From Candidatus Gorgyraea atricola (GTDB lineage Bacteria > Omnitrophota > Gorgyraeia > Gorgyraeales > Gorgyraeaceae): DNA of 64,000 nt. Numbering within the stretch: the first letter of the stretch is position 1; each line of letters opens with the position of its first letter. The notes beneath the pieces are model-generated. The model was given only the letters and a program-made list of their open reading frames with translations. It did not search any database and was not told the DNA's origin. The position numbers were made by a program, and so were the translations under genes. This document shows positions 1-64,000 of this stretch, in pieces. Location of the stretch: contig JAVCCW010000029.1 of NCBI GenBank assembly GCA_030765235.1, forward strand, positions 219,499 to 283,498. Reading direction: 5' to 3'.

Positions 1-57
1 TAATATTATCGGCAAGAAAGCCAAAAGAAACTTTAATGAAGGTGAGATGATAGAACT

Positions 58-1227
58 ATGAAAAGAAATATTTGTGTAGTGACGGGCTCTAGAGCAGAAT
101 ATGGGCTTTTGAGACCGTTGTTAGAAAAAATAAAAAATACCAACGGATTAAAGTTGAGTCTTATTGTTACTGGAATGCACTTGTCTTCTGACTTTGGATT
201 AACTTACAAAGAAATAGAAAGAGATGGATTTTGCATAGATGAAAAAGTCAACATATCTATTGTTTCCGATACGCCTTTAGGGGTTTCAAGGTCAATGGGG
301 CTAGCTATGCGAGGTATTTCAAGAGCTTATGAAAGGATCAAACCAGATATTGTAGTTATGCTTGGAGACAGGTTTGAGATTTTTAGCGCAGCTTCCGCAG
401 CGCTTATAGCAAGAATACCCGTTGCTCATATTCATGGCGGAGAGATTACGGAAGGCGCATTCGATGATGCTATGAGGCATTCTATAACCAAAATGAGTCA
501 TTTGCATTTTACTTCAACTGAGGAATACAGAAAAAGAGTTATTCAATTGGGAGAACAGCCAAATAGGGTATTTAATGTAGGGGCAATAGGATTGGACAAT
601 ATTAACAAAATAAAGTTATTGTCAAAAGCGACACTGGAAAAGAAGTTGAACTTAAAATTTAATAAACATAATTTATTAGTTACTTTTCATCCTGTTACCT
701 TAGAGAATAATACTTCAAAGATACAGTTTAATAATTTATTAAAAGCATTAGATAGGTTAAAAGATACTTATATTATTTTTACAAAATCAAATGCCGATAC
801 ATACGGCAGGATAATCAATAAAATGATTGATGAATATGTATCAAGAAAGTCTGATAAAGCTATTTCATTTACTTCAATGGGTCAATTAAAGTATCTTTCA
901 ACAATGCAATTTGTCGATGCTGTGGTAGGAAATTCATCAAGCGGGATCATAGAAGCGCCTAGTTTTAAGATAGGCACTATAAATATAGGAGATAGACAAA
1001 AAGGTAGAATCAGGGCAAAAAGCATTATAGATTGTGCTCCAATACAAAAGGATATAAACAGGGCATTTGGTAAATTATATTCTAAAAAATTCCAGGATTC
1101 CCTTAGAAGCGTAAAGAATCTTCATGGTAACAGCGGATCCGCGAAAAAAATAACCGAGATATTAAAGAGCTATAACTTAAAAGATATAATTAAAAAACAT
1201 TTTTTTGATGTAAATTTTGAATTTTAA
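58..1227 (+). CDS. UDP-N-acetylglucosamine (or UDP/GDP-diacetamido-sugar) 2-epimerase, hydrolysing; NeuC/LegG family
   Basis: 389 aa. N-terminus MKRNICVVTGSRAEYGLL and the internal GDRFE...AHIHGGE...HF motifs are typical of NeuC-type hydrolysing 2-epimerases. ATG at 58, with a purine-rich stretch upstream. Confidence 0.8.
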   Translation: MKRNICVVTGSRAEYGLLRPLLEKIKNTNGLKLSLIVTGMHLSSDFGLTYKEIERDGFCIDEKVNISIVSDTPLGVSRSMGLAMRGISRAYERIKPDIVVMLGDRFEIFSAASAALIARIPVAHIHGGEITEGAFDDAMRHSITKMSHLHFTSTEEYRKRVIQLGEQPNRVFNVGAIGLDNINKIKLLSKATLEKKLNLKFNKHNLLVTFHPVTLENNTSKIQFNNLLKALDRLKDTYIIFTKSNADTYGRIINKMIDEYVSRKSDKAISFTSMGQLKYLSTMQFVDAVVGNSSSGIIEAPSFKIGTINIGDRQKGRIRAKSIIDCAPIQKDINRAFGKLYSKKFQDSLRSVKNLHGNSGSAKKITEILKSYNLKDIIKKHFFDVNFEF

Positions 1228-1248
1228 CAGGTAAGAGAGGAAGCTAAA

Positions 1249-2451
1249 ATGGTCACAAAAACCTTAAGAGAGAAGACGCTTGAGAAGCAGATCGCTATTC
1301 AACCAAAAGATGTAAAATTTTGCAAAAGATGTGTTATGTCAAACCAGAGACCGCGGATTGTTTTTGATGAGGAAGGGGTCTGTAGCGCATGCAGGTATGC
1401 AGATGAGAAGAAAAACACAATAGACTGGAAAACGCGAGAGAACGAATTGCTAAAACTACTGGATAAGCATCGCAGAAATGACGGTCAGTGGGATGTATTG
1501 GTGCCTTGTAGCGGAGGCAAAGATGCCTCTTATGTGGCTCATCAATTAAAGCATAGATATGGTATGCACCCTTTGACAATAACATGGGCTCCTTTGAAAT
1601 ATACTGACATAGGATTTTCTAATTTGCAAAATTTTATAAATTCCGGATTCAACAATCTTCTTGGTTCTTCAAGCGGAAAGTTACAGCGCAAGCTTGCAAG
1701 GGTGGCTTTTGAAGAAGTAGGAGATCTCTTTTTACCATTTATCTATGGACAAATGTGTTTTCCTTTTCACATGGCCTTAAGATTGGGAATAAAGCTTGTA
1801 TTTTATGGCGAAAATGGCGAAGCTGAATATGGTGGTAATCCTAAAAATAATAATAGATCATATATGCCTTTAGAAGATTGGGCAGAGGCTTATTGGAAAG
1901 GCACAGCAATAGATAATCTCATAGATTACGCGTTGAAAAACAAAGATTATTTTAGCAAAAAAGATTTTGATAGTTCGGATCTAATTTTATACCGGCCGCC
2001 ATCTATTGAAGAGCTTAAACTTGCTAACATACAGATGCATTGGTATTCTTATTATCATAAATGGATCCCCCAGGAGAACTATTATTATTCTTCACAGAAC
2101 ACAGGGTTTAAAGCTAATCCTGAGCGTTCCGAAGGAACTTATTCTAAATATGCCAGTTTAGATGATAAAACAGACGGATTTCACTATTATATGGCTTTTA
2201 TAAAATTCGGTATAGGCAGGGCAATGTCTGATGCTGCTCATGAAATCAGAGATGGGCATATTACCAGGGATGAAGGAGTCAACCTTGTAAGGCGTTATGA
2301 TGGAGAGCTTCCGAAAAAATATTTTAAGGAAACCTTGGAATATCTTGATTTAACTGAAGATGATTTTTGGAATGTTGTTGATAGTTTTAGACAGCCGCAT
2401 TTATGGGTAAAAGCAAACGGAAAATGGAAGCTGAAGCACCAAGTTTCTTAA
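1249..2451 (+). CDS. N-acetyl sugar amidotransferase (WbuX/PseA-like PP-loop ATP pyrophosphatase; acetamidino-forming)
   Basis: 400 aa. Cys-rich N-terminus CKRCVMSNQRP...CSAC and PP-loop CSGGKDAS, as in LPS/flagellin-glycan N-acetyl sugar amidotransferases. RBS AGAGAGGAAG precedes ATG 1249. Confidence 0.7.
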   Translation: MVTKTLREKTLEKQIAIQPKDVKFCKRCVMSNQRPRIVFDEEGVCSACRYADEKKNTIDWKTRENELLKLLDKHRRNDGQWDVLVPCSGGKDASYVAHQLKHRYGMHPLTITWAPLKYTDIGFSNLQNFINSGFNNLLGSSSGKLQRKLARVAFEEVGDLFLPFIYGQMCFPFHMALRLGIKLVFYGENGEAEYGGNPKNNNRSYMPLEDWAEAYWKGTAIDNLIDYALKNKDYFSKKDFDSSDLILYRPPSIEELKLANIQMHWYSYYHKWIPQENYYYSSQNTGFKANPERSEGTYSKYASLDDKTDGFHYYMAFIKFGIGRAMSDAAHEIRDGHITRDEGVNLVRRYDGELPKKYFKETLEYLDLTEDDFWNVVDSFRQPHLWVKANGKWKLKHQVS

Positions 2452-2505
2452 GAGACAAAACTATGAATTTAGGAGTTATTTGTTTGACAGGAGGCAGTGT
2501 ATTAT

Positions 2506-3606
2506 ATGACAAAAAAGAATAATCCCAAAAAAATGAGAGAAAATATCAATTTATTCTTGGTCAATAAAAGGCTTACCATAAAAGATGCCATGAAAAGAAT
2601 GGATCAGGCAGGTGAAAAAATTTTATTTCTCGTAGATAAAAACATGAGGCTATTAGGCTCTTTAACGGACGGGGATATGAGAAGATGGATACTGAACGAA
2701 GGAGTCTTATCCGAAAAAATAGATAAAGTGTTCAATTCTAATCCTTTTTTCGTCAAGGAAGATTATGATTTAGAAGCAGTGAAGGATCTCATGATCAAAG
2801 AAAAAATAGAATGGTTACCTGTAATAGACAGAAAACGTAGAGTAATCGATATACTTTTTTGGGAAGATATTTTTCAGAAAAAGAAAAAAAATGGAAACAA
2901 TTTAAATATACCTGTTGTAGTAATGGCAGGAGGAGAAGGATTGCGTCTAAATCCTTTTACAAGGATATTGCCTAAACCCCTGATTCCCATAGGGGAAGAT
3001 CCTGTAAGCAAGATAATCATGGATCGTTTTAGCGGATTTGGGTGTAAGAATTTTTATATGATTTTATGCTATAAATCTGAGATGGTTAAGACTTATTTCA
3101 GCAACGTAAGAAAGGGTTATGAAATTAACTATATTCAGGAAAAGAAACCTCTTGGCACTGCAGGAGGGTTACAGTTTTTACCTAAAGACATAGCTGAGGA
3201 TTTTTTTGTTACAAATTGCGATGCTATTATCAAGGCGGATTACAGTGACATATACAGATTTCACAAAGAAAAAAGACACGATATAACATTAATCGCTTCA
3301 ATGCAGCACTTAAAGGTGCCATATGGAGTCGTTGAAATTGATAATCCGGGATCTTTGAAGAAGATAGTTGAAAAACCGGAATATGATTTTCTGGCAAATA
3401 CAGGCATGTATGTTTTAAGTAAAAAAGTTTTAGATTTTATTCCTAAGAATAAAGTTTTCCATATTACGGATTTGATCCATGCTATTAAAAAAGCGGGAAG
3501 AAATGTCGGAGTTTATCCTGTATCTGGAAAATCGTGGATGGATGTGGGGCAGTGGGAGGAGTACAGAAAGACGTTGACGGAATTTAATGAATGGGTGAAA
3601 ACATGA
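2506..3606 (+). CDS. CBS-domain sugar-1-phosphate nucleotidyltransferase (PtmE-like, GlcNAc-1-P nucleotidyltransferase)
   Basis: N-terminal tandem CBS-like region, then nucleotidyltransferase signature VVVMAGGEGLRLNPFTRILPKPLIPIG. The tabulated start at 2497 is GTG. ATG at 2506 has a better-spaced RBS (GACAGGAGG). Confidence 0.7.
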   Translation: MTKKNNPKKMRENINLFLVNKRLTIKDAMKRMDQAGEKILFLVDKNMRLLGSLTDGDMRRWILNEGVLSEKIDKVFNSNPFFVKEDYDLEAVKDLMIKEKIEWLPVIDRKRRVIDILFWEDIFQKKKKNGNNLNIPVVVMAGGEGLRLNPFTRILPKPLIPIGEDPVSKIIMDRFSGFGCKNFYMILCYKSEMVKTYFSNVRKGYEINYIQEKKPLGTAGGLQFLPKDIAEDFFVTNCDAIIKADYSDIYRFHKEKRHDITLIASMQHLKVPYGVVEIDNPGSLKKIVEKPEYDFLANTGMYVLSKKVLDFIPKNKVFHITDLIHAIKKAGRNVGVYPVSGKSWMDVGQWEEYRKTLTEFNEWVKT

Positions 3607-4328
3607 TTCAAGGGAAAAAGGTTTTATCTTTAATTTCAGCAAGAGGGGGCTCAAAGAGGTTACCCGGAAAGAATATTAGAGACATTGCCGGAAAACCTCT
3701 TATTGCTTGGACAATTGAACAGGCGAAGAACAGCAAATATATAGACAGGGTAATTGTTTCAACGGATGATAGGAAAATATCCGAGGTGGCGACAAGGTAT
3801 GGCGCAGATATGCCATTTTTAAGGCCATGGGAATTAGCGAAAGATGATAGCAAGGGGATTGACGTTGCTGTACATGCTATAGAATGGATGGAAAAAAACA
3901 ATACCCCGTATGATTTATTAATATTGCTTCAGCCTACTTCTCCTCTTAGGAGATCAGTGGATATAGATAAAGCGATAGAGTCTATATTTTTAAAAAATGC
4001 CAGTGCTATTGTTTCAGTTTGTGAAACAGAACACCATCCTTTTTGGGCAAATATTTTGCCCGAGAATGGATGTATGAAAAATTTTTTGGATAAACGAATA
4101 GTTAATAAAAATAGACAAGAATTACCGTTGTTTTATAGATTAAACGGCGCAATTTATATTGCCTATGCGGATTACATAAAATCACATAAGACTTTTTTTG
4201 GCAATAAAACCTATGCTTATATAATGCCGACAGAGAGATCAGTAGATATTGATTCTGAAATAGATATTAAATTTGCAGAATTTTTATTATATGATAAATA
4301 TTTCACAAAGAAGGGAACAAATGATTAA
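3603..4328 (+). CDS. Acylneuraminate cytidylyltransferase family (CMP-nonulosonic acid synthetase, NeuA/LegF-like)
   Basis: The MIQGKKVLSLISARGGSKRLPGKNI N-terminus is a classic CMP-NeuAc synthetase motif. Its ATG overlaps the upstream stop (ATGA at 3603-3606). Confidence 0.8.
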   Translation: MIQGKKVLSLISARGGSKRLPGKNIRDIAGKPLIAWTIEQAKNSKYIDRVIVSTDDRKISEVATRYGADMPFLRPWELAKDDSKGIDVAVHAIEWMEKNNTPYDLLILLQPTSPLRRSVDIDKAIESIFLKNASAIVSVCETEHHPFWANILPENGCMKNFLDKRIVNKNRQELPLFYRLNGAIYIAYADYIKSHKTFFGNKTYAYIMPTERSVDIDSEIDIKFAEFLLYDKYFTKKGTND

Positions 4329-5493
4329 AAGAGTAATTTTTCTTATCGAGTCGCCTTTTAATTTAAGAGATTATAAGCGATTTGGAATTGAAATACTAGA
4401 GAAAGATGGATTTTATGTAGAAGTGTGGGATTTAAGCCCTCTTTTATACTCTAGTTTTTCAAAGATATACTCGCCTCCTGATGCATTTAAGTATGAAAAA
4501 TTGACTATATTAGATAATAAGGTTGAAATGTGTGACAAATTATCCAATTTATCACACAGTGATTTTGTTATAAATTTTATAGCTTATAATTTTAAAGGCC
4601 TTGAAATTTACAGGGCACTAAGCAAATCATCTGCAGATTACGCGGTTTGTCATATTAATATCATTCCGATATCTAAAATTAGCAAGTCTACAATATCTTC
4701 TAAATTGCTGAAAGTAATTAAGCAATTGGCCAGCATAAGATATCCTAGCGTTTGGAAAAGACTATTTATGAAGTTACCACCGCGTTGTATTGGAGTAAGA
4801 GCACCCAAGTTGATCCTGCTTGGAGGAAATAAGTGCGCTGATAATCATTATCCTGCTGATAAGCATACTGAAAATATACAGATTCATTCTTTAGATTATG
4901 ATTTATATTTAGAAAATAAAAACAATATTTTTGCAGAGAAACCTGTTGCTGTTTTTTTGGATGAATTTCTTCCTTTTCATTCTGATTTTATCCTAATGGG
5001 CAGGCCTTCACCGGCTAAACCGGAAATATATTATAAATTACTTAATGATTTTTTTGATATCGTAGAAAAGGAAACAGGGCTTGAAGTGGTTATAGCAGCT
5101 CATCCAAGGTCGACTTATGAAAACTTCCCTGATTATTTTAATGGCAGGAAATGCATAAGAGGTAAGACGGTAGAGCTCACAAGGGATTGCAAGTTAATTT
5201 TGACTCATTGCAGTACGTCTCTTAATTTTGCCAATCTTTTTTATAAGTCTATTATTTTTATCACTTATTCAGATATAGATAGTTCTTATGAAGGTTGTCA
5301 GATCAAGATGACTGCCAAATGCTATGGAAAAAGACCTATTTTTATAGATAAAGACAGACAAATTGATTTTCAGAAAGAATTTTTAGTGAATAAAAATTGT
5401 TATGACAATTTTCGGCGAGAACATATAAAAGCAGACAATAGTGAGGATTTGTTGTTTTGGCAGATAGTTTCAAATAGGTTAAAGAAGATGTAA
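4321..5493 (+). CDS. Hypothetical GT-B-like transferase with HP motif (candidate nonulosonic/ulosonic acid transferase or TagF/KpsS-like enzyme)
   Basis: About 390 aa; ATG at 4321 after AAGGGAAC. It contains VVIAAHPRS followed by a hydrophobic Ser/Thr-rich segment (LILTHCSTSLNFANL). This segment can be aligned with parts of ORFs 7647-10109 and 21207-22970. Confidence 0.35.
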   Translation: MIKRVIFLIESPFNLRDYKRFGIEILEKDGFYVEVWDLSPLLYSSFSKIYSPPDAFKYEKLTILDNKVEMCDKLSNLSHSDFVINFIAYNFKGLEIYRALSKSSADYAVCHINIIPISKISKSTISSKLLKVIKQLASIRYPSVWKRLFMKLPPRCIGVRAPKLILLGGNKCADNHYPADKHTENIQIHSLDYDLYLENKNNIFAEKPVAVFLDEFLPFHSDFILMGRPSPAKPEIYYKLLNDFFDIVEKETGLEVVIAAHPRSTYENFPDYFNGRKCIRGKTVELTRDCKLILTHCSTSLNFANLFYKSIIFITYSDIDSSYEGCQIKMTAKCYGKRPIFIDKDRQIDFQKEFLVNKNCYDNFRREHIKADNSEDLLFWQIVSNRLKKM

Positions 5494-5524
5494 GGTTGTA
5501 ATTATCAATAAGGAGGGAATACTT

Positions 5525-6496
5525 ATGTTTAATAACAAAGCTGTATTAATAACAGGCGGAACAGGGTCGTTTGGAAAAAAGTTTACGGAAATAGTGCTTA
5601 AAAAATATAAGCCTAAGAAAGTAATAATTTACAGCAGGGACGAATTTAAGCAGTATGAGATGCAAAAGCATTTTAAAGAATATAAAAACATAAGATTTTT
5701 TATAGGGGATGTAAGAGACAAGGATAGGTTGCTTGTTGCTTTTCAAGGTGTTGATTTCGTAGTGCATGCTGCTGCGCTTAAGCATGTTCCTGCGATGGAA
5801 TATAATCCTGCAGAAGCAGTGAAGACTAATACCCTTGGCGCGATGAATATCATAGATGCTGCGGTAGAGCGTTGCGTAAAGAAAGTAATAGCATTAAGTA
5901 CTGATAAGGCCTGTAATCCTATCAATCTTTACGGTGCGACCAAGCTATGTTCGGATAAGTTGTTTATCGCCGGGAATGCTTATTCAGGAAAAGCAGATAC
6001 CAGATTCAGCGTTGTCAGATATGGTAATGTAATGGGGAGCAGAGGCAGTGTCATACCATTTTTTACCGAGAGCGTAAAAAGTGGAGTTATTCCGATAACA
6101 GATGATAGGATGACACGTTTCCTGATCACGCTTGAGCAATCTGTAGAGTTTGTTATCAAGTGTTTTAGCTTGATGCACGGAGGCGAACTTTTTGTGCCAA
6201 AGATTCCGAGCACGAAGATCATAGATTTAGCCAGAGCTATCGGGCCTAGATGCAAGATAAAGTCAGTCGGCATAAGACCAGGTGAGAAACTTCACGAAGT
6301 CATGGTTTCAGAAGATGATGCAAGGAATGCAATGGAATTTAAAGATTATTATATAGTAAAGCCCAGTTTTCCCTGGTGGAAAGATAAGAATCATTCGGGA
6401 GGGAAAAGAGTACCGGATGGTTTTAGGTACGCCAGTAATAATAATAAAGATTGGCTTAAGGGCGAGAGGTTAAAGAAATTTTTGAACCTGACATAA
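5525..6496 (+). CDS. pseB: Nucleotide-sugar (UDP/GDP-GlcNAc) 4,6-dehydratase, PseB/LegB/CapD family
   Basis: The MFNNKAVLITGGTGSFGKKF N-terminus matches PseB/FlmA-type short-chain dehydratases. Strong RBS AAGGAGGG upstream. It lies immediately upstream of a DegT aminotransferase. Confidence 0.8.
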   Translation: MFNNKAVLITGGTGSFGKKFTEIVLKKYKPKKVIIYSRDEFKQYEMQKHFKEYKNIRFFIGDVRDKDRLLVAFQGVDFVVHAAALKHVPAMEYNPAEAVKTNTLGAMNIIDAAVERCVKKVIALSTDKACNPINLYGATKLCSDKLFIAGNAYSGKADTRFSVVRYGNVMGSRGSVIPFFTESVKSGVIPITDDRMTRFLITLEQSVEFVIKCFSLMHGGELFVPKIPSTKIIDLARAIGPRCKIKSVGIRPGEKLHEVMVSEDDARNAMEFKDYYIVKPSFPWWKDKNHSGGKRVPDGFRYASNNNKDWLKGERLKKFLNLT

Positions 6497-6507
6497 AAGG
6501 CATAGAT

Positions 6508-7650
6508 ATGAAAAGATTTATCCCATACGCGAGACAGTCAGTGGACTCTGACGATATAAAAGCGGTTGCAGATGTTCTGAGATCTGATTATCTGACGCAA
6601 GGTCCGAAGGTGCATGAATTTGAAAAAAAGGTAGCGGACTATTGCGGCGCAAAGTATGCCGTAGCTTTGAATTCAGGCACGTCAGCTTTACATGCGGCAT
6701 GTTTTGTATCAGGCATTAAGCAGGGGGATGAGGTCATAACATCACCGATAAGTTTTGCGGCATCAAGCAATTGCGTTTTGTATTGCGGTGGTACGCCGAA
6801 ATTTGTGGATATACTTGAAGATACTATAGCGATAGATCCTTGTGAGATTCAAAAGGCAATAACAAAAAGGACAAAAGCCATCATCCCTGTGGATTTTGCA
6901 GGGCATCCTGCGGAATTGAATGAGATAAAAAGAATTGCTTCTAAGTACGGGCTTGTGGTTATAGAAGACGCTGCCCACGCGTTAGGCGCAGAGTATAGGG
7001 GTAATAAAACAGGCTGTGGAAAATATTCAGATATGACGATTTTGAGTTTTCACGCGGTAAAACATATAACCACAGGCGAAGGCGGAATGGTACTGACCAA
7101 TAGAAAAGACCTGTATGATAAATTGGTCATGTTCAGGACACATGGTATCACACGCGATAAAAAGATGCTGTTAGATAAGAATAAGCCTGAATGGTTTTAT
7201 GAGATGCAGTTTCCCGGTTTTAATTACAGGATTGCGGATATCCAGTGCGCTCTGGGATTGAGCCAGATGGAGAAACTTGATTCTTTTGTGAAAATGCGAA
7301 GAAAGATAGCAGGTTTGTATAAAGAGAGTTTCAGTGATATCAACGATATTACCTGTTTGACTGAGAGGAAATACGCTAAATCGAGCTGGCATATTTTTCC
7401 TGTGTGTATAAAGAGGAATAGGGATATGGTTTTTGACAGGCTCAGGCGCAGAGGCATAGGAGCAAATCTTCATTATATCCCGATCTATCTGCACCCGTAT
7501 TATAAAAAGTTGGGATATAAGAAAGGGCTGTGCCCTAAAGCAGAGGGGTATTATAAAAAAACAATAACCCTGCCTCTCTATCCAGTTATGTCTATTAATC
7601 AGGTTGAAAGAGTAATTAACGCTGTTAAAGATGCTGCAAATAGCTTATGA
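6508..7650 (+). CDS. pseC: DegT/DnrJ/EryC1/StrS-family PLP aminotransferase (PseC/LegC-like sugar 4-aminotransferase)
   Basis: 380 aa. Conserved stretches DYLTQGPKVHEFEKK...ALNSGTSALH...SFHAVKHITTGEGG, with the Lys of AVKHI typical of the PLP site. Confidence 0.8.
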   Translation: MKRFIPYARQSVDSDDIKAVADVLRSDYLTQGPKVHEFEKKVADYCGAKYAVALNSGTSALHAACFVSGIKQGDEVITSPISFAASSNCVLYCGGTPKFVDILEDTIAIDPCEIQKAITKRTKAIIPVDFAGHPAELNEIKRIASKYGLVVIEDAAHALGAEYRGNKTGCGKYSDMTILSFHAVKHITTGEGGMVLTNRKDLYDKLVMFRTHGITRDKKMLLDKNKPEWFYEMQFPGFNYRIADIQCALGLSQMEKLDSFVKMRRKIAGLYKESFSDINDITCLTERKYAKSSWHIFPVCIKRNRDMVFDRLRRRGIGANLHYIPIYLHPYYKKLGYKKGLCPKAEGYYKKTITLPLYPVMSINQVERVINAVKDAANSL

Positions 7651-10109
7651 AAATTTTGTTAATTAAGGATTTAATGATGGAATTAAATTCAAAACATTAC
7701 AGCTCTGTTGAAACACAAAAGCGGCCGGAATATCTCGAGTGGGCTGGTTCAAATATAGCTGATATGGCTAATGAATTTGTTCAAAAAAATAAGTTACTGG
7801 ATTCATATTTTATTAAAGGAATGAACAGGATTTTTAGAACCAGCCGTTTTGAACTTTTATTAAAAAGGTGGATAGTGGCTTATTTATGGGATTTTTTCAG
7901 CATGCTGGATGATTTTTTATCATATCATTCACAATTAAACGAGGAATTAGTTTTAGAAGACATGCCTTTAAGCAGATTTGGAATTATGAAATATTATTCC
8001 AGATTCGGTTTAATGTCTAAGATAAAATGGAAAAAACAGGCAAATTTATTGCAGAAAATTTTCAGCATTTCGCTGAAATCTTTAAGTATTTTTTATCTTA
8101 GCTTATCTAAAGGATTGAGGATATATGGGAAAAGAAAACAATACAAAGTAATGCGCGAAGCAATATGGGGCTTATATGATACTGGCGGAAATTATCTTCA
8201 CGACGATTTTTTTATAGACGACAATAAGATTAAAAAAGAAGAGTTTCTTTTATTTTCAAGAGGGATTCCTAAGGAGAAGGGCAGGCTGAAAGGATATCAT
8301 GATGCAAAAAAATCCCCTTATGCCCATTTCGATCTCTCATCCTTGCCATTAGGAATCAACTCTTTTTTATCGCGAATAATTCCTAAATATATTATTTCAG
8401 CCAGTATTGCATTATTTAAAGAAATGTATTCCAGTAACTTTTCGTTGTATTGGAGCGTTTATCTGTCTTTTATATACAGCGCCATGCCATATGAAAAAGT
8501 ATTTTCTAATTATGAGGTAGTTTCTGAGTTAGGGCATAATTATTTTTCTGCCGGTCATATTGCAGAGGCAATTATATGCGAGAATTATGGTACAAAATAC
8601 TATTTAATGCACTTGTCTGACCACGCCGTATCTATAAATAAGTTTCTATTTTCATACTTAGGGTGCGATGGTCTTTTGTTGTGGGGCAAAGCGCATGCTG
8701 AAGATGCAATAATCGATGATAAAATTTTGAAACCTATGGGGTATGTTTTTAAAAAATTTATCAAAGAGGCGATTATTAACAGAGACAAGGTTATAAACGA
8801 GATAGGCATAAAGGTAAAAGGTAAGGTAATAACTTTTTTTGACGAAAGCTTTGGCGGCAGGTGCAAGATGACAGGGGATAATTATGTAACGTTCTGGGAT
8901 ACAGCATTAAGGCTGGCGCAACAAACAGAAAGAGATAATGTCATATTGATAAAGCCCAAAGATCTATCCAGAGCGGACAATCTATCAAGAAATCTGTTAG
9001 AGAAGTTTATTGATATAAAAAATAAGCTGGAAAAGATGGAAAATGTTCGTATCATAACTTCCGATAAGTGGTCTTTTATGGAGGTTATAGGAATATCCGA
9101 TATAGTGGTGACGCAGGGCATGACCAGTTCAGCTACGATAGCTATCATTTGCGGGATTCAGGGCATGTATCTGGATCAGGCGCAATACGACCATCCATTT
9201 TCAAAGGCCTTTAAAGACGCGATAGTATTCGATAATCCAGAAAAAATACTGTTAATGATTCAAAAGATATTAATAGGCAAGGAAAACCCATTAAAAAATA
9301 TTCCGGAGGGCACGTTAAGAGCTTTTGATGAATATCAGGATGAGAGAGGCATAGACCTGTTTCGGGATATTCTGTCAGGAAAAACTCGCAGGCGCGTTGG
9401 AGTCATTATTCAGGCCAGGATGGGCTCAACCAGATTGCCGGGAAAAGCAATGAGGCCCATATTGAATAAACCAATACTGGAAATTTTAGTAGAAAGGCTG
9501 CGAAGATGCAAAAAGACAGATTTGTTGAGCATTGCTACAACGATAAATAAGAATGATGATATTATTGAGGCCTTAGCCCGCAAGCTAAAAGTGGAGTGTT
9601 TTAGAGGCGACGAGGAAGATGTACTTGGTAGATATTACGAGGCAGCTAAGAAATATGGCTTAGACATAATTGTTAGAATTACTTCAGATTGCCCTTTAAC
9701 AGATCCATCCCTGGTTGATGATGTGATAGTATATTATCTTGACAACCCACAGGTAGATTATGTGTCAAATGTTATAAACAGGACATATCCTCGGGGGTTT
9801 GATATAGAGGTGTTTAGTTTTCAAAGCTTAAAAAAGGCCTCAGAAAAAGCTGTTAAGCCGTATCAAAGGGAACATGTTACCCCTTTTATCTATGAAAATA
9901 TGGGATGTCTTAATTATGAAGACGACAGGGATTCTTCAAAATACAGAGTTACAGTAGATACAGTAGAGGACTTTGAGTTAGTTTCGGCCATATACGATAT
10001 TTTAAATAAAGGCGCTCAGTTTGGTTACAGGCAGGTTGTTGACCTGCTTGATTCAAGGCCGGATCTGGTTGCGCTTAATCAGTTTGTGGAGCAAAAAGCT
10101 GTAAAATGA
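7647..10109 (+). CDS. Fusion protein: N-terminal transferase-like domain (about 560 aa) + C-terminal SpsF/PseF-like CMP-sugar cytidylyltransferase
   Basis: C-terminal VGVIIQARMGSTRLPGKAM...ITSDCPLTDP is the PseF/SpsF signature. The N-terminal region carries a KP/HP-type segment, IKPKD...GISDIVVTQGMTSSATIAIICGIQGMYLD. This aligns with ORF 21207 (RFHPAT...GVILYTWTTVCLEALKMGCPAIYLD). The start could also be the internal Met at about 7674. Confidence 0.6.
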   Translation: MKILLIKDLMMELNSKHYSSVETQKRPEYLEWAGSNIADMANEFVQKNKLLDSYFIKGMNRIFRTSRFELLLKRWIVAYLWDFFSMLDDFLSYHSQLNEELVLEDMPLSRFGIMKYYSRFGLMSKIKWKKQANLLQKIFSISLKSLSIFYLSLSKGLRIYGKRKQYKVMREAIWGLYDTGGNYLHDDFFIDDNKIKKEEFLLFSRGIPKEKGRLKGYHDAKKSPYAHFDLSSLPLGINSFLSRIIPKYIISASIALFKEMYSSNFSLYWSVYLSFIYSAMPYEKVFSNYEVVSELGHNYFSAGHIAEAIICENYGTKYYLMHLSDHAVSINKFLFSYLGCDGLLLWGKAHAEDAIIDDKILKPMGYVFKKFIKEAIINRDKVINEIGIKVKGKVITFFDESFGGRCKMTGDNYVTFWDTALRLAQQTERDNVILIKPKDLSRADNLSRNLLEKFIDIKNKLEKMENVRIITSDKWSFMEVIGISDIVVTQGMTSSATIAIICGIQGMYLDQAQYDHPFSKAFKDAIVFDNPEKILLMIQKILIGKENPLKNIPEGTLRAFDEYQDERGIDLFRDILSGKTRRRVGVIIQARMGSTRLPGKAMRPILNKPILEILVERLRRCKKTDLLSIATTINKNDDIIEALARKLKVECFRGDEEDVLGRYYEAAKKYGLDIIVRITSDCPLTDPSLVDDVIVYYLDNPQVDYVSNVINRTYPRGFDIEVFSFQSLKKASEKAVKPYQREHVTPFIYENMGCLNYEDDRDSSKYRVTVDTVEDFELVSAIYDILNKGAQFGYRQVVDLLDSRPDLVALNQFVEQKAVK

Positions 10110-11026
10110 AAATAGTTATTATTACTGAAGGCGGAAGAAACGTAGGATTTGGGCATATAACCCGTTGTTTAGGATTGCGCTCAGAACTTGAGAAGAAAAG
10201 AATAGAAGTTTGTTTCATAATAAATGATGATGTTAACGCAGCAGAAAAGATAAAAGGCAAGAATTTCAAAATATATAAAAATAATGAGGATATATTAAGA
10301 TTAGTTAGAGGATCTGATTGCGCGATAGTCGATTCATATATATTAAACAAAGATGTTTATTTGGAAATCAAGAATTCAGTACGGCTTCTGGTCTCTATAG
10401 ATGACAATAAAAGAATAGAATATCCACCTGGGATGGTTTTGAACGGAGCTGTTTACGCAAAAGACATGGGTTTTATAGAATCAGATGGTATAACTTATTT
10501 ACTTGGTCCGGAATTCATGCCTATGCGGCAGGAATTTGTTAATATAGATAAAAAGAGCACAAAAGAAAACATCGAAAATATCCTTATTTCTTTTGGAGGC
10601 ACTGATTTTAAAAATATGACATCTAAAGTAAAAGATTTTACATCAAAGATATTTCCTGATGCAACTATAAATACAATAGAAGGAGATAAGAAAATCGACT
10701 ATGTTTTAAGACTGATGCAGGAGGCTGATATTGCTATTTCTGCGGGAGGTCAGACCCTTTATGAACTTGCAAGAGTAGGGACTCCTGCTCTTGGTGTGTG
10801 TGTTGCAGATAATCAGCTTAATAATTTAAAAGGGTGGGAAAAGATAGGTTTTTTAAAATTTTGCGGCTGGTATAACTTCGAGAATCTGTTTAAAAATATA
10901 GAAGATGCTTTATTGCATGTCACGAGTAAAGTAGTAAGGAAAGAAATGAAAAAATCAGGGCAGTCCCTTATTGACGGCAGAGGCGCAAAAAGGGTTGCTG
11001 AAAAAATAATAGGAGCATTAAATTGA
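10106..11026 (+). CDS. pseG: PseG/SpsG-like UDP-sugar hydrolase (UDP-2,4-diacetamido-2,4,6-trideoxy-altropyranose hydrolase family)
   Basis: MKIVIITEGGRNVGFGHITRCLGL N-terminus, i.e. the GxGHxxR motif of PseG/SpsG. It lies between the PseF-like and PseI-like genes. ATGA overlap with the upstream gene. Confidence 0.65.
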   Translation: MKIVIITEGGRNVGFGHITRCLGLRSELEKKRIEVCFIINDDVNAAEKIKGKNFKIYKNNEDILRLVRGSDCAIVDSYILNKDVYLEIKNSVRLLVSIDDNKRIEYPPGMVLNGAVYAKDMGFIESDGITYLLGPEFMPMRQEFVNIDKKSTKENIENILISFGGTDFKNMTSKVKDFTSKIFPDATINTIEGDKKIDYVLRLMQEADIAISAGGQTLYELARVGTPALGVCVADNQLNNLKGWEKIGFLKFCGWYNFENLFKNIEDALLHVTSKVVRKEMKKSGQSLIDGRGAKRVAEKIIGALN

Positions 11027-12078
11027 AGACTATTAGAATAGGAAATAGAACCATAGGAGAAGGCCATCCTTGTTTTATTATTGCTGAGGCAGGAAGCAAT
11101 CATGATAGAGAACTGGAGCAGGCATTTAAGCTCATAGATATCGCAAAGGATGCCGGAGCTGATGCCGTTAAATTCCAGACTTACAGCGCCGAGACTCTTT
11201 ATTCCAAGAAGACCCCAAAGCCGGAATATTTAAGGAATAAAAATCTAAGCAGCAGAGATGAAACCTTATGGGATGTGATAAAAAAAATAGAAATGCCCAG
11301 GGAATGGCATATCAAACTTAAACAGTATTGTTTAAAAAGAGACATTATTTTTATGTCAACGCCTTTTGACTTGAAAGCCGTGGATGAGCTTGAGGCCGTG
11401 GATATTTTAGCGTATAAAATAGCTTCTTTTGAGATAACCCACTTGCCTTTGCTCGAGAAAGTTGGAAAAACAGGAAAACCGGTCATCTTGTCAACGGGGA
11501 TGGCCGATATATCTGATATTAAAGATGCTTTAGATATTATTTATAAGACCGGGAATAAACAAGTAGCATTATTACATTGTGCAATAAATTATCCTCCAAG
11601 ATATGAAGATCTGCACCTGAGGGCCATGGATACTATGAAAGAGATTTTTAAAGTGCCTGTAGGATTCTCAGATCATACTTTAGGTATAACTTCTGACATA
11701 GCCGCTGTTGCCAGAGGCGCGTGTATCATAGAGAAGCATTTTACCCTGGACAGAAAACTTCAAGGGCCTGACCATCCGTTTGCTTTGGAACCGCAGGAAC
11801 TGAAAGATATGGTAGGGGCTATAAGGGATACTGAAAAATTTCTCGGTTCTCCTGAAAAGAAAAAGACTGAATCAGAAGAGGAATTATATCGGATAGGGAG
11901 GCGAAGCCTTGTGGCGGCCTGTAATATCCCTAAAGGTGTAAAAATAACCCGTGAGATGCTTGAAGTTAAAAGGCCTGGTTACGGCATAGCGGTAAAATCA
12001 ATGAATGAATTGATAGGACGGGTTGCCGCGAAAAACATAGAAGAAGACGATATTCTGCAATGGGAGATGTTTTCTTAA
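11023..12078 (+). CDS. pseI: N-acetylneuraminate/pseudaminate synthase family (NeuB/PseI)
   Basis: TIGEGHPCFIIAEAGSNH...KFQT match the NeuB-family N-terminus. It starts with TTG at 11023, 7 nt after RBS AGGAG; the protein N-terminus only aligns with this start. Confidence 0.8.
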   Translation: MKTIRIGNRTIGEGHPCFIIAEAGSNHDRELEQAFKLIDIAKDAGADAVKFQTYSAETLYSKKTPKPEYLRNKNLSSRDETLWDVIKKIEMPREWHIKLKQYCLKRDIIFMSTPFDLKAVDELEAVDILAYKIASFEITHLPLLEKVGKTGKPVILSTGMADISDIKDALDIIYKTGNKQVALLHCAINYPPRYEDLHLRAMDTMKEIFKVPVGFSDHTLGITSDIAAVARGACIIEKHFTLDRKLQGPDHPFALEPQELKDMVGAIRDTEKFLGSPEKKKTESEEELYRIGRRSLVAACNIPKGVKITREMLEVKRPGYGIAVKSMNELIGRVAAKNIEEDDILQWEMFS

Positions 12079-12546
12079 ATGACGGATTTAGTGCTTAGAA
12101 AAATAGAACAGTCTGACAGGGAAGATCTTTTTTCGTGGAGAAATGATAAAACCACAAGAGGGATGAGTTTTAATAAAAATTACATAAGCATCGAAAAACA
12201 CAATATATGGTTCGAAAGGGTAATTGCAGATTCTAACAGGGTATTTTATATAGGAGAGATCAAGCCGCATCGAAAAATAGGTGTCATTCGTTTTGATAAG
12301 ACCAAAGAGGGTTGTTATGAGATAAGTATAAATCTGGCATTGCAGTACCGCGGACAAGGATTAGGGAAGGTGTTTATAAGAGAAGCATGCATCAAGCTCA
12401 TAAACGAAAAGACCGTGAAAGAGATCGCTGCTTCAGTAAAGACAGAAAATACTTCTTCTGTGAAATCTTTTAATAATGCAGGTTTTACTAAGATAGAAGA
12501 AAAAAATGGTGTGACAAAGATGCATTTTTCAGGAGAAACAGCATGA
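12079..12546 (+). CDS. pseH: GNAT N-acetyltransferase (PseH-like)
   Basis: 155 aa. Acetyl-CoA binding motif QYRGQGLGK in a GNAT fold. Position directly after the synthase matches the pse/sps operon logic. Confidence 0.65.
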   Translation: MTDLVLRKIEQSDREDLFSWRNDKTTRGMSFNKNYISIEKHNIWFERVIADSNRVFYIGEIKPHRKIGVIRFDKTKEGCYEISINLALQYRGQGLGKVFIREACIKLINEKTVKEIAASVKTENTSSVKSFNNAGFTKIEEKNGVTKMHFSGETA

Positions 12547-12851
12547 TAGGAGTAATAGACTACGGCATGGGGAATATTCAGTCGGTTATAAATGCCTTTG
12601 CTGAAAAGGCAATCGGAAAGATTAGTTATGGCTTGACTATCGCAGAAAGAAAAAGTCGTATTTTTAGACGTTCTTTGTTCGCTGTCAAGGATATCAAAAG
12701 AGGAGAAACTTTTTGTTATGATAATATAAGATCTATCAGGCCTGGCCTCGGCCTTAAACCGAAATATTTAGAATATTTTTTAGACAAATGTGCAAAAAGA
12801 GATATAAAAAGAGGGACACCTTTAAACTGGAATCTTCTGAGGAGAAAATGA
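12543..12851 (+). pseudogene. Chimeric remnant: HisH-like glutamine amidotransferase N-terminus fused in-frame to the C-terminal SAF domain of a NeuB-family synthase
   Basis: The first ~19 aa, MIGVIDYGMGNIQSVINAF, is the canonical HisH/WbuY start. The last ~65 aa, FAVKDIKRGETFCYDNIRSIRPGLGLKPKYLEYFLDK...KRGTPLNWNLL, is the antifreeze-like SAF domain found at the C-terminus of NeuB/PseI/LegI synthases. The ORF is only 102 aa. Confidence 0.5.
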
Positions 12852-14650
12852 AATATAAACAATTAAAAACAATTGCATTCTTTTTGAAAAATTATAAAAG
12901 CTATATTTTTGGCATTTTAATATGCTCCGCATTATACGCTATTTTTGAAGGTTTAAATATAGCAGTTTTATTTCCTATTATAAATTCTGTAATAAAAGAC
13001 GGTATGGCCACAGGAGAAGGGTCTAAGATCATACAGTTTCTTAATTTACTAATATCTGTCGTACCTGCCAAAGATACATTTATATCAGCTTGTATTATTG
13101 TGGTAGCCATCGTAATTTTAAAAAATATATTCAGGTATTTATATATGGGGTTAAACGCCTTTGCAAGTTATAAAATTTGGGATGATGTTCAAAAGAGATT
13201 ATTTTATAATTATATAAACGCTGATTACAGGTATTTTTTAGGGCATAAGCAGGGCGAGATTGTGTATAGGGTTTTTAGCGCTCCTTCGGAATTGGGCAGC
13301 GTTTTAAAGCTTATACCACAGTTAGCCACTGAGATATTAAAGATTTTTTTCATAATTATGATATTATTTTCTATGTCATTTCCAGTAAGCTGCGCTGTAG
13401 TTATTATCGGAGGAATTTTTTACTTTTTTACTAGGAATATTTCCAGAAAGATTTCATATTCTATAGGCATAGGACGCGTAAAGGCAACAGAAGAACAGAG
13501 TATTTTGTTAAACGAGATGATAAACGGCATAAAGCAGATAAAGCTATTTTTAGGCGAAAGAAGATGGATATCCGGATTTCATGGGGCGATGAATAAGTAT
13601 TTTAAATTAGCGAAAAAGGATACTCTATGGATTAACATGCCTGTAAGCGCGTTAGAGATATTCGCAATCAGCGCATTAGGCATATCTTTAATAATCGTAA
13701 AGGAATTTTCTCCTCAGAGTTTGGTTTCGAATTTGCCTCTTCTTGGCGTTTTTGCCTATGCATTCCAAAGAGTTATGCCATCCTTGAGTCTTATAACAAG
13801 TATGAAAATGCAGATCATGGGCAGTCTCGCTGTATTTGAAACACTTTATTCAGTAAGCAACGAGAAGATGACATATTTAGAAGATGGCACAAGATGCATG
13901 AGTTCATTTAATGAGAAAATAGAATTTCGTAGTGTTTCTTTTTCATATCCGGACCGGTCAGAAGTATTAAAAGATATTTCTGTGTCTTTTGACAAGAATA
14001 GATGCATAGCCATAGTCGGCCAGTCTGGTTCCGGCAAAACGACCATAGTGAATTTACTTGCGAGGCTGTTTGACCCTACAAAAGGGGCTATTTTAGTCGA
14101 TGGTGTTGACCTCAGAGAATATAAAAAGACTACCTGGCTAAGCAGGATTGGTTTTGTAAGCCAGGATACATTTATATTTCATGCGTCCGTTAAAGAAAAT
14201 ATAATATTTGGATTTGAAGGAGCAAAAGAAGAAGATGTTATAAAGTCTGCAATGATATCAAATGCGCATGATTTTATTATGAAGCTTCCTGATGGATATG
14301 ATACAGTTGTCGGAGAGAAAGGCATGAAGTTATCAGGAGGAGAACAGCAGCGCCTTTCTATAGCAAGGGCTATATTGCGGAATCCTCAGATCTTGATATT
14401 TGATGAAGCCACCAGCGCTCTGGACAATATGTCACAATCGTTGATACAGGGTTCTATAAATAAGATAGTGAAGGATCATACGGTTATTTTAATAGCTCAT
14501 AGGTTAAGTACCATTGTTAATGCCGATAAAATAGTTGTTTTGGATAATGGGATAGTCAAGGAAGAAGGAAATCATTCTGAATTGATAAACAAAAGAGGGT
14601 ATTATTCAAAATTATATAAAAGAGAAGACGATTGTATTCCTGCAACATAA
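12848..14650 (+). CDS. ABC exporter, fused permease-ATPase (MsbA/PglK-like; candidate lipid-linked glycan flippase)
   Basis: N-terminal 6-TM region, then Walker A GQSGSGKTT, signature LSGGEQQR and Walker B ILIFDEATSALD. ATG at 12848 follows GGAG and overlaps the upstream stop. Confidence 0.85.
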   Translation: MKYKQLKTIAFFLKNYKSYIFGILICSALYAIFEGLNIAVLFPIINSVIKDGMATGEGSKIIQFLNLLISVVPAKDTFISACIIVVAIVILKNIFRYLYMGLNAFASYKIWDDVQKRLFYNYINADYRYFLGHKQGEIVYRVFSAPSELGSVLKLIPQLATEILKIFFIIMILFSMSFPVSCAVVIIGGIFYFFTRNISRKISYSIGIGRVKATEEQSILLNEMINGIKQIKLFLGERRWISGFHGAMNKYFKLAKKDTLWINMPVSALEIFAISALGISLIIVKEFSPQSLVSNLPLLGVFAYAFQRVMPSLSLITSMKMQIMGSLAVFETLYSVSNEKMTYLEDGTRCMSSFNEKIEFRSVSFSYPDRSEVLKDISVSFDKNRCIAIVGQSGSGKTTIVNLLARLFDPTKGAILVDGVDLREYKKTTWLSRIGFVSQDTFIFHASVKENIIFGFEGAKEEDVIKSAMISNAHDFIMKLPDGYDTVVGEKGMKLSGGEQQRLSIARAILRNPQILIFDEATSALDNMSQSLIQGSINKIVKDHTVILIAHRLSTIVNADKIVVLDNGIVKEEGNHSELINKRGYYSKLYKREDDCIPAT

Positions 14651-14669
14651 CTCAGAAGGGGTACTTATT

Positions 14670-15443
14670 ATGAAAAATCTGAAAGAAAGATTAAGGAACG
14701 GCGAAATGGTTATCGGGACATGGAACGGCATACCGTCGGCTTCGGTCGTAAATGCAATAGCTTCAAGCGGAGTAGATTTTATAGTCATTGATTCTGAACA
14801 TGGCCCGGTCAGCGTAGAAAAGGCCGAAGACCTTGTAAGGGCATGTGAAGCATGCGGAGTGGATTCGATTATTCGGGTTTCCTCGAATAGCGCCGATCTT
14901 ATTTTAAGAGCGCTTGATATAGGGACTAAAGGAGTTCAGGTCCCCCATGTTTCTACTAAAGAAGAAGCAGAGCATGTTGTCAGATGTTCGAAATATTATC
15001 CCGAAGGAGAAAGAGGGTATTCCCCTTTTACAAAAGCAGGTAATTATGGGATCAAATCTTCGGGTCATGCAAAAAGATCTAACGAAAACACCACGGTAGT
15101 TCTTAATATAGAAGGTTCCGAAGGATTGAAAAACATTAAGGATATAGCTAGTGTTCGTGGAATAGATGTAATATTTATAGGACCATACGATCTTTCGCAG
15201 TCGTTAGGAAAACCTGGAGAGGTAAATGATCCAGAAGTTATTAAGGGTATCCGTGAAAGCGTTAAAATAACTAAAAATAAAGGCGTTGCCTGCGGTTCAT
15301 TTGCTTGTGACATGAAATACATGGAATTGCTGATCGATTGCGGAGTGCAATATGTGACATATATGGTAGATTCTGCTTTGATTGCTGCTACTTATAAAGA
15401 TATAGTAAACGTATTCAATGCAAAAAAAGAAATAGAGGGGTAA
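14670..15443 (+). CDS. HpcH/HpaI-family class II (pyruvate) aldolase
   Basis: 257 aa. MKNLKERLRNGEMVIGTW...DFIVIDSEHGP matches the 2-keto-3-deoxy-acid aldolase family (HpcH/GarL/YfaU). Confidence 0.75.
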   Translation: MKNLKERLRNGEMVIGTWNGIPSASVVNAIASSGVDFIVIDSEHGPVSVEKAEDLVRACEACGVDSIIRVSSNSADLILRALDIGTKGVQVPHVSTKEEAEHVVRCSKYYPEGERGYSPFTKAGNYGIKSSGHAKRSNENTTVVLNIEGSEGLKNIKDIASVRGIDVIFIGPYDLSQSLGKPGEVNDPEVIKGIRESVKITKNKGVACGSFACDMKYMELLIDCGVQYVTYMVDSALIAATYKDIVNVFNAKKEIEG

Positions 15444-17174
15444 ATGAGCGATATTAAAACTCATGCTTTTGAGATATTGGATTGTACCATAAGAGACGGT
15501 GGCTATTTAAACAACTGGGATTTTGACAGAAAAGTGGTTAAAGAGCTTTGCCGCAATCTTTCCAGGACAGGTGTGGATATTATTGAAATCGGATTCAGAA
15601 ATAAGCCAAAGGCCGGTACGGGATTATGGTATTCTGTCCCTGAGGATGTTATCAATGATTTGTTCAAGGATGTTTCAGGAATAAAAGTATCATTGATGGT
15701 TGATTGCGACAAATGCGACTTATCTCTTATTCCGCAGTCAAAGCATAGTTTTGTAAATATGTACAGGGTGGCATGTCATAAGGATAAGATATTAGAGGCA
15801 ATCGATATTTGCCGGAAGATCAAAAAAAGAGGATATGAAGTTTCTATTCAGCTAATGGGGATTGTGGGTTATACGGAGGAAGATTTTTCTTTTATAAAGA
15901 AGCCTATTTCAGAATCATCAATTGACTATCTTTATTTTGCCGATAGCTATGGTTCGCTTTTTCCGCGTGATATAGAAAGATATATAGAAAAGTTGAAACC
16001 TCTGAATAAAAAAATAGGTTTTCATGCGCACAATAGTCTCCAGCTTGCTTTTGCCAATACACTGGAGGCGCTTAATTGCGGAGTGGATATAGTAGATGGT
16101 ACTGTATGCGGTATGGGAAGGGGATCAGGTAACCTCCCTATGGAAGTGTTGATAATATACCTTGAGAAAACATTAAGCCGTAAAAAGTACAATTCAATGC
16201 CTGTATTGGATCTTATAGACCGTTATTTTATTGATCTAAAAAACAAGTTGAAATGGGGTTACAGCCTTCCTTACATGTTATCCGGTATATTCGAGGTCCA
16301 TCCGAGCTATGCCAAGCAATTGATAGATTATCATGAATACAATGTAGACGATATGGTAAAAGTCTTTGAGGTCGTAAAAGGACTTGCGCCAGTGGGATTT
16401 AAAAAAGACATAATGGATAAAATTATATCAAGCGGTTTTGTAAGCTCTTTTGGTAAATCGGAAAATCCAGACCATGATACAGAAGATAATCTACGAATAC
16501 AGCCACCTCTTTATAGAAACAGGCATGAGGGAAAGGATTTTTTGATACTTGCTAATGGTCCCAGCCTTAAAGAGCATAAAAAAGAAATAGATGAATTTAT
16601 AGAAAAATATAATCCTGTAGTTATGGGTGCTAATTATTTAGGTGGATTGTTTAAGCCGCATTATCATGCATTTAGCAATAAGAAACGATTTATCAATTAT
16701 GTTGAACATGTTGATGTGGATTCAAAGCTTCTGATATCCGGCAGTTTCGAGGATGATTTTATAAAAGACTATACGAATATGGAATATGAAAGTATCGCGC
16801 ATTTTAGTGGCACCTCGGATAATTTCAGGATAGAAGATGGCGTAATCAATTCAAATTGCAGGACCGTGTCGATATTGTTGACGGCAGTCGCTATTGTTAT
16901 GGGCGCAAAAAGAATATTCATAGCAGGAATGGATGGATATAAGAGTAAAGAACATTTTCTTTCAAAAAATGTACATTTTTATAAAGAATCCGAGGAAGCT
17001 GATAATTTTAAACTATTGATCGAAAAGCACAATTGGAATGAAAAACTACTTAGCCAGATCAATTCGTTTTTAATTGAAAACAACAAAGAAGGGCTTCATA
17101 TTATAACCCCTTCAAGTCATAGTTATTTTTACAGCAGTATATATAATTGGATAAAACAATATGACAAGGTTTGA
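15444..17174 (+). CDS. Fusion: HMGL-like DRE-TIM metallolyase domain + GT42/MptE(DUF115)-like sialyltransferase-fold domain
   Basis: The N-terminus ILDCTIRDGGYLNNWDF...HAHNSLQLAFANTLEAL is typical of the HMGL-like/4-hydroxy-2-oxovalerate aldolase family. The C-terminal segment DFLILANGPSLKE...RTVSILLTAVAIVMGAKRIFIAGMDGY resembles Campylobacter Cst-II/Maf-type GT42 domains (IIAGNGPSLKE...AVAIALGYKEIYLSGIDFY). Confidence 0.55.
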   Translation: MSDIKTHAFEILDCTIRDGGYLNNWDFDRKVVKELCRNLSRTGVDIIEIGFRNKPKAGTGLWYSVPEDVINDLFKDVSGIKVSLMVDCDKCDLSLIPQSKHSFVNMYRVACHKDKILEAIDICRKIKKRGYEVSIQLMGIVGYTEEDFSFIKKPISESSIDYLYFADSYGSLFPRDIERYIEKLKPLNKKIGFHAHNSLQLAFANTLEALNCGVDIVDGTVCGMGRGSGNLPMEVLIIYLEKTLSRKKYNSMPVLDLIDRYFIDLKNKLKWGYSLPYMLSGIFEVHPSYAKQLIDYHEYNVDDMVKVFEVVKGLAPVGFKKDIMDKIISSGFVSSFGKSENPDHDTEDNLRIQPPLYRNRHEGKDFLILANGPSLKEHKKEIDEFIEKYNPVVMGANYLGGLFKPHYHAFSNKKRFINYVEHVDVDSKLLISGSFEDDFIKDYTNMEYESIAHFSGTSDNFRIEDGVINSNCRTVSILLTAVAIVMGAKRIFIAGMDGYKSKEHFLSKNVHFYKESEEADNFKLLIEKHNWNEKLLSQINSFLIENNKEGLHIITPSSHSYFYSSIYNWIKQYDKV

Positions 17175-18162
17175 AATAGCACAAGAGCTGTTAAACAAAA
17201 AGAAATTCTTTAAGCTTGTTTGCGGCGCAGGTAACGAAGACGCAAAGGAAGTCAGGAAGATTGTTTTTGTCTATGCGCTTGCAGGCGCCAAATGCATGGA
17301 TGTCTCTGCCAATGTGGATGTTGTTAAACATGCAGCCATAGGTATTCAGGATGCATTTGATTATGCAGGCAAGATAGGAAGGCAGTTATTGATACGTCCT
17401 TTTATCAATGTGAGCATAGGAATGAGGGGAGACCCGCATATTAGGAAAGCGATGATTACAGATAAGTGCGTTAAATGCAGAGTATGTATTGCAGAGTGCC
17501 CTACAAATGCCATAGATGATGACTTTAAGATCATAGAGGCCAGGTGCATAGGATGCGGAAGTTGCGAGTCAGCGTGTAGCTATAACGCTATAAAATTCTA
17601 CCATAAGAATAAGGACTTAAAAGCTATTCTGGAGGAATGCAGGGAATGCGGGGTTGAGCAGATGGAGTTGCACGCTGCAGTGCCTGATACAAGGTCTATA
17701 TTCGACGAATGGAAAATGATAAACAATATAATAAAAGATAATTATGTAAGCATGTGCTTGGACCGCCTGCATTTATCCGATTCTGCGTTGAAACGCAGGA
17801 TAAAAAATGCAAAGTCTATATCAGGCAACAGGCTTATAGTGCAGGCAGACGGCGTGCCCATGAGTGGAAGCAAGGATGATTTCAATACCACTCTGCAGGC
17901 GGTTGCCATTGCGGATATAATCATGAAACAAAGGTTAGATGTAAAGGTTTTACTGTCAGGCGGTACAAATAGTTTGACTACAAAATTAGCGGATATGAGC
18001 GGCGTTGCATATAATGGTGTCTCTGTCGGAACGTTTGCCAGAAATGTTATAAAGGAATTGATCGGGGAAGAAGATTTTATGAAAAAGGACGATAAAGTGA
18101 GAGAGGCGGTTAATACCGCGCATACATTAGTAAGGAGTAATATCGGAGAGGTAGTCTGGTAA
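17161..18162 (+). CDS. Protein with 2x[4Fe-4S] ferredoxin-type domain inserted in an alpha/beta (possibly TIM-like) scaffold
   Basis: Two CxxCxxCxxxCP-type motifs, CVKCRVCIAECP and CIGCGSCESAC. The flanking regions have no recognisable family. Confidence 0.55.
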   Translation: MTRFEIAQELLNKKKFFKLVCGAGNEDAKEVRKIVFVYALAGAKCMDVSANVDVVKHAAIGIQDAFDYAGKIGRQLLIRPFINVSIGMRGDPHIRKAMITDKCVKCRVCIAECPTNAIDDDFKIIEARCIGCGSCESACSYNAIKFYHKNKDLKAILEECRECGVEQMELHAAVPDTRSIFDEWKMINNIIKDNYVSMCLDRLHLSDSALKRRIKNAKSISGNRLIVQADGVPMSGSKDDFNTTLQAVAIADIIMKQRLDVKVLLSGGTNSLTTKLADMSGVAYNGVSVGTFARNVIKELIGEEDFMKKDDKVREAVNTAHTLVRSNIGEVVW

Positions 18163-18926
18163 TGGTGAATATTGCGTTTGGCAATAAGGTAATCAATGAT
18201 ATTGAGTTATTTGTATTCGATAAGGATGGCACACTCATTGATTTATATAATTACTGGTATTACATGATTGAGATGCGGGCAAAAGATTTGTGTTCTTTTT
18301 ACAAGTTGGATGAGGAGCCGCATAAGAATAGTCTGATGTCTGAGATGGGGATTAATTTGGAAAAGAGAAGGCTGAAACCAGAAGGTCCTGTGGGCATTTT
18401 ACCCAGGGCGATTGTGCAAAAGGCTGCAGAGGATTATCTCGTTAAGCTTGACTACCAGGATGTCTCCAGGGTTTGCTTTGATATATTTAAGAAAGTCGAT
18501 GATAAGTCTTTATTCTTATTGGACAAACTTATAGTCCCTATCAAAGGTGCTATGGAACTTTTAAAGAATATAAAAGAGAAAAAGACTATGGTCGCCATAG
18601 CGACAACTGATAAAACAGAGAGAGCTGAACTTGCTGTAAAATTTTTAAATATAGGAAACTTAGTGGATATTGTCGTGGGCGAAGATAAGGTGAAAAATTC
18701 AAAACCAGCACCAGATATGTTGATGTATATACTGAAGAAACTTGATGTATCTCCGCGCAATTCTATCATGGTAGGAGATGCGAACACTGATGTCCTGATG
18801 GGCAAAAACGCAAACCTAAAGGCCTCAATAGGCGTCTGCACTGGGCTGACAAATAAGGATAAATTGCTAGAAATAACCCCTTATGTAGTTGATGATGTAT
18901 CGAAGATAAAAATATATGACAGCTAA
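18162..18926 (+). CDS. HAD-superfamily hydrolase (phosphatase, subfamily IA-like)
   Basis: Motif I VFDKDGTL and motif IV VGDANTDVLMG. Confidence 0.7.
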   Translation: MVNIAFGNKVINDIELFVFDKDGTLIDLYNYWYYMIEMRAKDLCSFYKLDEEPHKNSLMSEMGINLEKRRLKPEGPVGILPRAIVQKAAEDYLVKLDYQDVSRVCFDIFKKVDDKSLFLLDKLIVPIKGAMELLKNIKEKKTMVAIATTDKTERAELAVKFLNIGNLVDIVVGEDKVKNSKPAPDMLMYILKKLDVSPRNSIMVGDANTDVLMGKNANLKASIGVCTGLTNKDKLLEITPYVVDDVSKIKIYDS

Positions 18927-20469
18927 TAAAGAGATAATACTTGTTAATTTACCTCCGGCTAGGAATTATAAGTATGAGAATTCCGGTTCTCTGTATCCTG
19001 CTACCGGGATAATGGTAATAGGTGCGATATTAAAGAAAAGAAAGTTTTCAGTAAAGATCGTTGACGGCGCCTTGATTCAGGAATATGAAAAAAGGGTTTT
19101 GGAGAGCATATCCGAGAGGACTATGTTCGTGGGGTTTTCAGCCATGACTTCCCAGATAGTCATGGGATATGAGCTGGCAAAGAAGATAAAAGAGAAATGG
19201 CCTCGTTTATATATAGTATTTGGCGGTGTGCACTCAACCCTGTATCCTGAACAAACGGTCTCTAATCCGTATATTGATATTGCCGTGATCAACGAAGGGT
19301 CTAGAACTGTTTTAGAGATCATAGAGCATATTGAAGGACATGTCCAATTGGAGGCAATAAAAGGCATATCGTTTTGTGATTCAGAGGGCAATGTTAAGAT
19401 TAATATACCCAGGGATTTGGATGATATATCAGAGATTCCCCATTTTGATTTTGAACTCTTGGATTTGCCGAGATATCTTAATGCCAGAAGCGTATATGAA
19501 AGAGAATTAAACCTTGATGGCAGTAAGAATATACGACTAATGCCTATTCTTACTGGCTTAGGCTGTTGTTTTAGGTGCGCCTTTTGCATAAACGTGATTT
19601 TAAAAAGGCATTACAGAGCGCGTTCTGCCGCATCCATTGTCGAAGAGATCAAAAGATTGCAGTCCAGATATGGCGCAAATGCCTTTTTATTCCTGGACGA
19701 AGATTTTTGTATTAACAAAAAAAGACTGGCAGACTTCATTAAACTGGCAAAGGACGAGAATATCAAGTTTTTGGCAAGGATATGGGCCAGGGTCTCTTAT
19801 TTCAGGCAGGATTCTTTCAAGAATATTTTGCCGGATATGGAAAAGATCGGTATAAAATCTATTGCAATGGGGGCAGAAAGCGGATCACAGAAGATGCTGG
19901 ATTATTTACATAAGGATATAAAATGCGAAGACATAAAGAACGCTGCTGTGGAGCTTTCCAAATTCAATATAACCCCGAGATTTTCCTTTATGACAGGGAT
20001 GGACGGAGAAAATAAAGATGATACCATCTCCACGTACAGGCTTTGCGGAGAACTATTAAAGATCAATCCCATCACTGACATTGCAGGCCCTTTCACTTTC
20101 CGTTATTATCCAGGTTCTCCCATATTTAACCAGGGTATGAAGAGGTTTAATATAAGCTTAAGTAAATCTATAGAAGACTGGAAGGATTCCTTGAATGATG
20201 ACGGATCTTTGATTGTTGACACCACCCGGCTTATCTGGCCCGGGTTTTCCAAATACAGCGAATCAATGAATAGTTATATCAATATTTATTTGCATAAGTT
20301 GAATAGGCTGTCATTGCGTAATAGATTTTTGGTCAAGATTATCAGAAAACTAGTCTTGTGGCGATTGATGCACGGAGAACACTGTTATGCTATAGATTAT
20401 TACACCCTTCGTTTATTGGCAAAACTTGAAACTTTTTTACTAAAACTGTATCGTAGTATTTATAAATGA
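18916..20469 (+). CDS. B12-binding radical SAM enzyme (class B radical SAM, candidate C-methyltransferase or rearrangement enzyme)
   Basis: N-terminal B12-binding-like domain (IVFGGVHSTLYPEQ), then radical SAM cluster motif CCFRCAFC (CxxxCxxC). Confidence 0.8.
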   Translation: MTANKEIILVNLPPARNYKYENSGSLYPATGIMVIGAILKKRKFSVKIVDGALIQEYEKRVLESISERTMFVGFSAMTSQIVMGYELAKKIKEKWPRLYIVFGGVHSTLYPEQTVSNPYIDIAVINEGSRTVLEIIEHIEGHVQLEAIKGISFCDSEGNVKINIPRDLDDISEIPHFDFELLDLPRYLNARSVYERELNLDGSKNIRLMPILTGLGCCFRCAFCINVILKRHYRARSAASIVEEIKRLQSRYGANAFLFLDEDFCINKKRLADFIKLAKDENIKFLARIWARVSYFRQDSFKNILPDMEKIGIKSIAMGAESGSQKMLDYLHKDIKCEDIKNAAVELSKFNITPRFSFMTGMDGENKDDTISTYRLCGELLKINPITDIAGPFTFRYYPGSPIFNQGMKRFNISLSKSIEDWKDSLNDDGSLIVDTTRLIWPGFSKYSESMNSYINIYLHKLNRLSLRNRFLVKIIRKLVLWRLMHGEHCYAIDYYTLRLLAKLETFLLKLYRSIYK

Positions 20470-21203
20470 GAACAATAGGAATTATACCTTCGCGATTGCA
20501 GTCATCACGTCTTCCTGACAAAGCCCTTATTGACATAGAAGGCTTGCCTATGATAGTCCATGTGTTTAAGAGGGCGCAGTTGGCTTCTTCCTTAAACGAG
20601 GTATTTGTGGCTACTGATAACAAGGAGATTCATGATATTGTGCTTAAATACGGTGGCAAGGCAATAATGACTTCATCCAAGCACGAGACCGGAACGGATC
20701 GTATAGCTGAGGCAGTTAGTGATATGGACGTAGATATAGTGGTCAATATCCAGGGAGATGAAGCGCTTTTAAATCCCGAGCATGTGGATAGCGCCGTAAG
20801 GCCTCTTAGAGAAGATAAGGATGTGCAGATTTCTGTACTTGTCGCGCCTTATTCAATAAAGAATTCAAAATCAGACATAAAGGCTATCCTTGATCTGAAT
20901 TGCAATATTTTATACTGCTCAAGAGCGGACTTACCGAGTGACGCGCGCACAGAAATAAAAACAATGTGGAAGATGTGTTTTATAGTGCCTTTTCGCAAGA
21001 ATTTTCTGCTAAAGATTGCTTCCTGGGACCAGACACCTTTGGAAAAGATTGAGTTTAATGAATACCTTAGGATATTAGAACATGGGTATAACATAAAGGC
21101 AGTGCCTGTTGAAAATGCGCATATAAGCGTTGATACTCCGCAGGACCTTATAAAGGTCAGGAAATTAATGAAATCTGACAAGATAAAAGAAAAGTACTTC
21201 TAA
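20466..21203 (+). CDS. 3-deoxy-manno-octulosonate cytidylyltransferase family (KdsB/KpsU-like CMP-ulosonic acid synthetase)
   Basis: MRTIGIIPSRLQSSRLPDKALIDIEGLPMIVHV...VVNIQGDEALL closely parallels KdsB (IPARYASTRLPGKPL...VNVQGDEP). ATGA overlap with the upstream gene. Confidence 0.8.
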   Translation: MRTIGIIPSRLQSSRLPDKALIDIEGLPMIVHVFKRAQLASSLNEVFVATDNKEIHDIVLKYGGKAIMTSSKHETGTDRIAEAVSDMDVDIVVNIQGDEALLNPEHVDSAVRPLREDKDVQISVLVAPYSIKNSKSDIKAILDLNCNILYCSRADLPSDARTEIKTMWKMCFIVPFRKNFLLKIASWDQTPLEKIEFNEYLRILEHGYNIKAVPVENAHISVDTPQDLIKVRKLMKSDKIKEKYF

Positions 21204-21206
21204 TTA

Positions 21207-22970
21207 ATGAAAAGACTTTTATTGTTAAAAAATCCGGATGATGTATCAAGCAAACTTAATATAAATATGTTTGATTATGTTTTGATAGATCTGGATAATT
21301 TTAATTTAAAAAATATTTTAGACAAAGATGATATTGAAAAAGAATATAAGAATTTTATAGCGTCTATGAGCAGTAATATCTCATCAGATTATTGGTGGGC
21401 AAGTAATTTATCCGAGAAAAATTCTTTTACTTCTAAATTATTTGTCAGGTTATATAAATTAGCGTGCCTCGATGCAAAAATAAAAAAATATAGAAATAAA
21501 GATATTGCGGTCGTGTGTTCAGATTTAGCATTGTCTAAGCAGATAATTTTTAACTACAAGAAGAATTTTGTAGTATCAAATCTCTGCTTTAGTCCTCTGG
21601 AAGCTAATATTAAAGCCTTGTTGTGTAAATTAATTGGAATTTTAGCTCAAATTAAAAAGGCTTGTTACGAATATAAGAATTTATTATTTACAAGGTGTAT
21701 TTTATTTACAAGAAGAACAGCTATTCTCAAGAAAGATGATTATGTAGTCCTCAGAACATGGTGCGATAACCGGAGTTACAAGTCGGGTTCGTACTTCGAC
21801 CCTTATTTTAAAAATCTCCTATCTTTTTTTTCGGGCCAAAAAAGAAACATATTGATATTTGCCGGTATATTGTCTGATTATAGGGATATGATAAAAAAAT
21901 TCAAAGAAGACACAGAGAATATCATTATCCCGTTTAATTTTTACCTCAAAGGCCTTGATATATTTAAATGTGTTTTTAACGTGTATTTTAAGAGACCTTC
22001 AATAAAGGGTAATATTTTTTTCTGTGATTGCAATGTAAAATTTCTTGTTTTCGAGGAGTTGTTACAGGATATGAACGGGACACGTTTTTTCGATGCTCTT
22101 TTACAGTATTATTCGTGCACTAGCTTGACGCGATCTATAAGAATAGAAAGATTTATATATACATTTGAAAATTATGCATGGGAAAAAATGAGCATTTTAG
22201 GATTACGCTATGGTGATCCAAATATCAAAGTATTAGGATTTCAGCATGCTTTTGTTTCAAAAAACAGTTTTAAATATTTTCCGGGTTTCATTGAAAGAGA
22301 TAGAATGCCCCTTCCTAACAAGATTATTACAATGGGAAGGCGGACTTTAGACATAATGAACCGATTAGGTTGTTATCCCGATAATATTTTTTCGGTAGGA
22401 TGTGCGTTACGTCAAAATTACTTGTCTCCATCAAAGCTTTTGCCTCGCAGGACAACCAGAGATATTTTTGTAGCTTTGACTATTACGGTAGAAGATGCCG
22501 TTAAAGTATTGCGCTTTCTTTTTGATTCCGGGTTAGGAAAATATCCGGAAAAATTATACATTAGATTTCATCCTGCGACATGCGTAAATGAAGTTATGAA
22601 AGATTTGGGATTTAAGATGCCGTCCAATTTTATTATTTCAAACAATCTTTCCGTAACTGAGGAAATAGAACGGTGTGGAGTTATTCTATATACTTGGACT
22701 ACTGTATGTCTTGAGGCTTTAAAGATGGGGTGTCCTGCAATATATTTGGACGTTAATTATCCTTTGGAGGTAGATCCTCTTTTTGAATGCAACAGCAAGA
22801 TCAAGGATTCTTGCAGCAATCCGGCTGAACTTAGAACAAGGATAAATAAAATCTTGAATATAGACGATAATTTGTTTTACGAGGAGCTTAGAAAAACACA
22901 GGATTATCTGAAAGATTATTTTGTACCTGTAAGCGAGGATAATATGAAGATTTTTTCCGAGGTTTTATAA
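21207..22970 (+). CDS. Large hypothetical transferase-like protein (GT-B-like, HP motif; candidate ulosonic-acid/polymer transferase)
   Basis: 587 aa. The C-terminal region IRFHPATCVNEV...GVILYTWTTVCLEALKMGCPAIYLD can be aligned with the N-terminal domain of ORF 7647 and with ORF 4321. It lies directly downstream of the KdsB-like gene, like kpsU followed by kpsC/kpsS. Confidence 0.4.
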   Translation: MKRLLLLKNPDDVSSKLNINMFDYVLIDLDNFNLKNILDKDDIEKEYKNFIASMSSNISSDYWWASNLSEKNSFTSKLFVRLYKLACLDAKIKKYRNKDIAVVCSDLALSKQIIFNYKKNFVVSNLCFSPLEANIKALLCKLIGILAQIKKACYEYKNLLFTRCILFTRRTAILKKDDYVVLRTWCDNRSYKSGSYFDPYFKNLLSFFSGQKRNILIFAGILSDYRDMIKKFKEDTENIIIPFNFYLKGLDIFKCVFNVYFKRPSIKGNIFFCDCNVKFLVFEELLQDMNGTRFFDALLQYYSCTSLTRSIRIERFIYTFENYAWEKMSILGLRYGDPNIKVLGFQHAFVSKNSFKYFPGFIERDRMPLPNKIITMGRRTLDIMNRLGCYPDNIFSVGCALRQNYLSPSKLLPRRTTRDIFVALTITVEDAVKVLRFLFDSGLGKYPEKLYIRFHPATCVNEVMKDLGFKMPSNFIISNNLSVTEEIERCGVILYTWTTVCLEALKMGCPAIYLDVNYPLEVDPLFECNSKIKDSCSNPAELRTRINKILNIDDNLFYEELRKTQDYLKDYFVPVSEDNMKIFSEVL

Positions 22971-22972
22971 AA

Positions 22973-24043
22973 ATGACACCAAAAATAACGATATTAATGG
23001 CTGTTTATAACGGTGAGGTTTATTTAAGGCAGTGCATAGACAGTGTCTTAAGCCAGACCTGTAAGGATTTTGAATTTCTTATAGTGGATGACGGTTCTAC
23101 GGATAGCACTCGGGATATAATAAGGTCTTACAGTGACGACAGGATACGTTTGATAGAGAATGAAAGAAATCTAAGCCAGGTAACATCTCTTAATATAGGA
23201 TTGGATCACGCGTCAGGCGAATATATTGCCCGTATAGACGCTGACGATATAATGCTCCCTGATAGGATAGAGAAGCAATATGATTTTTTGAGCAAAAGGC
23301 CTGAAGTTGTGCTTTCGGGGAGCTGGGCAGAGGCAATGGACAGCGAAGGGAAGCATATTGGCATTACAAAATTGCCTGTAAGGAATGAAGAAATAATAGC
23401 TACTATTCTGTTTGGAGAATTTATTCTTGTGCATAGCTCTATAATGTTCAGAAAAAAACCTGTTATGGATATAGGCAAATATAATGAAGCTTTTTCTTTT
23501 ACAGAGGATTATAAGCTGGCTATAGATTTACTGCTGAAGAGACATAAAATCGTTAGCATACCAGATGTGCTTATAAAATACAGGTTGCATGATGATCGTA
23601 TTAGTGTAAGGGACGCAAAGCCGCAAATACAAAGATATATTATTGCCTTGAAACAATTCATAAGACATCTTGTCCCTGATTTTTCAGAGTTGGATAGCGA
23701 GCTATTGTTCAATTTTTTGTTTAACGCAGGCTCAATGAATAAAAGCTATTGGGAGAATGGAGTAACAAAATGTGATATAAGCAGGATTATTATGCTATCG
23801 GATTTATTACTAAAAAACACCTCGAATTATTTTAGTCTAAATAAGAATAAAAATTACTTCATGAAAAGACTTTTTTTTAATAAGGTTTTGAATTTTGCAT
23901 ATCAGAACCGTGATATAAAAAGTAAATTAGCTAAACTTTTATACGCAGAATGCCTTAAAAATTGTTTTTTTATTTTAAATAAACCAAAGTTATATCTATA
24001 CCCTTTCGCGACTTTTTTTTCTCACATTAAAACAAAATTATGA
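22973..24043 (+). CDS. Family 2 glycosyltransferase
   Basis: ITILMAVYNGEVYLRQCIDSVLSQT...FLIVDDGSTD...IARIDADD (GT-A fold DxD). Confidence 0.8.
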   Translation: MTPKITILMAVYNGEVYLRQCIDSVLSQTCKDFEFLIVDDGSTDSTRDIIRSYSDDRIRLIENERNLSQVTSLNIGLDHASGEYIARIDADDIMLPDRIEKQYDFLSKRPEVVLSGSWAEAMDSEGKHIGITKLPVRNEEIIATILFGEFILVHSSIMFRKKPVMDIGKYNEAFSFTEDYKLAIDLLLKRHKIVSIPDVLIKYRLHDDRISVRDAKPQIQRYIIALKQFIRHLVPDFSELDSELLFNFLFNAGSMNKSYWENGVTKCDISRIIMLSDLLLKNTSNYFSLNKNKNYFMKRLFFNKVLNFAYQNRDIKSKLAKLLYAECLKNCFFILNKPKLYLYPFATFFSHIKTKL

Positions 24044-25149
24044 GAGCAATGTTTATTCTCGCAACCTATGAAATAGGAGGAGTATCTACAGTAGCAAGAA
24101 ACATACTAGGAATACTGGAAAAGAACGGAATTGAAACAGTATTCCTCGTAGAGAAATTATCAGATAAAAGATGCCTTCTCAGTGACCGTGTAAAGGTGAT
24201 AGATCTGGACATTATCCCGCAGAAAGGGTTTTTTGCTAAAATTTTTAATATTATGCGGCATCTTCGCCTAATGCGCAAGTATATAACTACTGAAAAACCA
24301 GATGTAATTTTAAGTTTCACATCCCTGGTGAATTGTTATGCGGTGCTATCCCTGTTATTTATTCACGGCAGGAAACCCAAACTCATAATAACTGAACATA
24401 GTGAGCAATTGTTTATGTTGAAATGGGCATACAGGATGATGGTATTTTTGTTATATCCAAGAGCTGATTATATTGTAACTGTTTGCAAGAGTATATCAGA
24501 ACAGATAAAGAGATTATTTCCTGTGAATCACGAGAAAGTCAAAGTTATATATAATCCTGTAGATATTGCCAAAATAAAACAACTGAGCGCAAAAGGCAGT
24601 ATATCCGGCGGCCTCAGTAAAACCTTACCTTGCGTAGGGACAGTTTCAAGATTGTCTCCTGAGAAAGGGGTTCATTTTCTTATGCAGGGCTTTAAGACAC
24701 TTTTAGAAAGGGTAGACGCAAGGTTGATTATAGTTGGCGACGGTGTAGAGAGATCGAACTTGGAGAGAATGGCTGAGGATTTAGATGTGAGAAAAAAGGT
24801 GATTTTCACTGGTTGGGTAGATAATCCATTTAAGTATTTGTTAAGAATGGATATATTTGTTCTTCCTTCTCTTTGGGAGGGGTTTCCAAATGCAGCATTG
24901 GAGGCAATGGCTTGTGGTGTTCCTGTTGTTGCCTCAGATTCGACAGGTGGCATAAGAGAAGCAATCGAAGATAATATCAATGGTTTATTAATAAAGCCCG
25001 GGGTACCTTCAGCCATCTCAGGGGCTGTTTATGATTTATTATCGAACAAAGAAAAAAGAGAAAATCTTGTCCAAGAAGCATATGGAAGTATAAAACAATT
25101 TGACGTTGATAGAATAGAGAAACAATACATGGATTTAATATTTAATTGA
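24040..25149 (+). CDS. Family 4 (GT-B) glycosyltransferase
   Basis: C-terminal PSLWEGFPNAALEAMACGVPVVASD (EX7E-type GT4 motif). Confidence 0.8.
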   Translation: MRAMFILATYEIGGVSTVARNILGILEKNGIETVFLVEKLSDKRCLLSDRVKVIDLDIIPQKGFFAKIFNIMRHLRLMRKYITTEKPDVILSFTSLVNCYAVLSLLFIHGRKPKLIITEHSEQLFMLKWAYRMMVFLLYPRADYIVTVCKSISEQIKRLFPVNHEKVKVIYNPVDIAKIKQLSAKGSISGGLSKTLPCVGTVSRLSPEKGVHFLMQGFKTLLERVDARLIIVGDGVERSNLERMAEDLDVRKKVIFTGWVDNPFKYLLRMDIFVLPSLWEGFPNAALEAMACGVPVVASDSTGGIREAIEDNINGLLIKPGVPSAISGAVYDLLSNKEKRENLVQEAYGSIKQFDVDRIEKQYMDLIFN

Positions 25150-25156
25150 TAGCCCT

Positions 25157-26284
25157 ATGAAAAATATTCTATTTCTACATCATGGTCTTGGACTTGGTGG
25201 CGCTGAAAGAATGAGATTTATTCTGCTGCGTAATATCGATAAGAAGAGATATAATATAAAAGTTTGCTGCATAGGAGAAAAAGGAGCATTGGGCAGGGAA
25301 ATAGAAAAACTCGGCTATCAAGTGGATGAATTAAAACAAGATCCGAATTCTATCAGCTTGCTCATAACATATAAGTTAGTTAAGTATATCAGAAGAGAGA
25401 GGCCTGATATACTGCACACCTCTTTGTTCAACTCTAATTTTCATGGCAGGATCGCCGGATTATTTTGCCGTATACCGCACATAATAACCGAAGAACACGG
25501 GGAGCACAGGCAATACAAAGGACTGAAATTTCTTCCTTATGTGCTTGCGGATTTTTTCCTTTCAAGGCTGAATGATTTTATCGTTTGTTGTTCGGAAAAA
25601 CTGAAAGAGGATATTATAAAAAAGGAAAAACTGCCTCGCAGTAAGACCGTAAGCCTAGAAAACTGCCTGGATGTGGATATATACAGGATAAAGACGCATA
25701 AAAAAGAAATCATGGAAAGGTATAATATATCAGATGAGTTATTGTTTATTATGGTGGCGAATTTAAAGGCGGATAAAGGCCATGACTATTTAATAGAGAT
25801 CTTTAGGGAGATTAAAGATGCAGGGTATCGTTTTAAATGTTTTTTTGCAGGCGATGGCCCCTTAAGGGAAGCGTTGTGTAAAAGATGTGTTGATCTTGGC
25901 TTATCAGATGAGATTATATTTCTCGGCAATGTCGACAACATAACAGATTATCTAAACGCATCGGATGTTTTCGTATTGCCTTCCCTTTCAGAAGGTCTTT
26001 CGATTGCGTTGATGGAGGCAATGTTAATGGGTCTTGCTTCTATTGTAACAGATGTCGGTTCAAACCCTGACTTGATAAAGACAAGTTTTAATGGAGTAGT
26101 AGTTTTGCCCGGAGACAATGAAGGATTGAAAAGCGCTATAATTTTTTATTTAAAAAATAAGGACTTGATCGAGGAATTCGGAAAGAGGTCCAAGGCTATT
26201 ATAGAATCAAAATATTCCTCTGTGGATAAGTATGCCGATAAATATTATGAGCTCTGGGATAAATGTGTTAATAATAAGGGATAA
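25157..26284 (+). CDS. Family 4 glycosyltransferase
   Basis: LGLGGAERM N-terminus and VLPSLSEGLSIALMEAMLMGL C-terminal motif. Confidence 0.8.
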   Translation: MKNILFLHHGLGLGGAERMRFILLRNIDKKRYNIKVCCIGEKGALGREIEKLGYQVDELKQDPNSISLLITYKLVKYIRRERPDILHTSLFNSNFHGRIAGLFCRIPHIITEEHGEHRQYKGLKFLPYVLADFFLSRLNDFIVCCSEKLKEDIIKKEKLPRSKTVSLENCLDVDIYRIKTHKKEIMERYNISDELLFIMVANLKADKGHDYLIEIFREIKDAGYRFKCFFAGDGPLREALCKRCVDLGLSDEIIFLGNVDNITDYLNASDVFVLPSLSEGLSIALMEAMLMGLASIVTDVGSNPDLIKTSFNGVVVLPGDNEGLKSAIIFYLKNKDLIEEFGKRSKAIIESKYSSVDKYADKYYELWDKCVNNKG

Positions 26285-26290
26285 AACCTT

Positions 26291-27295
26291 ATGAGAGACA
26301 TGCTTTTTTCTATTATACACGATTTAGGCGCGTCAAGGATCCTAAGAAGATTCAGGGTGAGGAATAGAGAGATTAGCGTATTGATGTTTCATAGAATCAG
26401 CGACGAATATGACCCATTATGGCCTTCAGTACCAATAAAAACTTTTAGGTTTTTAATGAAAGAATTATCCTCAAAGGCTCATGTGGTGCCATTAGAAAAT
26501 TTCAGAGAAATTGATTACTATCCTGATAGGCCTTTAGTTGCGTTGAGTTTCGATGACGGCTATAGAGATTTTTGGGAAAACGCCCTTCCGGCATTAACTG
26601 ATTTTAGATTGCCGGCACATCATAATATTTGCCCCGATCTTATCGATAGAGGGACCCCTCCATGGACTCAGATATTAAATAGTTTTCTGCAATCCAGCGG
26701 GGGCAAATCGATCGAATTACCCAATGGCAAGACGTACAAAACAAGAAATAAGTTTAAAGAGTTAGATTTTATAAATATATGCAACGAATTGAACACTATA
26801 GACGATGAGTCAAGGAATGACTGGATAAACTCATTACTAAATAAAATCCCAGAATCTAAAATTACGAAGTTAATGGATTGGTCTCAGATCAGGGAATGCG
26901 CCAGACTGGGTATTCACATTGGTTCTCATGGGATGGGGCACCTCAATATGTCTAGAATCAAAAACAAAGATATTTTATTAGCAGCAACAAGAGACAGCAA
27001 AAGAAAGATTTATAAAGAGGTAGGCATTGACCCTGTAATTTTTGCGTTTCCCGGAGGCTTATATGATTCGTTAAGCATGGAAGCCGTTAAAAAAAGTGGC
27101 TATAAGATTGCTTTATTATGCGATGACAAGGTTGCGATATTAGCGGATAGTAAAAATAAAGAAGATTTTTATGTATTTCCACGGATAAATATTTGCAGGG
27201 TCAACTGGAAAGAGGAGAATCTGCGTCTGTTGGGTTTCCATCAGAAGATAAAAAGCTGGGTCAAAAAGACCCATTATGTATTACAACAGTCTTAA
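26291..27295 (+). CDS. Polysaccharide deacetylase (CE4/NodB-homology)
   Basis: LVALSFDDGYRDFWENALP...HIGSHGMGH matches the NodB homology motifs. Confidence 0.65.
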   Translation: MRDMLFSIIHDLGASRILRRFRVRNREISVLMFHRISDEYDPLWPSVPIKTFRFLMKELSSKAHVVPLENFREIDYYPDRPLVALSFDDGYRDFWENALPALTDFRLPAHHNICPDLIDRGTPPWTQILNSFLQSSGGKSIELPNGKTYKTRNKFKELDFINICNELNTIDDESRNDWINSLLNKIPESKITKLMDWSQIRECARLGIHIGSHGMGHLNMSRIKNKDILLAATRDSKRKIYKEVGIDPVIFAFPGGLYDSLSMEAVKKSGYKIALLCDDKVAILADSKNKEDFYVFPRINICRVNWKEENLRLLGFHQKIKSWVKKTHYVLQQS

Positions 27296-27304
27296 AAAGA
27301 GCGA

Positions 27305-28072
27305 TTATTTTTCACCAGAAATTAAAAAACCTGTCGCGAAAAAGCTACATTTTGATAATTTGCCATACTCAAACCTTTTTGCCCAAAAATTGGTAAATAT
27401 TCTTAATATTCTCGTAACAGGATAAGCAAAGACATTTACATTATAATTGACAGATACCAGGCTCTTAAAACCGGCATTAACATATAACCTCTTGGCACTT
27501 TTGAGATCCCATAGTCTTCTTGGTGGTTGATGCAGAGATTTTCCAAAAATTCTTCTTGCTAAATACCTGAATAACATAAGGGATTGTACGGATATATAGT
27601 CTAATGATTGAAAATTCGGAAAGGAAAAGATTAGGCGGCCGCCGATAGGTAGTTTATTGTATAGCCTTTGAATTAATTCTTCTGGGTTATCAAAATATTC
27701 AATAAATCCTAATCCTATCATGATGTCCAGATTATCGGGTAATCGCATCTTTCTTATATCACCAAAAATAAGGCTTACCTCATCTTTATTAATATAATTT
27801 GGATAAATTCTTTTAATCTCATCCAACATTTTTCTTGAGGCATCCAGGCCTATGTATTGACCTCCGGCATCTATCACAAGAGGCATAAGGATCCCGGTTC
27901 CACAGCCTAGGTCAAGAACCTTTTTATTCTGAAAGGAGCATGCTAGAGTTATCGTTTTTTGGAGCCTGACAATAAACGAATAAGCGAGTGGATTTTTGGA
28001 GTTATACAGAGAGTTCCATCGCCCAGCTTTAGCCGAATCTTCAAAATAGGTCAATATTGCATTGTAGTCCAT
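27305..28072 (-). CDS. Class I SAM-dependent methyltransferase
   Basis: Motif I VLDLGCGTGIL. It is the only minus-strand gene, convergent with the upstream operon (9-nt tail-to-tail gap). Confidence 0.75.
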   Translation of the reverse strand: MDYNAILTYFEDSAKAGRWNSLYNSKNPLAYSFIVRLQKTITLACSFQNKKVLDLGCGTGILMPLVIDAGGQYIGLDASRKMLDEIKRIYPNYINKDEVSLIFGDIRKMRLPDNLDIMIGLGFIEYFDNPEELIQRLYNKLPIGGRLIFSFPNFQSLDYISVQSLMLFRYLARRIFGKSLHQPPRRLWDLKSAKRLYVNAGFKSLVSVNYNVNVFAYPVTRILRIFTNFWAKRFEYGKLSKCSFFATGFLISGEK

Positions 28073-28247
28073 AAATTATAAGTTCATTTATTGACTTTAT
28101 TTGTAACTTTTGATACCATAAAGTATTAGAGTAACACCTAATAGATATCTAACATTATACCAAATTAAGAACGGTTTACAATACAATTACTCCAATATTA
28201 TTTTGTTATATACGTGCTATATAGAAGCCGTAGTTGAGTAGGAAATC
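28073..28247. promoter_or_regulatory. AT-rich divergent intergenic region, putative promoters for the minus-strand methyltransferase and the downstream + strand membrane-protein operon
   Basis: 175-bp gap between divergent starts. It contains TTGACT at 28091-28096 and several TATA-like hexamers. No clean -35/-10 spacing could be verified. Confidence 0.3.
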
Positions 28248-29639
28248 ATGATGGACTTTAAGATAAACGCGATAATAATAGAAAAGAGAAGTTTTATTAT
28301 TTTGACAATTGTAGGATCCCTGTTTTTAAATTTTATACCTCTGCCTGCATTAAGTCCTATTTTAATAGTATTATTTGGCTTATTGCTGGGAATTTTTATT
28401 ATAGCTATATTTGCACATGAGGATTTCAATTTTTTATTCAATCTTTTTGCGATAGGGTTTATTCTGAGGTTATTTTTGTCATTTTTATTCTACATGATGT
28501 CCTTTGTCTTTAAGGGAGATTATAGCCCGGGTTTTCTTTTTGCCAATGACGGATGGTCTTACAGTCGTCAGGGATGGCAGATCTGCAGATTTGCGGAAAG
28601 AGGGATCAGGGTAACGATGGATCAGTTTATGACCGATCCCAACATGAAAATAGGGCATGGTACCAGCGGAAATATAGTGCCCTATGATTATTTTACGAGC
28701 CATGTTTATTTATTTACAGGCCATAGTCCGCTCTCCATGTTTTTTATAAGCAGTCTGGCGGGTTCGATAGTCGCTTTATTTGTTTATCTCCTGGCAAGGC
28801 ATCTGTTCGGCAAAAATGTCGCCAGGATAAGCTCTATCTTCGCGTTTTTCTGGCCTTCATTTATAATGTGGTCTACTCAAAATCTCAAGGAGCCTGTAAT
28901 AGCCATGTTCCTCTGCATTTTTCTATGGGCAATTTTTTATATGCGCAGGTATTACTGCCCGGGTTTTTTGTTACTCGCTGTTTTATCTGTATGGATTTTG
29001 TTTAAAATAGGGTTACCCTATCTTGTCGTAGCCCTTGGTATGGTTTTTTTAACATTTTTATTTTTGGCGATATGGCATCTAATTAAAAATAAGTTTATTA
29101 CCACATTAATAATAGGCTTATCTATCTTTGCTGTTTTCTTTGTTCTTAGAAATGATATTCTCTCATGGGTGTCTAAAATAAACTTTTACAGCATAGGAGG
29201 CTATGACTCAATATTTGATTTCTTTAATTATCACAGGAGCGTTAGGGCGTACGGCAACCTGCAATTTTTTAGAAATGCTGATATTTCGAGTTTTGGAAGG
29301 ATGTTAGTTTTTTCCCCTTTAGGATTACTCTATGTCTTTTTTTCTCCTTTTCCGTGGCAGCTGGGCAATATTATGCAGGTAATGGCAGTGCCTGAAACAA
29401 TAATATTTTATATAATGGTCCCGTTTACGTTAAAAGGCATAGTCTTTGCTTATAAAAAAAGATTCACGCAAAGCGCGGTATTGTTGTTTATTATAATAGG
29501 GATGGTTTCTGTTTTAGCTTTGACAGAGGGTAACAGCGGTACCTTACTCAGGCATCGTTCCATAGTTTTTTACCTACTTTTTATATTTACCGGCATAGGC
29601 CTTTCTTTAAAAAAATGGAAAATAAGACTTTATACATAA
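28248..29639 (+). CDS. Polytopic integral membrane protein (possible Wzy-like polymerase / O-antigen ligase-like)
   Basis: 463 aa with at least 10 hydrophobic helices and a large loop (GWSYSRQGWQICRFAERG...). No soluble domain; the function is guessed from context. Confidence 0.4.
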   Translation: MMDFKINAIIIEKRSFIILTIVGSLFLNFIPLPALSPILIVLFGLLLGIFIIAIFAHEDFNFLFNLFAIGFILRLFLSFLFYMMSFVFKGDYSPGFLFANDGWSYSRQGWQICRFAERGIRVTMDQFMTDPNMKIGHGTSGNIVPYDYFTSHVYLFTGHSPLSMFFISSLAGSIVALFVYLLARHLFGKNVARISSIFAFFWPSFIMWSTQNLKEPVIAMFLCIFLWAIFYMRRYYCPGFLLLAVLSVWILFKIGLPYLVVALGMVFLTFLFLAIWHLIKNKFITTLIIGLSIFAVFFVLRNDILSWVSKINFYSIGGYDSIFDFFNYHRSVRAYGNLQFFRNADISSFGRMLVFSPLGLLYVFFSPFPWQLGNIMQVMAVPETIIFYIMVPFTLKGIVFAYKKRFTQSAVLLFIIIGMVSVLALTEGNSGTLLRHRSIVFYLLFIFTGIGLSLKKWKIRLYT

Positions 29640-30820
29640 GTTATATGGGGTTAACAGAACCTCTTTTGCATTCGCAAGTGCTGAATTATCTTAAGATTTT
29701 AAGACAAAGCGGCATATCTGTTTGTATTCTTTCATATGAAAAGAGGCGTCTTTTCAAGAAGCATAATGTTGAAATAATCAAAGAAGACCTGAATAAGGCA
29801 GGGATCAAGTGGATATCTTTAGGTTATCATAAACGATTTCAGTTTTTAGCAAAACCGTATGACATAATAAGAGGCATGTTCGTGGCTCTTTATATCAGCA
29901 TTGCAGGGCGTGTGGATGTCATACATGCAAGGGGTACATTTTGCGCTTTAATAGGTATTTTGCCATGCCTTATTTTGAAAAAGAAAATGGTATTTGATAT
30001 GCGTGGCCTTATGGCGGAAGAATACGTAGACGCGGGATTGTGGAAGAAAAATTCGATGGCTTACAAAATCGTGGATAGATTAGAGCAGTATTTTATCAGA
30101 AGGGCTGATGAGGTCATCGTACTGACAGGCAATGCCAGGGAGTTGATATTGAGTAAAGGCAGGACAAAGAATATCACTCTTATACCGGCGTGTACAGACT
30201 TAAACAGGTTCAGATTAAAGGATGTCGACAATGGATTTAAATCAGGATATTCGCTGGATAAAAAATTTATATTAATATACACAGGTTCTCTTGGCACGTG
30301 GTATATGCTGTCCGAGATGCTGGATTTTTATAAAGAGCTGTTACGTGTTGACAATAGCTCGGCATTTTTCATCTTATCTCAGACGAGTAAGGCATGGATA
30401 GAGCAGTATATCCCGGATAACATAAAGAAAAACGTGATCGTGGACTCTTCAAGCCCGGAAAATGTGGTGGATTTTTTGAATCTCGCTGATGTCGGAATCT
30501 TTTTTATAAAGAGCTGTTTTTCAAAGAGAGCTTCCTGTCCTACGAAATTCGGGGAATATCTGGCCTGCGGCCTGCCTGTCGTTATCAATAAAGGGATAGG
30601 GGATACTGAGGAAATCGTAAGAAAGAACAGAGTAGGTGTCGTGGTGGAGGATTTCAGTGCGCAGGAATACAGGAAAAAGATAGAAGAGTTGAAAGAGCTG
30701 CTAAAAGAAGGGGATGCCTTAAGAAGACGATGCCGTGACGTTGCTGAGAGACATTTTTCCCTTGCGCAGGGCGGAAAAAAATATGTAGAGGTCTACAAGA
30801 GGTTGAAGGCTAAGGCTTAA
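29615..30820 (+). CDS. Glycosyltransferase (GT4-like, GT-B fold)
   Basis: IYTGSLGTWY...EYLACGLPVVINKGIGDTEEIV C-terminal half. The start could instead be ATG 29645, 6 nt after the upstream stop. Confidence 0.65.
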   Translation: MENKTLYISYMGLTEPLLHSQVLNYLKILRQSGISVCILSYEKRRLFKKHNVEIIKEDLNKAGIKWISLGYHKRFQFLAKPYDIIRGMFVALYISIAGRVDVIHARGTFCALIGILPCLILKKKMVFDMRGLMAEEYVDAGLWKKNSMAYKIVDRLEQYFIRRADEVIVLTGNARELILSKGRTKNITLIPACTDLNRFRLKDVDNGFKSGYSLDKKFILIYTGSLGTWYMLSEMLDFYKELLRVDNSSAFFILSQTSKAWIEQYIPDNIKKNVIVDSSSPENVVDFLNLADVGIFFIKSCFSKRASCPTKFGEYLACGLPVVINKGIGDTEEIVRKNRVGVVVEDFSAQEYRKKIEELKELLKEGDALRRRCRDVAERHFSLAQGGKKYVEVYKRLKAKA

Positions 30821-30834
30821 AAAAAGAAACCACA

Positions 30835-30874
30835 GAGGACACAGAGAAATAATATAATTTTACTCTGTGTTCTC
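30835..30874. terminator. Stem-loop (12-bp stem, one G-U) 15 nt after the stop of the upstream operon; candidate terminator/REP-like element
   Basis: GAGGACACAGAG - 16-nt AT loop - CTCTGTGTTCTC. Not followed by a T-run on the + strand. Confidence 0.35.
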
Positions 30875-30992
30875 CAAAAAATCTTTGAAACATAGCTATT
30901 GACTTATTTTAAAGCTATGGATAAAAAGGCAGGGCTTATGGTTAACTTTAATGTTTTAAGGCTAAAAGAAGGCATAAAAAGACTAATCTTAT

Positions 30993-31034
30993 GAGAGCAC
31001 AGAGTATTTTATTATAAAAAATCTCTGTGTTCTC
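30993..31034. promoter_or_regulatory. Second copy of the same stem-loop, in the 5' leader of the RmlD-like gene
   Basis: GAGAGCACAGAG - 18-nt AT loop - CTCTGTGTTCTC, followed by TGTGGTATCTTTTAAA. 30 nt upstream of start 31068. Confidence 0.35.
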
Positions 31035-31067
31035 TGTGGTATCTTTTAAACTTGAAAAAGGGAGACT

Positions 31068-31946
31068 ATGATGAGGTTAAATGCGTTACTTACCGGAGCA
31101 AATGGGATGCTGGCAGATGCGCTCTGGCCTCTTTTAGAGAAGAATGGATATATGGTGCATCCATGTGACCTTGCAGGCAATGACAAGATCTTTAAGGCGG
31201 ATATCAGGAATTTAAACGAGGTTATGGGTTTTGCCAAGGCAAGGAGGCCTGATATTGTTTTTCATCTGGCAGCTGAGACTGATGTGGATAAGTGCCAGTT
31301 AAATAGACAGCATGCATTTGAAACAAACGCAAAGGGCACTGAAAATATGGCAGCTATTTGCAGGGAACTTGATATCCCACTCGTCTATGTAAGCACAGGA
31401 GCGGTATTTGACGGGGAAAAGACGACAGGATACACAGAGGAAGATACTACTAATCCTGCCAATATATACGGAGAAAGCAAATTAAGAGGAGAAGATGTCG
31501 TGCGTTCAATGCTGACCAAATACTACATTATCAGGGCCAGCTGGATGGTAGGGGGGCAGAATAAGGATAAAAAATTCGTTTGGAAGATAACCCAGCTTTT
31601 AAGGACAAAGAAGGAAATACCCGTTGTTACGGATAAATACGGAAGCCCTACTTTCACTGGAGATTTTGCAGGAGGAATTGTAGATATTGTATCCAGAGGA
31701 GAATATGGTTTATATCATTGCGTCAGTAAGGGCATATGCTCGAGATTCGATATGGCTGAAAAGATAGCGGAGTACTTGGATAAAAAAGATGTGATTTTGA
31801 GGCCTATAACCTCGGATGCATTTCCTTTGCCAGCGCCGAGAGGAAAATCAGAGGCATTGCTTAACGCTAAGCTATCAGCGATGAATATGGACAGGTCACG
31901 GCCATGGCAGGAGGCCTTGAAGGAATATATAGACGAAATCAAATGA
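31068..31946 (+). CDS. dTDP-4-dehydrorhamnose reductase family (RmlD-like NAD(P)-dependent sugar reductase)
   Basis: 292 aa. LLTGANGMLA glycine-rich N-terminus and RmlD-like length. RBS AAAGGGAG upstream. Confidence 0.7.
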   Translation: MMRLNALLTGANGMLADALWPLLEKNGYMVHPCDLAGNDKIFKADIRNLNEVMGFAKARRPDIVFHLAAETDVDKCQLNRQHAFETNAKGTENMAAICRELDIPLVYVSTGAVFDGEKTTGYTEEDTTNPANIYGESKLRGEDVVRSMLTKYYIIRASWMVGGQNKDKKFVWKITQLLRTKKEIPVVTDKYGSPTFTGDFAGGIVDIVSRGEYGLYHCVSKGICSRFDMAEKIAEYLDKKDVILRPITSDAFPLPAPRGKSEALLNAKLSAMNMDRSRPWQEALKEYIDEIK

Positions 31947-33016
31947 AGATATTATTTATTGAACCATATCCAACTGAAGGTCCCAGCAGCCGCTACAGGG
32001 TGGAGCAATACCTGCCTTATTTTAAGAAAGAAGGCATTGAGTGCATTCTCAGGCCGTTTGTTTCCACTGAGTTCTACAGGATACTTTATAAAAAAGGATT
32101 TTATTTGAGAAAGACATTGTTTTTCATGCAGGGTACGCTTAAAAGATTTTTTGATATACTTACCGCAGTAAAATGCGACATTATTTTTATACACCTCGAG
32201 GCGTTTCCGTTCGGCCCTCCTGTATTTGAATGGATCCTGTCAAAGATGGGGAAACGGGTCATATATGATCTTGATGATGCGATCTATATGGGTATCCCCA
32301 GCTCAGCTAATAGATTTTTAAGGCGCTTAAAATGTCCGTCAAAGATCAGTACGATATTAAGGATGAGCAGTTTCGTAATAACATGCAATGACTATCTCGC
32401 GGATTACGCTAAGAAATATAATAAAAATGTAATAACTATTCACACATCCGTAGATACTGAAGAGTTTAAGCCTGGCGCTAAAGAAAAGGGGCGAGATATG
32501 ACGATCGGGTGGATAGGCAGTCATAGTACTGCGCGTTATCTTGAAGGACTGAAGAGGATTTTTTTAAATCTTGGCAGCAAATATAAATTTAATCTGAAGA
32601 TCATAGGCGCGGGAGATCACGATGTAAAAATAGACGGAGTAAACGTAATGAATATAGAATGGAATTTAAAAGACGACATAAAACAATTCCAGTCCCTGGA
32701 TATAGGCGTATATCCTTTACCTGAAGATGAATGGATACAGGGTAAAACAGGTTTTAAGGCGATCCAGTACATGAGCGTGGGCGTTCCCTGTGTTGCGTCT
32801 GATGTAGGCGCAAACAGAAGTATAGTAAAGGATGGAATAAATGGTTATCTGGCAAAGACAGAGGATGAATGGATAGAAAAATTATCAATGTTGGTCGATA
32901 GCCCGGAATTGAGGCAGAGAATAGGATCAGCTGGCAGAATAACAGCAGAAAAAGAGTTTTCAGTAAAGGCAAACGCGCCCAGATATCTTGAAATAATAAA
33001 GAGGATAAGTCCATGA
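31943..33016 (+). CDS. Family 4 glycosyltransferase
   Basis: MKILFIEPYP N-terminus and C-terminal VGVPCVASDVGANRSIV. ATGA overlap at 31943-31946. Confidence 0.8.
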   Translation: MKILFIEPYPTEGPSSRYRVEQYLPYFKKEGIECILRPFVSTEFYRILYKKGFYLRKTLFFMQGTLKRFFDILTAVKCDIIFIHLEAFPFGPPVFEWILSKMGKRVIYDLDDAIYMGIPSSANRFLRRLKCPSKISTILRMSSFVITCNDYLADYAKKYNKNVITIHTSVDTEEFKPGAKEKGRDMTIGWIGSHSTARYLEGLKRIFLNLGSKYKFNLKIIGAGDHDVKIDGVNVMNIEWNLKDDIKQFQSLDIGVYPLPEDEWIQGKTGFKAIQYMSVGVPCVASDVGANRSIVKDGINGYLAKTEDEWIEKLSMLVDSPELRQRIGSAGRITAEKEFSVKANAPRYLEIIKRISP

Positions 33017-35055
33017 GTGCACCGAAGCTCAGCGTTATTATGAGCGCATATAACAGCGAAAGATATCTTGATGAGAGCATAAAGTCTATTCTTGGGCAGA
33101 GTTTTAAAGATTTCGAGTTTCTGATCATAGATGATGGCTCTATAGACAGGACTTCTGAAATATTGAACGATTATCAGAAAACAGACAACAGAATACGCGT
33201 TATAAAAAACAAAGTAAATATCGGCCTTTCGAAATCCCTTAATATTGGCATAAGAGAGGCTCAGGGGGAATATATTGCGCGTCAGGATGCAGACGATACA
33301 TCTATGCCTGATAGATTGAGCAAGCAGATAGAGTTCATGCAAGACAGTGAGGAGATAGCTATTTCCGGAACATTTTATAGGATGATCGACGAAAGAGACA
33401 GGCTTTTGTATAGATTTATAATGCCTGCGGAAGACAGTGAGATAAAAAAGTGGCTGAGAGAAGTTAATTGTTTTTGCCATGGTTCTGTAATGTTCAGGAA
33501 GAAGGACATTAAAGAGGTTGGTTTATATCCCGAGCAGTATGAATGTTCGCAGGATTATGCATTATGGCTGACGATGAGCAAGAATTATAAATTAGCAAAT
33601 ATCCCTGAATTTTTATATACGTTGAGATTGCACGGAAGCGCAAGGAGCGTAAAAGATAAGGCAAAACAATGGGATTGCCTGTTTAGAATAAAAAGAAGTA
33701 AGGGCATTGTCGCAGACACTTGTTCATTCTCAGATAGATTTATTGCAGACGAATTTTTTAGATATAGCAATTTTTTTAACAGGATGGGAATGAAAAAGCT
33801 GGCAGTCGGTCATTTTATAAAAGGGGTATTTTACAGGACTTTTGTTTCGCCAATGGGCGTTAGAAAGAATAAAACTTTAGGCATTTGCATGCTTACAGGG
33901 GTTTTTTATCCTGAGATAAGCGGCGGTGGGCTACAGAGCCGTACTTTGGTAAATGCTTTAAAATATGATAGCAACTTAAGATTTTTTGTTTTGACTACCA
34001 CAAGGGATCCTTTATTGCAGGATAAAAATTCTGATCTATACATAAAAAGGATATATGTAGGAGACATGAGTTTTACAGCCAAATTTATAGCGATCCTACA
34101 ATTCGTTCGCGCATTTTTGAGCATAAGAAATAAAATAGATATTGTCCATCTGCACGGCTTTTCCAATAAGACATTGCTTATGATATTATTGGCAAAGATA
34201 TTCAGAAAAAAGATCGTGCAAAAGATCACTTCTTTAGGGGATGACGACCCTGTTTCAATAGGTAATAGAAGGTTTGGCAGGTTAAAAAGATTCTTTTTTT
34301 CTGCGGCAGATTTTTATATTAGCGTGAATCCGGCAATGTCTCAGGGGCTTTTAGATGCGGATATCTCACAGGATAGGATGGCGACTATTCCCAACGGAGT
34401 TGATATTGAAAGATTTTGCCCTTCTAAAAGTCATGACGAGAAGAATGCATTAAGAAAGAGTTTAAAATTGCCGAAAGAGGCGTTTATTATATTATTTGTC
34501 GGATTTTTTTCTAAAGATAAAGGCGTGGATGTTCTTTTCGAGGCATATAAGGATATAATCGCTGATTTTAAGGATAAAGATATAAGGTTATTATTTATTG
34601 GATCGACTGATACCAGCTATTTTGAGATAAAACAGGAAATAATAGAACGCATAAAGAAAGAGATAAGAGTTGGCAAGATGGAGGAAAAGGTCTTATTTGT
34701 AGAGAAGACACTGGATATAGAAAAATATTACAAGGCCTCTGATGTATTCGTATTGCCTTCCTTCAGAGAAGGATTGCCAAATTCCCTTATGGAGGCAATG
34801 GCTTCTGGATTGCCATGTGTTTCATCTCGTTTAAGAGTAATAGAGGATTATCTGATTACACACGACTCAGACGGCCTGCTTTTTGAGCCAGGGGATGTTA
34901 ATGGATTGTATTTAGCATTAACTCGGCTGTTAGGGGAACCAGGTCTAGCCAAAGAAATGGGCATTAAAGCCAGAAAAAGGACCATAGATTATTTTTCTAT
35001 AGAACGATTGGCTAAAAAATATAGAGATGCTTATCTGTTCCTGGTGCAGGAATGA
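33013..35055 (+). CDS. Bifunctional glycosyltransferase: N-terminal GT2 domain + C-terminal GT4 domain
   Basis: N-terminus LSVIMSAYNSERYLDESIKSILGQ...LIIDDGS...ARQDADD (GT2). C-terminus VLPSFREGLPNSLMEAMASGLPCVSS (GT4). Confidence 0.8.
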   Translation: MSAPKLSVIMSAYNSERYLDESIKSILGQSFKDFEFLIIDDGSIDRTSEILNDYQKTDNRIRVIKNKVNIGLSKSLNIGIREAQGEYIARQDADDTSMPDRLSKQIEFMQDSEEIAISGTFYRMIDERDRLLYRFIMPAEDSEIKKWLREVNCFCHGSVMFRKKDIKEVGLYPEQYECSQDYALWLTMSKNYKLANIPEFLYTLRLHGSARSVKDKAKQWDCLFRIKRSKGIVADTCSFSDRFIADEFFRYSNFFNRMGMKKLAVGHFIKGVFYRTFVSPMGVRKNKTLGICMLTGVFYPEISGGGLQSRTLVNALKYDSNLRFFVLTTTRDPLLQDKNSDLYIKRIYVGDMSFTAKFIAILQFVRAFLSIRNKIDIVHLHGFSNKTLLMILLAKIFRKKIVQKITSLGDDDPVSIGNRRFGRLKRFFFSAADFYISVNPAMSQGLLDADISQDRMATIPNGVDIERFCPSKSHDEKNALRKSLKLPKEAFIILFVGFFSKDKGVDVLFEAYKDIIADFKDKDIRLLFIGSTDTSYFEIKQEIIERIKKEIRVGKMEEKVLFVEKTLDIEKYYKASDVFVLPSFREGLPNSLMEAMASGLPCVSSRLRVIEDYLITHDSDGLLFEPGDVNGLYLALTRLLGEPGLAKEMGIKARKRTIDYFSIERLAKKYRDAYLFLVQE

Positions 35056-35813
35056 GAGTTCTGAACCCAAAAATTGAATCTATATCGCGCCATACTTTTA
35101 TTAACAATCTAGATAAAGGGTCTGTTGTCGTGGATCTGGGCGCAAGCAGGGGAAATTTTTCAAAAGAGATAGCAGAAAAATACTGTTATTCAATGCTTGT
35201 TTTGGTTGAAGGAAATCCGGAATTAAGCGTAGGACTAAAAGCCTTTTTCAAAGACAATGATGCGATAAAGGTGGTGAACGCAGTTATTGGAGGTGAAACA
35301 AGGGATAGTATCAAATTCTATTTAAGCGAATCACCAAGCTCAAGTTCATTATTCAGGCCATTTAGCGAATTAAACAAGGTTAAGAGCGAAATAAATGCAA
35401 AGATGCTTACACTGAATGACATATTTTCTATATGTGGTATTAGAAAAATAGATCTATTGAAGATGGATATAGAGGGCGCGGAATGGGATGTGCTCGAGAG
35501 ATTTTCAGAAGAAGATTTTAATAAGATAGAACAGATATCAGTAGAGTTTCATGATTTTATAGAACCTGGATTGAAGGCAAGAACCAAACATTGTATTAAA
35601 AAAAATAAAAAACTAGGTTATTGTTTTGTTAATATGGGGGTTAACTACAGAGATGGAATAACATATAAGGACTGTCTGTTCTATAAGAAGAAACACAGAA
35701 ACACAGTTTTTATATATAGATTAAAATGCATGGCAGGAGGTTTGGTGCGGATTTTTTTAAAAATACCAAAAAAGATATTAGGTGTAATGAACTTCAAAAG
35801 ACATAAAGGATAA
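35052..35813 (+). CDS. FkbM-family methyltransferase
   Basis: VVDLGASRGNFS and the hallmark LKMDIEGAEWDVLE. Confidence 0.8.
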   Translation: MRVLNPKIESISRHTFINNLDKGSVVVDLGASRGNFSKEIAEKYCYSMLVLVEGNPELSVGLKAFFKDNDAIKVVNAVIGGETRDSIKFYLSESPSSSSLFRPFSELNKVKSEINAKMLTLNDIFSICGIRKIDLLKMDIEGAEWDVLERFSEEDFNKIEQISVEFHDFIEPGLKARTKHCIKKNKKLGYCFVNMGVNYRDGITYKDCLFYKKKHRNTVFIYRLKCMAGGLVRIFLKIPKKILGVMNFKRHKG

Positions 35814-35821
35814 CATCAAAA

Positions 35822-37114
35822 ATGAGATTTATAACTACTGTATACGGGGTTTATTATCTTCCGTTTGTTTGTGTTCTTCTTCAGAGCATAGAACAATATC
35901 ATCCTTTTGAAAAAGTATCTATATTTTATGACGATCTGCCGGACCATGAGGCCTTGATTTTAAGGGACAGGTTTCCGGTCTATGAGTTTATTCAAAACCC
36001 GAAGACCATAGAGGAGGATCATATCCTTCAGAAGATACCTCTGCGGCTTCGCCATTGGTTTAAGGCGTGCGAGTTGTATCCTGAGGAATCTCTTTTTTTT
36101 CTTGATTGCGATGCAGCGCTTTGTAAGAACATGGCTAATTTCATAAATGACAGCTATGATGTCATGTATACATGGAAACCGGAACAAACTCCGCTTAACG
36201 CAGGAATGGTAGCCATTAATAATAATAAATCAGGCCGCGTTTTTATGAAGAATTGGCTGGCCCTTACGGAAGAGATTGTCCACGATGAAGAAAAACTTCG
36301 ATTTGCACATAAGATGAACGGCGGCGGGAGTCAGCATACTATGGCAATATTGCTTGATTCATCAGATTACGACGCTTCTTTTGAGAGGACTATAGACGGA
36401 GAAACAGTCAGATTTAAGGGGATGGCTTGTAAATATCTGAACGAAACTAATAGCTGCCCTATTACCGCAGATACGCATGTGATCCATTATAAAACAGGAT
36501 GGCATCCTATTATCTTAGAAGGGAAGCCGTTTACAAAGAACAGGCCGAAAGATCTGGGTAAAGAGATGTGGGACTATTGGCATAAGTTATACCGGGAATT
36601 TTCTTTGACCTCAATAGAATCATTTATTGCCGCGTCTCTTAAAAGGCACGGAGGTAGATTCGAAAACGGTTTATATGACGCAGTATATGGGGTATTAGAG
36701 GATTTTCAGGCAGACATGCTTATATATGCCGGAGAAATTAAAAAAGAGCATAAGGAATATTTGGCGCAATGCCTTGAAAGTAAAACAAGAAAAGTGGAGT
36801 TCACCAAAAGCAATGCCGGCAGTATCAGAGGTATTTTGAAAAGATATAAGCCAAAAAGGGCTATTATATTTTTTGGAGGCGTAAAAAAAGAAAAGGCAGT
36901 AAGGTTGTTCAAGGATATCATAGTTGATTTTCAGGAGATCATAGCAGGTTTCTTTTGCGCGTCTGATGCTGAAAGATTAGAAAATAATTTTGACAGAACT
37001 TTCTTTGTAAAAGGCTCCGGAAATCTGGCTGTTGTCTTGCCTGCATATAAGGAACGAAGACCGGGCAGGATAAAGAGTTTTTTTAATAACCTTAAAATAA
37101 TAAGGAAACGTTAA
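35822..37114 (+). CDS. Hypothetical protein, possible GT-A-like nucleotide-sugar transferase (DxD)
   Basis: 430 aa. The FFLDCDAALC segment looks like a DxD motif. No other recognisable signature. Confidence 0.35.
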   Translation: MRFITTVYGVYYLPFVCVLLQSIEQYHPFEKVSIFYDDLPDHEALILRDRFPVYEFIQNPKTIEEDHILQKIPLRLRHWFKACELYPEESLFFLDCDAALCKNMANFINDSYDVMYTWKPEQTPLNAGMVAINNNKSGRVFMKNWLALTEEIVHDEEKLRFAHKMNGGGSQHTMAILLDSSDYDASFERTIDGETVRFKGMACKYLNETNSCPITADTHVIHYKTGWHPIILEGKPFTKNRPKDLGKEMWDYWHKLYREFSLTSIESFIAASLKRHGGRFENGLYDAVYGVLEDFQADMLIYAGEIKKEHKEYLAQCLESKTRKVEFTKSNAGSIRGILKRYKPKRAIIFFGGVKKEKAVRLFKDIIVDFQEIIAGFFCASDAERLENNFDRTFFVKGSGNLAVVLPAYKERRPGRIKSFFNNLKIIRKR

Positions 37115-37115
37115 A

Positions 37116-38939
37116 ATGTGCGGCATCTTTGGTTTTACAGGCCCTTCTTCAGTCCGCGATCTGGCTAAATATGCCTTGACGCAAAGGCATAGAGGGCCGG
37201 ACGCGTTCGGAGAATATCTTAATGAGAGGCTCGGAGTCTATCTGGCGCATAATAGATTGGCCATCATAGATCTTTCTGAAAAAGGAAAACAGCCTATGTC
37301 AAACGAAAACGGTTCTATATGGCTGACTTTTAACGGCGAGATCTATAACTTTGAGGAACTTAGAAAGGATCTGATCGGCTATGGGCATAGGTTCAAGTCC
37401 AGGACTGATTCTGAAGTCATACTTCACGCATACGAGCAGTGGGGAACAGAATGCCTGAAGCGCCTGAATGGCATGTTTGCTTTCGCTATCTGGGATGAAA
37501 ACAGACAGAATTTTTTCATTGCCCGAGATAGGCTTGGAATAAAGCCTCTTTATTACCTGCATCAGGCTGGCAATTTTGTTTTTGCTTCCGAACCCAAGGC
37601 CATAATAGAGCTCCCTTTTTATAAAAAAGACATATCTTACCCGGCGCTTTTTTCCTATCTTATATACCGTTATATACCGGGCGAATGCTCAATATGGAAA
37701 AATATCTTAAGACTGGAACCAGGGCATTATCTGATATATGATAAGGCTGGTAATCTGCTGACCAAGAGACGTTATTGGCAAATACCGTTGGAACAGAAAC
37801 GCTGGAAGGAAGATGATGCTGTAGAATGCCTGGACTCCCTTATAAAATCTTCTGTATCTTATAATTTGATAAGTGATGTGCCTATAGGGATATTGCTGAG
37901 CGGCGGGATTGATTCTACGGCAATAACCTCATATGCCTCCTCCTTAGCACCGCATATAAATACATTCAGCATTGGTTTTCATGATTTTCAAAGATCCGAA
38001 TTGAAAGACGCGGCTGTCGTAGCCAGGCATTTTAAAACAACCCATAGCGAAGACAGGGTAAGCCCTGGGAACATACAGCGATTAAAGGATATTTTTAATT
38101 ACTTTGATGAGCCGCTTGGGGACAGTTCCATCATCCCTACTTTCCTCGTCAGTAAGATCGCTAAAAAACATACAACAGTAGTCTTGTCCGGCGATGGCGG
38201 AGATGAGCTTTTCGGCGGCTATAAATGGTATGAGAGGCATAGAAGATTAATGCAATGGAAGCCGCTTGCCTGTCTTTTCCATCCCGTGTTGAAACTATTA
38301 AAGGGAAGGGGCAGTATACTAGGCCATACAAGAGATGCATTTGGGCTATATCGCCAGATGACATCGCCCAGGTTTACTGTCAGGGAATTAAAAAGGCTCT
38401 TTCCTGCAGTAAAAAACGAAGACTTCCCTGAATCAGAAAATTATATTTACCGCAGACACTACAAAAAGGACCTTCCTGTGTATAAACGCTGGCAATATAT
38501 AGACGCTATGACCTTTTTGGCAGACGATATACTGACAAAGGTCGACCGGGCTTCTATGGCCAATTCTCTGGAAGTAAGGCCGCCCCTTCTGGATTATCGT
38601 ATTGTTGAGTTTGCGTTTTCGTTGCAGGATGACCTATGCATAAGAGACAAGGCAAGCAAATACATACTGAAAAAACTCATAAAGGACAAAGTCCCAAAAG
38701 ATATTTTAAATAAACCAAAGCAGGGATTTAGCTGTCCGATACATCAATACTGGTCGGTAGACGATATGCTGGAAGGTATAAATAAAGGACGTTTATTGAG
38801 CTCTGGAACTATTGATAAGGCAGCGTGGGCAAAAATCCAGTCAGGGGATGTTAGGCATGATCACCTTGACGCAAAGATCTGGCAGATCGCTGTATTGGAA
38901 GAGTGGTTTTCCAGGTGGTATTGCCAGGATAAAAAATAA
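37116..38939 (+). CDS. Asparagine synthetase (glutamine-hydrolysing) family amidotransferase, WbpS-like
   Basis: MCGIFGF N-terminal nucleophile Cys2, and SGGIDS PP-loop at LLSGGIDST. Confidence 0.85.
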   Translation: MCGIFGFTGPSSVRDLAKYALTQRHRGPDAFGEYLNERLGVYLAHNRLAIIDLSEKGKQPMSNENGSIWLTFNGEIYNFEELRKDLIGYGHRFKSRTDSEVILHAYEQWGTECLKRLNGMFAFAIWDENRQNFFIARDRLGIKPLYYLHQAGNFVFASEPKAIIELPFYKKDISYPALFSYLIYRYIPGECSIWKNILRLEPGHYLIYDKAGNLLTKRRYWQIPLEQKRWKEDDAVECLDSLIKSSVSYNLISDVPIGILLSGGIDSTAITSYASSLAPHINTFSIGFHDFQRSELKDAAVVARHFKTTHSEDRVSPGNIQRLKDIFNYFDEPLGDSSIIPTFLVSKIAKKHTTVVLSGDGGDELFGGYKWYERHRRLMQWKPLACLFHPVLKLLKGRGSILGHTRDAFGLYRQMTSPRFTVRELKRLFPAVKNEDFPESENYIYRRHYKKDLPVYKRWQYIDAMTFLADDILTKVDRASMANSLEVRPPLLDYRIVEFAFSLQDDLCIRDKASKYILKKLIKDKVPKDILNKPKQGFSCPIHQYWSVDDMLEGINKGRLLSSGTIDKAAWAKIQSGDVRHDHLDAKIWQIAVLEEWFSRWYCQDKK

Positions 38940-40447
38940 TGACACTATTAAAGAAAAGTTTCCAGGGGGCTGCATATCAATACGTGGGTTTGGCATCTAC
39001 TGCCATTTTGGGTTTTTTTACCTCCGTATACCTGATTAGAAAACTGACCATAGAAGAATATGGTATCTATAATTTTCTATGGTCGGTTGTAATCGTCGCG
39101 AACCTTATTACCGCGTTCGGCATGCCTCAGGCAATCCAGAGATATCTCCCGGAATACAGACAAAAAAATGATATCTATACGCAGAAAAACATAATCATAA
39201 AGTCTATGCTGCTCAGGTTCCTGGCTGATGTTTTGTTCGCGCTTATTTTTCTGGTGAGCATAGATAAGCTGCTGCTTGTATTTAATATCCCGCAGGGCTG
39301 GAAACTTTGCGTCTTTGCCTCGCTCCTTATCACGTTTTTCAATGTTGAATCAAAGCTGCTCGGAGACGGCGCCTTGTCTGCTATGCTGGAAAACAGATAT
39401 TTAAATATAATCAACATAATCTGCAAGGCGCTTCAATTGGGTTTATTTATTTTATCCATAGCCTTAGGGTATGGCCTGTATGGCATAATATTGGCATGGC
39501 TGGTTATAGAGGTGGCGTTATTCCTGTCGTATTTTTATAAGGTTTATAGGAATATTTTATGTCGTCCTGTCCTGGTATCCAAGGATAATAAGAATCTTCC
39601 ATTAAAGAGATTTATGAGCTTCGGCGGCTATGTATACCTGGCAAATATAGCCTTTTTTTTTACAGACCGCTCAGCTGATATATTTCTATTGTCTTATTTT
39701 ATCGGACCTGAAGCAGTAGGGTTGTATTCATTTGCATTCGGTATACCTCTTACTATCATGCGACTGTCTCCGGCAAGCGCGCTGAGGTCTTTATTGACCC
39801 CTGTCGTAGTGAGCCGATATACTGCCACGAAAAGCAGCAAGGACCTAGTGTATTTCTTTTCGTTCATCAGCCGTTTGACTTTTTTTATAATGGTGCCTTT
39901 GTTTATATCTTTTATGATACTTTCGGACGGAATAATAAAATATGTATTTAATGTAAGTTACCTGGGAAATAAAGATCTGTTTATACTATCTTTATTCTTT
40001 GTGACAATACTTCAATTTCTGTATTCCTACAGCTCGATCATATATACGCTTGAGAAAAAACGGCTGTTTTTAATATCAATTCTTTTTGGGGCTTTAAATT
40101 TAATAGGCGATATAATCCTTATTCCCATATATGGGGCAAAGGGAGCGGTATTGGCTACCGGGGTCTCTGGCGTACTCTTAATAGTAGTGTTCCACATGGT
40201 CATAAAAAGAAGCCTGAGTATCAGTTACCCCTGGCGTTCGTTTGCTAGTTTCAGTTTGAATACCCTGGCGATGTGCGTTGTACTGTTCGCGTTAAAAGGG
40301 CTGCCCAACGGCGTTTTTTCTCTTGTTTGTGTTTTTTTAACTGGATTAGCAGTATACATCACAGCCTCTTATTTTAATAAAGGATTTGAGAAAAAAGACA
40401 GGGAATTGATAAATAAGGGCATAGGGAGAGAGATATGGGTATTCTAA
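38939..40447 (+). CDS. Wzx-type oligosaccharide flippase (MOP/polysaccharide biosynthesis protein family)
   Basis: 502 aa and about 12 TM helices. The N-terminus QYVGLASTAILGFFTSVYLIRKLTIEEYGIY is typical of Wzx. ATG overlaps the upstream stop. Confidence 0.75.
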   Translation: MTLLKKSFQGAAYQYVGLASTAILGFFTSVYLIRKLTIEEYGIYNFLWSVVIVANLITAFGMPQAIQRYLPEYRQKNDIYTQKNIIIKSMLLRFLADVLFALIFLVSIDKLLLVFNIPQGWKLCVFASLLITFFNVESKLLGDGALSAMLENRYLNIINIICKALQLGLFILSIALGYGLYGIILAWLVIEVALFLSYFYKVYRNILCRPVLVSKDNKNLPLKRFMSFGGYVYLANIAFFFTDRSADIFLLSYFIGPEAVGLYSFAFGIPLTIMRLSPASALRSLLTPVVVSRYTATKSSKDLVYFFSFISRLTFFIMVPLFISFMILSDGIIKYVFNVSYLGNKDLFILSLFFVTILQFLYSYSSIIYTLEKKRLFLISILFGALNLIGDIILIPIYGAKGAVLATGVSGVLLIVVFHMVIKRSLSISYPWRSFASFSLNTLAMCVVLFALKGLPNGVFSLVCVFLTGLAVYITASYFNKGFEKKDRELINKGIGREIWVF

Positions 40448-41100
40448 ATAAGGTACTGTCAAGTAGGACTATTTCAAGGAAAATGGTTTTATTTTTATTA
40501 AGGACGCATCATAAGATATACGCGATGCTGGGAAGATGCGCTGCTTTTAGCGAGGGAGGACTACATCCAAAACATAGATTAATGGATTACCATAAATTTT
40601 TTGTAGACAATATTAAAGAAGGCGACAGAGTTTTAGACGTGGGCTGTGGGAATGGTGCATTGAGTTTTGATCTAGCCGGGAAGGCAGCATTTGTGACAGC
40701 CATAGATATAAACAGGGAAAATATAGAACATTGCCTGAAAAAATATAAAAAGGAGAACATAAAATATATTCTGGATGACATCTGGAATTTGCCTCAAGGT
40801 TCTAGATTTGACGCGGCTATACTTTCTAGCGTGCTGGAGCATATCGAGGATAGGATAGGGTTTTTGCAAAAGTTAAGCAAGGTCACCGAAAAGATCATAG
40901 TGCGCGTTCCCATGATAGACCGCGACTGGGTGTCTTTATATAAAAAGGAATTAGGCCTGCCGTATCTATTGGACCCTACTCATAAGATAGAGTATACGCT
41001 GGATGTATTTAACGACGAATTAAAGCGCGGCTGTTTTAAATTAGAAAAATATTCCATCAGATTTGGGGAGATTTGGGCGGTATGTTCAAGAAATTTTTAA
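40435..41100 (+). CDS. Class I SAM-dependent methyltransferase
   Basis: Motif I VLDVGCGNGALS, and LEHIED post-I region. Confidence 0.7.
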   Translation: MGILNKVLSSRTISRKMVLFLLRTHHKIYAMLGRCAAFSEGGLHPKHRLMDYHKFFVDNIKEGDRVLDVGCGNGALSFDLAGKAAFVTAIDINRENIEHCLKKYKKENIKYILDDIWNLPQGSRFDAAILSSVLEHIEDRIGFLQKLSKVTEKIIVRVPMIDRDWVSLYKKELGLPYLLDPTHKIEYTLDVFNDELKRGCFKLEKYSIRFGEIWAVCSRNF

Positions 41101-42107
41101 GAAATTTATTATTTTCCGGGAAGAACAGGTTAAAAAGCGGAGAAAAAGAAAGGCTTATGGCAATTACGGAAGACCGCATTACGAAGCTTGCTGTGGAGGT
41201 TACCAATATCTGCAACGCGAACTGCATTTTTTGCGGTTATCGTCACCAGAAAAGAAAAAAATATATTTTATCAAACGAACAATTCAGGTATTTTTTGGAT
41301 AAATATGTGGAATACGGGGGAGGAGAATTAAAATTTACCCCTATCGTGGGAGACCCTTTAGTTGATAAAAATTTAATAGATAAGATCAAGATGGCCAGGA
41401 GAGAAAGATGCATAGGGCATATGTATCTATTTACAAATCTGATAGGACTGAATAATTTTAATATCACTGATTTTCTGCTTTCAGGGATTAACAGGGTTTA
41501 TGTCTCTACATGCATTGGTAATAAAAAAATGTATAAACGCGTATTCGGAGTAGACTGTTATGATGTCGTGATCAGTAATATAGAAAAACTGCTCAAAGAG
41601 AACAATAAGCTTGGAAAACCGGTAAAGATCGTTATCACATCAAGGGGGGAGAGGCCTTACAGGGGTATTTATGGAAGCAGCGATTATAAGCGTATAGTTG
41701 GTTTATATGGCGCCAATATTGAGATACTGGAGGAATATGGCAATTGGACAGGTGATGTCACTGAAAATGAACTTCCCAGGGGGCATTCCTTCAGAAAGAT
41801 AAAAAACAGGATAGAGCCGTGCTCCCAACTATACAACGGATTTATTATATTGGCTAACGGGGATGCTGGCATCTGCTGGTGCACTGATCTGGAGGCCAAC
41901 CTGATCATAGGCAATGTATATAAGGAGTCTCTGGATGATATATGGAGAGGCGAAAAATTGAAATCTATGAGGGAAAATTGGTTAAAAGGGGATATGCCTC
42001 CTATATGCAGGAATTGCCACATATATACCCCTGTGTCGGTTTTTTTATCTTGTAACAGGAAAAAGATAAATAATACTAAGGAGAGTTTTCAGTATGCAGG
42101 GAAATAA
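41082..42107 (+). CDS. Radical SAM protein with C-terminal SPASM/twitch-like Cys-rich domain
   Basis: CNANCIFC (CxxxCxxC) near the N-terminus. The C-terminal Cys cluster is GICWCTD...ICRNCH. The start is ambiguous: TTG 41073, ATG 41082 or ATG 41157. Confidence 0.7.
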   Translation: MFKKFLRNLLFSGKNRLKSGEKERLMAITEDRITKLAVEVTNICNANCIFCGYRHQKRKKYILSNEQFRYFLDKYVEYGGGELKFTPIVGDPLVDKNLIDKIKMARRERCIGHMYLFTNLIGLNNFNITDFLLSGINRVYVSTCIGNKKMYKRVFGVDCYDVVISNIEKLLKENNKLGKPVKIVITSRGERPYRGIYGSSDYKRIVGLYGANIEILEEYGNWTGDVTENELPRGHSFRKIKNRIEPCSQLYNGFIILANGDAGICWCTDLEANLIIGNVYKESLDDIWRGEKLKSMRENWLKGDMPPICRNCHIYTPVSVFLSCNRKKINNTKESFQYAGK

Positions 42108-43191
42108 GAAAGAAACCATATATTGCAAAAGATGTATTCTTCCTGACAGATATCCAGAGGTTAATATTAATGACCAAGGGATATGTAATTTTTGCCTGGC
42201 ACATTCTGACCACGCAGTCTTAGGAGAGGGTGCATTGGCGGGATTGGTAAATTCTCTTAAGAAAGGCAATAAATATGACTGTGTAGTGCCAATAAGCGGG
42301 GGTAAGGATAGCTCGTTTATATTGTATTACGCGGTTAAAAAATTGAATCTTAAAGCTGTCGCGGTTAATTATGATTCAGGGGTGCAGTCCGATTTAGCCA
42401 TAGAGAATATGAAAAACACCTGCAGGATACTCAATGTCCCCCTGGTCTTTAAAAAGGCGGATAGGAGACTACAGATGAAAAGGCTGGAGACCATGCTGAA
42501 ACTATCAGAGCGGCTTGGTTCTTTTGTCCTTGGATGCGGAGGATGTGTTCCAGTATTGCAGGCAGCGACTATAGGCTTTGCAAATGATAATGATATACCT
42601 ATTATTTTAGACGGGGGATCATCTTTGGAGCATGTCCCTGTATTGAGAAATAAAATAAAAAAATCAAAGTTAAAATCAATCGTAAAGAGATTAAAAGACA
42701 GGATAGAATCTATAGTGAGATATAAGCTGTATGATTTGGATTTTGTTAAGTATATATATTTATTTAAATATAAAAAATATAATAAACAGCTTAATGAGCA
42801 TATGGGTGTTTCCAAGACCGTAAGGCCGCCCCTTGGATATACAGATCCGATTGTCTCCAGGAACACCACTATTATACGTTTTTCGAATTATATAATGCTG
42901 CCTGAGATGGAGATCGTCAGGATTATAAAAGAAGAATTGAATTGGAAAAATCCGACAGGGACAGATAAAAGATTTGATTGTCTGCTACATTGCTTGTCTG
43001 ACTTTGATCATTTGATGAAATACGGTATAACAAGCAATGGCATGGTTTATTCTAATATTATACGACAGGGGCTGATGAGCAGGGAAGATGCCCTTTATAA
43101 AGAAAGTTACGCAAAGGATAATGTTTTTAGAGACTGCGCCTTATTAGCTAAAAAACTTAAATTGGATAATTACGAAATGCCGTCTTTATGA
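42094..43191 (+). CDS. N-acetyl sugar amidotransferase, second paralogue (WbuX/PseA-like)
   Basis: CKRCILPDRYP...CNFC Cys-rich N-terminus and PISGGKDSS PP-loop. Same architecture as ORF 1249-2451. RBS AAGGAGAG upstream. Confidence 0.7.
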   Translation: MQGNKKETIYCKRCILPDRYPEVNINDQGICNFCLAHSDHAVLGEGALAGLVNSLKKGNKYDCVVPISGGKDSSFILYYAVKKLNLKAVAVNYDSGVQSDLAIENMKNTCRILNVPLVFKKADRRLQMKRLETMLKLSERLGSFVLGCGGCVPVLQAATIGFANDNDIPIILDGGSSLEHVPVLRNKIKKSKLKSIVKRLKDRIESIVRYKLYDLDFVKYIYLFKYKKYNKQLNEHMGVSKTVRPPLGYTDPIVSRNTTIIRFSNYIMLPEMEIVRIIKEELNWKNPTGTDKRFDCLLHCLSDFDHLMKYGITSNGMVYSNIIRQGLMSREDALYKESYAKDNVFRDCALLAKKLKLDNYEMPSL

Positions 43192-43868
43192 AAAGAAACG
43201 TTAACGTATATACATCAAGAGAAGATAAACCTGAGTATCTTTTGAAGATATTTCCTGATTTATTTTTATCATCAGATAGTTTATTGGATGTGGGTTGTGA
43301 TAAAAAGCAGTTAAAGAAAATTTTGTTACCGAAGACATCTTATGCCGGCATAGATATAACAGGGATGCCGGATATCATATTTGATCTGGATAGTGGGAAA
43401 AGCCTGCCTTTTGAAGACAAAAAATTTGATCTAGTTTTTTGTTCAGAAGTGCTGGAGCATCTTGAAAATATACATTTTATTTTTGATGAATTATGCAGAG
43501 TTTCAAATAAATATGTACTTATAAGCCTGCCTAATGCTATGACAGGGATTTCCGCTTATTTACGCGGCAACATTTATTCTGATACTTTAGAGAAAAATAA
43601 GATGTTCGGCAAATACATTAAATTTTACGGCTTGCCTCTGGATAAGCCCCTTGACAGACATAGGTGGTTTTTCAATACAGAGGAGGCGCTAGAATTCGTA
43701 AGATACAGAGCGGAGAAGAACGACTGTAAAATAGAACAAATACTTTATTCAGCGGATCTGAGCGATATACAGCCTAGTATTTCTCAAAAGATATTAACTT
43801 GGTTCAATAGGAAGAAGTTGCTTAATTCTTTTAATCATATGACTTGGTTTTTGATTAAAAAGGGTTAA
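43188..43868 (+). CDS. Class I SAM-dependent methyltransferase
   Basis: LLDVGCD...FDLVFCSEVLEHL. Confidence 0.7.
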   Translation: MKRNVNVYTSREDKPEYLLKIFPDLFLSSDSLLDVGCDKKQLKKILLPKTSYAGIDITGMPDIIFDLDSGKSLPFEDKKFDLVFCSEVLEHLENIHFIFDELCRVSNKYVLISLPNAMTGISAYLRGNIYSDTLEKNKMFGKYIKFYGLPLDKPLDRHRWFFNTEEALEFVRYRAEKNDCKIEQILYSADLSDIQPSISQKILTWFNRKKLLNSFNHMTWFLIKKG

Positions 43869-43880
43869 AAAATATTAATC

Positions 43881-44486
43881 ATGAAAAAGACTATTTTTCA
43901 AATAATATATGATTTTATATGCATGCCGTTTCGTTTAGTCCTTTTGCCGGACAGTATCTGCGAAAGGCTTGGCTTGACATCATTGCGGCAGGAACGCGTA
44001 TTTAATGTATTGCCGCATGTCAAAGGCAGGCTGATTGATATAGGATGCGGAGATAATATGCTGGTAAATATCTATTCTAATGGCTTAGGCGTTGATAACC
44101 GAGATTTAGGAAAAGGAGCTGTTATAATAAAGAATGTTGCCAATTTACCCTTCGAAGATCATACCTTTGATACAGTGACTTTTGTGGCTTCTTTGAATCA
44201 TATAGTTTCCAGAAAAGAGGCCTTGAGTGAGGCAAGGCGTTTATTGAAGCCGGACGGAAGACTTATTGTAACAATGATAGGGCCTATAATAGGAGCAATA
44301 GCGCATTTATTATGGTGGTATAGTGAAGATAAGCATCGAGGGGGCATGAAGAATGGAGAGGTAGGAGGCATGACTACCAAAGAGATACTGCGTTTATGTC
44401 TTGGGGCCGGATTCCAATTAAAAGAACATCAGAGGATCGTATACAAGATGAACAACATATATATCTTCGAATTGAAAAACGCGTAG
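43881..44486 (+). CDS. Class I SAM-dependent methyltransferase
   Basis: LIDIGCGDN...LKPDGRLIV. Confidence 0.65.
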   Translation: MKKTIFQIIYDFICMPFRLVLLPDSICERLGLTSLRQERVFNVLPHVKGRLIDIGCGDNMLVNIYSNGLGVDNRDLGKGAVIIKNVANLPFEDHTFDTVTFVASLNHIVSRKEALSEARRLLKPDGRLIVTMIGPIIGAIAHLLWWYSEDKHRGGMKNGEVGGMTTKEILRLCLGAGFQLKEHQRIVYKMNNIYIFELKNA

Positions 44487-44510
44487 GATCTCGCTGAAAC
44501 GGAAAGTTCA

Positions 44511-45299
44511 ATGTCGCGTGTATCGGAAAAGACAATCAGGGATTTTGGAGATCAATGGAAACAACATGAAGAGAATAGTGGCTATTACGCATCCAGGGAG
44601 CTTTTTAAAGACATCATATCCCCTTTATTGAGGATTGAGGATTTAAAAGGGGCTAGGGTAGCTGAGATAGGCAGCGGCACAGGGCGTATCGTCAATATCC
44701 TGCTGGAATCGGGTGTCAGTCATGTGTTTGCGATAGAGCCGTCCGAGTCATTTAATATATTAAGACAGAACGTCTCGGATCCGGATAAGGTGACTTGTCT
44801 TAAAATAAAAGGCAAAGACCTGCAGGCTTATGGAGATTTGGATTTTGTTTTCTGTATAGGCAGCATACATCACATGCCGGATCCGAAACCTGTTGTTGAT
44901 GCTGCTTATAATGCCTTGCGCAAAGGAGGCCGTATGATTATGTGGTTATACGGATATGAAGGCATAGAGATATACGTAAATGTCATAAAAACCATGCGTT
45001 TCATCACGACCCGTATTCCTGACACAGCCCTCAGGATCATTGTAAGGATGATAGACATACCTTTAATAGTATATATGCATCTATGCGCCAGGTTTAAACT
45101 GCCATTTGCCGAGTATTCCAAGGTATTAATGAAGCTGGAGCCGCGACATCGCAGGCTTACTATTTTTGATCAACTGAACCCTGATTATGCTAAATATTAC
45201 AGATATGAAGAGGCGCTGAATCTTTTATCAGGCAAGTTTCGGGATATAAAAATCAAGAACCGCAGGAATTACAGCTGGACGGTGATCGGGACAAAATGA
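44511..45299 (+). CDS. Class I SAM-dependent methyltransferase
   Basis: VAEIGSGTGRIV...LRKGGRMIM. Confidence 0.65.
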   Translation: MSRVSEKTIRDFGDQWKQHEENSGYYASRELFKDIISPLLRIEDLKGARVAEIGSGTGRIVNILLESGVSHVFAIEPSESFNILRQNVSDPDKVTCLKIKGKDLQAYGDLDFVFCIGSIHHMPDPKPVVDAAYNALRKGGRMIMWLYGYEGIEIYVNVIKTMRFITTRIPDTALRIIVRMIDIPLIVYMHLCARFKLPFAEYSKVLMKLEPRHRRLTIFDQLNPDYAKYYRYEEALNLLSGKFRDIKIKNRRNYSWTVIGTK

Positions 45300-46429
45300 A
45301 TATAACGCTGCTTTTTACGTATAATATTTCTCTGGAGGAATGGAGTTATAAGGGCCTGATTGACAGGGAGCTTTTAATCTATCATCGTTTTATAGATAAG
45401 GGTCATAAGGTGAATTTTATCACTTACGGCGGGACAGATGACTTGAGACATCAAGAAAAGACAAAAGATATAAGGATATTTCCTGTCTATGAAAGGGCAA
45501 AAAGGTCCAGATGCGAAGCGGTTAATATATTGAAATCCCTTTTTATCCCCTTTAAATTCAGGGATGTTTTTAAAAATACAGATATTATAAAAATAAACCA
45601 GATGCAGGGGGCATGGGTAGGCCTTATCGCAAAATATATTTACCATAAAAAATTAGTGGTACGCTGCGGTTTTGAGTGGTACAGGAATGCTTATATACGC
45701 AGGAAAAAAACCTTTGCCGTATTCAAAAATGGTCTTGTGTATATATTGGAATGGTTGGTCTATAAGTTATGCGACGAGATTATCATATCTAATGAAACAG
45801 ACGCAGAATTTATTAAAAGTAACTTTAATATAAGAAAGTCAAAGGTGCACTTGATAAGGAATTACGTGGATACAGCTATCTTTAAACCGCTGAATAGCGT
45901 TAAGAAAGAAGGCAATAGATTGCTGTATATAGGGAGATTTGAGCCGAGAAAAAATATATTAAACATATTAAAGGCTGTTAAGGATACGCTGTATGCCTTG
46001 GATATAATAGGCTATGGCGAAGAAAAGGATTTATTGAATAATTTTGTCAGAGATAATAGTCTAAACGTGGTATTTTTGGATATTCTCCCGAATAATAAAC
46101 TCCCCACGTTGCTTAATAAATATAACGCATTGATATTAGCGTCGCTCTACGAGAACAGCCCAAAGGTGATCCTGGAGGCTATGTCTTGCGGTGTACCTGT
46201 CATAGGGGCAGATGTGTCCGGGATACGTGAATTAATAAGGCATAGGGAAAACGGATTCTTATGTGACACTGATCCATCTTCTATCAGGGCAGCTGTCGAT
46301 TCTGTCATGCGAGATCCTGTGTTGCGGAATAATATGGCGGAATCAGCAAGAAGATATATAATGGAGAATTGCGATATAGAGATTATATTGGAAAAGGAGC
46401 AGGGCATATATAATAGCCTGACTAATTAA
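45296..46429 (+). CDS. Family 4 glycosyltransferase
   Basis: C-terminal ASLYENSPKVILEAMSCGVPVIGADVSGIRELI. ATGA overlap with the upstream gene. Confidence 0.8.
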   Translation: MNITLLFTYNISLEEWSYKGLIDRELLIYHRFIDKGHKVNFITYGGTDDLRHQEKTKDIRIFPVYERAKRSRCEAVNILKSLFIPFKFRDVFKNTDIIKINQMQGAWVGLIAKYIYHKKLVVRCGFEWYRNAYIRRKKTFAVFKNGLVYILEWLVYKLCDEIIISNETDAEFIKSNFNIRKSKVHLIRNYVDTAIFKPLNSVKKEGNRLLYIGRFEPRKNILNILKAVKDTLYALDIIGYGEEKDLLNNFVRDNSLNVVFLDILPNNKLPTLLNKYNALILASLYENSPKVILEAMSCGVPVIGADVSGIRELIRHRENGFLCDTDPSSIRAAVDSVMRDPVLRNNMAESARRYIMENCDIEIILEKEQGIYNSLTN

Positions 46430-46430
46430 G

Positions 46431-47399
46431 ATGAAGAAATTCCTACTTGATTTATTGGTTTGCCCGCATTGTAAAGGAGAGCTGCGGCTCGAGGGGGCCG
46501 AGTATGCGGGCAAGGAAATAGAATCCGGCAGATTGGCATGTTCTTGCGGAGAGGTGTTCTCTATAAAAAACAGCATACCAAGGTTTATCAGGCCGGAAAA
46601 TTATGCGGATAGCTTTAGTTTTCAGTGGAGGTATTTTTCAAAGACGCAATTGGATTCTTTTAATAAGACGCATATTTCAGAAAATAGATTCAGAGAAATA
46701 ACAGATCTGTCTCATAAGAGGTTAGACAACAAGGTTGTTCTGGATGCGGGTTGCGGTATGGGCCGTTTCCTGGAGATAGCAGCTAAATCTAATGCTCAGG
46801 TAGTAGGAATTGATATGAGCCTGGCAGTGGATGCTGCAAAGGCTAATTTAAAGGACTTCCCAAATGTCCACATTGTGCAGGCAAGTATATTTAATATGCC
46901 TTTTAAACGGCATAGTTTTGATTTTATCTACAGTATAGGCGTTCTGCATAATACCCCGGATCCGAAAAAGGCCTTTAAGTCATTAACGCCTTTTTTGTCC
47001 AAGAATGCAGGCATAGCTGTATGGTTAGGCCCTAAGACTAAATTCCCGTGGTTTTTTACAGCGACGCGTGCGGTAAGGTCTTTTACTCCGAACATGAAGC
47101 CTGTATTTTTACTTAAGCTGGTCAGGTCCTTAGTGCCGTTGTGCCTGCCTTTAGTCAGGATCCCGTTTATCGGACCTTTACTTAAAGGTAAGATTATCCC
47201 AGTATGCGATTATAAGAATCAGCTCCCTTTGAATAATGCCCAGCTTCTGGAATGGAGCGTCCTTGATACATTTAATATTTTGTCTCCTAAATATCTGCAC
47301 CCGTGTAAACCCCAGGAGGTTAAATCCTGGTTTCTTGAATCCGGGCTTCGTGATATACAGATAACTTCTCCGTCTGTTACGGGCCGGGCTCATTCATAA
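46431..47399 (+). CDS. Methyltransferase with N-terminal Trm112-like zinc-ribbon
   Basis: LLVCPHCKGEL...CSCGEVFSI zinc-ribbon, followed by VLDAGCGMGRF motif I. Confidence 0.65.
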   Translation: MKKFLLDLLVCPHCKGELRLEGAEYAGKEIESGRLACSCGEVFSIKNSIPRFIRPENYADSFSFQWRYFSKTQLDSFNKTHISENRFREITDLSHKRLDNKVVLDAGCGMGRFLEIAAKSNAQVVGIDMSLAVDAAKANLKDFPNVHIVQASIFNMPFKRHSFDFIYSIGVLHNTPDPKKAFKSLTPFLSKNAGIAVWLGPKTKFPWFFTATRAVRSFTPNMKPVFLLKLVRSLVPLCLPLVRIPFIGPLLKGKIIPVCDYKNQLPLNNAQLLEWSVLDTFNILSPKYLHPCKPQEVKSWFLESGLRDIQITSPSVTGRAHS

Positions 47400-47411
47400 A
47401 GAGTGTAAAAA

Positions 47412-49112
47412 ATGCCGCACATCAAAATTAAAAAAATAGATGTCTTTATATTAATCTTTATCGCCTTGGTGTCGCTTATGCTCAGGATCCCCACGAAAGA
47501 TACCATACTTGGGGCCTATGATCAGGTTTATATTTTTGACGAAGGCGCGAGATTTTTTAAGACCTCATTTTTTGAGACCAGGGAATGGTATAATAATAAA
47601 TTTGTGCATTTATTTGTTTTGTCCAACCAGGGAATAAGCGATACGCTCCTGGAGTCTTTGAATTTATTTTTTTTAAAACTCTTTAACCTGAGGATCGTAT
47701 GGTGGAGTTATTTCCTTTTTCATTATTTATTCGATGTTGTCAATGCGCTCTTGATCTATGTCCTTTTAAGATTTTTTGTTGATAGGCGCTTGTCTGTGAT
47801 AGGATCTTTTTTATATGTTTCCATGCCTATATTTTTCTATCATTCATCTATATTCCCTCTTTGGCTGGTGTATTCTGTTTTTTTTGAAATATTGCTTTTT
47901 ATAGCTTTTTATATTTTTTATCTGACAAAAAATAAAGCGTATTTATATGTCTCTTCCGCGATTTTATGTTTTATATTGTTAGGGGATACAAACTTTTTCG
48001 TAATTACGGCTCTATCCATGATGCTTATCGCTTTGCTGAAAAATAGAGGCATGATCAGCAAGAAAGATGTGCTGATATTTTTTATTTTCCCTGGAATAAT
48101 AATGCTGGCGAATGGGTTTATAGCTATTTTCGCGTTTAGTAAAGGATATTTTCTGGGGTTGTTTGGATACGCCTTTGGGCATTATAGGCAGCTTGGCAAT
48201 GTCAGGCATTTTGACCCTGGAGGCTACATTAAAACCCTAATTGGTTCCGAAGGTCTATTCGCATTTTTTAATCTATTTACGCTTTTTTGCTGGATAAAGA
48301 ATAAATTTTTCGCAATAAATAAAAGGGATTTGAGCCTATTTGAGAATTTGTTTGGTATCTGGAACCTATTATTGTTGGTCCTGGTATTCTTGTCGCAGAG
48401 AATAAACGTGCCTTTGGGCCTATATTATCTTCCCGCGATAATATTCAGCGTCTGCTATTTAAGGAACTTACATAAAAAAAGGTATGTTTATATAATGCTG
48501 ATTTTTATAATCACCCAGTTTGCGTTATCGATTAACGCGAAATATTCATTTATAGACTTACCACCGGTAGCAGAACTGCGCTATATGAACAAGGATTTTG
48601 GACAGAAGGCAGCGGGTTTTTGGATAAGGGAAAATACAGCGGAAGATGATTCCGTGCTTGTGGTCACTCCTGATATCAAGGGGGATTTTTTTAAATACTC
48701 TCATCCAAACTATTTAGAATCAACAGAGTTGTACTTCAAGAAAATTTACGCGTATTGCAACGGCAGGGCACCTAAGAGACTTTTTTCAGTCCATCATATA
48801 TTTGGAGAAGGAGAAATATATTATGATCTAGGCGATCCTCCAGAATATATCGTAGATTTCAGCGGATCGGAGAATAATTTTTTAAAGCTAAAGGGGTATA
48901 TTAATTTTCCAACAGAAAGATATGAGAAAAAGGCCGTAATACTAAACGACAGGGAAGATGTCATGATCAGCGTGTATCAGAAAGGCTTGATGTTTCAGCA
49001 AATCCAGATTTTGAAAAAATCAGAACTGAATGAAATATATGACAGAAAATACGCTTATTTCAATGATATGGTTTTTTCTCCTTACCAGGGTTTATGGGTT
49101 TATATACCGTGA
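47412..49112 (+). CDS. Polytopic membrane protein, probable GT-C fold glycosyltransferase (ArnT/PMT-like)
   Basis: 566 aa and more than 10 TM helices. The N-terminus IFIALVSLMLRIP is typical of GT-C enzymes. A large C-terminal soluble domain follows. Confidence 0.5.
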   Translation: MPHIKIKKIDVFILIFIALVSLMLRIPTKDTILGAYDQVYIFDEGARFFKTSFFETREWYNNKFVHLFVLSNQGISDTLLESLNLFFLKLFNLRIVWWSYFLFHYLFDVVNALLIYVLLRFFVDRRLSVIGSFLYVSMPIFFYHSSIFPLWLVYSVFFEILLFIAFYIFYLTKNKAYLYVSSAILCFILLGDTNFFVITALSMMLIALLKNRGMISKKDVLIFFIFPGIIMLANGFIAIFAFSKGYFLGLFGYAFGHYRQLGNVRHFDPGGYIKTLIGSEGLFAFFNLFTLFCWIKNKFFAINKRDLSLFENLFGIWNLLLLVLVFLSQRINVPLGLYYLPAIIFSVCYLRNLHKKRYVYIMLIFIITQFALSINAKYSFIDLPPVAELRYMNKDFGQKAAGFWIRENTAEDDSVLVVTPDIKGDFFKYSHPNYLESTELYFKKIYAYCNGRAPKRLFSVHHIFGEGEIYYDLGDPPEYIVDFSGSENNFLKLKGYINFPTERYEKKAVILNDREDVMISVYQKGLMFQQIQILKKSELNEIYDRKYAYFNDMVFSPYQGLWVYIP

Positions 49113-49126
49113 TAGGACTATAGAAT

Positions 49127-51031
49127 ATGTGCGGGATCTGTGGAATAGCTAATATATCGGATATCTCAAGAAAGATAGAAGCGTCTCATATCAGGCTGAT
49201 GTGCGATACATTGATCCACAGGGGTCCGGATGAAGATGGCGCGTATATTGACAACCATGTCGGTTTGGGCATAAGGCGCCTGCGGGTTATAGATTTAAAA
49301 ACCGGCAGCCAGCCGATATTTAATGAGAATAAGAGCATATGTGTAGTTAATAACGGAGAGATATATAATTTTAAAGAACTAAGGGAAAGGCTGCGCGCCA
49401 AAGGTCATGTCTTTTCTACAAATTCCGATGCAGAGGTCATAGTCCATTTATACGAGGAGGATGAAAATAGATTCATCGAGAATCTTGACGGCATGTTTGC
49501 CTTTGCCTTGTGGGATAAAAGGAACAGGAAGCTGGTAGTTGCGAGGGATAGGCTTGGGGTCAAGCCTTTGTATTATACGGTATCGGATTCAAGACTTTTA
49601 TTCGCGTCTGAGGTAAAGGCAATCATCGGCATAGAGGAAATAAGTCGGGATATCAATATGCAGGCCTTGGATTATTATCTTTCGCTGAATTATATTCCTT
49701 CGCCATTGACCATGTTCAAAGACATCTATAAACTGCCTCCGGCCAGCTTTCTTACACTGCATAAAGGCAGGGTCAACATCTCTAAATACTGGGATATAAC
49801 ATATAAAAAGGATTCCGGCAATGGCGTAAAGAAAGAGGGGTATTATTGCGAGGCGATATTGGGACTACTGGAAGAGGCTGTTAAGAAGAGGCTGGTGAGC
49901 GATGTCCCTCTCGGATTCTTTTTAAGTGGCGGGATAGATTCAAGCGCTATTGTGGCGTTGGCGAGCCGTTTTAATAAACCGATCAAGACTTTCTCCATAG
50001 CTTTTAAGGAAGGGTCTTTTGATGAATCGCGTTACGCGAGATCAGTGTCTGAAAGGTTTGGTACAGAACATCATGATTTTACAGTTTTGCCTAAAATAGA
50101 AGATATATTAGAAAAGGTCGTGTGGCATATGGATGAGCCTTGCGCGGATTCTTCGGCGATCCCAGTATATTATTTGTCGAAAATGGCGCGCGAACAGGTT
50201 ACAGTAGCCTTGTCAGGAGACGGAGGGGATGAATTATTCGGAGGATATCATTCTTACAATGCTTATAAAGCTGCAAGGATCTATAGAAAGACACCAGGTT
50301 TTCTTAAGTATGCCATTAAAAATGCCATAAAAAGAATACCTGTCTCATATTCGAAAGTGAGCATGGATTATATGGCTAAAAGGTTTGTAGATGGAGTCGA
50401 TCTGGATCCGTTAAGAGCGCATCTTTGGTGGACAGGTTCATTCAGTGAAACAGAAAAAGACTGTTTATACTCTAGGAACATAACTGGCCGCTTAAAAGGC
50501 TCAGGTAATTTTCAAATATTCAGAGATCATTATGAAAGAGAAGGCGCGAATGATGAATTAACCAGGCTTCTTTACCTTGATTTAAAGACATATTTGAGTG
50601 ATGATATCCTGGTAAAAGTAGACAGGATGAGCATGGCCAATTCTTTAGAAGTAAGGTCTCCTTTTCTGGATTTTAAATTAGCGGAGTTCGTATCTAATAT
50701 CCCTGTCCAATTTAAAATACGCGGGTTTGAAAAAAAATATATATTAAAAAAAGCCGTTTCTAAGATCCTTCCTGGGTCAGTTGTCAATCGTGGCAAAAAA
50801 GGCTTTAGTATCCCGGCTGGCCTCTGGATCAGAACGCACCTGAAAGAAATGACCATGGATTTATTGAATACCGGAAAGATAAAAGAACAGGGATTTTTTA
50901 ATCCGGCATTTGTATCAAAATTATTAGATAGGCATATCAGAGGAGAAGAGGATAATGGTCATCGCATCTGGGGATTGTTAGTTTTTTCTATATGGCATGA
51001 AACATTTATCAAAAGAAAGGTAAAGGTATAA
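49127..51031 (+). CDS. Asparagine synthetase (glutamine-hydrolysing) family amidotransferase, second paralogue
   Basis: MCGICGI N-terminus and FLSGGIDSS PP-loop. Confidence 0.85.
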   Translation: MCGICGIANISDISRKIEASHIRLMCDTLIHRGPDEDGAYIDNHVGLGIRRLRVIDLKTGSQPIFNENKSICVVNNGEIYNFKELRERLRAKGHVFSTNSDAEVIVHLYEEDENRFIENLDGMFAFALWDKRNRKLVVARDRLGVKPLYYTVSDSRLLFASEVKAIIGIEEISRDINMQALDYYLSLNYIPSPLTMFKDIYKLPPASFLTLHKGRVNISKYWDITYKKDSGNGVKKEGYYCEAILGLLEEAVKKRLVSDVPLGFFLSGGIDSSAIVALASRFNKPIKTFSIAFKEGSFDESRYARSVSERFGTEHHDFTVLPKIEDILEKVVWHMDEPCADSSAIPVYYLSKMAREQVTVALSGDGGDELFGGYHSYNAYKAARIYRKTPGFLKYAIKNAIKRIPVSYSKVSMDYMAKRFVDGVDLDPLRAHLWWTGSFSETEKDCLYSRNITGRLKGSGNFQIFRDHYEREGANDELTRLLYLDLKTYLSDDILVKVDRMSMANSLEVRSPFLDFKLAEFVSNIPVQFKIRGFEKKYILKKAVSKILPGSVVNRGKKGFSIPAGLWIRTHLKEMTMDLLNTGKIKEQGFFNPAFVSKLLDRHIRGEEDNGHRIWGLLVFSIWHETFIKRKVKV

Positions 51032-51035
51032 AAAT

Positions 51036-51995
51036 ATGGATATGAAAAAACCTTATCTAAGCGTTATAGTGCCTCTTTTTAATGAAGAGCACCATATAGC
51101 ATTGCTTTACAATAAGTTAAAGGAAGTCATTTCTAGATCAGGGATAATTTATGAATTAATATTTATAGATGATGGCAGCATAGACAAGACTTTTGATTTG
51201 GTCATGGAGTTACATAAAAAGGATAAGGATGTAAGGGTCATAAGGTTCTCTAAAAATTTCGGCCAGACGCTGGCATTGTCAGCCGGGTTTGATTCCGCGA
51301 ACGGAGAAGTTATAATAGCTATGGATGGGGATATGCAGCACGACCCGGAGGATATACCTTTATTTTTAAGCAAAATAGAAGAAGGATACGATGTAGTCAG
51401 CGGATGGAGAGAAAACAGGGTAGATGCCTTTTGGTCAAGAAGGCTTCCGTCTATGGTAGCGAATAAAATAATCTCCTGGATCTCCGGGGTAAAATTGCAT
51501 GATTTTGGGACAACATTCAAGGCTTATAAAAGCCATACTATAAAGAACTTGGATCTTTTCAGTGAATTACATAGGTTTATACCTGCTTTAGTCAGCGTAC
51601 AGGGGATCTCTATGACAGAGGTGCCTATTAAAAACACAGCCAGGAAACACGGGAAATCTAAATATAACCTTTTTCGTGTTTTCAAGGTCCTGCTTGATTT
51701 TGTGGTTGTTAAATATCTGATCAGTTTTATTAATTCCCCTTTAAAGATATTCGGTTCTTTGGGCTTGTTCATGTCTATGGCAGGCATATTCATAGACATT
51801 ATTTTAATCGGCCTGTTTCTCTTAGGAAAGATCGCCAATGTCAGGGATCACGGTGGGCTGCTGTTATTGTCGGTTCTATTGGTGGTAGTCGGAGTGCAAT
51901 TTATAACAGTGGCTGTCATAGCGGAGATAAGCGCCAAGATCTACCATGAGGTAAAAGGCCGGAAGGGATATGCGATAAAATTTAGAACAGATTAA
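51036..51995 (+). CDS. Polyprenyl-phosphate glycosyltransferase (GT2, GtrB/ArnC/Dpm1-like with C-terminal TM helices)
   Basis: LSVIVPLFNEE...IFIDDGSID...AMDGDMQHDPEDIP. The two C-terminal hydrophobic helices are characteristic of GtrB/ArnC. Confidence 0.8.
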   Translation: MDMKKPYLSVIVPLFNEEHHIALLYNKLKEVISRSGIIYELIFIDDGSIDKTFDLVMELHKKDKDVRVIRFSKNFGQTLALSAGFDSANGEVIIAMDGDMQHDPEDIPLFLSKIEEGYDVVSGWRENRVDAFWSRRLPSMVANKIISWISGVKLHDFGTTFKAYKSHTIKNLDLFSELHRFIPALVSVQGISMTEVPIKNTARKHGKSKYNLFRVFKVLLDFVVVKYLISFINSPLKIFGSLGLFMSMAGIFIDIILIGLFLLGKIANVRDHGGLLLLSVLLVVVGVQFITVAVIAEISAKIYHEVKGRKGYAIKFRTD

Positions 51996-52103
51996 TCTAT
52001 TAGTGTTTTAGTAGTATAAGATTTATATATGAAAAATATTGCATTTATTATATAATTATAGCTTAAAATAGATATAGTCTTTCAGAGAGAGGACGTTTTA
52101 TAG
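51996..52103. promoter_or_regulatory. AT-rich 108-bp intergenic gap, candidate promoter for the downstream operon
   Basis: Contains TTGCAT and TATAAT-like hexamers but with non-canonical spacing. No hairpin was seen. Confidence 0.25.
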
Positions 52104-53948
52104 ATGCTTAAAAATGAGAACATAATCTGCATATCCAGCATTGACTGGGATTTTATATGGCAGGGTCATCAAGAGATAATGTCTACCCTGGCAGAAAAGG
52201 GGAATCGTGTGCTCTTTATAGAAAATACAGGAGTGCGTACGCCAGGCATAAAAGATCTCTCCCGTATAAAGAGCAGGATCAGGAACTGGCTCAGGGGCGT
52301 AAAGGGTATACGCAAAGAAAGGGAAAATTTATACATATTCTCTCCTTTGGTCCTGCCGTTTCCTTATTCAAGGGTTGCGAGATGGATCAACAGGTATTTG
52401 ATATTGGCTGTGCTGGAGAAATGGATGAAAGCGGTAGATTTCAGCGATCCTATTGTCTGGACATTTTTGCCTGCGCCTCTAAGCATGGATATAGCCGATA
52501 GTTTGATGAAGAAACTTATAGTCTATTATTGCATAGACAATTTTTCCGGCAGTTCTCTATCGGCAAAGAAGATAGGAAAGTCAGAAGAAAGCCTGCTTAA
52601 GAGGTCTGACCTGGTTTTTGTGACATCAGAAGAGCTTTACAATAAATGCGCCAGGCATAACAGCAATGTCTATAAATTTCCTTTTGCCGTAAGTTTTGAA
52701 AAATTCGAAAAAGCAAGGCTGGGAAACACTGAGATCCCCGAGGAGTTAAAAAATATCAAACAGCCGATAGTCGGCTATGTGGGAGGAGTGCATAAATGGG
52801 TAGATCAGGGATTGATCAATGAATTAGCAAAGAAACATACTGACTATTCTTTTGTTTTTGTCGGTCCGATCCAAACCAAAGTATCCGAGCTCCTGAAACT
52901 TAAAAACGTTCATTTTTTAGGCAAAAAAGAACATGAAAGACTGCCTTTATTCATAAAATATTTCAATGTATGCATCATTCCTTATCTTATTACGGATTAC
53001 ACCAGAAATGTTTATCCTACAAAGTTAAATGAGTATCTTGCTCTGGGCAAAGCGGTCATATCGACACCTTTGCCGGAAATAGAATTATTTAATAAGGAAT
53101 ATGAGGATATTGTATGTATAGCCGAAGATGCCAATGCCTTTAGTGGGCACATAGAAAGGACTGTTAGGGAAAATGAACCTTCTTTGGTAAGCAGGAGAAT
53201 AGAAACAGCGCGGGATAATAGCTGGGAGAGCCGAATAGAGAAAATGAGCTCTACAATAGAAAAAGAGCTCGAAAGAAAAAAAATAGACAGGGAAAAAAGA
53301 TGGAAGGAAAATCTCCTTATTTTTTATAAGACAGCAAGAAAAAAGGCCGTCCGTTTCGGAATAATATGCCTTTCAGTATATCTTTTACTGTTCAAAACGC
53401 CTTTTATATGGTTTGCAGCCGAGCCTTTGAAGATCTCAGATGCCCCGCGTAAGGCAGACACTATTCTCGTATTTGGAGGAGGCGTGGGCGAGACAGGTGG
53501 GCCAGGCAGGAGTACCATAGAGAGGGCAAGATACGCCGCAGAACTCTATCTAAAAGGTTATTCCGGCAAAATAATATTCTCATCAGGATATACATATATT
53601 TACAACGATGCCGAAAACATGAGACTTATGGCTGTTTCTATGGGGGTAGACGAAAGAGATATTATTTTAGAACAAAAAGCAAATAGCACTTATGAAAATG
53701 TAATATTTTCAAAGGAGATTTTAGATAAAAATAATTGGCATTCAGTATTATTGGTTTCTTCGCCGTATAACATGCGCCGCGCTGATTTAGTATTCGATAA
53801 GCATGCTGGGGGCGTAAATATGTTTTGTGTGCCGGTTGAAAAAAGCCAGTTTTATGACAGGACTTTTGGTATAAAGGTAGGGCAGATAAGAGCGATCGTG
53901 CATGAGTATATCGGCATTATATATTATTTATTAAGAGGATATGCGTAA
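52104..53948 (+). CDS. Fusion: GT4 glycosyltransferase + C-terminal DUF218 (YdcF/ElyC/SanA-like) domain
   Basis: N-terminal GT-B features, and C-terminal ADTILVFGGGVGETGGPGRSTIERARYAAELY...VLLVSSPYNMRRA typical of DUF218. Confidence 0.65.
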   Translation: MLKNENIICISSIDWDFIWQGHQEIMSTLAEKGNRVLFIENTGVRTPGIKDLSRIKSRIRNWLRGVKGIRKERENLYIFSPLVLPFPYSRVARWINRYLILAVLEKWMKAVDFSDPIVWTFLPAPLSMDIADSLMKKLIVYYCIDNFSGSSLSAKKIGKSEESLLKRSDLVFVTSEELYNKCARHNSNVYKFPFAVSFEKFEKARLGNTEIPEELKNIKQPIVGYVGGVHKWVDQGLINELAKKHTDYSFVFVGPIQTKVSELLKLKNVHFLGKKEHERLPLFIKYFNVCIIPYLITDYTRNVYPTKLNEYLALGKAVISTPLPEIELFNKEYEDIVCIAEDANAFSGHIERTVRENEPSLVSRRIETARDNSWESRIEKMSSTIEKELERKKIDREKRWKENLLIFYKTARKKAVRFGIICLSVYLLLFKTPFIWFAAEPLKISDAPRKADTILVFGGGVGETGGPGRSTIERARYAAELYLKGYSGKIIFSSGYTYIYNDAENMRLMAVSMGVDERDIILEQKANSTYENVIFSKEILDKNNWHSVLLVSSPYNMRRADLVFDKHAGGVNMFCVPVEKSQFYDRTFGIKVGQIRAIVHEYIGIIYYLLRGYA

Positions 53949-53956
53949 ATTGAGAT

Positions 53957-55186
53957 ATGAAAAGCATTAAAGTTAGGAATATTCTGTTTATAATATTTAT
54001 TCTTGCGCTAGCTCTGAGATTATTCGCCGTTGCTACGTATCAAGAGTCAGGTAAACCGCTTTATGCAGATGCCAGGGTTTATGATAATTTGGCGGTAAAC
54101 ATAATGTCCGGTCATGGCTTTACGCAAGTCGTTGATGGGCCAAGAGTTCCTACGTCCAATAGGATGCCTATGTACCCGTTATTTTTAGCAGGTGTTTATT
54201 CTGTCTGTGGACATAGTTATTTGGCTGTAAGAATAATACAGGCTATTTTAGGCGCCTTGTTTTGTGTCGTGATATTTTTTATTACCAATATTATCTATAA
54301 TGATATAAAATCCGGCATCTTGGCTGCTTTGATGGCGGTTTTTTATAAGCCTTTTGTTTCAGGTTTTCTCTATTATGGCGGCCCTGCTTCAATTCTTTCG
54401 GAATATTTTTATATTTTTATACTTGGCGTTAGTATTTTATTTTTACTTTATTTTCTCAAGACAGAAAAGAAAGTTTTTGCGGTATTATCAGGTATTTTTG
54501 TAGGACTAACAATATTAACCAGGCCGGAATTCGCGTTATACCCGGTTGTTTTGTTTCTGTATTTAGTTTTTTCATGCAGGTTTAATATGAAAGTTTTTTT
54601 TAGAAAGTTTTTTATGATGTATGTTTTTATAGCATTGGTTTTGGCTCCATGGGTGACTAGGAATTATCTTGTTCAGGGTAAATTTATTCCACTAACTACC
54701 GTAAGTGGTTTTGCATTTTGGATGGGGAATAATTCTGTTGCGAGTGGCGGATGGGCCTATCCTCAACACTATTCTAAAGTCATGGATGAAATAAAGAATA
54801 TCTCCGAGTACGAGAAGAACAGGATATATTTTAAGCAAGGGATCGAGGAGTTAAAAAGAGATAAGAAGAGAATACCAGGCTTATTCTTTAAAAAAGCAAT
54901 AGTGCACTGGGCGCCTTTTGAAAAAGGATTAAAGGTGTTCAATCCTTTTTACGCATTCGTGCTTTTCTTCGGAGTTATCGGAATTTTATTTTTTAGAAAA
55001 CATGGTATCATGGAAGATATCGTGTTGATGATTTTTGCGGTCACGACACTGACAGCAATTATTATATGGGGAGATCCGAGGTACAGGTATCCTTATGAAT
55101 CTTATTTGATTATTTTTGCTGCCGTTGCAATAACTAAAATCTATAGCATGATAAAAAGAAAGGTCTTGGCTTATGGAAAAGGATAA
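53957..55186 (+). CDS. GT-C fold membrane glycosyltransferase (ArnT/PMT/GT39-83-like)
   Basis: ILALALRLFAV...GHSYLAVRIIQAILGALFCVVIF. Paralogous to ORF 59365, which shares GHSYLAVRIIQSILGALTCVFIY. Confidence 0.6.
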   Translation: MKSIKVRNILFIIFILALALRLFAVATYQESGKPLYADARVYDNLAVNIMSGHGFTQVVDGPRVPTSNRMPMYPLFLAGVYSVCGHSYLAVRIIQAILGALFCVVIFFITNIIYNDIKSGILAALMAVFYKPFVSGFLYYGGPASILSEYFYIFILGVSILFLLYFLKTEKKVFAVLSGIFVGLTILTRPEFALYPVVLFLYLVFSCRFNMKVFFRKFFMMYVFIALVLAPWVTRNYLVQGKFIPLTTVSGFAFWMGNNSVASGGWAYPQHYSKVMDEIKNISEYEKNRIYFKQGIEELKRDKKRIPGLFFKKAIVHWAPFEKGLKVFNPFYAFVLFFGVIGILFFRKHGIMEDIVLMIFAVTTLTAIIIWGDPRYRYPYESYLIIFAAVAITKIYSMIKRKVLAYGKG

Positions 55187-55871
55187 AAATAAAACCTGCG
55201 CTATCTCGTTGGTAATGCCTGCTAAAAACGAAGAAGAAGGAATAGCTGAACTTGTGGATTCATCAAGAAATTTTGTGGATGAGATCATAGTTGTAGATGG
55301 GCATTCAAGCGACAAAACAGCAGAGCGCGCTTCTTCTAAAGGAGCAAAGGTCGTTTTTGATAATAAAAAAGGTAAGGGGGATGCATATAAGGTAGGCATA
55401 CAAGAGGCAAGCGGGAATATAATTGTCTTTATGGATGCAGATGGGTCGCATGATCCGGCGCAAATCCCTGCATTAATAGAGCCTTTATTGAAGGATGAGG
55501 CAGATTTTGTAATAGGGTCAAGACATAAGGGCGGAAGCGACGAATGGAAGGGGGACCTTGACACGTATTTACGTAGTGTAGGCGGTGGATTTTTAACATT
55601 AGTGATTAATTATATATGGAAAACAAATCTTACAGAATGCCTTAATGGGTTCAGGGCTATAAAAAGAGATGTTGGGTTGAAGCTTGACTTAAAGGCTGAT
55701 GATTTTGATATTGAGCAGCACATGATAGTCCAATGCCTTAAGAAAAAATTTAGAGTAACAGAGGTAAATTCTCACGAATATGAAAGAAAATGGGGTGTCT
55801 CCAAATTGCCTACTTGCAGAAAAGCGCATTTATTTTTCTGGAGGTTGTTTTTGGATATTTTTAATTTATGA
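55173..55871 (+). CDS. Family 2 glycosyltransferase (Dpm1/GtrB-like catalytic domain, no TM tail)
   Basis: ISLVMPAKNEEEGI...VVDGHSSD...FMDADGSHDP. Confidence 0.7.
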   Translation: MEKDKNKTCAISLVMPAKNEEEGIAELVDSSRNFVDEIIVVDGHSSDKTAERASSKGAKVVFDNKKGKGDAYKVGIQEASGNIIVFMDADGSHDPAQIPALIEPLLKDEADFVIGSRHKGGSDEWKGDLDTYLRSVGGGFLTLVINYIWKTNLTECLNGFRAIKRDVGLKLDLKADDFDIEQHMIVQCLKKKFRVTEVNSHEYERKWGVSKLPTCRKAHLFFWRLFLDIFNL

Positions 55872-55886
55872 CAGGTTAGGTGAAAA

Positions 55887-57299
55887 TTGAAAATATTGCT
55901 TTGTACCGCAACAAGAGAAAGTAATCCTGCTTCAATAAAGGCTATTGATGAGGTGTTTACTGTTTCAGAGTCGCTAGGGATAGCTTATATAGCCGCAGTT
56001 TTAATACAAAATGGTTATGATGTCGAGGTATTGGATTGTCTTGCGGAAGGATATGATAGCGGCGCATTTCAAGCATTCTTGCTGCAAAAGAAATATGATG
56101 TTATAGGTATAAGCACATATACACCCGACTGGTATATAACAAAGAAAAATCTTTCAATGATTAAGAGGCTGCAACCTGACTCAATTACAGTTATAGGCGG
56201 CCCGCATGTAAACTCTATGGTAAGTGGAGGCTTGGGTAAATATTTATTTAGCGATAGCGATTTTTTCGATTTCGCTGTTTATGGCGAAGGCGAGCAGACG
56301 TTCTTAGATATAGTTAGAGCAGTAGCAGATAAGAAAGACATAAATAACATTGATGGAGTTCTCTGGAAAAATAGTAACGGGCAAGGCCATATAAATTTGC
56401 CGCGGAAGCTGATAAAGGATATAGACACAATACCTTTTCCTGCTTTAGAATGCCTTCCCCTGTCTAAATATAAAAGGACACCTTCAAGCTATAAAAGACC
56501 ACCGGTGAGATCTATATTGACAACAAGAGGATGTCCATATTCATGCATCTTTTGCGATCGGGGCGCTTTCGGCTCTTTCGTAAGGCAAAGGTCTATAGAA
56601 AACGTAATGCGTGAAGTTGATAGATTGGTAAAAGAATTTAAAACAAAAGAATTAAGGATTTGGGATGATGTTTTTACCATGAACGAAAAAGTTACAACAG
56701 GAATCTGCGATGAATTAAAAAGGTATGATTTGGTCTGGAGTTGTAATGGCAGAGTTAATATGATTACCCCTAACATGCTCAAACATATGAAATCTGCAGG
56801 TTGCTGGTCAGTAGATTTTGGCATAGAGAGTGGCAGTAATAAAATACTAAAATTAATCAATAAAAAATTTACTATTCAAAAGGCATCCGAAGCTATAAAA
56901 ATGGTAAAGAAAGCGGGAATGGAGGTAAGGGCATTTTTTATTTTAGGGCTTCCCGAAGAAACAATAGAAACTGTCCAGGATACCATTGATTTTGCACTTT
57001 CAAGTGATATTGATTACGCGACATTCTATCTGCCCCAGGCTTATCCCGGTACAAGGCTATATGAAATAGCCAAAAAAGAAAATGCGTTAGAAACAGATTA
57101 TTCAAAATATCTTATTACAGGAAAAGAAGCTTCTTATGTAAATAAAAACATCGGTCTAAAAAATATACAGCTTTTTCAAAGAAAGGCCTACGCGTCCTTT
57201 TACAAGCGCCCTTCTTATATAGCAAAAAGAATATTGAAGATCAGGAGCTTTGAGGACATCAAGAGATATTTGAGCGCCATATCAATTTTTAAGATCTAA
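55887..57299 (+). CDS. B12-binding radical SAM enzyme (class B), second paralogue
   Basis: MKILLCTA N-terminus with B12-binding-like domain, and radical SAM motif TTRGCPYSCIFC. TTG start at 55887 (a purine-rich GGTGA lies only about 3 nt upstream, a weak/close RBS). There is no downstream in-frame ATG near the conserved N-terminus. Confidence 0.75.
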   Translation: MKILLCTATRESNPASIKAIDEVFTVSESLGIAYIAAVLIQNGYDVEVLDCLAEGYDSGAFQAFLLQKKYDVIGISTYTPDWYITKKNLSMIKRLQPDSITVIGGPHVNSMVSGGLGKYLFSDSDFFDFAVYGEGEQTFLDIVRAVADKKDINNIDGVLWKNSNGQGHINLPRKLIKDIDTIPFPALECLPLSKYKRTPSSYKRPPVRSILTTRGCPYSCIFCDRGAFGSFVRQRSIENVMREVDRLVKEFKTKELRIWDDVFTMNEKVTTGICDELKRYDLVWSCNGRVNMITPNMLKHMKSAGCWSVDFGIESGSNKILKLINKKFTIQKASEAIKMVKKAGMEVRAFFILGLPEETIETVQDTIDFALSSDIDYATFYLPQAYPGTRLYEIAKKENALETDYSKYLITGKEASYVNKNIGLKNIQLFQRKAYASFYKRPSYIAKRILKIRSFEDIKRYLSAISIFKI

Positions 57300-57318
57300 T
57301 TTAAGGTGATTTTTGGAC

Positions 57319-59346
57319 ATGTTATCGGTTATTGTTCCTGTATATAATGATGAGAAATATTTAGCGAAATGCTTGGAGTCTGTATTTAATTCTGATTACC
57401 CGGATTTTGAAGTAATAGTTGTAAACGATAATAGCACAGACGGTTCATTGGATATCGCAAAAAGATTCTCATGTCGGATAATAGATTTAAAAACAAATGA
57501 AGGAGTAGCTACAGCGAGAAATAAAGGCGCGGAATCCGCAAAAGGAGATATTCTTGTTTTCTTTGATTCGGATGTAGTGCTTGAGAGAGACACTCTGTCA
57601 AAGTTCGCAAAAGCCCATAAAAATCCAGATATCAAGATATATCAATGTCAAATATACCATGAGTCATTGACTCCTGGGTTTACTCCCGCAGTCCATGCAG
57701 TGCTTCATAATTATCTATTGAGTTTAATGGGGTCGGAGACTTCATATGTGCAAACGTTTGCTTTCTCAATCAGTAAAGCAGTCTTTTTTGAAATAGGAGG
57801 ATTTAATACTAGTTTTAAGTCGGCAGGAGGGGAAGAATTTGAGATAGGGCAGGTTATTCAACAGCACAATTACAAGATGTTGTTGGATCAGTCATTTCAT
57901 GTACATCATAATTTTGTGAGTTTTCCGAAAAGGTTTAAAAAATTACTTAAAAGAAGCTATGTCTATGTAAGAATCGTCCTTCAGAGAAATTTTAAACTTG
58001 ATAAGGGTTATGGTACTCTAAAGGAAGGCATTAATTCCATGCTTTCTGTGATCGGAATCTTGTCACTTAGTATTTCGTTATTTATGCGTTATGCGCTTTT
58101 ATTATTTTTTGCTACTATATTAATTCAAACCCTTCTTGACCATGGCTTGTATGCTTATAGCGCTAGAAAAAAAGGGATATTTTTTTCAGCCCGTTCGATA
58201 CCTATAATTTACCTTTGGTATTTAGCGATGGGCATGGGTGCTATAAGAGCTGTCCTATCTCACTATCTAACGAAGATATATTCTTGCCTAAAGATGTTCA
58301 ATTTTTTATTTTCTAAAACTCCACCGTATGTAATATTTTTAGTAACGTCTAAATGTAATGCTCGATGCAAACATTGCTTTAATTGGAAAAAAGTGCAAAA
58401 TCAGGAATTACCAAAAGAACTTACCTTAGATGAAATTAAAAAGATATCCGCAGGTTTTGGCATAATAAAATACATGACTTATGGCGGAGGGGAGCCTAGT
58501 TTACGAGAAGACATTGTGAGTGTTACGCAGGTATTTTATGGTAATAATAATTTAGAGAGGTTAAATTTTATTACCAATGGTTTTGCTACAGAGAAGCTTG
58601 TTAATGAGATAGAGGGGATTTTAAGGATTTGCCCGGGATTGCACCTTACAGTCAGTTTTTCAATAGACGGTATCGAAGGGCAGCACGATGAAATAAGAGG
58701 GGTGCCAGGGGGATTTAAAAGATTGTTAAAATCTGTAAATGAAATAAAAAATTTACAAAAATATTATCCTAAGCTGAAGATATTAGCAACAACTGTTTAT
58801 TCCGGACTCAACTCAGATAATATATTCAATATTATAGATTATGTGACAAAGACATTGAAATTAGAAATGGTTCTGGGTTATATTCGCGGCGAGATATTTG
58901 ATAAGGATGCCAAGAAAGTAGATATAGAAACTTACGTTAAGGCAAGCACGATGCTTATGAGGCTGAATACTAAGAATTCAAGAAATATTGATATAATTAG
59001 AGCGATAGACAATGTTTGCTTTAGATTAGTAGCAAAGACAAAGAAAAAAAAAGAGAGACTATTACAGTGTGTAGTTGGAAAAAAACTTATAGAGATAGAT
59101 AGTGACGGTACGATAATTCCTTGCGAGATGTTAGATGTTAATTTTGGCAATATGCGAGATTATGATTACGATATCAAAAGAGTTTTAAAGACAAAGAAAG
59201 CCCTGGATTTCTTTAAATTCTTGAAAAGAAAAGATTGTTATTGTACATGGGAATGCGCTATGAAAAATAATATAATTTACTCTATATCGGAATATCCTGG
59301 TTTGTTTTTCGAATGCCTTAGGCAATTATTGATAAAGGATAAATAG
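57319..59346 (+). CDS. Fusion: GT2 glycosyltransferase + membrane segment + radical SAM (SPASM-like) domain
   Basis: N-terminus LSVIVPVYNDEKYL...VIVVNDNSTD...FDSD (GT2), then a central hydrophobic region. The C-terminal domain has TSKCNARCKHC (CxxxCxxC) and a Cys-rich tail, CEMLD...CYCTWEC. ATG 57319 is 9 nt after TAAGGTGA; TTG 57313 is an alternative start. Confidence 0.7.
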   Translation: MLSVIVPVYNDEKYLAKCLESVFNSDYPDFEVIVVNDNSTDGSLDIAKRFSCRIIDLKTNEGVATARNKGAESAKGDILVFFDSDVVLERDTLSKFAKAHKNPDIKIYQCQIYHESLTPGFTPAVHAVLHNYLLSLMGSETSYVQTFAFSISKAVFFEIGGFNTSFKSAGGEEFEIGQVIQQHNYKMLLDQSFHVHHNFVSFPKRFKKLLKRSYVYVRIVLQRNFKLDKGYGTLKEGINSMLSVIGILSLSISLFMRYALLLFFATILIQTLLDHGLYAYSARKKGIFFSARSIPIIYLWYLAMGMGAIRAVLSHYLTKIYSCLKMFNFLFSKTPPYVIFLVTSKCNARCKHCFNWKKVQNQELPKELTLDEIKKISAGFGIIKYMTYGGGEPSLREDIVSVTQVFYGNNNLERLNFITNGFATEKLVNEIEGILRICPGLHLTVSFSIDGIEGQHDEIRGVPGGFKRLLKSVNEIKNLQKYYPKLKILATTVYSGLNSDNIFNIIDYVTKTLKLEMVLGYIRGEIFDKDAKKVDIETYVKASTMLMRLNTKNSRNIDIIRAIDNVCFRLVAKTKKKKERLLQCVVGKKLIEIDSDGTIIPCEMLDVNFGNMRDYDYDIKRVLKTKKALDFFKFLKRKDCYCTWECAMKNNIIYSISEYPGLFFECLRQLLIKDK

Positions 59347-59364
59347 TTTTTTTCTCAAGTTACA

Positions 59365-60564
59365 ATGTCGAAAAGAACTGGAACATTATTTAATATGGGA
59401 TTTACCAAGGGACGCCATACATTAGGGTTTATATTTTTGTTAGCCTTTATCATAAGGCTGTTATTTGTATTGCAGAGTAGCGACATTCCTACGGCAGATG
59501 CTTATATTTATGATGGATTAGGATTATCGCTGAGTCAGGGTAATGGTTATGTAAATATGTATGGCAGTCCTCATTCCTTTTATCCTCCGTTTTATCCGTT
59601 TTTTTTATCACTGATCTATGCTATTTTTGGGCATAGTTATCTCGCGGTAAGGATTATCCAGTCTATTTTAGGCGCGTTGACGTGCGTATTTATATATTCT
59701 ATAGGGAATAGGCTGAAAGGCAGCGCTGTCGGCGTATTATCTGCTTCAGTAGCGGCGTTATACTTTGTATTTATAAAGAGCGCAGAGCTTTTGCTCACAG
59801 AATCATTTTTTACTTTTCTTTTATGCGCGATAGTTTTTTATATTCTTAAAATCAGGGAGAAAGAAGCTGTGCTCAAAAACTATGCCATTTTAGGATTATT
59901 AATAGGCGTGTCGCTTCTTACCAAGTCAGCGATGATGTTTTTTCCATTATTTTTGCTACCAGTGTTTATCGATATAAAAAAAGACAGGACAAAAAAATAT
60001 TTATTGATGTTGCTATTTTTTGTCCTGACGGTTTCTCCATGGCTTATAAGGAATTATAATGTTTTTCATGGATTTATCGGGGTTTCCACGCAGAGCGGTA
60101 TAGGTTTTTATTCTTCTTATCGGCCCCCTGAAGGCATATTCGGGAGGCTTGCCACTTCTGATGATCCCGTAATCAGAGAAGCAGGAAATATTGCTTCGCC
60201 TGTTTTGCGCAGTAATTTTTTAATAAAAAAGACATTCGAGTTTATATCGGAGAATCCCGTAGAAGTTTTAAGGTTGGAACTCAAGAAGATCTTATCTTTC
60301 TGGGCTCCGTTTGACTGGGAGATAGTAGGCGGGAGATGGTTTAATTTTGTATATGCAGCGATACTGCCATTTTTCGCGGTCGGAGCCTTACTTTCCCTTA
60401 AGGAATTTAAGAAGATTTACCCGGTTTTACTGCCAATAATTTATTTTCAAATAGTGGCTTTAGTCTTTTATGGCTCGCCGCGCTTTAGATTACCTGTGGA
60501 GCCATATATATTTATTCTGGCAACAGTAGGGTTTTTAGTATGCTGGAGGAGGTGGCGGGTATGA
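59365..60564 (+). CDS. GT-C fold membrane glycosyltransferase (ArnT/PMT-like), paralogue of 53957
   Basis: See ORF 53957. Shared sequence block, about 11 TM helices. Confidence 0.6.
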   Translation: MSKRTGTLFNMGFTKGRHTLGFIFLLAFIIRLLFVLQSSDIPTADAYIYDGLGLSLSQGNGYVNMYGSPHSFYPPFYPFFLSLIYAIFGHSYLAVRIIQSILGALTCVFIYSIGNRLKGSAVGVLSASVAALYFVFIKSAELLLTESFFTFLLCAIVFYILKIREKEAVLKNYAILGLLIGVSLLTKSAMMFFPLFLLPVFIDIKKDRTKKYLLMLLFFVLTVSPWLIRNYNVFHGFIGVSTQSGIGFYSSYRPPEGIFGRLATSDDPVIREAGNIASPVLRSNFLIKKTFEFISENPVEVLRLELKKILSFWAPFDWEIVGGRWFNFVYAAILPFFAVGALLSLKEFKKIYPVLLPIIYFQIVALVFYGSPRFRLPVEPYIFILATVGFLVCWRRWRV

Positions 60565-61415
60565 TCGATGAGTTTTATAGAGAGATTATTAAAAGACTCG
60601 ATATCCATTTTTTTGTTGAGACAGGCACAGATATGGGGGAGACGGTAGCTGAAGTGGCTAGGTGGTTTTCGGAGATGGATTCCAGATTTGGAAAAATATC
60701 TGATTATGCAGTGACTGGTGCAAGATACTATAGCTTAAATAGCAAACTCATTAAGTATCCTATTTTTGAAGATGTTAGTGAATCTCAATTTAATTTATTT
60801 TCTGTAGATATTGATCGTCATTCATTTGAGAGCGCCAGAGAACTTTTTAAAACAAATAAAAATATTAAACTGTTTCATGGGGATTCTGCAAAATTTTTAC
60901 AAAAGTGTATTGATGAAGGCATATTTAAAAGTTCGAAAACAATATTTTTTCTCGATGCACATTGGGGGAAGTATTGGCCGTTAAGAGATGAGCTAAAGCA
61001 AGCATTAAAACTTGAGAAATCCGTCATTATAATAGACGATTTTTTTGTTCCTAGACGATCAAGTAAGCATCGGCCGCATGGAGATTTTGGATTTGATTTT
61101 TATTATGGGAGGATTTTGTGCTGGGGATATATTTACGATTTATTTTATAACGTAGATGTCAGAGTGTATTATCCTACCCATTCAAATAAATACGGCAGGG
61201 GTTTTGTTGTGTTGTTCAAAGGGTATAGTAGTGAAGAGCTTAGTTTTTTGAAAAGCATGCCGTTAGAGTATTTTGATAAAGACAACCCATTACATAGAAA
61301 ACCAGTTTCTCTATCTTTGTTGGCATATTTTGATTTTTATTATTTTGTACGTCGCATAGTCCCTTTATCATTACTGAGAAGAGCTATAAGGATGTTTCAA
61401 AAGATAGTCCATTGA
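60561..61415 (+). CDS. Hypothetical protein, possibly a methyltransferase-like (TylF/CmcI-like) fold
   Basis: HFFVETGTDMGET and FFLDAHW are weakly reminiscent of macrocin-O-MTase/cephalosporin hydroxylase-like folds. ATG 60561 follows GGAGGAGG and overlaps the upstream stop (ATGA). Confidence 0.35.
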   Translation: MIDEFYREIIKRLDIHFFVETGTDMGETVAEVARWFSEMDSRFGKISDYAVTGARYYSLNSKLIKYPIFEDVSESQFNLFSVDIDRHSFESARELFKTNKNIKLFHGDSAKFLQKCIDEGIFKSSKTIFFLDAHWGKYWPLRDELKQALKLEKSVIIIDDFFVPRRSSKHRPHGDFGFDFYYGRILCWGYIYDLFYNVDVRVYYPTHSNKYGRGFVVLFKGYSSEELSFLKSMPLEYFDKDNPLHRKPVSLSLLAYFDFYYFVRRIVPLSLLRRAIRMFQKIVH

Positions 61416-61422
61416 GTATATT

Positions 61423-62907
61423 ATGAAGCCCTTGCTTTCGGAACAAGAGAAAAACAGGACCATTTATTGGGACAAGTTTGACCCTTTTGTAGAATTACGG
61501 ATGGGATGGCGGGCTTCTATGATGCGCCATCTTTTTCATATTCTTCCGGGGCAGAGCATTCTTGAGATAGGAGGGGGTAACGGAAAATTTACACAGGTTT
61601 TAGCCCAGGCAACGCGAGGAGAATGCAAGATAACATCTATAGTTTTTTCACGCGAATATTTGGATAATAAAAAGAATCTTGCCTGCTCCAATGTAGATAC
61701 ATTATACATGGATATGTTTCCGGGATCATTAGTAGATAGAAAGTTTGATTGTGTAGTGGCGCAAGATATGTTAGAAAAAAACACTGCAACTGATTTTCTC
61801 TATATCGTTAAATCTTTGATAAAACCCGGCGGGAGCCTTCTTTTGTTCGAGCCTAATTCCTGGAATCCTTATTATAGAATCCGCAGAACGATCAGAAAAA
61901 TATTACCGGTAGACTGGAAACGTCCGTCAGAAGGCGTTTTACTTAATAGGCTGCAGGTGTTTTCTGTTTTGTCAGAAATAGGATATGCTAAAATCAATGT
62001 CCTTCCTTACGATTTTCTTTATTCACCGATTCCCAAATTTTTAGTATGGCCGGCCAAGAACATGAGTATCATTATGGAAAATTGCCCTTATTTAAGAAAT
62101 CTTGCCGGTTCATTGTATATTTGGGCGCAGAATCCTGCTTTTGAGAACCACAAAGAATTAACCGTGGATCTATGTGAACATCCCATGTTCTTTAAAAAGG
62201 TATCTTTTATAATACCATGTCATAATGAAGAGATGAATATAAAGTCGTTGGTAAAGAATTTAAAGGATTTTTATGACAGGTATATTTTTGAAATTATTAT
62301 AGTAGATGATAATTCGAAAGACAGAACTGCTGAAATAACCGAGGCATTAGTGAAAGAAGATAGCCGTATAAGGCTTATAAAGCGTGTGCCTCCGAACGGA
62401 GTCGGCAGGGCTTTGCGAGATGGTCTGAAAAAGGCGAAGGGCGAATACATTTTAATAATGGACAGTGATTTTCAACATATTATCCCTGAAATGAGAGATC
62501 TTTTCGATGTCGTAGCCAAAGGCGCTGACGTAGCAGTAGGCTCCAGGTTTTCTCGTGATTCTGTTTTGGTAAAATATGATTTCACAAAAATTATAGCCAA
62601 TCGTTTTTTTCATATATTAGCCAATTTATTTCTTGGCAGGCATTTTCGGGATATTTCCAATAATTTGAAGATTTTTCGCCGCGAAGTAATTGAGAAAATT
62701 ACAATTGAATCGGATGATTTTGCTGCAAATGCCGAGACAGGCCTAAAACCTTTATTGCTCGGTTATAATGTTAAGGAGGTACCTATTTCCTGGATAAACA
62801 GAAGCGTAGACATGGGCGTTTCTTCTTTCAAGGTCTTTAAGACGGGACCAAATTATTTTAAGATTTTATTAAAACTGGTATGGCGACGGATAATAGGTAA
62901 GTTATGA
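61423..62907 (+). CDS. Fusion: class I SAM methyltransferase + GT2 (Dpm1-like) glycosyltransferase
   Basis: N-terminal ILEIGGGNGKFTQVL (motif I). C-terminal VSFIIPCHNEE...IIVDDNSKD...IMDSDFQH. Confidence 0.75.
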   Translation: MKPLLSEQEKNRTIYWDKFDPFVELRMGWRASMMRHLFHILPGQSILEIGGGNGKFTQVLAQATRGECKITSIVFSREYLDNKKNLACSNVDTLYMDMFPGSLVDRKFDCVVAQDMLEKNTATDFLYIVKSLIKPGGSLLLFEPNSWNPYYRIRRTIRKILPVDWKRPSEGVLLNRLQVFSVLSEIGYAKINVLPYDFLYSPIPKFLVWPAKNMSIIMENCPYLRNLAGSLYIWAQNPAFENHKELTVDLCEHPMFFKKVSFIIPCHNEEMNIKSLVKNLKDFYDRYIFEIIIVDDNSKDRTAEITEALVKEDSRIRLIKRVPPNGVGRALRDGLKKAKGEYILIMDSDFQHIIPEMRDLFDVVAKGADVAVGSRFSRDSVLVKYDFTKIIANRFFHILANLFLGRHFRDISNNLKIFRREVIEKITIESDDFAANAETGLKPLLLGYNVKEVPISWINRSVDMGVSSFKVFKTGPNYFKILLKLVWRRIIGKL

Positions 62908-64000
62908 AAATAAAATCTGCAGCGCCTATTTTTATTATAATCCTGGCGTCTTTATTTATAAATTTATGGGGAATAGCTCATGACATGCCTCATAGTTACG
63001 AACATGATGAAATAAATTTTGTCGTAACTGCTCTTAGTCTTGGCAAAGGAGAGCTGAACACCGGTTTTATACACGGGGGTTTTTTATATCATTTTTTATT
63101 TTTTGAATATATTATTTTTTATTTTATTAAGTTATTTTCAGGAAGCATAAAAACTACCAGTGACTTTTTGTTATATTATATAAATAATCCGGAAGCGTTC
63201 TTTTTGATAGGAAGAATCAGCATTGCTCTGTTAGCTACATTTTCTGTATTTTTAACATATCTGATAGCTAAAGGTTTAGCAAATAGATTCTCCGGTTTTT
63301 TAGCTGCGTTATTTCTGGCTTTTTCCCTGCTATATGTCATTATGGCGCATTTAATAAAAGCAGATATCATCTACGTTCTTTTTTTACTGCTTTCTTTTCT
63401 CTGTACAATGCGTGGCAATAGAAATAAGAAATTTTTTTATTTGGCCGCTTTCCTGATAGGGCTTGCCATTTCTGTCAAGTATTTGGCAGTATTCGGTATA
63501 TTTTTTGTTTTATCAGGATTTTTTCTTGAGAAAAAATCGATAAAGGAAATAGTGAAAGACTGTTTATTTATGTGTATTTTTGTAATAGCAGGATTTTTTC
63601 TCGGCCAACCTTTTATTATATTTTATATAGGAACTTTTTTAAAAGCCATTTTCGGGTTAAGCCCTGTTTTTACAGTTCCTATTGGAGATCGCGGCGATCC
63701 TACATGGCATTTGTATTTAGTATGTTTAAAAAGATCAATAGGTATATGTTTATTTATAGCGTTTTTCTTATCTTTTTTGTTAATTTTTAAAAAGGATAGG
63801 CGAAAAGCAAGTATACTTATTTTGCCTTATATCCTGGCTTACTTTTTATTTATTTTTTTAGCAGCCAATGCGCGGCCAAGTTACTTAATGGGCGTTTTAC
63901 CTTTCGTATGTATTTATACAGCTATCTTTATAGCTGACATAGTTTCTTATATAAATACTAGATTGCAAAATACATTTATTTATTCAATAGTAGGTTTTTT
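62904..64000 (+). CDS. GT-C fold membrane glycosyltransferase (ArnT/PMT/GT39-like), 3'-truncated by the window edge
   Basis: Translated by hand from ATG 62904, which overlaps the upstream stop. The product, MKIKSAAPIFIIILASLFINLWGIAHDMPHSYEHDE..., has many TM helices and no stop before 64000. It is not in the ORF table because it runs off the end of the window. Confidence 0.6.
   Translation, partial: MKIKSAAPIFIIILASLFINLWGIAHDMPHSYEHDEINFVVTALSLGKGELNTGFIHGGFLYHFLFFEYIIFYFIKLFSGSIKTTSDFLLYYINNPEAFFLIGRISIALLATFSVFLTYLIAKGLANRFSGFLAALFLAFSLLYVIMAHLIKADIIYVLFLLLSFLCTMRGNRNKKFFYLAAFLIGLAISVKYLAVFGIFFVLSGFFLEKKSIKEIVKDCLFMCIFVIAGFFLGQPFIIFYIGTFLKAIFGLSPVFTVPIGDRGDPTWHLYLVCLKRSIGICLFIAFFLSFLLIFKKDRRKASILILPYILAYFLFIFLAANARPSYLMGVLPFVCIYTAIFIADIVSYINTRLQNTFIYSIVGF

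Follow-up and report, generated by a model that had tools for sequence, protein, structure and literature searches.

A large cell-surface sugar-chain gene cluster of Candidatus Gorgyraea atricola with a candidate strain-variable tailoring cassette

Introduction

The O-glycosylation cluster of Tannerella forsythia encodes Wzx, PseBCFHGI, AsnB, and three methyltransferases in 27 kb, and the three methyltransferases add two methyl groups; AsnB, methyltransferases, and an acetamidino-Pse sugar come together in its glycan (PMC6120980). In Omnitrophota, population-variable polysaccharide cassettes have been described in a 2026 preprint (10.64898/2026.06.07.730766). The T. forsythia cluster is the characterised analogue of the DNA analysed here, a 64-kb stretch (the window) from the MAG of the uncultured anaerobe Candidatus Gorgyraea atricola (Omnitrophota) from an Antarctic lake, which is part of a very large cell-surface sugar-chain gene cluster. 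Two proteins encoded in it are 100% identical to P9L93_06830 and P9L93_06930 of this organism, which lie on a 404-kb contig, and the spacing of these locus tags agrees with the number of ORFs counted here. In the reading that we favour with moderate confidence, the cluster is a mosaic surface-glycoconjugate super-locus whose conserved scaffold accommodates, at positions 35052-47399, a tailoring cassette that varies between strains and diversifies the surface glycan.

Sugar activation, assembly, and export

The window opens with a nonulosonic-acid module (58..12546, +), in which NeuC, PseB, PseC, NeuB, and WbuX exceed their NCBIfam cut-offs:

58, +, NeuC-type hydrolysing epimerase (NeuC 495, cut-off 236)
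1249, +, bona fide NASAT/WbuX enzyme (TIGR03573, 348 bits, cut-off 203)
2497, +, CBS-nucleotidyltransferase
3591, +, PseF-like CMP-transferase (PseF below cut-off)
5525, +, PseB (527, cut-off 408)
6508, +, PseC (500, cut-off 423)
7647, +, 820-aa protein with a CMP-transferase domain at its end
10106, +, PseG-like protein (PseG below cut-off)
11023, +, NeuB/PseI (NeuB 408, cut-off 400; PseI below cut-off)
12079, +, GNAT/PseH-like protein (PseH below cut-off)

Across the window, CMP-transferases occur as three genes and one fused domain. Two types of flippase, or candidate flippase, and a large set of glycosyltransferases follow:

12788..14650, +, fused TMD-NBD ABC exporter, candidate lipid-linked-glycan flippase (ABC_membrane and ABC_tran; best NCBIfam matches HepA, MsbA, and PglK, all below cut-off)
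28248-29639, PMT_2 gene
35822..37114, +, GT8-like retaining glycosyltransferase whose C-terminal domain is Rossmann-like (AlphaFold pLDDT 87; Foldseek matches GlyE, LARGE1, glycogenin, and LgtC)
38939..40447, +, Wzx-type flippase (PF01943; ~13 hydrophobic segments)
45296..46429, +, GT4 glycosyltransferase of the scaffold (PF00534/PF13439)
47412..49112, +, unannotated protein with ~9 transmembrane segments by hydropathy profile and a soluble C-terminal domain
51036..51995, +, ArnC/GtrB-type polyprenyl-phosphate-sugar synthase, a GT2 with C-terminal transmembrane segments (ArnC model NF007986 full-length, 191 bits; PgfS also matches)
53957..55871, +, PMT_2 GT-C transferase (53957), then AglJ/PpgS-like polyprenyl-phosphate-sugar synthase (55173)
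59365..60564, +, PMT_2 GT-C transferase (weak ArnT match)
62904..64000, +, PMT_2 GT-C transferase running off the window end

In total, the window holds four PMT_2 GT-C transferases, at least three polyprenyl-phosphate-sugar synthase-type GT2s, which adjoin GT-C genes, and ~13 other glycosyltransferases. The protein at 47412, which has no match in Pfam, NCBIfam, or the PDB, could be a GT-C, a polymerase, or a ligase. Within the window we recognised neither a phosphoglycosyltransferase for initiation nor a Wzy polymerase, chain-length regulator, WaaL/PglL ligase, or oligosaccharyltransferase, thus LPS O-antigen, capsule, and protein glycan are all candidate classes of product. The GT8-like protein at 35822 has longer homologues that keep an ESGRxRGQST motif and weakly match Methyltransf_24/4; the window copy has lost this motif and ~80 residues, and its C-terminal domain looks like a decayed methyltransferase domain.

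Tailoring enzymes

An earlier note, made from the DNA letters, had described a dense tailoring complement of methyltransferases, radical SAM enzymes, and AsnB-type and WbuX-type amidotransferases. This complement proved real, as all 17 proteins listed were found at the positions given, with intact catalytic motifs, encoded by uninterrupted, full-length reading frames in a glycan-biosynthesis context. In three cases the start given (41082, 57319, and 60561) is an in-frame ATG lying a few codons downstream of the start of the longest ORF (41073, 57313, and 60540), and 27305 is the sole minus-strand gene in the window. Gaps between the genes of 35052-51995 range from -27 to +24 bp, so these genes are probably co-transcribed. 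The methyltransferases are as follows:

27305..28072, -, class I SAM methyltransferase (Methyltransf_11/25/23 above gathering score; motif I VLDLGCGTG)
35052..35813, +, FkbM-family methyltransferase (PF05050, Methyltransf_21, 47.8 bits; TIGR01444 69.5, cut-off 37.7; motif VVDLGASRG; Ka/Ks 0.19 against locus L002)
40435..41100, +, class I SAM methyltransferase (Methyltransf_31/25/11; motif VLDVGCGNG; Ka/Ks 0.17; kept in L002 and L171)
43188..43868, +, strain-variable class I methyltransferase (Methyltransf_23/11; variant motif I DVGCDKK; Ka/Ks 0.14 against L169)
43881..44486, +, class I methyltransferase (Methyltransf_11/23; motif IDIGCGDN; Ka/Ks 0.09)
44511..45299, +, class I methyltransferase (Methyltransf_11/12/25; motif EIGSGTG; Ka/Ks 0.12)
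46431..47399, +, class I methyltransferase with a fused Trm112-like zinc ribbon (PF03966 30.3 bits, cut-off 22; Methyltransf_31/11; Ka/Ks 0.13)
60540..61415 (annotated start 60561), +, unannotated COMT-fold methyltransferase-like protein (AlphaFold and Foldseek)
61423..62907, +, GT2 of the polyprenyl-phosphate-hexose synthase type with a fused class I methyltransferase domain (Methyltransf_25 and PF00535)

Eight of these (all but 60540, and in 61423 the N-terminus) carry Pfam methyltransferase domains above gathering cut-offs and a recognisable motif I, in variant form in 43188; the Trm112-like N-terminus described for 46431 was likewise borne out. None of the methyltransferases reaches an equivalog cut-off. 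The protein at 60540 has no sequence match in Pfam, NCBIfam, or the PDB, yet its AlphaFold model (pLDDT 91.8) finds only class I O-methyltransferases among its top Foldseek matches (COMT, TrmR, and YtqB; probability 1.0), and its distant homologues carry PF01596/PF13578. It is therefore confidently predicted to fold as a class I methyltransferase, and the earlier count of nine methyltransferase-fold proteins stands. Invariant residues in its family are E27-T28-G29, D139-A140-H141, and D167. The GT2 half of 61423 is best matched by models for Dol-P-hexose transferase, PgfS, AglJ, and ArnC.

Both AsnB-type enzymes and all four radical SAM proteins, including the one described as fused, were recovered with their domains and motifs, CX3CX2C being present in 4/4 of the latter:

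37116..38939, +, AsnB-type glutamine amidotransferase (GATase_7 and Asn_synthase; Cys2; SGGIDS; TIGR01536 481 bits, cut-off 267; Ka/Ks 0.10)
49127..51031, +, second AsnB-type amidotransferase (PF00733 355 bits and GATase_7; Cys2; SGGIDS)
18916..20469, +, B12-binding radical SAM enzyme (PF02310 and PF04055; CX3CX2C at residue 217; best NCBIfam match BchE, 141 bits, below cut-off)
41073..42107 (probable start 41082), +, radical SAM/SPASM enzyme (PF04055 and PF13186; CNANCIFC; Ka/Ks 0.12; missing from L171)
55887..57299, +, B12-binding-domain radical SAM enzyme, HpnJ/AprD4-like (PF02310 and PF04055; CPYSCIFC)
57313..59346 (alternative start 57319), +, GT2-radical SAM-SPASM fusion (PF00535, PF04055, and PF13186; CNARCKHC)
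42094..43191, +, NASAT-like enzyme of the PP-loop type whose additional CxxC…C triad is a putative [4Fe-4S] site (TIGR03573 147 bits, below 203)

The two AsnB-type enzymes are 36% identical, with Cys2 as the nucleophile in both. They had been expected to amidate uronic acids; no UDP-sugar 6-dehydrogenase is encoded within the 64-kb window, and that role therefore lacks a visible substrate pathway. C-methylation, also expected, is not specifically indicated, since for two of the four radical SAM enzymes the nearest characterised proteins are sugar dehydrogenase, ring-contraction, or dehydratase enzymes, none of them a methylase: BtrN is the best solved relative of 41073 (1.4e-6), while 55887 has AprD4 as its best solved relative (2.5e-20) and HpnJ as its best NCBIfam match (208 bits, below cut-off). 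All of these matches lie far under family cut-offs. The enzyme at 18916 sits inside an aldolase/Fer4/HAD/KdsB-like CMP-transferase block (14670-21203).

Of the two WbuX-like enzymes proposed, 1249 is genuine, whereas 42094 is not a canonical WbuX. The latter aligns full-length to TIGR03573 and keeps the tetracysteine motif and SGGKDS, but it has a different cysteine signature. Its cysteines C148, C151, and C296 are shared by 39/39 homologues and, in a second homologue set, by 86/86, 86/86, and 85/86, respectively; 1249 has F, F, and D at these columns. Such a triad is the signature of [4Fe-4S] PP-loop sulfur insertases, and 42094 seems, from its sequence, to represent a new type of iron-sulfur enzyme.

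Conserved scaffold and variable tailoring

Four related loci share a glycosyltransferase/Wzx scaffold consisting of GT2-GT4, FkbM, the GT8-like protein, Wzx, a methyltransferase, the PP-loop enzyme, GT4, and the Trm112-methyltransferase (46431, conserved in L002, L169, and L171), and one slot in this scaffold holds 0, 1, 2, or 3 methyltransferases. L002 (~90% identical) has 43881 and 44511, lacks 43188, and carries an extra SGNH gene; L169 (~79-87% identical) has 43188 and is missing 43881 and 44511; L171 (~52-71% identical) lacks all three, as well as AsnB (37116) and the radical SAM-SPASM gene (41073). This variation was read from metagenome contigs, and the differences in content could partly reflect different species, not strains. 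The thirteen cassette genes with orthologues are under purifying selection, with Ka/Ks of 0.09-0.20 (twelve pairs against L002 and 43188 against L169). The methyltransferase ORFs are neither truncated nor without SAM motifs, findings that the earlier note had named as grounds for rejecting its claim.

Two further loci, L005 and L006, resemble the window at 55-67% identity in their glycosyltransferases, GT-C, and DUF218 protein. Their methyltransferases and radical SAM proteins are just 22-35% identical to the window's and are therefore not orthologous to them.

Methyltransferase density

An iterated class I methyltransferase HMM, trained on the window's own enzymes, gave 8 matches in the 64-kb window and 6 within 35052-47399 (12.3 kb). 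The 80 comparison loci (1171 kb) gave 12, or 0.010 per kb, and the nine glycosyltransferase-rich loci among them (149 kb) gave 4, or 0.027 per kb. Poisson probabilities range from ~5e-7 to 4e-4 (window) and from ~5e-9 to 1e-6 (35052-47399). Density in the window is thus ~5-12x that of the comparison loci, an approximate factor since these are neighbourhoods of NASAT-like genes and just 9/80 are glycosyltransferase-rich. In a Pfam control of 120 ORFs from 8 comparison loci, no methyltransferase family had more than two members. The description of this density as exceptional is justified next to typical loci; next to relatives it is not, since 21 kb of L005 or L006 holds 3-4 methyltransferases along with radical SAM genes, nor is it next to the T. 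forsythia cluster.

Number and nature of the products

The sequences themselves establish the families to which the enzymes belong, the integrity of their motifs, the purifying selection, the synteny, the differences in gene content, and the enrichment. What each tailoring enzyme acts on and when, how many products there are and of what kind, and which selective agent is at work are inferred. The cytoplasm would supply activated sugars, among them CMP-pseudaminic or related nonulosonic acids together with a third CMP-ulosonic acid, and the GT2, GT4, and GT8-like transferases would assemble them on a polyprenyl carrier. The tailoring set (nine methyltransferase-fold proteins, four radical SAM proteins, two AsnB, and two PP-loop N-acetyl-sugar enzymes, one true and one atypical) would act on these sugars, most likely at a nucleotide- or lipid-linked stage. 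The Wzx flippase and the MsbA/PglK-like ABC exporter would then carry intermediates over the membrane, after which the GT-C (PMT_2) enzymes may add further residues from polyprenyl-phosphate sugars; in three cases the synthase for such a sugar has a methyltransferase or radical SAM domain as its neighbour or fusion partner. Gain and loss of methyltransferases, AsnB, radical SAM-SPASM, and SGNH genes among close relatives would diversify the surface glycan.

The earlier note had instead predicted a single surface polysaccharide as the target of the entire complement, with heavy O-, N-, and C-methylation and with uronamide (AsnB) and acetamidino (two WbuX) groups. The intact, dense enzyme set in its glycan context stands, and the genes are co-directional, tightly packed, and under purifying selection; AsnB, methyltransferases, and an acetamidino-Pse sugar do coexist in T. 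forsythia (PMC6120980). However, a single product is at odds with two flippase types, Pse and NeuB/NeuC genes, three or four CMP-transferases, four GT-C transferases, and at least three polyprenyl-phosphate-sugar/GT-C pairs, so several products or decoration routes appear more likely. The uronamide, C-methylation, and double-WbuX elements meet the objections given above, and the T. forsythia precedent means that gene number overestimates the number of methyl groups. We consider this reading unlikely.

It is quite improbable that many of the methyltransferases are instead chain terminators or length regulators (WbdD-like caps), or act on lipid or protein, leaving the glycan lightly methylated. 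The lack of equivalog matches, and hence of any family-level substrate, would allow it, as would the excess of methyltransferase genes over methyl groups in T. forsythia and the presence of an ABC exporter. That exporter, however, is of the fused MsbA/PglK type and not the cap-reading Wzm/Wzt type, methyltransferase domains occur fused to glycosyltransferases or overlapping their genes, and turnover in one slot beside GT4 fits decoration of repeat-unit sugars.

We give very little credence to the proposal that the product of the cluster, or of those parts rich in radical SAM genes, is a specialised secreted or membrane glycoside (aminoglycoside- or glycolipid-like) and not a surface polymer. 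BtrN and AprD4 are aminoglycoside enzymes, HpnJ is a hopanoid-sugar enzyme, and L006 carries a DHQ-synthase-like sugar cyclase; yet the resemblances are distant, the window encodes no cyclitol synthase, resistance gene, or regulator, and its flippase, exporter, GT-C, polyprenyl-phosphate-sugar synthase, glycosyltransferase, and nonulosonate genes are hallmarks of envelope glycoconjugates. That the methyltransferase-like ORFs are decaying remnants and their density an artefact of weak-similarity annotation can hardly be credited and is already contradicted: the non-canonical motif I of 43188, the seemingly decayed domain of 35822, and the missing family match of 60540 are outweighed by full-length ORFs, eight Pfam-supported methyltransferases, Ka/Ks of 0.09-0.19 across the six of 35052-47399 (43188 included, its variant motif conserved in the 87%-identical L169 orthologue), the confident fold and invariant residues of 60540, and the absence of frameshifts or neutral Ka/Ks.

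Alongside the favoured variable cassette, tailoring domains are physically tied to glycosyltransferases. The L005 orthologue of 45296 is a 647-aa protein in which a methyltransferase domain is joined to a GT4 58% identical to the window's, and the window has its own methyltransferase-GT2 and GT2-radical SAM fusions. The association of a GT2-radical SAM pair with GT-C was absent from a wider metagenome sample (2/75 loci), in which divergent GT-C are weakly detected. Among the best 150 50%-identity cluster representatives for 57313, ~45 have the full-length GT2-radical SAM-SPASM fusion, and homologues also occur split, as adjacent gene pairs.

Organization of the locus

The locus is of a conventional kind, a surface-glycoconjugate biosynthesis cluster, and is unusual in its scale, tailoring density, radical SAM content, gene fusions, and turnover of tailoring genes. 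The 64 kb window contains 54 tightly packed ORFs, 53 of them on the plus strand, with a GC content of ~37% and a purine-rich coding strand. Pfam and NCBIfam scans of every ORF place nearly all of them in glycoconjugate synthesis, and tRNA and Rfam scans detect no tRNA and no Rfam element in the window. The ~13 glycosyltransferases (GT2, GT4, GT1, and GT8-like) are accompanied by two flippases, Wzx (38939) and an MsbA/PglK/HepA-like ABC exporter, and by genes for periplasmic decoration, namely three polyprenyl-phosphate-sugar synthases of the ArnC/AglJ/PpgS type and four PMT_2 (GT-C) transferases. Pfam scans of the whole window detect neither Wzy nor Wzz, and neither Bac_transf nor a WecA-type domain. 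A candidate for the missing polymerase, a ligase, or a GT-C transferase is the 566-aa protein at 47412-49112, which has ~9 transmembrane segments followed by a soluble C-terminal domain and belongs to no detectable family. A fusion of GT1 (TuaH-like) and DUF218 occurs at 52104-53948 in the window and in two related loci (L005, 19002-20900; L171, 10814-12253); its 67-69% identity between related loci puts it with the best-conserved of the proteins compared.

Listed tailoring domains are found in 17 of the 54 window proteins (31%). Every enzyme named in the earlier note, which described an exceptionally dense set of methyltransferases, radical SAM enzymes, and amidotransferases, is present, and that observation is confirmed; its interpretation, a product glycan heavily methylated and amidated, is partly supported.

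Tailoring genes of the window (start coordinate or range, strand, product)
1249, plus: N-acetyl sugar amidotransferase (NASAT, WbuX type)
18916, plus: radical SAM enzyme with B12-binding domain
27305, minus: class I methyltransferase
35052, plus: FkbM methyltransferase
37116, plus: AsnB-type amidotransferase
40435, plus: class I methyltransferase
41073, plus: radical SAM enzyme with auxiliary-cluster layout
42094, plus: atypical PP-loop enzyme
43188, plus: class I methyltransferase
43881, plus: class I methyltransferase
44511, plus: class I methyltransferase
46431, plus: Trm112-methyltransferase
49127, plus: AsnB-type amidotransferase
55887, plus: radical SAM enzyme with B12-binding domain
57313-59346, plus: GT2-radical SAM-SPASM fusion
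60540 (alternative start 60561), plus: methyltransferase-fold protein
61423, plus: methyltransferase-GT2 fusion

Methyltransferases

Eight methyltransferases exceed the Pfam gathering score (27305, 35052, 40435, 43188, 43881, 44511, 46431, and the N-terminus of 61423), and all are of the class I or FkbM type with motif I kept. Motif I is canonical in seven methyltransferases, with the FkbM enzyme (35052) reading VVDLGASRG, while 43188 carries the variant DVGCDKK and 60540 carries VETGTDMG. The variant of 43188 is also present in its 87%-identical orthologue in the related locus L169 (Ka/Ks 0.14). All twelve genes compared across 33013-47399 have a Ka/Ks of 0.09-0.20 relative to L002, a syntenic contig from another sample (JGI 3300014656) whose proteins are ~75-94% identical to those of the window. 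Given these ratios and the conserved motif of 43188, the possibility raised in the earlier note that most of the methyltransferase ORFs are truncated or motif-less does not hold. Recent tandem duplication of the methyltransferases is ruled out by paralogue identities of no more than 22%. None of the methyltransferases reaches an equivalog cut-off, and it is gene context that points to sugars as their putative substrates.

The ninth methyltransferase, 60540, had been listed as a possible member and is now placed with the others by its fold. It has no Pfam or NCBIfam family match and no PDB sequence match; its distant homologues carry PF01596 or PF13578 domains or the name YrrM O-methyltransferase, and the ETG and LDAH motifs are invariant in a 43-sequence alignment of the family. 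The AlphaFold model has a pLDDT of 91.8, and the top 50 Foldseek matches in the PDB are all of the class I SAM methyltransferase fold, mostly COMT, TrmR, and YtqB O-methyltransferases, at a probability of 1.0 and a TM-score (target) of 0.33-0.64, mostly 0.53-0.64.

Methyltransferase density

Methyltransferases were counted with an iterated class I HMM, with the 61423 fusion trimmed, and the count was validated on Pfam-annotated loci. The iterated HMM was used instead of plain phmmer with window proteins, which under-counts badly and recovers none of the three methyltransferases of L005.

Methyltransferase matches to the iterated class I HMM
80 comparison loci from GTDB genomes: 12 matches in 1171 kb, 0.010 per kb
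Nine glycosyltransferase-rich loci among the 80: 4 matches in 149 kb, 0.027 per kb
Window: 8 matches in 64 kb, 0.125 per kb
Region 35052-47399: 6 matches in 12.3 kb, 0.49 per kb

The density is statistically non-random. The comparison drawn earlier, that most O-antigen or capsule loci carry none to two such enzymes, is a fair one, since no methyltransferase family has more than two members in a Pfam control of 120 ORFs from eight comparison loci. Against typical loci, by the HMM and the Pfam control alike, the complement can be called exceptional, but it is not unique, as comparable densities are found in two related loci, L005 and L006, where 21 kb hold 3-4 methyltransferases, and in the O-glycosylation cluster of Tannerella forsythia. 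L005 also contains a radical SAM-SPASM enzyme and three B12-radical SAM enzymes, and L006 a radical SAM-SPASM enzyme.

The T. forsythia cluster is polycistronic, as is the window, and the two have in common Wzx, pseB/C/F/H/G/I-type genes, several GT2 and GT4 enzymes, three class I methyltransferases, an AsnB-type amidotransferase, and features of an acetamidino-modified nonulosonic acid (PMC6120980). Its three methyltransferases in 27 kb (0.11 per kb, compared with 0.14 in the window) add only two methyl groups (PMC6120980). Unlike that cluster, the window locus exceeds 64 kb and encodes nine methyltransferase-fold proteins, four radical SAM enzymes, four GT-C transferases, tailoring-fused polyprenyl-phosphate-sugar synthases, and a second flippase type, whereas WecB/WecC-type uronic-acid genes occur in the T. 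forsythia cluster and not in the window. The T. forsythia cluster has been experimentally dissected; the window comes from another phylum (Omnitrophota).

A variable tailoring cassette on a conserved scaffold

Four related loci share a scaffold in the order GT2-GT4, FkbM methyltransferase, GT8-like protein, Wzx, 40435, 42094, GT4 45296, and Trm112-methyltransferase 46431, and the tailoring genes set into this scaffold vary by locus.

Gene content between the PP-loop gene (42094) and GT4 (45296) in the related loci
L171 (GCA_041648935.1; proteins 43-71% identical): no methyltransferase; locus without AsnB and without radical SAM-SPASM
L169 (~79-87% identical): one methyltransferase (43188); unrelated 262-aa ORF
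L002 (~90% identical): two methyltransferases (43881, 44511); extra SGNH/GDSL gene
Window: three methyltransferases

In L005 and L006, which are more distant relatives, the contrast is alike: the glycosyltransferases, GT-C, and DUF218 protein are 55-67% identical to those of the window, and the methyltransferases and radical SAM enzymes only 22-35%. In the region 35052-47399, then, a tailoring cassette that varies among loci is set into a scaffold of conserved assembly genes. Diversifying selection on surface antigens typically leaves such a pattern, in which tailoring turns over on a fixed set of glycosyltransferases, and population-variable polysaccharide cassettes in Omnitrophota have been described independently in a 2026 preprint (10.64898/2026.06.07.730766).

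GT4 45296 is flanked in the window by methyltransferases 44511 and 46431. In L005, a methyltransferase-GT4 fusion (8038-9981) has a GT4 half 58% identical to 45296, a Rosetta-stone sign that hints at a methyltransferase working with this glycosyltransferase. Between GT4 45296-46429 and its L002 counterpart (13977-15101), amino-acid identity is 75% and Ks is 1.38, compared with a Ks of ~0.3-0.4 for the neighbors. The gene adjoins the SGNH-gene indel that separates the window from L002, and its divergence at this position suggests a recombination breakpoint.

Radical SAM enzymes and fusions

PF04055 above the gathering score and the CX3CX2C motif are found in all four radical SAM proteins (18916, 41073, 55887, and 57313), and 18916 and 55887 carry an N-terminal B12-binding domain. 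These last two find their best family matches, each under the cut-off, in BchE, HpnJ, P-methyltransferases, and AprD4, including several that are not methylases. HpnJ gives the top score for 55887 (208 bits, below cut-off), and the dehydratase AprD4 is the nearest to it among solved structures (2.5e-20); the layout of a B12-like domain followed by radical SAM is common to all three. The solved structure to which 41073 comes closest is that of the dehydrogenase BtrN, with which it shares a radical SAM and auxiliary-cluster (SPASM/twitch) layout, and 57313, in its radical SAM half, most resembles SkfB and MoaA. With such relatives, these enzymes are not clearly methylases and give no specific sign of the C-methylation predicted in the earlier note; by sequence, methylase, dehydratase, dehydrogenase, and ring-contraction chemistries are indistinguishable. 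Carbohydrate-modifying radical SAM enzymes used for comparison also include the class B cobalamin methylases GenK and Fom3. Set against BtrN, AprD4, HpnJ, GenK, and Fom3, the window enzymes have matches far below the family cut-offs and a different context, that of a surface-glycan locus.

57313 (57313-59346) joins GT2 to radical SAM-SPASM. Of the 150 best cluster representatives at 50% identity, ~45 are full-length fusions of 670-790 aa, and metagenome loci (L089, L090, and L096) also carry the halves as two neighboring genes. The fusion is thus a recurrent and apparently uncharacterized architecture.

Possible tailoring of lipid-linked sugars

The 57313 fusion, the methyltransferase-GT2 fusion 61423, and the B12-radical SAM enzyme 55887 sit among the polyprenyl-phosphate-sugar synthases and GT-C genes. 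Because of this gene order, it is suggested that lipid-linked monosaccharides may be tailored before periplasmic transfer, by analogy with ArnD, whose step falls between those of ArnC and ArnT. As in the Arn and Gtr systems, GT2 synthases (ArnC, GtrB, AglJ, and PpgS type; here 51036, 55173, and the 61423 C-terminus) lie beside PMT_2 GT-C transferases, and just as ArnD acts on the lipid-linked sugar, the tailoring enzymes here lie between the synthases and GT-C. Unlike in Arn and Gtr, tailoring would fall here to radical SAM and SAM-methyltransferase domains, in some cases fused to GT2, and all window scores are below the equivalog cut-offs. A general link between GT2-radical SAM-SPASM and GT-C is unconfirmed, with a detectable GT-C neighbor in two of 75 metagenome loci; since GT-C detection is poor, this survey neither supports nor excludes the link.

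Nonulosonates, amidation, and the number of products

PseB, PseC, NeuC, and NeuB (NeuB_NnaB model) exceed their equivalog cut-offs, whereas PseF (178 vs. 206), PseG (129 vs. 154), PseH (50 vs. 93), and PseI (338 vs. 340) are below theirs. Since NeuB_NnaB and NeuC pass and four Pse enzymes do not, the predicted nonulosonate may be of the Pse, Leg, or Neu type. The NASAT gene 1249 belongs to this nonulosonic-acid module. The 102-aa ORF at 12543-12851, which runs into the beginning of the ABC exporter gene, encodes nothing but a SAF domain resembling the C-terminus of NeuB, and could be left over from a second NeuB-type synthase. The 820-aa protein at 7647-10109 has a CMP-transferase (CTP_transf_3) fused behind 580 N-terminal residues, for which a weak "PFTS motif" match is the only family match. 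The block at 14670-21203 has two aldolase genes, one for an HpcH aldolase and one for an HMGL-like aldolase with a fused domain that weakly resembles MptE/Maf. They are joined by genes for a 4Fe-4S ferredoxin-like protein, a HAD phosphatase, and a B12-radical SAM enzyme, and the block ends with a KdsB-like CMP-transferase gene; it may be the pathway to a third, modified CMP-ulosonic acid.

The AsnB-type enzymes 37116 and 49127 have the Cys2 nucleophile, a GATase class II domain, and Asn_synthase with SGGIDS, and 37116 scores 481 bits on TIGR01536 (cut-off 267). No UDP-sugar 6-dehydrogenase of the UDPG_MGDP_dh type is found by Pfam scans of all 54 ORFs in the window, outside which one could lie, and the amidation of uronic acids proposed earlier for these enzymes is therefore left with no visible substrate pathway. 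Two types of flippase are encoded in the window, as are three to four CMP-transferases and several pairings of polyprenyl-phosphate-sugar synthases with GT-C enzymes; the single product glycan of the earlier interpretation is thus unlikely, and multiple products or decoration routes are indicated.

Atypical PP-loop enzyme 42094

Two enzymes had been assigned to the WbuX type, and one assignment stands. Within the NASAT family compared here (WbuX, PseA, WbpG, and LfnA; TIGR03573), 1249 is a bona fide member, scoring 347.8 bits against a cut-off of 203.2, with the tetracysteine motif and a variant PP-loop, SGGKDA. In contrast, 42094 aligns over the whole model length at 146.9 bits, under the cut-off, and has an extra cysteine triad; its relatives are named "hypothetical protein" by NCBI. 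The NASAT motifs are defined as the tetracysteine and the PP-loop SGGXDS (PMC10607449; LpNASAT structure 8WEX), and 42094 has both CXXCXn[GN]XCXXC, in an N-terminal zinc ribbon, and SGGKDS. The additional cysteines, the CxxC pair C148 and C151 followed by C296, are invariant in 39 of 39 aligned homologues. They are also kept in 86, 86, and 85, respectively, of 86 further homologues (loci L005-L088) from Omnitrophota, Bacteroidota, Acidobacteriota, Planctomycetota, and archaea. In 1249 the same columns hold F, F, and D, and the C296 column of LpNASAT (8WEX), the only one of the three checkable in the printed alignment, holds Asp.

The combination of SGGXDS with a later CXXC…C is a signature shared by PP-loop enzymes in which a [4Fe-4S] cluster bound by three cysteines serves for the non-redox insertion of sulfur, such as Thermotoga LarE, TtuA, NcsA, and TtcA (PMC9283937). 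The 42094 sequence carries this signature, from which a putative Fe-S site is hypothesized. The family profile weakly matches TtuA and NcsA (E about 0.003-0.02), its CxxC aligns with a CxxC of PDB entry 8cnz, and the N-terminal zinc finger of TtuA resembles the zinc ribbon of 42094. On the other hand, the third cysteine lies ~145 residues past the CxxC in the 42094 family and ~80-90 in the sulfur insertases, which act in a tRNA or cofactor context rather than that of a glycan. A neighborhood search finds no conserved sulfur-carrier or desulfurase partner near 42094-family genes, and the only recurrent neighbor is a GT4 (14 of 84 loci).

We consider it an unlikely but conceivable reading that 42094 represents a widespread, uncharacterized family of sugar-modifying PP-loop enzymes that kept the zinc ribbon and ATP site of NASAT and gained a tri-cysteine [4Fe-4S] site like that of TtuA, NcsA, and LarE. 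Such an enzyme would adenylate the carbonyl of a sugar amide or carboxyl and then hand over either sulfide bound to the cluster, yielding a sugar with a thioacetamido or thiocarboxylate group, or else ammonia, in a reaction sensitive to oxygen. The neighboring methyltransferases, which are rapidly exchanged, could then S- or N-methylate the product. If this reading of 42094 is true, the enzyme would, together with the GT2-radical SAM and methyltransferase-GT2 fusions, point to surface-sugar chemistry in anaerobic Omnitrophota unseen in bacterial glycans.

Significance for Omnitrophota

Omnitrophota are ubiquitous, uncultured, and mostly ultra-small bacteria, some of which are thought to be epibionts or predators, and their cell surface is the interface for these interactions and for phages. 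At least 64 kb is committed here to surface glycoconjugates, with ~31% of the genes devoted to sugar tailoring. Candidatus Gorgyraea atricola was described from Ace Lake, Antarctica, in a paper in which glycosyltransferases, methyltransferases, and lipopolysaccharide are unmentioned (PMC8542988), and a large Omnitrophota survey is likewise silent on all three (PMC10066038). ORFs 35822 and 60540 of the window match the NCBI proteins P9L93_06830 and P9L93_06930 at 100% identity; both are encoded on a 404 kb contig of a Candidatus Gorgyraea atricola MAG, and their locus tags lie twenty genes apart, in agreement with the ORF list. No long-standing question is resolved by the locus, the overall logic of which is conventional, and one of its enzyme families may be new in kind. 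It is a reservoir of uncharacterized carbohydrate enzymes that are expressible targets for enzymology, among them the GT2-radical SAM-SPASM fusion, the HpnJ/AprD4-like radical SAM enzyme, the COMT-fold family lacking a Pfam model, and the NASAT-like family with its putative Fe-S site.

GT8-like protein 35822

The scaffold protein 35822 (35822-37114) is a GT8-like glycosyltransferase rather than a tailoring enzyme. Its C-terminal Rossmann-like domain appears to be a decayed methyltransferase-like domain, for which Pfam support is weak; the domain is intact in longer homologues. The motif ESGRxRGQST is kept in homologues of 505-557 aa and has been lost, along with ~80 residues, from both the window protein and its L171 copy.

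Follow-up and report, generated by a model that had tools for sequence, protein, structure and literature searches.

The question raised by this locus is how many enzyme sets for moving sugars across a membrane it encodes, and which acceptor would receive those sugars. The window, a stretch of 64,000 nucleotides, comes from Candidatus Gorgyraea atricola (Omnitrophota), an uncultured Antarctic-lake bacterium; its genes are named here by their first position. Its distal part had been read in an earlier note as three tandem modules, each pairing a GT2 with a GT-C membrane glycosyltransferase, and the gene content and coordinates of these enzymes were confirmed. We put at roughly 0.6 the probability that the region from 47.4 to 64 kb, together with sequence beyond it, encodes several multi-component transmembrane glycosylation sets, with a polysaccharide as the most likely acceptor. 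The analysis shows which genes are present, the families and folds to which they are assigned, and which motifs and linkages are conserved; from these we infer the enzymatic activities, donor sugars, flippase, acceptor and partner pairing.

Cluster setting and GT2 enzymes

A single glycan cluster fills the entire window. Nearly all genes lie on one strand, and just four gaps across the 64 kb exceed 100 nt. The surface-glycan cluster measures at least 67 kb, the 47.4-64 kb region being its distal part and running on past the window end. The remaining window genes specify nucleotide-sugar and nonulosonic-acid synthesis, GT4/GT2 enzymes, a Wzx-like protein and an ABC exporter. Three GT2 genes of the distal part are central to the analysis:

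51036..51995, + strand: ArnC/GtrB-class GT2, 319 aa, two C-terminal TM helices; predicted polyprenyl-phosphate sugar synthase
55173..55871, + strand: Dpm1-like GT2, 232 aa, no TM helices; predicted polyprenyl-phosphate sugar synthase
61423..62907, + strand: fusion of a class I methyltransferase and a Dpm1-like GT2, 494 aa

Full-length phmmer matches linked 51036 to ArnC (9hwj, E 2.9e-49) and GtrB (5ekp, E 5.9e-43); the protein carries the motif MDGDMQHDPEDI, and its TM segments span about 238-302. The top PDB match of 55173 was the Pyrococcus Dol-P-Man synthase 5mlz (PfDPMS, 6.8e-17), and this protein carries the motif MDADGSHDP and ends in an amphipathic helix. In 61423, Pfam placed Methyltransf_25 at 46-137 and Glycos_transf_2 at 261-426. 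Its GT2 domain again matched 5mlz best (1.3e-22), followed by ArnC and GtrB, and in one related locus (L014) the two domains are encoded as adjacent separate genes. A fourth Dpm1-like GT2, also with 5mlz as its best match, begins at about 64.6 kb, directly past the window end. Upstream GT2s 22973 and 33013, and the N-domain of 57313, instead matched generic Leloir GT2s (EpsE, TuaG). These comparisons support the earlier note in classing the three listed GT2s (for 61423, its C-domain) as polyprenyl-phosphate sugar synthases rather than processive synthases.

The best NCBIfam models for the GT2s were ArnC (2.9e-56) and PgfS (2.1e-54) for 51036, AglJ (4.1e-40) and PpgS (2.2e-20) for 55173, and a Dol-P-hexose transferase model. 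All matches fell far under the equivalog cutoffs, those of 51036 included, so that no donor sugar can be named.

Membrane glycosyltransferases

Five candidate GT-C genes were found within 37 kb:

28248..29639, + strand: fifth GT-C, PMT_2 family, 463 aa
47412..49112, + strand: divergent orphan membrane protein with a predicted GT-C fold, 566 aa, about 11 TM helices and a soluble C-terminal domain of about 190 aa
53957..55186, + strand: GT-C, PMT_2 family, 409 aa, paralog of 59365
59365..60564, + strand: GT-C, PMT_2/PMT family, 399 aa, no large periplasmic domain
62904..64000, + strand: GT-C, PMT/PMT_2 family, cut by the window end

Pfam PMT_2 exceeded its gathering score of 26.1 bits in 53957 (38.9 bits), 62904 (37.3), 28248 (30.8) and 59365, and PMT (PF02366) passed its own cutoff in 59365 and in 62904 (30.6 bits). 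The latter was completed from an overlapping metagenome contig (L035; 245/245 overlapping bases identical), giving 562 aa and reaching about 592 nt past the window. A high-confidence structure model of 59365 matched GT-C folds only; AftA, AftB and PimE were among the GT-C structural matches. A DE/DD motif in the first periplasmic loop had been suggested as a check, and a conserved Asp does follow TM1: in the 59365 family this is D45, present in at least 90% of members, with D38-A-x-x-Y42-D43 as the family motif in 53957, and D35-E36 in relatives of 62904, where D154 is also invariant. Pfam, fold and family-profile comparisons support these membrane partners as true GT-Cs of the PMT/ArnT clan, and not Wzy or ligase proteins.

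For 47412, neither Pfam nor NCBIfam gave a match, and just six relatives were found among 1.84 billion representative proteins. Its AF2 model (pLDDT 70) nevertheless returned only GT-C proteins among the top 23 Foldseek matches in the PDB (AglB, STT3, PglB, AftA, ArnT, ALG9, Pmt4). An hhalign comparison with the 59365 family gave 88% probability, and a conserved Asp (DQ) follows TM1. Modelling therefore suggests that this orphan, which the earlier note had listed as a fourth GT-C-like protein, has a GT-C fold; it is a lead in its own right.

A near-identical block shared by 53957 and 59365 had been taken as a sign of recent duplication. The block (GHSYLAVRIIQ, at 54209 and 59629) is real, with 19 of 24 residues and 64 of 90 DNA positions identical. 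It is the consensus of the whole family, however, and therefore a conserved motif rather than a duplication trace. Because the two proteins are only 33% identical (E 1.6e-46), and separate orthologs of each (58% and 61%) stand side by side in another Omnitrophota locus (L008), recent duplication was rejected.

Family profiles lay nearest to enzymes using polyprenyl-monophosphate donors. The best solved relative of the 59365 family was the protein O-mannosyltransferase TMEM260 (E 8.7e-5), and the best PDB matches of the 62904 family were yeast Pmt1 (1.3e-9) and ArnT (7e-3). By sequence, the nearest solved relatives are thus protein O-mannosyltransferases. Together with the PMT hits in 59365 and 62904, this would fit a reading in which the same machinery glycosylates proteins (a surface, S-layer or pilus protein, or a giant adhesin), in parallel with O-mannosylation through actinobacterial Ppm1/Pmt and eukaryotic PMT/TMEM260. 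TPR repeats like those of TMTC/TMEM260 are present at the C terminus of some distant family members, and the class Gorgyraeia reportedly encodes giant proteins (bioRxiv 10.64898/2026.06.07.730766). However, the four proteins here have neither MIR domain nor TPR, the NCBIfam Pmt equivalog reached 18 bits where its cutoff requires 800, and by fold ArnT and AglB score nearly as well. The surroundings are those of a polysaccharide cluster (Wzx-like gene, ABC exporter, many Leloir GTs), and no candidate acceptor protein gene lies nearby. We consider a protein acceptor unlikely, while giving it some weight.

Modification of lipid A or LPS core, with 51036 and ArnT-like GT-Cs attaching a sugar, cationic or modified in some other way, to the phosphates of lipid A, appears very unlikely. 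ArnC is the closest relative of 51036, NCBI and JGI label family members 'ArnT family', and two related loci (L007, L040) recall the Arn pathway in having formyltransferase, aminotransferase or deacetylase genes beside GT2/GT-C genes. Equivalog scores were nonetheless far under cutoff (ArnC 191 against 529, ArnT 27 against 567), and ArnA, ArnB and ArnD homologs are absent next to 51036 in the window. The GT-Cs of 399-409 aa lack the ArnT periplasmic domain, and four or five GT-Cs exceed what lipid A modification needs.

Linkage and intervening genes

Conservation of the GT2/GT-C arrangement was assessed in 29 non-redundant loci with a GT-C of the 59365 family. In 18 of them a Dpm1/ArnC-class GT2 shared the GT-C strand and lay within 3 kb of it, and in 11 of those the distance was within 100 bp. 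The other 11 loci had no Dpm1-like GT2 nearby, about three of these contigs being cut at or near the GT-C start. At least two GT-Cs, in adjacent arrays of two or three, occurred in 16/29, and relatives of 28248 adjoin 59365-family GT-Cs in five loci (L003, L007, L014, L031, L034). In L007 and L040 the linked set also takes in the Arn-type formyltransferase, aminotransferase or deacetylase genes mentioned above.

These 11 loci, the family matches under curated cutoffs and the second-best match of 55173 (glucosyl-3-phosphoglycerate synthase, a soluble-acceptor GT2) would fit GT2s that are ordinary cytoplasmic transferases acting on a growing lipid-linked glycan, close to GT-Cs only through a common large cluster. 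We give this extremely little credence. The GT2s adjacent to GT-Cs are specifically of the Dpm1/ArnC class, whereas the other cluster GT2s are generic, and spacings of 0-50 nt or overlaps are frequent across Omnitrophota, Acidobacteriota and other phyla. Moreover, GT-C enzymes depend on a lipid-linked donor; therefore, some enzyme must make one.

The adjacency at the heart of the three-module proposal is thus kept in other genomes. Its clean count is not, given the generic GT2 of the 57313 fusion, the fifth GT-C at 28248, the fourth Dpm1-like GT2 and an alternative pairing of 47412 with 51036; the extended region holds at least four Dpm1/ArnC-like GT2s and five GT-Cs. Since GT2 and GT-C genes alternate, two candidate GT2s flank each GT-C, and one-to-one pairing is ambiguous. 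Synteny backs two pairings, 47412 with 51036 (L040) and 55173 with 59365 (L008). In L008 the order is GT4-DUF218, GT2, 53957 ortholog, 55173 ortholog (84% identical), 59365 ortholog, the last two immediately adjacent, and 55173 is likely the donor supplier for 59365. A short Dpm1-like GT2 precedes the 53957 orthologs in both L008 (58%) and L011 (51%). The 61423 stop and 62904 start overlap by 4 nt.

Other genes of the distal region are as follows:

49127..51031, + strand: AsnB-type glutamine amidotransferase, 634 aa (Pfam Asn_synthase, GATase_7)
52104..53948, + strand: GT4 (TuaH-like)-TM-DUF218 fusion, 614 aa (Pfam Glycos_transf_1, DUF218)
55887..57299, + strand: cobalamin-binding radical SAM enzyme, HpnJ-like, 470 aa (Pfam B12-binding, Radical_SAM)
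57313..59346, + strand: generic (GT21-like) GT2-TM-radical SAM/SPASM fusion, 677 aa
60540..61415, + strand: soluble protein, no family assigned, 291 aa

The genes between partners differ per 'module': 52104 in the first, 55887 and 57313 in the second, none in the third. The best conserved gene of the neighbourhood is 52104 (NCBIfam TuaH, 2.8e-35), whose orthologs (56-70% identity) adjoin GT2/GT-C genes in five loci (L005, L008, L010, L011, L040). Six loci (L016, L018, L020, L031, L034, L039) likewise have AsnB genes next to these GT-Cs. The closest NCBIfam model of 49127 was the XrtA/PEP-CTERM EPS amidotransferase (619 bits, under cutoff), and it is probably a tailoring enzyme amidating a sugar or uronate. 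Another candidate sugar tailoring enzyme is 55887 (top model HpnJ, 2.8e-61, under cutoff), with homologs immediately beside a Dpm1-like GT2 in L007, L009, L010 and L013; recurrence of this B12-radical-SAM/GT2/GT-C trio is a separate lead. In 57313 (Pfam Glycos_transf_2, Glyco_transf_21, Radical_SAM, SPASM; TM at 239-279) the GT2 domain is nearest generic GT2s, not DPMS, and we regard the gene as a self-contained insertion separating 55173 from 59365. Its fusion family is conserved in varied genomic contexts and is a further lead. The 60540 product had no predicted TM helix and no significant Pfam, NCBIfam or PDB match; the gene overlaps the 59365 end by 25 nt, and its start is conserved beside 59365 in same-species contigs (L001, L002).

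Proposed route, flippase and acceptor

In the preferred explanation, 51036, 55173, the 61423 C-domain and the fourth GT2 would each charge polyprenyl phosphate with one sugar, taken from a nucleotide sugar, at the cytoplasmic face. The lipid-linked sugar may then be tailored, candidates being the 61423 methyltransferase domain, 55887 and the AsnB amidotransferase, and would be flipped by a shared or elsewhere-encoded transporter. At the periplasmic face, 47412, 53957, 59365 and 62904, plus 28248 further upstream, would pass it to the acceptor through the conserved Asp of the first periplasmic loop.

The locus belongs to the known multi-component transmembrane glycosylation systems and adds to them a new case of unusual density; the mechanism itself is not new. 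Both L. lactis and B. subtilis have three GT-A/GT-C pairs, and in L. lactis a single unlinked flippase serves all three (PMC8035078). Three-component systems in Gram-negative O-antigen loci include tailoring of undecaprenyl-phosphate sugars before export (PMC11127046), and the TM-less PpgS partners the GT-C Rv3779 (PMC3485146).

Of the three components named in the earlier note, the synthase class and GT-C clan held, but the flippase did not: no GtrA/SMR-type gene was found in the window, which has no intergenic space for one. Two transporters were the only candidates:

38939..40447, + strand: Wzx-like MOP-family transporter, 502 aa (Pfam Polysacc_synt 2.4e-19, NCBIfam HfsF 1.5e-10)
12788..14650, + strand: fused ABC exporter, HepA/MsbA/PglK-like, 620 aa (Pfam ABC_membrane, ABC_tran)

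The sole flippase-type polytopic protein near the modules is 38939, which may flip polyprenyl-phosphate sugars. An alternative candidate for flipping lipid-linked glycan is 12788 (NCBIfam HepA 5e-124, MsbA 1.6e-107, PglK 1.4e-72, all under cutoffs).

The most likely acceptor would be a polysaccharide made by the upstream-encoded Leloir GT2/GT4 enzymes and nonulosonic-acid pathway. The GT-Cs could instead build the main chain, five of them with four polyprenyl-phosphate-sugar synthases assembling a large part of a heteropolymer at the outer surface of the inner membrane instead of supplying side-chain decoration. The model here is mycobacterial arabinan and lipomannan synthesis, in which Emb, Aft, Mpt and PimE use decaprenyl-phosphate sugars. 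The GT-C density, the adjacent arrays and the structural matches to AftA, AftB and PimE agree with this, as does the outcome of family searches across the window genes, where neither a Wzy polymerase nor an initiating phosphoglycosyltransferase turned up. These searches gave no ligase either, and the lack of all three speaks against the preferred explanation. We nevertheless judge main-chain building improbable. The window also encodes a Wzx-like flippase and at least eight cytoplasmic enzymes of the Leloir GT2/GT4 kind, which suits a conventional lipid-linked repeat unit, and neither 53957 nor 59365 has the carbohydrate-binding periplasmic domains that typify polymerising GT-Cs of the Emb/AftD type. 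Wzy or an initiating transferase may sit beyond the window, and Wzy_C does occur near two related loci (L005, L036).

Glycosyltransferases at the downstream end of the window

All open reading frames (ORFs) in the window were scanned with Pfam and NCBIfam. Every gene that the earlier note had named was found where it had been placed. The glycosyltransferases and their neighbours, referred to below by their start positions, are as follows.

28248, + strand: PMT_2 protein, the fifth GT-C candidate
47412-49112, + strand: TM-rich protein without a Pfam match, 566 aa
49127, + strand: AsnB, 634 aa
51036, + strand: GT2 with two C-terminal TM helices, 319 aa
52104-53948, + strand: GT4-TM-DUF218 fusion, 614 aa
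53957, + strand: PMT_2 GT-C, 409 aa
55173, + strand: GT2, 232 aa
55887 (ends 57299), + strand: B12-binding radical SAM protein, 470 aa
57313-59346, + strand: GT2-TM-radical SAM/SPASM fusion, 677 aa
59365, + strand: PMT_2/PMT GT-C, 399 aa
60540-61415, + strand: soluble protein, 291 aa
61423, + strand: methyltransferase-GT2 fusion, 494 aa
62904, + strand, cut by the window end: PMT_2/PMT GT-C, 562 aa with a soluble C-terminal domain when read into contig L035

A 34-mer scan of metagenome contigs returned a single 3.2 kb contig, L035, whose sequence agrees without a mismatch with the final 245 nt of the window and adds 2,962 nt (equivalent to 64001-66962). After 62904 it carries, directly, a fourth short Dpm1-like GT2 (the downstream GT2), then two methyltransferases and the start of a third AsnB, and from this gene content the cluster runs on past the window end. 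The soluble protein 60540 overlaps the 3′ end of the 59365 gene by 25 nt and had no significant Pfam, NCBIfam or PDB match; by eye, its 'VETGTDMG' stretch resembles a SAM-binding, methyltransferase-like motif.

The earlier note had assigned the GT2s 51036, 55173 and the C-terminal domain of 61423 to polyprenyl-phosphate sugar synthases, as opposed to processive enzymes, and this assignment held. Protein 51036 aligned over its full length with solved ArnC (E = 2.9e-49) and with GtrB/sll0501 (5ekp, E = 5.9e-43), the GtrB match covering both C-terminal TM helices; its best NCBIfam models were ArnC and PgfS. For 55173 (E = 7e-17), the 61423 C-domain (1e-22) and the downstream GT2 (2e-25), the best match was the Pyrococcus Dol-P-Man synthase 5mlz, followed by ArnC and GtrB. 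Their NCBIfam matches were AglJ, PpgS and Dol-P-hexose transferase, with 55173 matching the PpgS model over almost its whole length (2.2e-20). All four sequences contain D-x-D, then (Q/S/E)-(H/Y) with a proline 1-2 residues on, a context typical of the Dpm1/GtrB group. Matches to PgaC and NodC were partial and far weaker than those to ArnC, AglJ and DPMS, and the enzymes lack TM helices or, like GtrB, carry two at the C-terminus, with no multi-TM channel domains. Judged from sequence, the three GT2s and the downstream GT2 belong to the polyprenyl-phosphate sugar synthase class. Generic Leloir GT2s (GalT1, chondroitin synthase, EpsE, TuaG) were the matches for the N-domain of 57313 and for the upstream GT2s 22973 and 33013. 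The donor sugars cannot be named, since all GT2 scores fell far below the NCBIfam equivalog cutoffs.

The membrane partners were confirmed as GT-C enzymes. The PMT_2 gathering score was passed by 53957, 59365, 62904 and 28248, and the PMT family (PF02366) was above cutoff for 59365 (27.2) and 62904 (30.6) and absent for 53957. More than 120 proteins, predominantly from Omnitrophota, make up the 59365 family. A single-sequence phmmer search of 59365 against the PDB gave no match; relatives were found by profiles and by fold. An AlphaFold2 model built from 48 sequences (pLDDT 93.4, pTM 0.92) was compared with the PDB using Foldseek, and the top 40 matches were all GT-C enzymes. By profile, the closest solved protein to the 59365 family was TMEM260 (E = 9e-5), and those closest to the 62904 family were yeast Pmt1 (1.3e-9) and ArnT (7e-3). 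TMEM260, Pmt1 and ArnT all take polyprenyl-monophosphate sugar donors. The orphan 47412 matched no family, and a search of 1.84 billion representative proteins gave just six relatives. Its model was of moderate confidence (pLDDT 70), the top 23 PDB fold matches were all GT-C, and hhalign placed its TM core on the 59365 family with 88% probability. The competing identity, Wzy polymerase or O-antigen ligase, was rejected: none of the GT-C candidates matched Wzy_C in Pfam, and significant fold matches were to GT-C enzymes only.

These proteins are polytopic, have a GT-C fold and conserve an acidic residue in their first extracytoplasmic loop. Of the DE/DD motif that the earlier note had suggested looking for there, DE occurs only in the 62904 family. 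In relatives of 62904, D35-E36 after TM1 and D154 are invariant, in agreement with the acidic residues that PMT and ArnT carry in loop 1. In 59365 and 53957 the motif is instead D-A, within D-A-x-x-Y-D directly after TM1 (D45, present in at least 90% of 59365-family sequences, and D38 in 53957). Residues P75, Y77, Q99, R229, N230 and R373 are invariant in the 59365 family.

Pairing of GT2 and GT-C genes and age of the paralogs

Gene neighbourhoods were compared across 29 non-redundant loci carrying a 59365-family GT-C, from Omnitrophota, Acidobacteriota, Gemmatimonadota, Planctomycetota and others. A Dpm1/ArnC-class GT2 lay within 3 kb on the same strand in 18 of the 29 and less than 100 bp away in 11 of these; in about three of the negative loci the contig ends at or near the GT-C start. 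At least two GT-C genes were present in 16/29 loci. Within the window, 61423 and 62904 overlap by 4 nt and 53957 and 55173 by 14 nt. The GT-A and GT-C partners are thus genetically linked.

The earlier note had grouped the genes into three modules (51036 with 53957, 55173 with 59365, and 61423 with 62904). The second grouping was supported by a related Omnitrophota locus, L008, where the order is GT4-DUF218, short GT2, 53957 ortholog, 55173 ortholog (84% identical) and 59365 ortholog, the last two abutting. This order indicates that the two radical SAM genes between 55173 and 59365 are an insertion. The fusion 57313 was also considered as the GT2 that serves 59365, and was rejected: the GT2 domain it carries is of the generic kind, members of the fusion family turn up in unrelated settings such as a Nanoarchaeota housekeeping region, and in L008 it is the 55173 ortholog that directly abuts the 59365 ortholog. 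For 61423, the methyltransferase and GT2 occur as separate neighbouring genes in the related locus L014.

The pairing of 51036 with 53957 was less clear. Orthologs of 53957 have a short Dpm1-like GT2 upstream, and the window has none at that position. In L039, AsnB abuts the 47412 homolog, and in L040 a Trm112-methyltransferase, an ArnC-like TM-anchored GT2 and GT4-DUF218 lie near it. From these arrangements, 51036 may serve 47412, 53957 or both. Strict one-to-one pairing is not required, because known systems share donors and flippases (PMC8035078).

A near-identical block in 53957 and 59365 had been read as a sign of recent duplication. The block itself was verified (19/24 residues identical), and it equals the consensus of the whole family, FGHSYxAVRIIQSIxGAL. 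At the DNA level 64/90 positions are identical (71%), with many synonymous differences, and the two proteins are 33% identical overall. Orthologs of each lie side by side in L008 (58% for 53957, 61% for 59365) and in another related locus, L011 (51% and 57%). Because identity is this low and each paralog has its own orthologs in other Omnitrophota, the duplication is old. On the same evidence (the block at DNA level, the protein divergence and the separate orthologs) gene conversion between the two was rejected. BLAST of 62904 against 53957 and 59365 found no similarity at E < 1e-3.

Flippase, acceptor and relation to known systems

The earlier interpretation is supported in part: for the GT2 and GT-C classes and their linkage, and not for recent duplication or for its third component, the flippase. 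No GtrA/SMR-type gene was found in the window or in the related loci inspected. A hidden small gene was rejected, as only four intergenic gaps in the window exceed 100 nt and none exceeds 250 nt. In-cluster candidates are the Wzx-like protein 38939 and the ABC exporter 12788. Since published systems use unlinked shared, Wzx-type (GacK) or MATE-type flippases (PMC8035078, PMC11127046), the missing gene weakens the model and does not refute it.

In the proposed mechanism, the GT2 would make a polyprenyl-phosphate sugar at the cytoplasmic face, the sugar could be tailored (the fused methyltransferase of 61423, the B12-radical SAM protein 55887 and AsnB being candidates), the lipid-linked sugar would be flipped across the membrane, and the GT-C would move it to an acceptor in the periplasm. 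We infer all of these activities from family and fold assignments, motifs and synteny, which are the direct results. ArnD is a precedent for tailoring at the lipid-linked stage, as are DprE1/E2 and the epimerases acting on undecaprenyl-P-ribofuranose, described in PMC11127046. Genomic context favours the cluster's own polysaccharide as acceptor. Protein O-glycosylation is a possible but less likely alternative, suggested by the profile affinities to Pmt1 and TMEM260.

The locus follows a known multi-component transmembrane glycosylation logic, that of Gtr, Arn, PMT/Ppm1, CsbB/YfhO, Csd and PpgS/Rv3779. In the Gtr systems of Shigella and Salmonella phages, in CsbB/GtcA/YfhO and in CsdAB/CsdCD/CsdEF with CflA of L. 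lactis (PMC8035078), a GtrB/Dpm1-class GT-A likewise lies beside a polytopic GT-C, several pairs occur per organism, and the flippase can be unlinked and shared. The present sets, however, have no GtrA-type flippase in or near them and are packed into one giant cluster, neither scattered nor phage-borne. Three of the four GT2s have no TM helices, the GT-Cs are members of the PMT_2 clan and not of the YfhO or serotype-specific Gtr families, and genes for radical SAM proteins, methyltransferases and amidotransferases lie among them.

With the Arn pathway (the undecaprenyl-P-Ara4FN synthase ArnC and the GT83 lipid A transferase ArnT) the locus shares the similarity of 51036 to ArnC and the logic of tailoring a lipid-linked sugar before flipping, as by ArnD. 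The NCBIfam equivalog cutoffs were missed widely, however (ArnC 190.8 bits versus 529; ArnT 27.2 versus 567), and no ArnA, ArnB, ArnD, ArnE or ArnF lies beside 51036 in the window. The low scores and the lack of adjacent ArnA, ArnB and ArnD indicate that this is not an Arn pathway. The DegT gene 6508 belongs with the nonulosonic-acid genes, Arn-like sets with formyltransferase, aminotransferase or deacetylase genes were seen only in the related loci L007 and L040, and the GT-Cs are shorter than ArnT and lack its periplasmic domain.

Protein O-mannosylation (Dpm1/Ppm1 with a GT39 PMT or TMEM260) is approached by the GT2s, closest to 5mlz, by the GT-C profiles, and by the loop-1 DE motif common to the 62904 family; 53957 and 59365 depart from it in that motif. 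Pfam found no MIR or TPR domains in the GT-Cs, and the NCBIfam Pmt equivalog scored 18.4 bits against a cutoff of 800. From the missing MIR domains and this score, the proteins are not bona fide GT39 PMTs; the context here, in contrast to O-mannosylation, is a polysaccharide cluster.

Mycobacterial PpgS (Rv3631) with Rv3779, and Ppm1-dependent GT-Cs (PMC3485146), also use a TM-less GT2 to make the polyprenyl-P-sugar with which a GT-C decorates a wall polysaccharide. Here, by contrast, there is no Rv3632-like small membrane partner, identity is low and below the model cutoff, and the host is a diderm omnitrophotan. The Citrobacter O-antigen pentofuranose system (PPPRS, MATE flippase, GT136 GT-C; PMC11127046) offers periplasmic post-polymerisation glycosylation inside an O-antigen-type cluster, a donor modified by auxiliary enzymes before export, and a flippase of MOP/MATE rather than GtrA type. 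Its donor synthase, however, is a PRPP-dependent PPPRS and not a GT2, and the GT-C families differ.

New here are the host phylum, the density of sets (at least four GT2s and five GT-Cs), two GT-C families (one minimal, of ~400 aa, the other an orphan) and the interleaved radical SAM genes. Because Gtr, Arn, PMT and Gram-positive wall-polymer systems already work by the core mechanism, the locus is of value for its breadth and new enzyme families and not for a new principle. It indicates that, in one lineage, much of the surface glycan is probably completed periplasmically from lipid-monophosphate sugar donors by many parallel GT2/GT-C sets. It provides conserved gene pairs that could be reconstituted in a heterologous host, a minimal GT-C of ~400 aa that is well modelled, lacks a periplasmic domain and is attractive for structure and mechanism, and candidate radical SAM enzymes possibly acting on lipid-linked sugars.

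Radical SAM genes, conserved fusions and the surrounding cluster

A B12-radical SAM gene lies directly beside a Dpm1-like GT2 in the window (55173-57299) and in four related loci (L007, 1677-3875; L009, 2-1155; L010, 1849-3940; L013, 5837-7975), and the pair of Dpm1-like GT2 and HpnJ-like B12-radical SAM protein usually adjoins a GT-C. As a sign of sugar tailoring this adjacency is suggestive only. Moenomycin is a lipid-linked oligosaccharide. The B12-radical SAM enzyme MoeK5 acts in its biosynthesis, and another enzyme of this kind, HpnJ, acts on hopanoid-linked glucosamine (PMC9204698). The HpnJ-like protein may tailor a sugar at the lipid-linked or nucleotide stage. A bolder reading, which we consider unlikely, is that the recurring trio of Dpm1-like GT2, B12-radical SAM protein and GT-C represents a new form of tailoring, in which an HpnJ/MoeK5-like enzyme C-methylates or rearranges the polyprenyl-P-carried sugar before flipping and transfer by the GT-C, the locus being an extracytoplasmic assembly line. 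Such a line would count four to five GT-Cs (one an orphan with six known relatives) and the methyltransferase-GT2 fusion, and would equip the surface of a bacterium that is ultra-small and possibly host-dependent with several radically modified sugars.

The 57313-type fusion (GT21-like GT2-TM-radical SAM/SPASM) is a conserved, uncharacterised family of ~50 full-length members with 25-69% identity, from sources including Coatesbacteria, Nanoarchaeota and Sigynarchaeota MAGs. Members occur in settings as different as polysaccharide clusters (L036, L037) and a DPANN housekeeping region (L038).

The GT4 (TuaH-like)-TM-DUF218 fusion is the most conserved protein of the neighbourhood, with 56-70% identity alongside GT2/GT-C genes across Omnitrophota. 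This conservation suggests a core role spanning cytoplasm and periplasm. Copies were found at:

window, 52104-53948, + strand
L005, 2075-3922
L008, 4893-6740
L040, 12430-14304

The orphan GT-C family has conserved neighbours (Trm112-methyltransferase, AsnB, ArnC-like GT2 and GT4-DUF218), and L040 also shows an Arn-like arrangement of genes for a formyltransferase, a GT2 and a deacetylase. Members lie at:

window, 47412-49112, + strand
L039, 7001-8707
L040, 6383-8107

Candidatus Gorgyraea atricola is an uncultured Omnitrophota MAG from Ace Lake, Antarctica (PMC8542988). Omnitrophota are uncultured, for the most part ultra-small, and thought to be attached to or to prey on other cells (PMC10066038). 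The 64 kb are a single tightly packed cluster, nearly all on the + strand, with ~37% G+C. Promoter counts were close to those in shuffled sequence and terminator-like sites fell inside genes, so that both scans were uninformative. At least 13 glycosyltransferases are encoded, together with numerous SAM methyltransferases, several radical SAM proteins and two AsnB amidotransferases. The 64 kb yielded neither an initiating phosphoglycosyltransferase (Bac_transf or WecA type) nor a Wzy polymerase or an O-antigen ligase; ORFs 35822 (430 aa) and 21207 (587 aa) have no TM helices. The remaining features are:

58-1227: UDP-GlcNAc 2-epimerase
5525-12546: complete-looking nonulosonic-acid (pseudaminic/legionaminic-type) pathway, with PseB-like dehydratase, DegT aminotransferase (6508), PseG-like protein, NeuB and GNAT
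12788, + strand: ABC exporter, MsbA/PglK/HepA-like
14670-21203: second, CMP-sugar-like gene set, from Pfam/NCBIfam
22.9-35 kb: generic Leloir GT2 and GT4 enzymes, deacetylase and RmlD
38939, + strand: Wzx-like transporter

In the nonulosonic-acid region, where a PseC-like gene was also assigned, an 820 aa protein bears a C-terminal CMP-transferase domain and the PseG-like protein is GT28_C. The second set is unusual and may be a route to another CMP-activated acidic sugar. It holds an HpcH/HpaI aldolase, an HMGL-like aldolase fused to MptE-like/DUF115, an LdpA-like Fe-S protein, a HAD phosphatase, a B12-radical SAM protein and a CMP-transferase. The stretch 40435-47399 encodes a series of six SAM methyltransferases, of which one has a Trm112-like zinc ribbon, accompanied by a radical SAM/SPASM protein (41073), a PP-loop ATPase (42094) and a GT4 (45296). 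These genes imply that the glycan is heavily methylated or otherwise tailored.

Follow-up and report, generated by a model that had tools for sequence, protein, structure and literature searches.

The gene at positions 57319..59346 of the window (the whole 64-kb stretch of DNA that was analysed; the features given below with start and end positions lie on its + strand) raises the question whether a glycosyltransferase, a membrane segment and a radical SAM enzyme are really joined in one polypeptide, and what such a protein would do. In the ORF list, the gene is a single + strand ORF that ends at 59346 and begins with either a TTG at 57313 or an ATG at 57319. The ATG is the likely start, as in the preliminary description, because a Shine-Dalgarno-like AAGGTGA (57303..57309) is located 9 nt 5' of it, and the resulting protein is 675 aa long. 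A Pfam scan of this protein matched all three expected domains: Glycos_transf_2 at residues 3-128 (E 1.7e-36), Radical_SAM at residues 342-500 (E 4.1e-14) and, marginally, SPASM at residues 584-646 (22.2 bits versus a cut-off of 21.5). The AlphaFold2 model is continuous and confident (pLDDT 91.1, pTM 0.81), and full-length homologs with 29-69% identity, in about 50 clusters, were obtained from independent samples. The single ORF, the Pfam matches, the model and the full-length homologs together indicate that the fusion of a GT2 domain, a membrane module and a radical SAM domain in one polypeptide, as proposed earlier, is genuine.

The same architecture was found in other genomes, both fused and as adjacent separate genes. 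An exhaustive search of 1.84 billion cluster representatives returned at least 44 fused representatives (50%-identity clusters), and a scan of 185,579 species genomes, for which an alignment of 14 closer sequences was used as the query, returned 76 related loci, of which 9 are clearly fused; the architecture is therefore as rare as had been claimed. For the radical SAM half, the exhaustive search gave about 1,200 representatives with E <= 1e-30. The family is present in Bacteria and Archaea, and the nearest relatives in the species genomes are found in Woesearchaeota MAGs (57-58% identity). The halves are separate genes in 32 species genomes and adjacent in 30. The GT2 gene precedes the radical SAM gene on the same strand at 25 loci, mostly abutting or overlapping it and twice with a gap of about 600 nt, while the order is reversed at 3 loci and the genes are divergent and adjacent at 2. 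At the split locus L010, the GT2 protein aligns to residues 1-319 of the fusion (32% identity, E 3e-50) and the radical SAM protein to its C-terminal half (35% identity). A rough tree shows the fused forms intermingled with the split ones at five or more points. The adjacency of the halves in either order, together with this interleaving, argues that the two activities work together, and backs the earlier suggestion that sugar transfer is coupled to a radical step. Some candidate relatives were rejected. The adjacent pair at locus L006 is not a split copy, since its 497-aa GT2 is of a different, methyltransferase-linked type and its 358-aa radical SAM protein is only a distant relative (26% identity), and the second SPASM enzyme of the window (at 41073) shows no meaningful similarity to the fusion and is not its paralog.

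The split loci could also be taken to mean that sequencing or assembly had joined two adjacent genes, the split arrangement being the commoner one: the 25 species genomes mentioned above have the halves in the order of the fusion, and several of the split loci show an overlapping stop/start junction at the same position. We consider the probability of such a frameshift or assembly artefact negligible and have rejected it, since the fusion recurs in 9 species genomes and at least 44 representatives, its linker is conserved and free of gaps among independent assemblies that share 47-69% identity, and the model contains one continuous, high-confidence helix (residues 287-326) that is predicted to span the junction.

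The N-terminal GT2 domain recognised in the preliminary description extends over residues 1-200 (57319..57918), and both its profile match and its GT-A fold place it in glycosyltransferase family 2. The DxD motif, D83-S-D85 (nt 57565-57573), is conserved in 35/35 and 34/35 homologs for the first and second aspartate, respectively, E172 in the sequence GGEEFE is present in all 35 and is, by its position, the candidate catalytic base, and H197 is invariant or nearly so. Judged by these residues, the domain retains the full set of catalytic features expected of an inverting, metal-dependent GT-A transferase. It is followed by a basic amphipathic interface helix, FPKRFKKLLKRSYVYVRIVLQR (residues 202-223, 57922..57987), which is helical in the model, has a mean hydrophobicity of -0.15 and a hydrophobic moment of 0.41, and carries conserved K/R at positions 205, 207, 211 and 212. 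The hydrophobic region that had been noticed at residues ~240-330 is real, and is modelled as a membrane module (residues 234-326, 58018..58296) of three hydrophobic helices, comprising residues 234-252, 259-285 (kinked) and 287-326. A conserved basic loop (R283, K285) precedes the third helix, which runs on as the linker into the radical SAM domain.

The GT-A domain and membrane module together resemble PcManGT, the dolichyl-phosphate-dependent membrane GT2 mannosyltransferase of Pyrobaculum calidifontis (PDB 6YV7), in a Foldseek comparison (E 1.7e-12 over 335 columns), and 296 residues could be aligned with hyaluronan synthase. The small helical membrane module that follows the interface helix is like that of PcManGT, whereas the sequence identity is only 18-19% and PcManGT has no radical SAM domain. 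If the three modelled hydrophobic helices were full membrane spans, the radical SAM domain would be extracellular, which speaks against the function that we propose below. We argue that this domain is probably cytoplasmic, based on the charge distribution and on soluble stand-alone homologs: in 29 of the 32 split GT2 proteins, the residues behind the last hydrophobic helix carry a net positive charge, and the stand-alone radical SAM versions begin at the equivalent of residue 320, without a signal peptide or membrane helix. The three helices of PcManGT are reportedly full membrane spans, an arrangement that cannot hold for the fusion if its radical SAM domain is cytoplasmic.

The radical SAM core spans residues 337-532 (58327..58914). 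It contains the CNARCKHC motif that had been pointed out before, at residues 346-353 (nt 58354-58377), and the SAM-binding motif GGEP, likewise invariant or nearly so, at residues 390-393 (nt 58486-58497). The three cysteines of the CX3CX2C motif, C346, C350 and C353, are present in every one of 35 fusions and 26 stand-alone radical SAM halves. With this motif, the GGE motif and a partial TIM-barrel fold, the C-terminal domain belongs to the radical SAM superfamily and is predicted to cleave SAM. From the conserved residues, the GT2 and radical SAM domains both look competent. The core is followed by a cysteine-rich region (59068..59256) with the pattern C584-X12-G597-X4-C602 ... C640-X-C642-X3-C646. 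Such a second cluster had been described earlier, but C584 was overlooked. C584, C602, C640 and C642 are invariant in the same 35 fusions and 26 radical SAM halves, C646 is conserved in 30 of the 35 fusions, and the final cysteine, C666, is not conserved. A canonical SPASM domain has the seven-cysteine pattern CX(9-15)GX4C - gap - CX2CX5CX3C - gap - C, and cysteine conservation rules out a canonical, two-cluster SPASM domain here, since the first element is present but the second is reduced to C640-X-C642-X3-C646. The Pfam SPASM match is marginal, and the domain, called SPASM-like before, is better described as a twitch-like (truncated SPASM) auxiliary-cluster domain. Its first cysteine pair aligns with the hairpin of the SkfB twitch domain, and the further cysteines appear sufficient for a single cluster; because four cysteines are invariant and a fifth is present in 30/35 fusions, one auxiliary Fe-S cluster is predicted.

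The domain composition also bears on the reaction types that had been listed for the radical SAM domain. C-methylation is unlikely since the domain comes without a cobalamin domain, and the neighbouring B12 enzyme is the better candidate for that reaction. Nor is thioether or peptide cross-linking likely, as the fusion contains no RRE (peptide-recognition) domain: the first strand of the core begins at residue 337, directly after the membrane helices, and the stand-alone radical SAM forms start about 20 residues ahead of the cluster motif.

No curated family or published paper on a GT2-radical SAM fusion or module was found among the family models and in the full-text literature. The best NCBIfam scores of the fusion are 65-84 bits versus cut-offs of 300-500, no characterised homolog is close, and assignment to HpnI/HpnJ, MftF/MftC, EpsD, NirJ, AhbD, PTO1314 or similar families was rejected because the scores are far under the curated cut-offs. 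The twitch and SPASM enzymes SkfB, anSME, BtrN and BlsE share less than 20% identity with the fusion, which reaches none of the curated family thresholds, and none of them is tethered to a membrane or joined to a glycosyltransferase; the substrates of SkfB and anSME are peptides. Mycofactocin biosynthesis is alike in that a GT2 (MftF) and a SPASM-type radical SAM enzyme (MftC) operate in one pathway. The GT2 half matches the MftF model (E 1.3e-19) with 70.5 bits versus a cut-off of 280, which is below equivalog level, and MftC does not appear in the 25 best NCBIfam matches to the fusion. In contrast to mycofactocin, there is no MftA precursor, MftB chaperone or RRE here, and one auxiliary cluster is predicted instead of two.

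The genes around the fusion point to glycan assembly. Immediately upstream, ending 19 nt before the fusion, lies the class B (cobalamin) radical SAM gene that had been noted before (55887..57299), which Pfam confirmed: it encodes an N-terminal B12-binding domain (PF02310, E 1.8e-15) and a Radical_SAM domain (PF04055, E 4.5e-27) with the CX3CX2C sequence CPYSCIFC at residue 216, and its best NCBIfam match is HpnJ (207.8 bits versus a cut-off of 577.6). Further upstream are a small GT2 resembling the polyprenyl-phosphate sugar synthases AglJ and PpgS (55173..55871; NCBIfam 138 and 73 bits, respectively, both under the cut-off), a GT-C transferase of the PMT_2 type (53957..55186; Pfam E 1.3e-9) in the same gene array, and a GT2 with C-terminal membrane helices like ArnC and PgfS, of the undecaprenyl-phosphate sugar synthase type (51036..51995; NCBIfam ArnC 190.8 bits over the full length, under the cut-off). 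A second PMT_2 protein, an ArnT-like GT-C fold transferase (59365..60564; Pfam E 9.7e-19 and a weak NCBIfam match to ArnT), is encoded 18 nt downstream of the fusion. Its gene is overlapped by 25 nt by that of a 291-aa protein (60540..61415), which has no Pfam or NCBIfam match and is not conserved beside the module elsewhere, and then follows a SAM-methyltransferase fused to a dolichyl-phosphate-hexose-transferase-like GT2 (61423..62907; Pfam and NCBIfam). The fusion gene is thus part of a tight array with ArnC-, AglJ- and Dol-P-hexose-transferase-like GT2s and two PMT_2 genes. There are no tRNA genes in the 64-kb window.

A similar picture emerged from 177 flanking genes at 33 loci, which include 24 genes with a Radical_SAM domain, 17 of these with a B12-binding domain, a further 14 GT2, 11 PMT_2, 3 YfhO and 4 LPG_synthase_TM genes, and 4 Wzx-type flippases. 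Homologs of the upstream B12-radical SAM enzyme (22-35% identity to 55887..57299) are found within 10 kb of the module in 23 genome loci, and glycan loci carrying the module contain up to five B12-radical SAM paralogs. Small polyprenyl-phosphate-sugar-synthase-like GT2s adjoin the module at six loci (L004, L017, L025, L036, L040 and L073), and with Wzx, GT4, GT-C, amidotransferase and aminotransferase genes the loci resemble those for polysaccharide synthesis or protein glycosylation. These flanking genes and the tight array in the window make a lipid-linked substrate likely, and the occurrence of the family in both Bacteria and Archaea speaks for a carrier that the two domains share rather than for membrane lipids specific to one of them. 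Against our proposal are the findings that no more than about a third of the loci have GT-C genes beside the module, and that in Nanoarchaeota the module gene stands alone among housekeeping genes.

In the reading that we prefer, to which we assign a probability of roughly 50%, the fusion is a bifunctional membrane enzyme whose two activities act successively on the same membrane-anchored glycoconjugate. With a nucleotide sugar as donor, the GT2 domain would glycosylate a lipid-linked acceptor on the cytoplasmic side of the membrane. This acceptor is most probably a sugar or short glycan carried on polyprenyl phosphate, and the conserved basic loop of the membrane module may bind its phosphate. 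The tethered radical SAM domain would then cleave SAM reductively, and the 5'-deoxyadenosyl radical would take a hydrogen from the newly added or a neighbouring sugar, with the auxiliary cluster handling the extra electron. By analogy with BtrN, anSME and BlsE, the outcome could be dehydrogenation to a keto sugar, epimerisation or decarboxylation. The neighbouring B12-radical SAM enzyme may add another radical reaction, for instance a C-methylation or rearrangement, after which the edited sugar, still lipid-linked, would be flipped across the membrane, and the adjacent GT-C enzymes (PMT_2) would attach it to glycans or proteins of the cell surface. The order of the GT2 and radical steps could also be reversed. 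The logic of this scheme is that of ArnC-ArnD-ArnT, of DprE1/DprE2 with GT-C arabinosyltransferases and of GtrA/B/C, in which a polyprenyl-phosphate sugar is made by a GT2 at the cytoplasmic face, edited while lipid-bound, flipped and transferred by a GT-C enzyme on the outside. The analogy with these three-component glycosylation systems is suggested by gene neighbourhood, since the module repeatedly has genes for GT2, flippase-like and GT-C proteins around it. The differences are that editing of the ArnD or DprE1/DprE2 type is hydrolytic or flavin/NAD-dependent, not radical, and that the GT2 of the fusion is apparently outside the ArnC, GtrB and DPMS subtypes.

Several other functions were considered. 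In the HpnI-HpnK-HpnJ system (bacteriohopanetetrol cyclitol ether) and with the calditol synthase Cds, a radical SAM enzyme remodels a sugar that a glycosyltransferase has already attached to a membrane lipid, an earlier example of radical SAM chemistry on a lipid-bound sugar (PMC13459092). The module might likewise tailor membrane-lipid head groups, with the GT2 glycosylating a lipid alcohol and the radical SAM enzymes contracting or rearranging the ring into a carbocyclic head group. HpnJ is the best curated match of the upstream B12 enzyme, the GT2 half has weak matches to HpnI and Glyco_transf_21, some neighbours of the module are LPG_synthase_TM proteins, and in Promethearchaeota a UbiA prenyltransferase gene separates the fusion from two B12-radical SAM genes. 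However, all family scores are far under the cut-offs (46 bits versus 310 for HpnI and 208 versus 578 for HpnJ, below equivalog level), and the HpnJ resemblance is generic, because ten partner B12 enzymes score equally on the BchE and HpnJ models. Moreover, the loci have no hopanoid context, neither a squalene-hopene cyclase nor lipid-synthesis genes being seen there, and they resemble loci for polysaccharide synthesis or protein glycosylation; the Hpn and Cds systems are not known to include a fusion. The family spans Bacteria and Archaea and also DPANN and CPR, lineages that are generally reported to lack membrane-lipid synthesis. We therefore regard head-group tailoring as rather unlikely.

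A soluble sugar substrate seems unlikely too. DesII and BlsE act on nucleotide-linked sugars, and the radical SAM domain might in the same way modify the nucleotide sugar, which the fused GT2 would then transfer. Yet an enzyme with a soluble substrate has no obvious gain from being tethered to membrane helices by a long helix, and in structure the domain is no closer to sugar-acting radical SAM enzymes than to the peptide-modifying SkfB, SuiB and anSME. The radical SAM domain might instead be a SPASM/twitch-type maturase that modifies a peptide or surface protein glycosylated by the GT2, comparable to glycocin and sactipeptide systems. We find this improbable, as RiPP radical SAM maturases are recognised by an RRE domain and an adjacent precursor peptide, and the fusion has no RRE domain, no conserved small precursor gene was noticed beside the module in a general inspection of the neighbours, and these neighbours are glycan-assembly genes. 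The fusion might, finally, be a processive polysaccharide synthase of the cellulose or hyaluronan synthase type, the radical SAM domain of which would modify the nascent polymer. Processive GT2 synthases combine a QxxRW motif with a multi-helix channel, but the motif is absent from the fusion sequence and the model has only three hydrophobic helices. In the PcManGT study, three helices are said to match half of the BcsA tunnel; since they match only half, a monomer of the fusion cannot form a channel, and this function is highly improbable.

To our knowledge, carbohydrate-acting radical SAM enzymes are few, and nearly all are from antibiotic pathways with soluble substrates. More tentatively, our preferred reading can be extended to a widespread, unrecognised route in uncultured bacteria and archaea, including DPANN, CPR and many candidate phyla, in which radical SAM enzymes possibly edit polyprenyl-phosphate-bound sugars at the membrane, as an oxygen-independent counterpart of DprE1/DprE2- or ArnD-type editing. 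Together with the B12-radical SAM paralogs, such a route might supply GT-C enzymes with unusual sugars for the cell surface, whether keto, epimerised, decarboxylated, C-methylated or carbocyclic. The conserved two-part module, fused and split, ties a radical SAM enzyme to a membrane glycosyltransferase in cell-surface glycan loci of lineages whose cell envelopes are very poorly known. The fusion makes a hard problem tractable, because the radical enzyme should act on what its own N-terminal domain makes, or vice versa, so that a new lipid-linked sugar and a new radical reaction could both come to light from work on a single recombinant protein. The proposed role would also help to explain why the glycan loci that carry the module contain so many B12-radical SAM paralogs, up to five in one locus.

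The fusion is encoded by a single open reading frame on the + strand that starts at TTG 57313 or ATG 57319 and ends at 59346. Since a ribosome-binding site (AAGGTGA) is located 9 nt 5' of ATG 57319, the most likely length of the protein is 675 aa. Pfam recognised Glycos_transf_2 (residues 3-128, E 1.7e-36) and Radical_SAM (residues 342-500, E 4.1e-14), and between these lie three hydrophobic, non-amphipathic helices (234-252, 259-285 with a kink at 274, and 287-326), so that the GT2, membrane and radical SAM combination proposed in a preliminary description indeed occurs in one polypeptide. The GT-A domain (residues 1-200) carries DSD at 83-85, and D83, D85 (34/35), E172 and H197 (34/35) were conserved in an alignment of 35 homologs. 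It is followed by a basic amphipathic helix (202-223), of a type that in membrane GT2s rests along the membrane surface. The radical SAM core begins at residue 337 and contains CNARCKHC at 346-353 and GGEP at 390-393. Judged by sequence, both catalytic motif sets are intact. An AlphaFold2 model based on 35 homologs was confident throughout (pLDDT 91.1, pTM 0.81) and predicts one unbroken helix, residues 287-326, across the junction of the two halves. For neither half did any NCBIfam curated model come near its cut-off, and beyond the superfamily level the fusion shows the defining feature of no specific family.

In a word-indexed protein search, approximately 50 clusters of 670-730 aa, derived from independent metagenomes and MAGs, covered 97-100% of the query at 29-69% identity. 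An exhaustive search of 1.84 billion cluster representatives gave 1,223 proteins at E <= 1e-30, and among the best 150 matches at least 44 were full-length fusions in a single stretch, while about 14 others looked fused with a divergent N-terminal half. The linker aligned gap-free among closer homologs. Because of these independent homologs, the gap-free linker and the continuous helix in the model, the concern that a frameshift or assembly artefact had joined two genes is extremely unlikely to be justified, and we regard the fusion as a real bifunctional polypeptide. A 176-aa public protein fragment (P0125) was 100% identical to residues 501-675, so this organism, or one almost identical to it, has been sampled elsewhere.

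The second Cys cluster had been described as SPASM-like. In the Pfam scan suggested at the time, the GT2 and Radical_SAM matches were clear, but SPASM (residues 584-646) was marginal, with 22.2 bits versus a cut-off of 21.5. The only invariant C-terminal cysteines in 35 fusions and 26 stand-alone or split halves were C584, C602, C640 and C642; C646 was kept in 30/35 and C666 was not conserved. The first pair fits a CX(9-15)GX4C hairpin and aligns with the twitch hairpin of SkfB, and the C-terminal part lacks the CX2CX5CX3C element that a true SPASM domain would have. This leaves ligands for one auxiliary cluster, as in a twitch-like domain, and the missing element and variable C666 rule out a two-cluster SPASM domain. 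Elsewhere in the window, a stand-alone radical SAM protein with a full SPASM domain (41073-42107, + strand; Pfam 48.7 bits; CNANCIFC at residue 47) proved unrelated to the radical SAM half of the fusion on comparison; 3' of it lie a PP-loop-like protein and a series of SAM-methyltransferases (42094-43191, 43188-47399).

If the module crossed the membrane three times in full, the radical SAM domain would end up outside the cell, an implausible location. Stand-alone radical SAM homologs begin at the equivalent of residue 320 without signal peptide or membrane helix, and the tail past the last hydrophobic helix was net positive in 29 of 32 split GT2 proteins, which argues for a cytoplasmic C-terminus of the membrane module. 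The loop before the third helix is conserved basic (K/R in 77% at 283 and 86% at 285). From these sequence features we infer that the radical SAM domain is cytoplasmic, and that the third helix probably has both ends in the cytoplasm and is not a true span.

Scanning 185,579 species, each represented by one genome, yielded 76 loci, all from MAGs or SAGs. The nearest relatives of the fusion were found in Woesearchaeota (57-58% identity), and other hits included Nanoarchaeota, Bathyarchaeota, Undinarchaeota and Methanosarcinales among the Archaea, and Patescibacteria/Buchananbacteria, Nitrospirae, Geobacteraceae, Latescibacterota, Planctomycetota, Fermentibacteria and Hydrogenedentes among the Bacteria, besides further groups. 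According to ORF calling and BLAST, nine loci were fused. GT2 preceded radical SAM as separate genes on the same strand in 25 loci, with gaps of -43 to +81 nt in 23 and about 600 nt in two, several pairs having overlapping stop/start junctions. The reverse order occurred in three loci, opposite strands in four (two of them adjacent and divergent), and in 21 the radical SAM half alone was recognised (partial contigs or a divergent GT2). In locus L010, the split GT2 (321 aa) aligns to fusion residues 1-319 (32% identity, E 3e-50) and the split radical SAM protein (372 aa) to the C-terminal half (35% identity), with a B12-radical SAM gene in between. Fused and split forms interleave in at least five places when the radical SAM halves are placed in a rough neighbour-joining tree. 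When two genes fuse and split repeatedly and also lie side by side in either order, this is classically taken as a sign that their products work together; the halves are tightly coupled in evolution, and the suggested coupling of sugar transfer to a radical step is now well supported.

The fusion lies in a tight gene array on one strand, where the intergenic gaps around it measure -25 to +19 nt. In order, the array comprises an asparagine-synthase-like amidotransferase, an ArnC-like GT2, a GT1-DUF218 fusion, PMT_2, an AglJ/PpgS-like GT2, a B12-radical SAM gene, the fusion, PMT_2, a no-match protein, and a methyltransferase fused to a Dol-P-hexose-transferase-like GT2. The class B radical SAM gene noticed previously (55887..57299) ends 19 nt upstream of the fusion and has Pfam B12-binding and Radical_SAM domains. 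The no-match protein (291 aa; 60540-61415, + strand; 25-nt overlap with the PMT_2 gene end) resembles no Pfam or NCBIfam family, and in the other loci nothing corresponding to it was found near the module. The entire 64 kb is a glycan-assembly super-locus, in which four radical SAM genes and three PMT_2 genes occur alongside a Wzx flippase, methyltransferases and many GT4/GT2 genes. Window ORFs of at least 150 aa are nearly all on the + strand, the sole minus-strand one scanned being a methyltransferase (27305-28072); GC content is 33-41%, every 2-kb bin shows positive GC skew, and the 64 kb holds no tRNA genes. Positions 1-64000 read as one very long co-directional glycan-assembly locus. It is unusually rich in domain fusions (61423-62907, 52104-53948, 33013-35055, 15444-17174, 7647-10109), namely methyltransferase with GT2, GT1 with DUF218, GT2 with GT4, HMGL-like with MptE-like, and an 820-aa protein whose C-terminal domain is a CMP-sugar cytidylyltransferase. 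An LdpA-like 4Fe-4S protein with 13 Cys (17161-18162, +), separated by one ORF (18162-18926) from a second, downstream B12-radical SAM gene (18916-20469, +), has homologs near the GT2/radical SAM pair in L040 (4138-5265, 46% identity) and L078 (19520-20575, 33%), and may be an electron donor for radical SAM enzymes. Homologs (35-46% identity) of the window's two asparagine-synthase-like amidotransferases (37116-38939, 49127-51031) flank the module in Latescibacterota/Fermentibacteria (L022, L048, L050, L052, L077), usually as two ORFs on either side of a small GT2, which hints at sugar-acid amidation in the same pathway.

In a Pfam analysis of 177 genes that lie no more than three genes away from the module, from 33 non-redundant loci, the most frequent families were 24 Radical_SAM genes (17 with B12-binding), 14 GT2, 11 PMT_2, about 10 TPR, about 9 methyltransferases, 4 LPG_synthase_TM, 4 Wzx-type flippases, 3 YfhO and 3 sulfatase/phosphodiesterase genes. 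Homologs of the window's B12 enzyme occurred within 10 kb of the module in 23 loci. The glycan loci that harbour the module abound in polyprenyl-phosphate-type GT2s, GT-C transferases, flippase-like proteins and B12-radical SAM enzymes. In a Patescibacteria MAG (L039, 437-14522), five B12-radical SAM paralogs surround the split pair within 14 kb. Two Promethearchaeota MAGs have a UbiA-family prenyltransferase between the fusion and two B12-radical SAM genes (L004:12138-13028, L005:8714-9604), the only obvious prenyl-lipid enzyme among the loci examined. In L002, L003 and L015 (Nanoarchaeota/Nanobdellati MAGs) the fusion stands alone amid housekeeping genes (wyosine-type radical SAM, deoxyhypusine synthase, ribosomal protein L37ae), and in L021, from the same group, no glycan gene of the window type was detected next to it; evidently, these small genomes keep the fusion without the rest of the glycan locus.

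The two halves are likely to act in coupled catalytic steps on a single membrane-bound glycoconjugate. In the scheme we favour, with a probability of roughly one in two, the GT2 half would glycosylate a lipid-linked acceptor on the cytoplasmic side of the membrane, the radical SAM domain tethered to it would abstract a hydrogen from the newly transferred sugar, and the single auxiliary cluster might assist a redox-type edit, which could be dehydrogenation, epimerisation or decarboxylation. A methyl group or a rearrangement would come from the B12 partner, after which the edited product would be flipped and used by GT-C enzymes. Polyprenyl phosphate is the most probable carrier, an assignment that we make tentatively; because the module is found in Bacteria as well as Archaea, a carrier common to both is favoured over domain-specific membrane lipids. 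Editing of the donor prior to transfer is unlikely, and a role in peptide or protein maturation quite improbable.

HpnI/HpnJ-like or calditol synthase-like tailoring of a lipid head group has a precedent among radical SAM enzymes (PMC13459092). However, the B12 partners scored 180-250 bits on the HpnJ and BchE models alike, under both cut-offs, so their likeness to HpnJ is generic, and we consider this alternative rather unlikely. A processive polymer synthase is a still poorer candidate and highly improbable, since the QxxRW motif is absent from the fusion sequence.

The constituent parts belong to known superfamilies. By analogy, the proposed pathway would resemble ArnC/ArnD/ArnT and DprE1/2 with GT-C, three-component glycosylation systems in which a lipid-linked sugar is edited, and HpnJ and Cds, which would offer a parallel in the radical remodelling of lipid-bound sugars. 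Our literature search, which included a review from 2026 on radical SAM enzymes that modify lipids, found no glycosyltransferase-radical SAM fusion or module. Until its substrate is found, the fusion is one of many uncharacterised radical SAM families; it is uncommon, evolutionarily robust and experimentally tractable.
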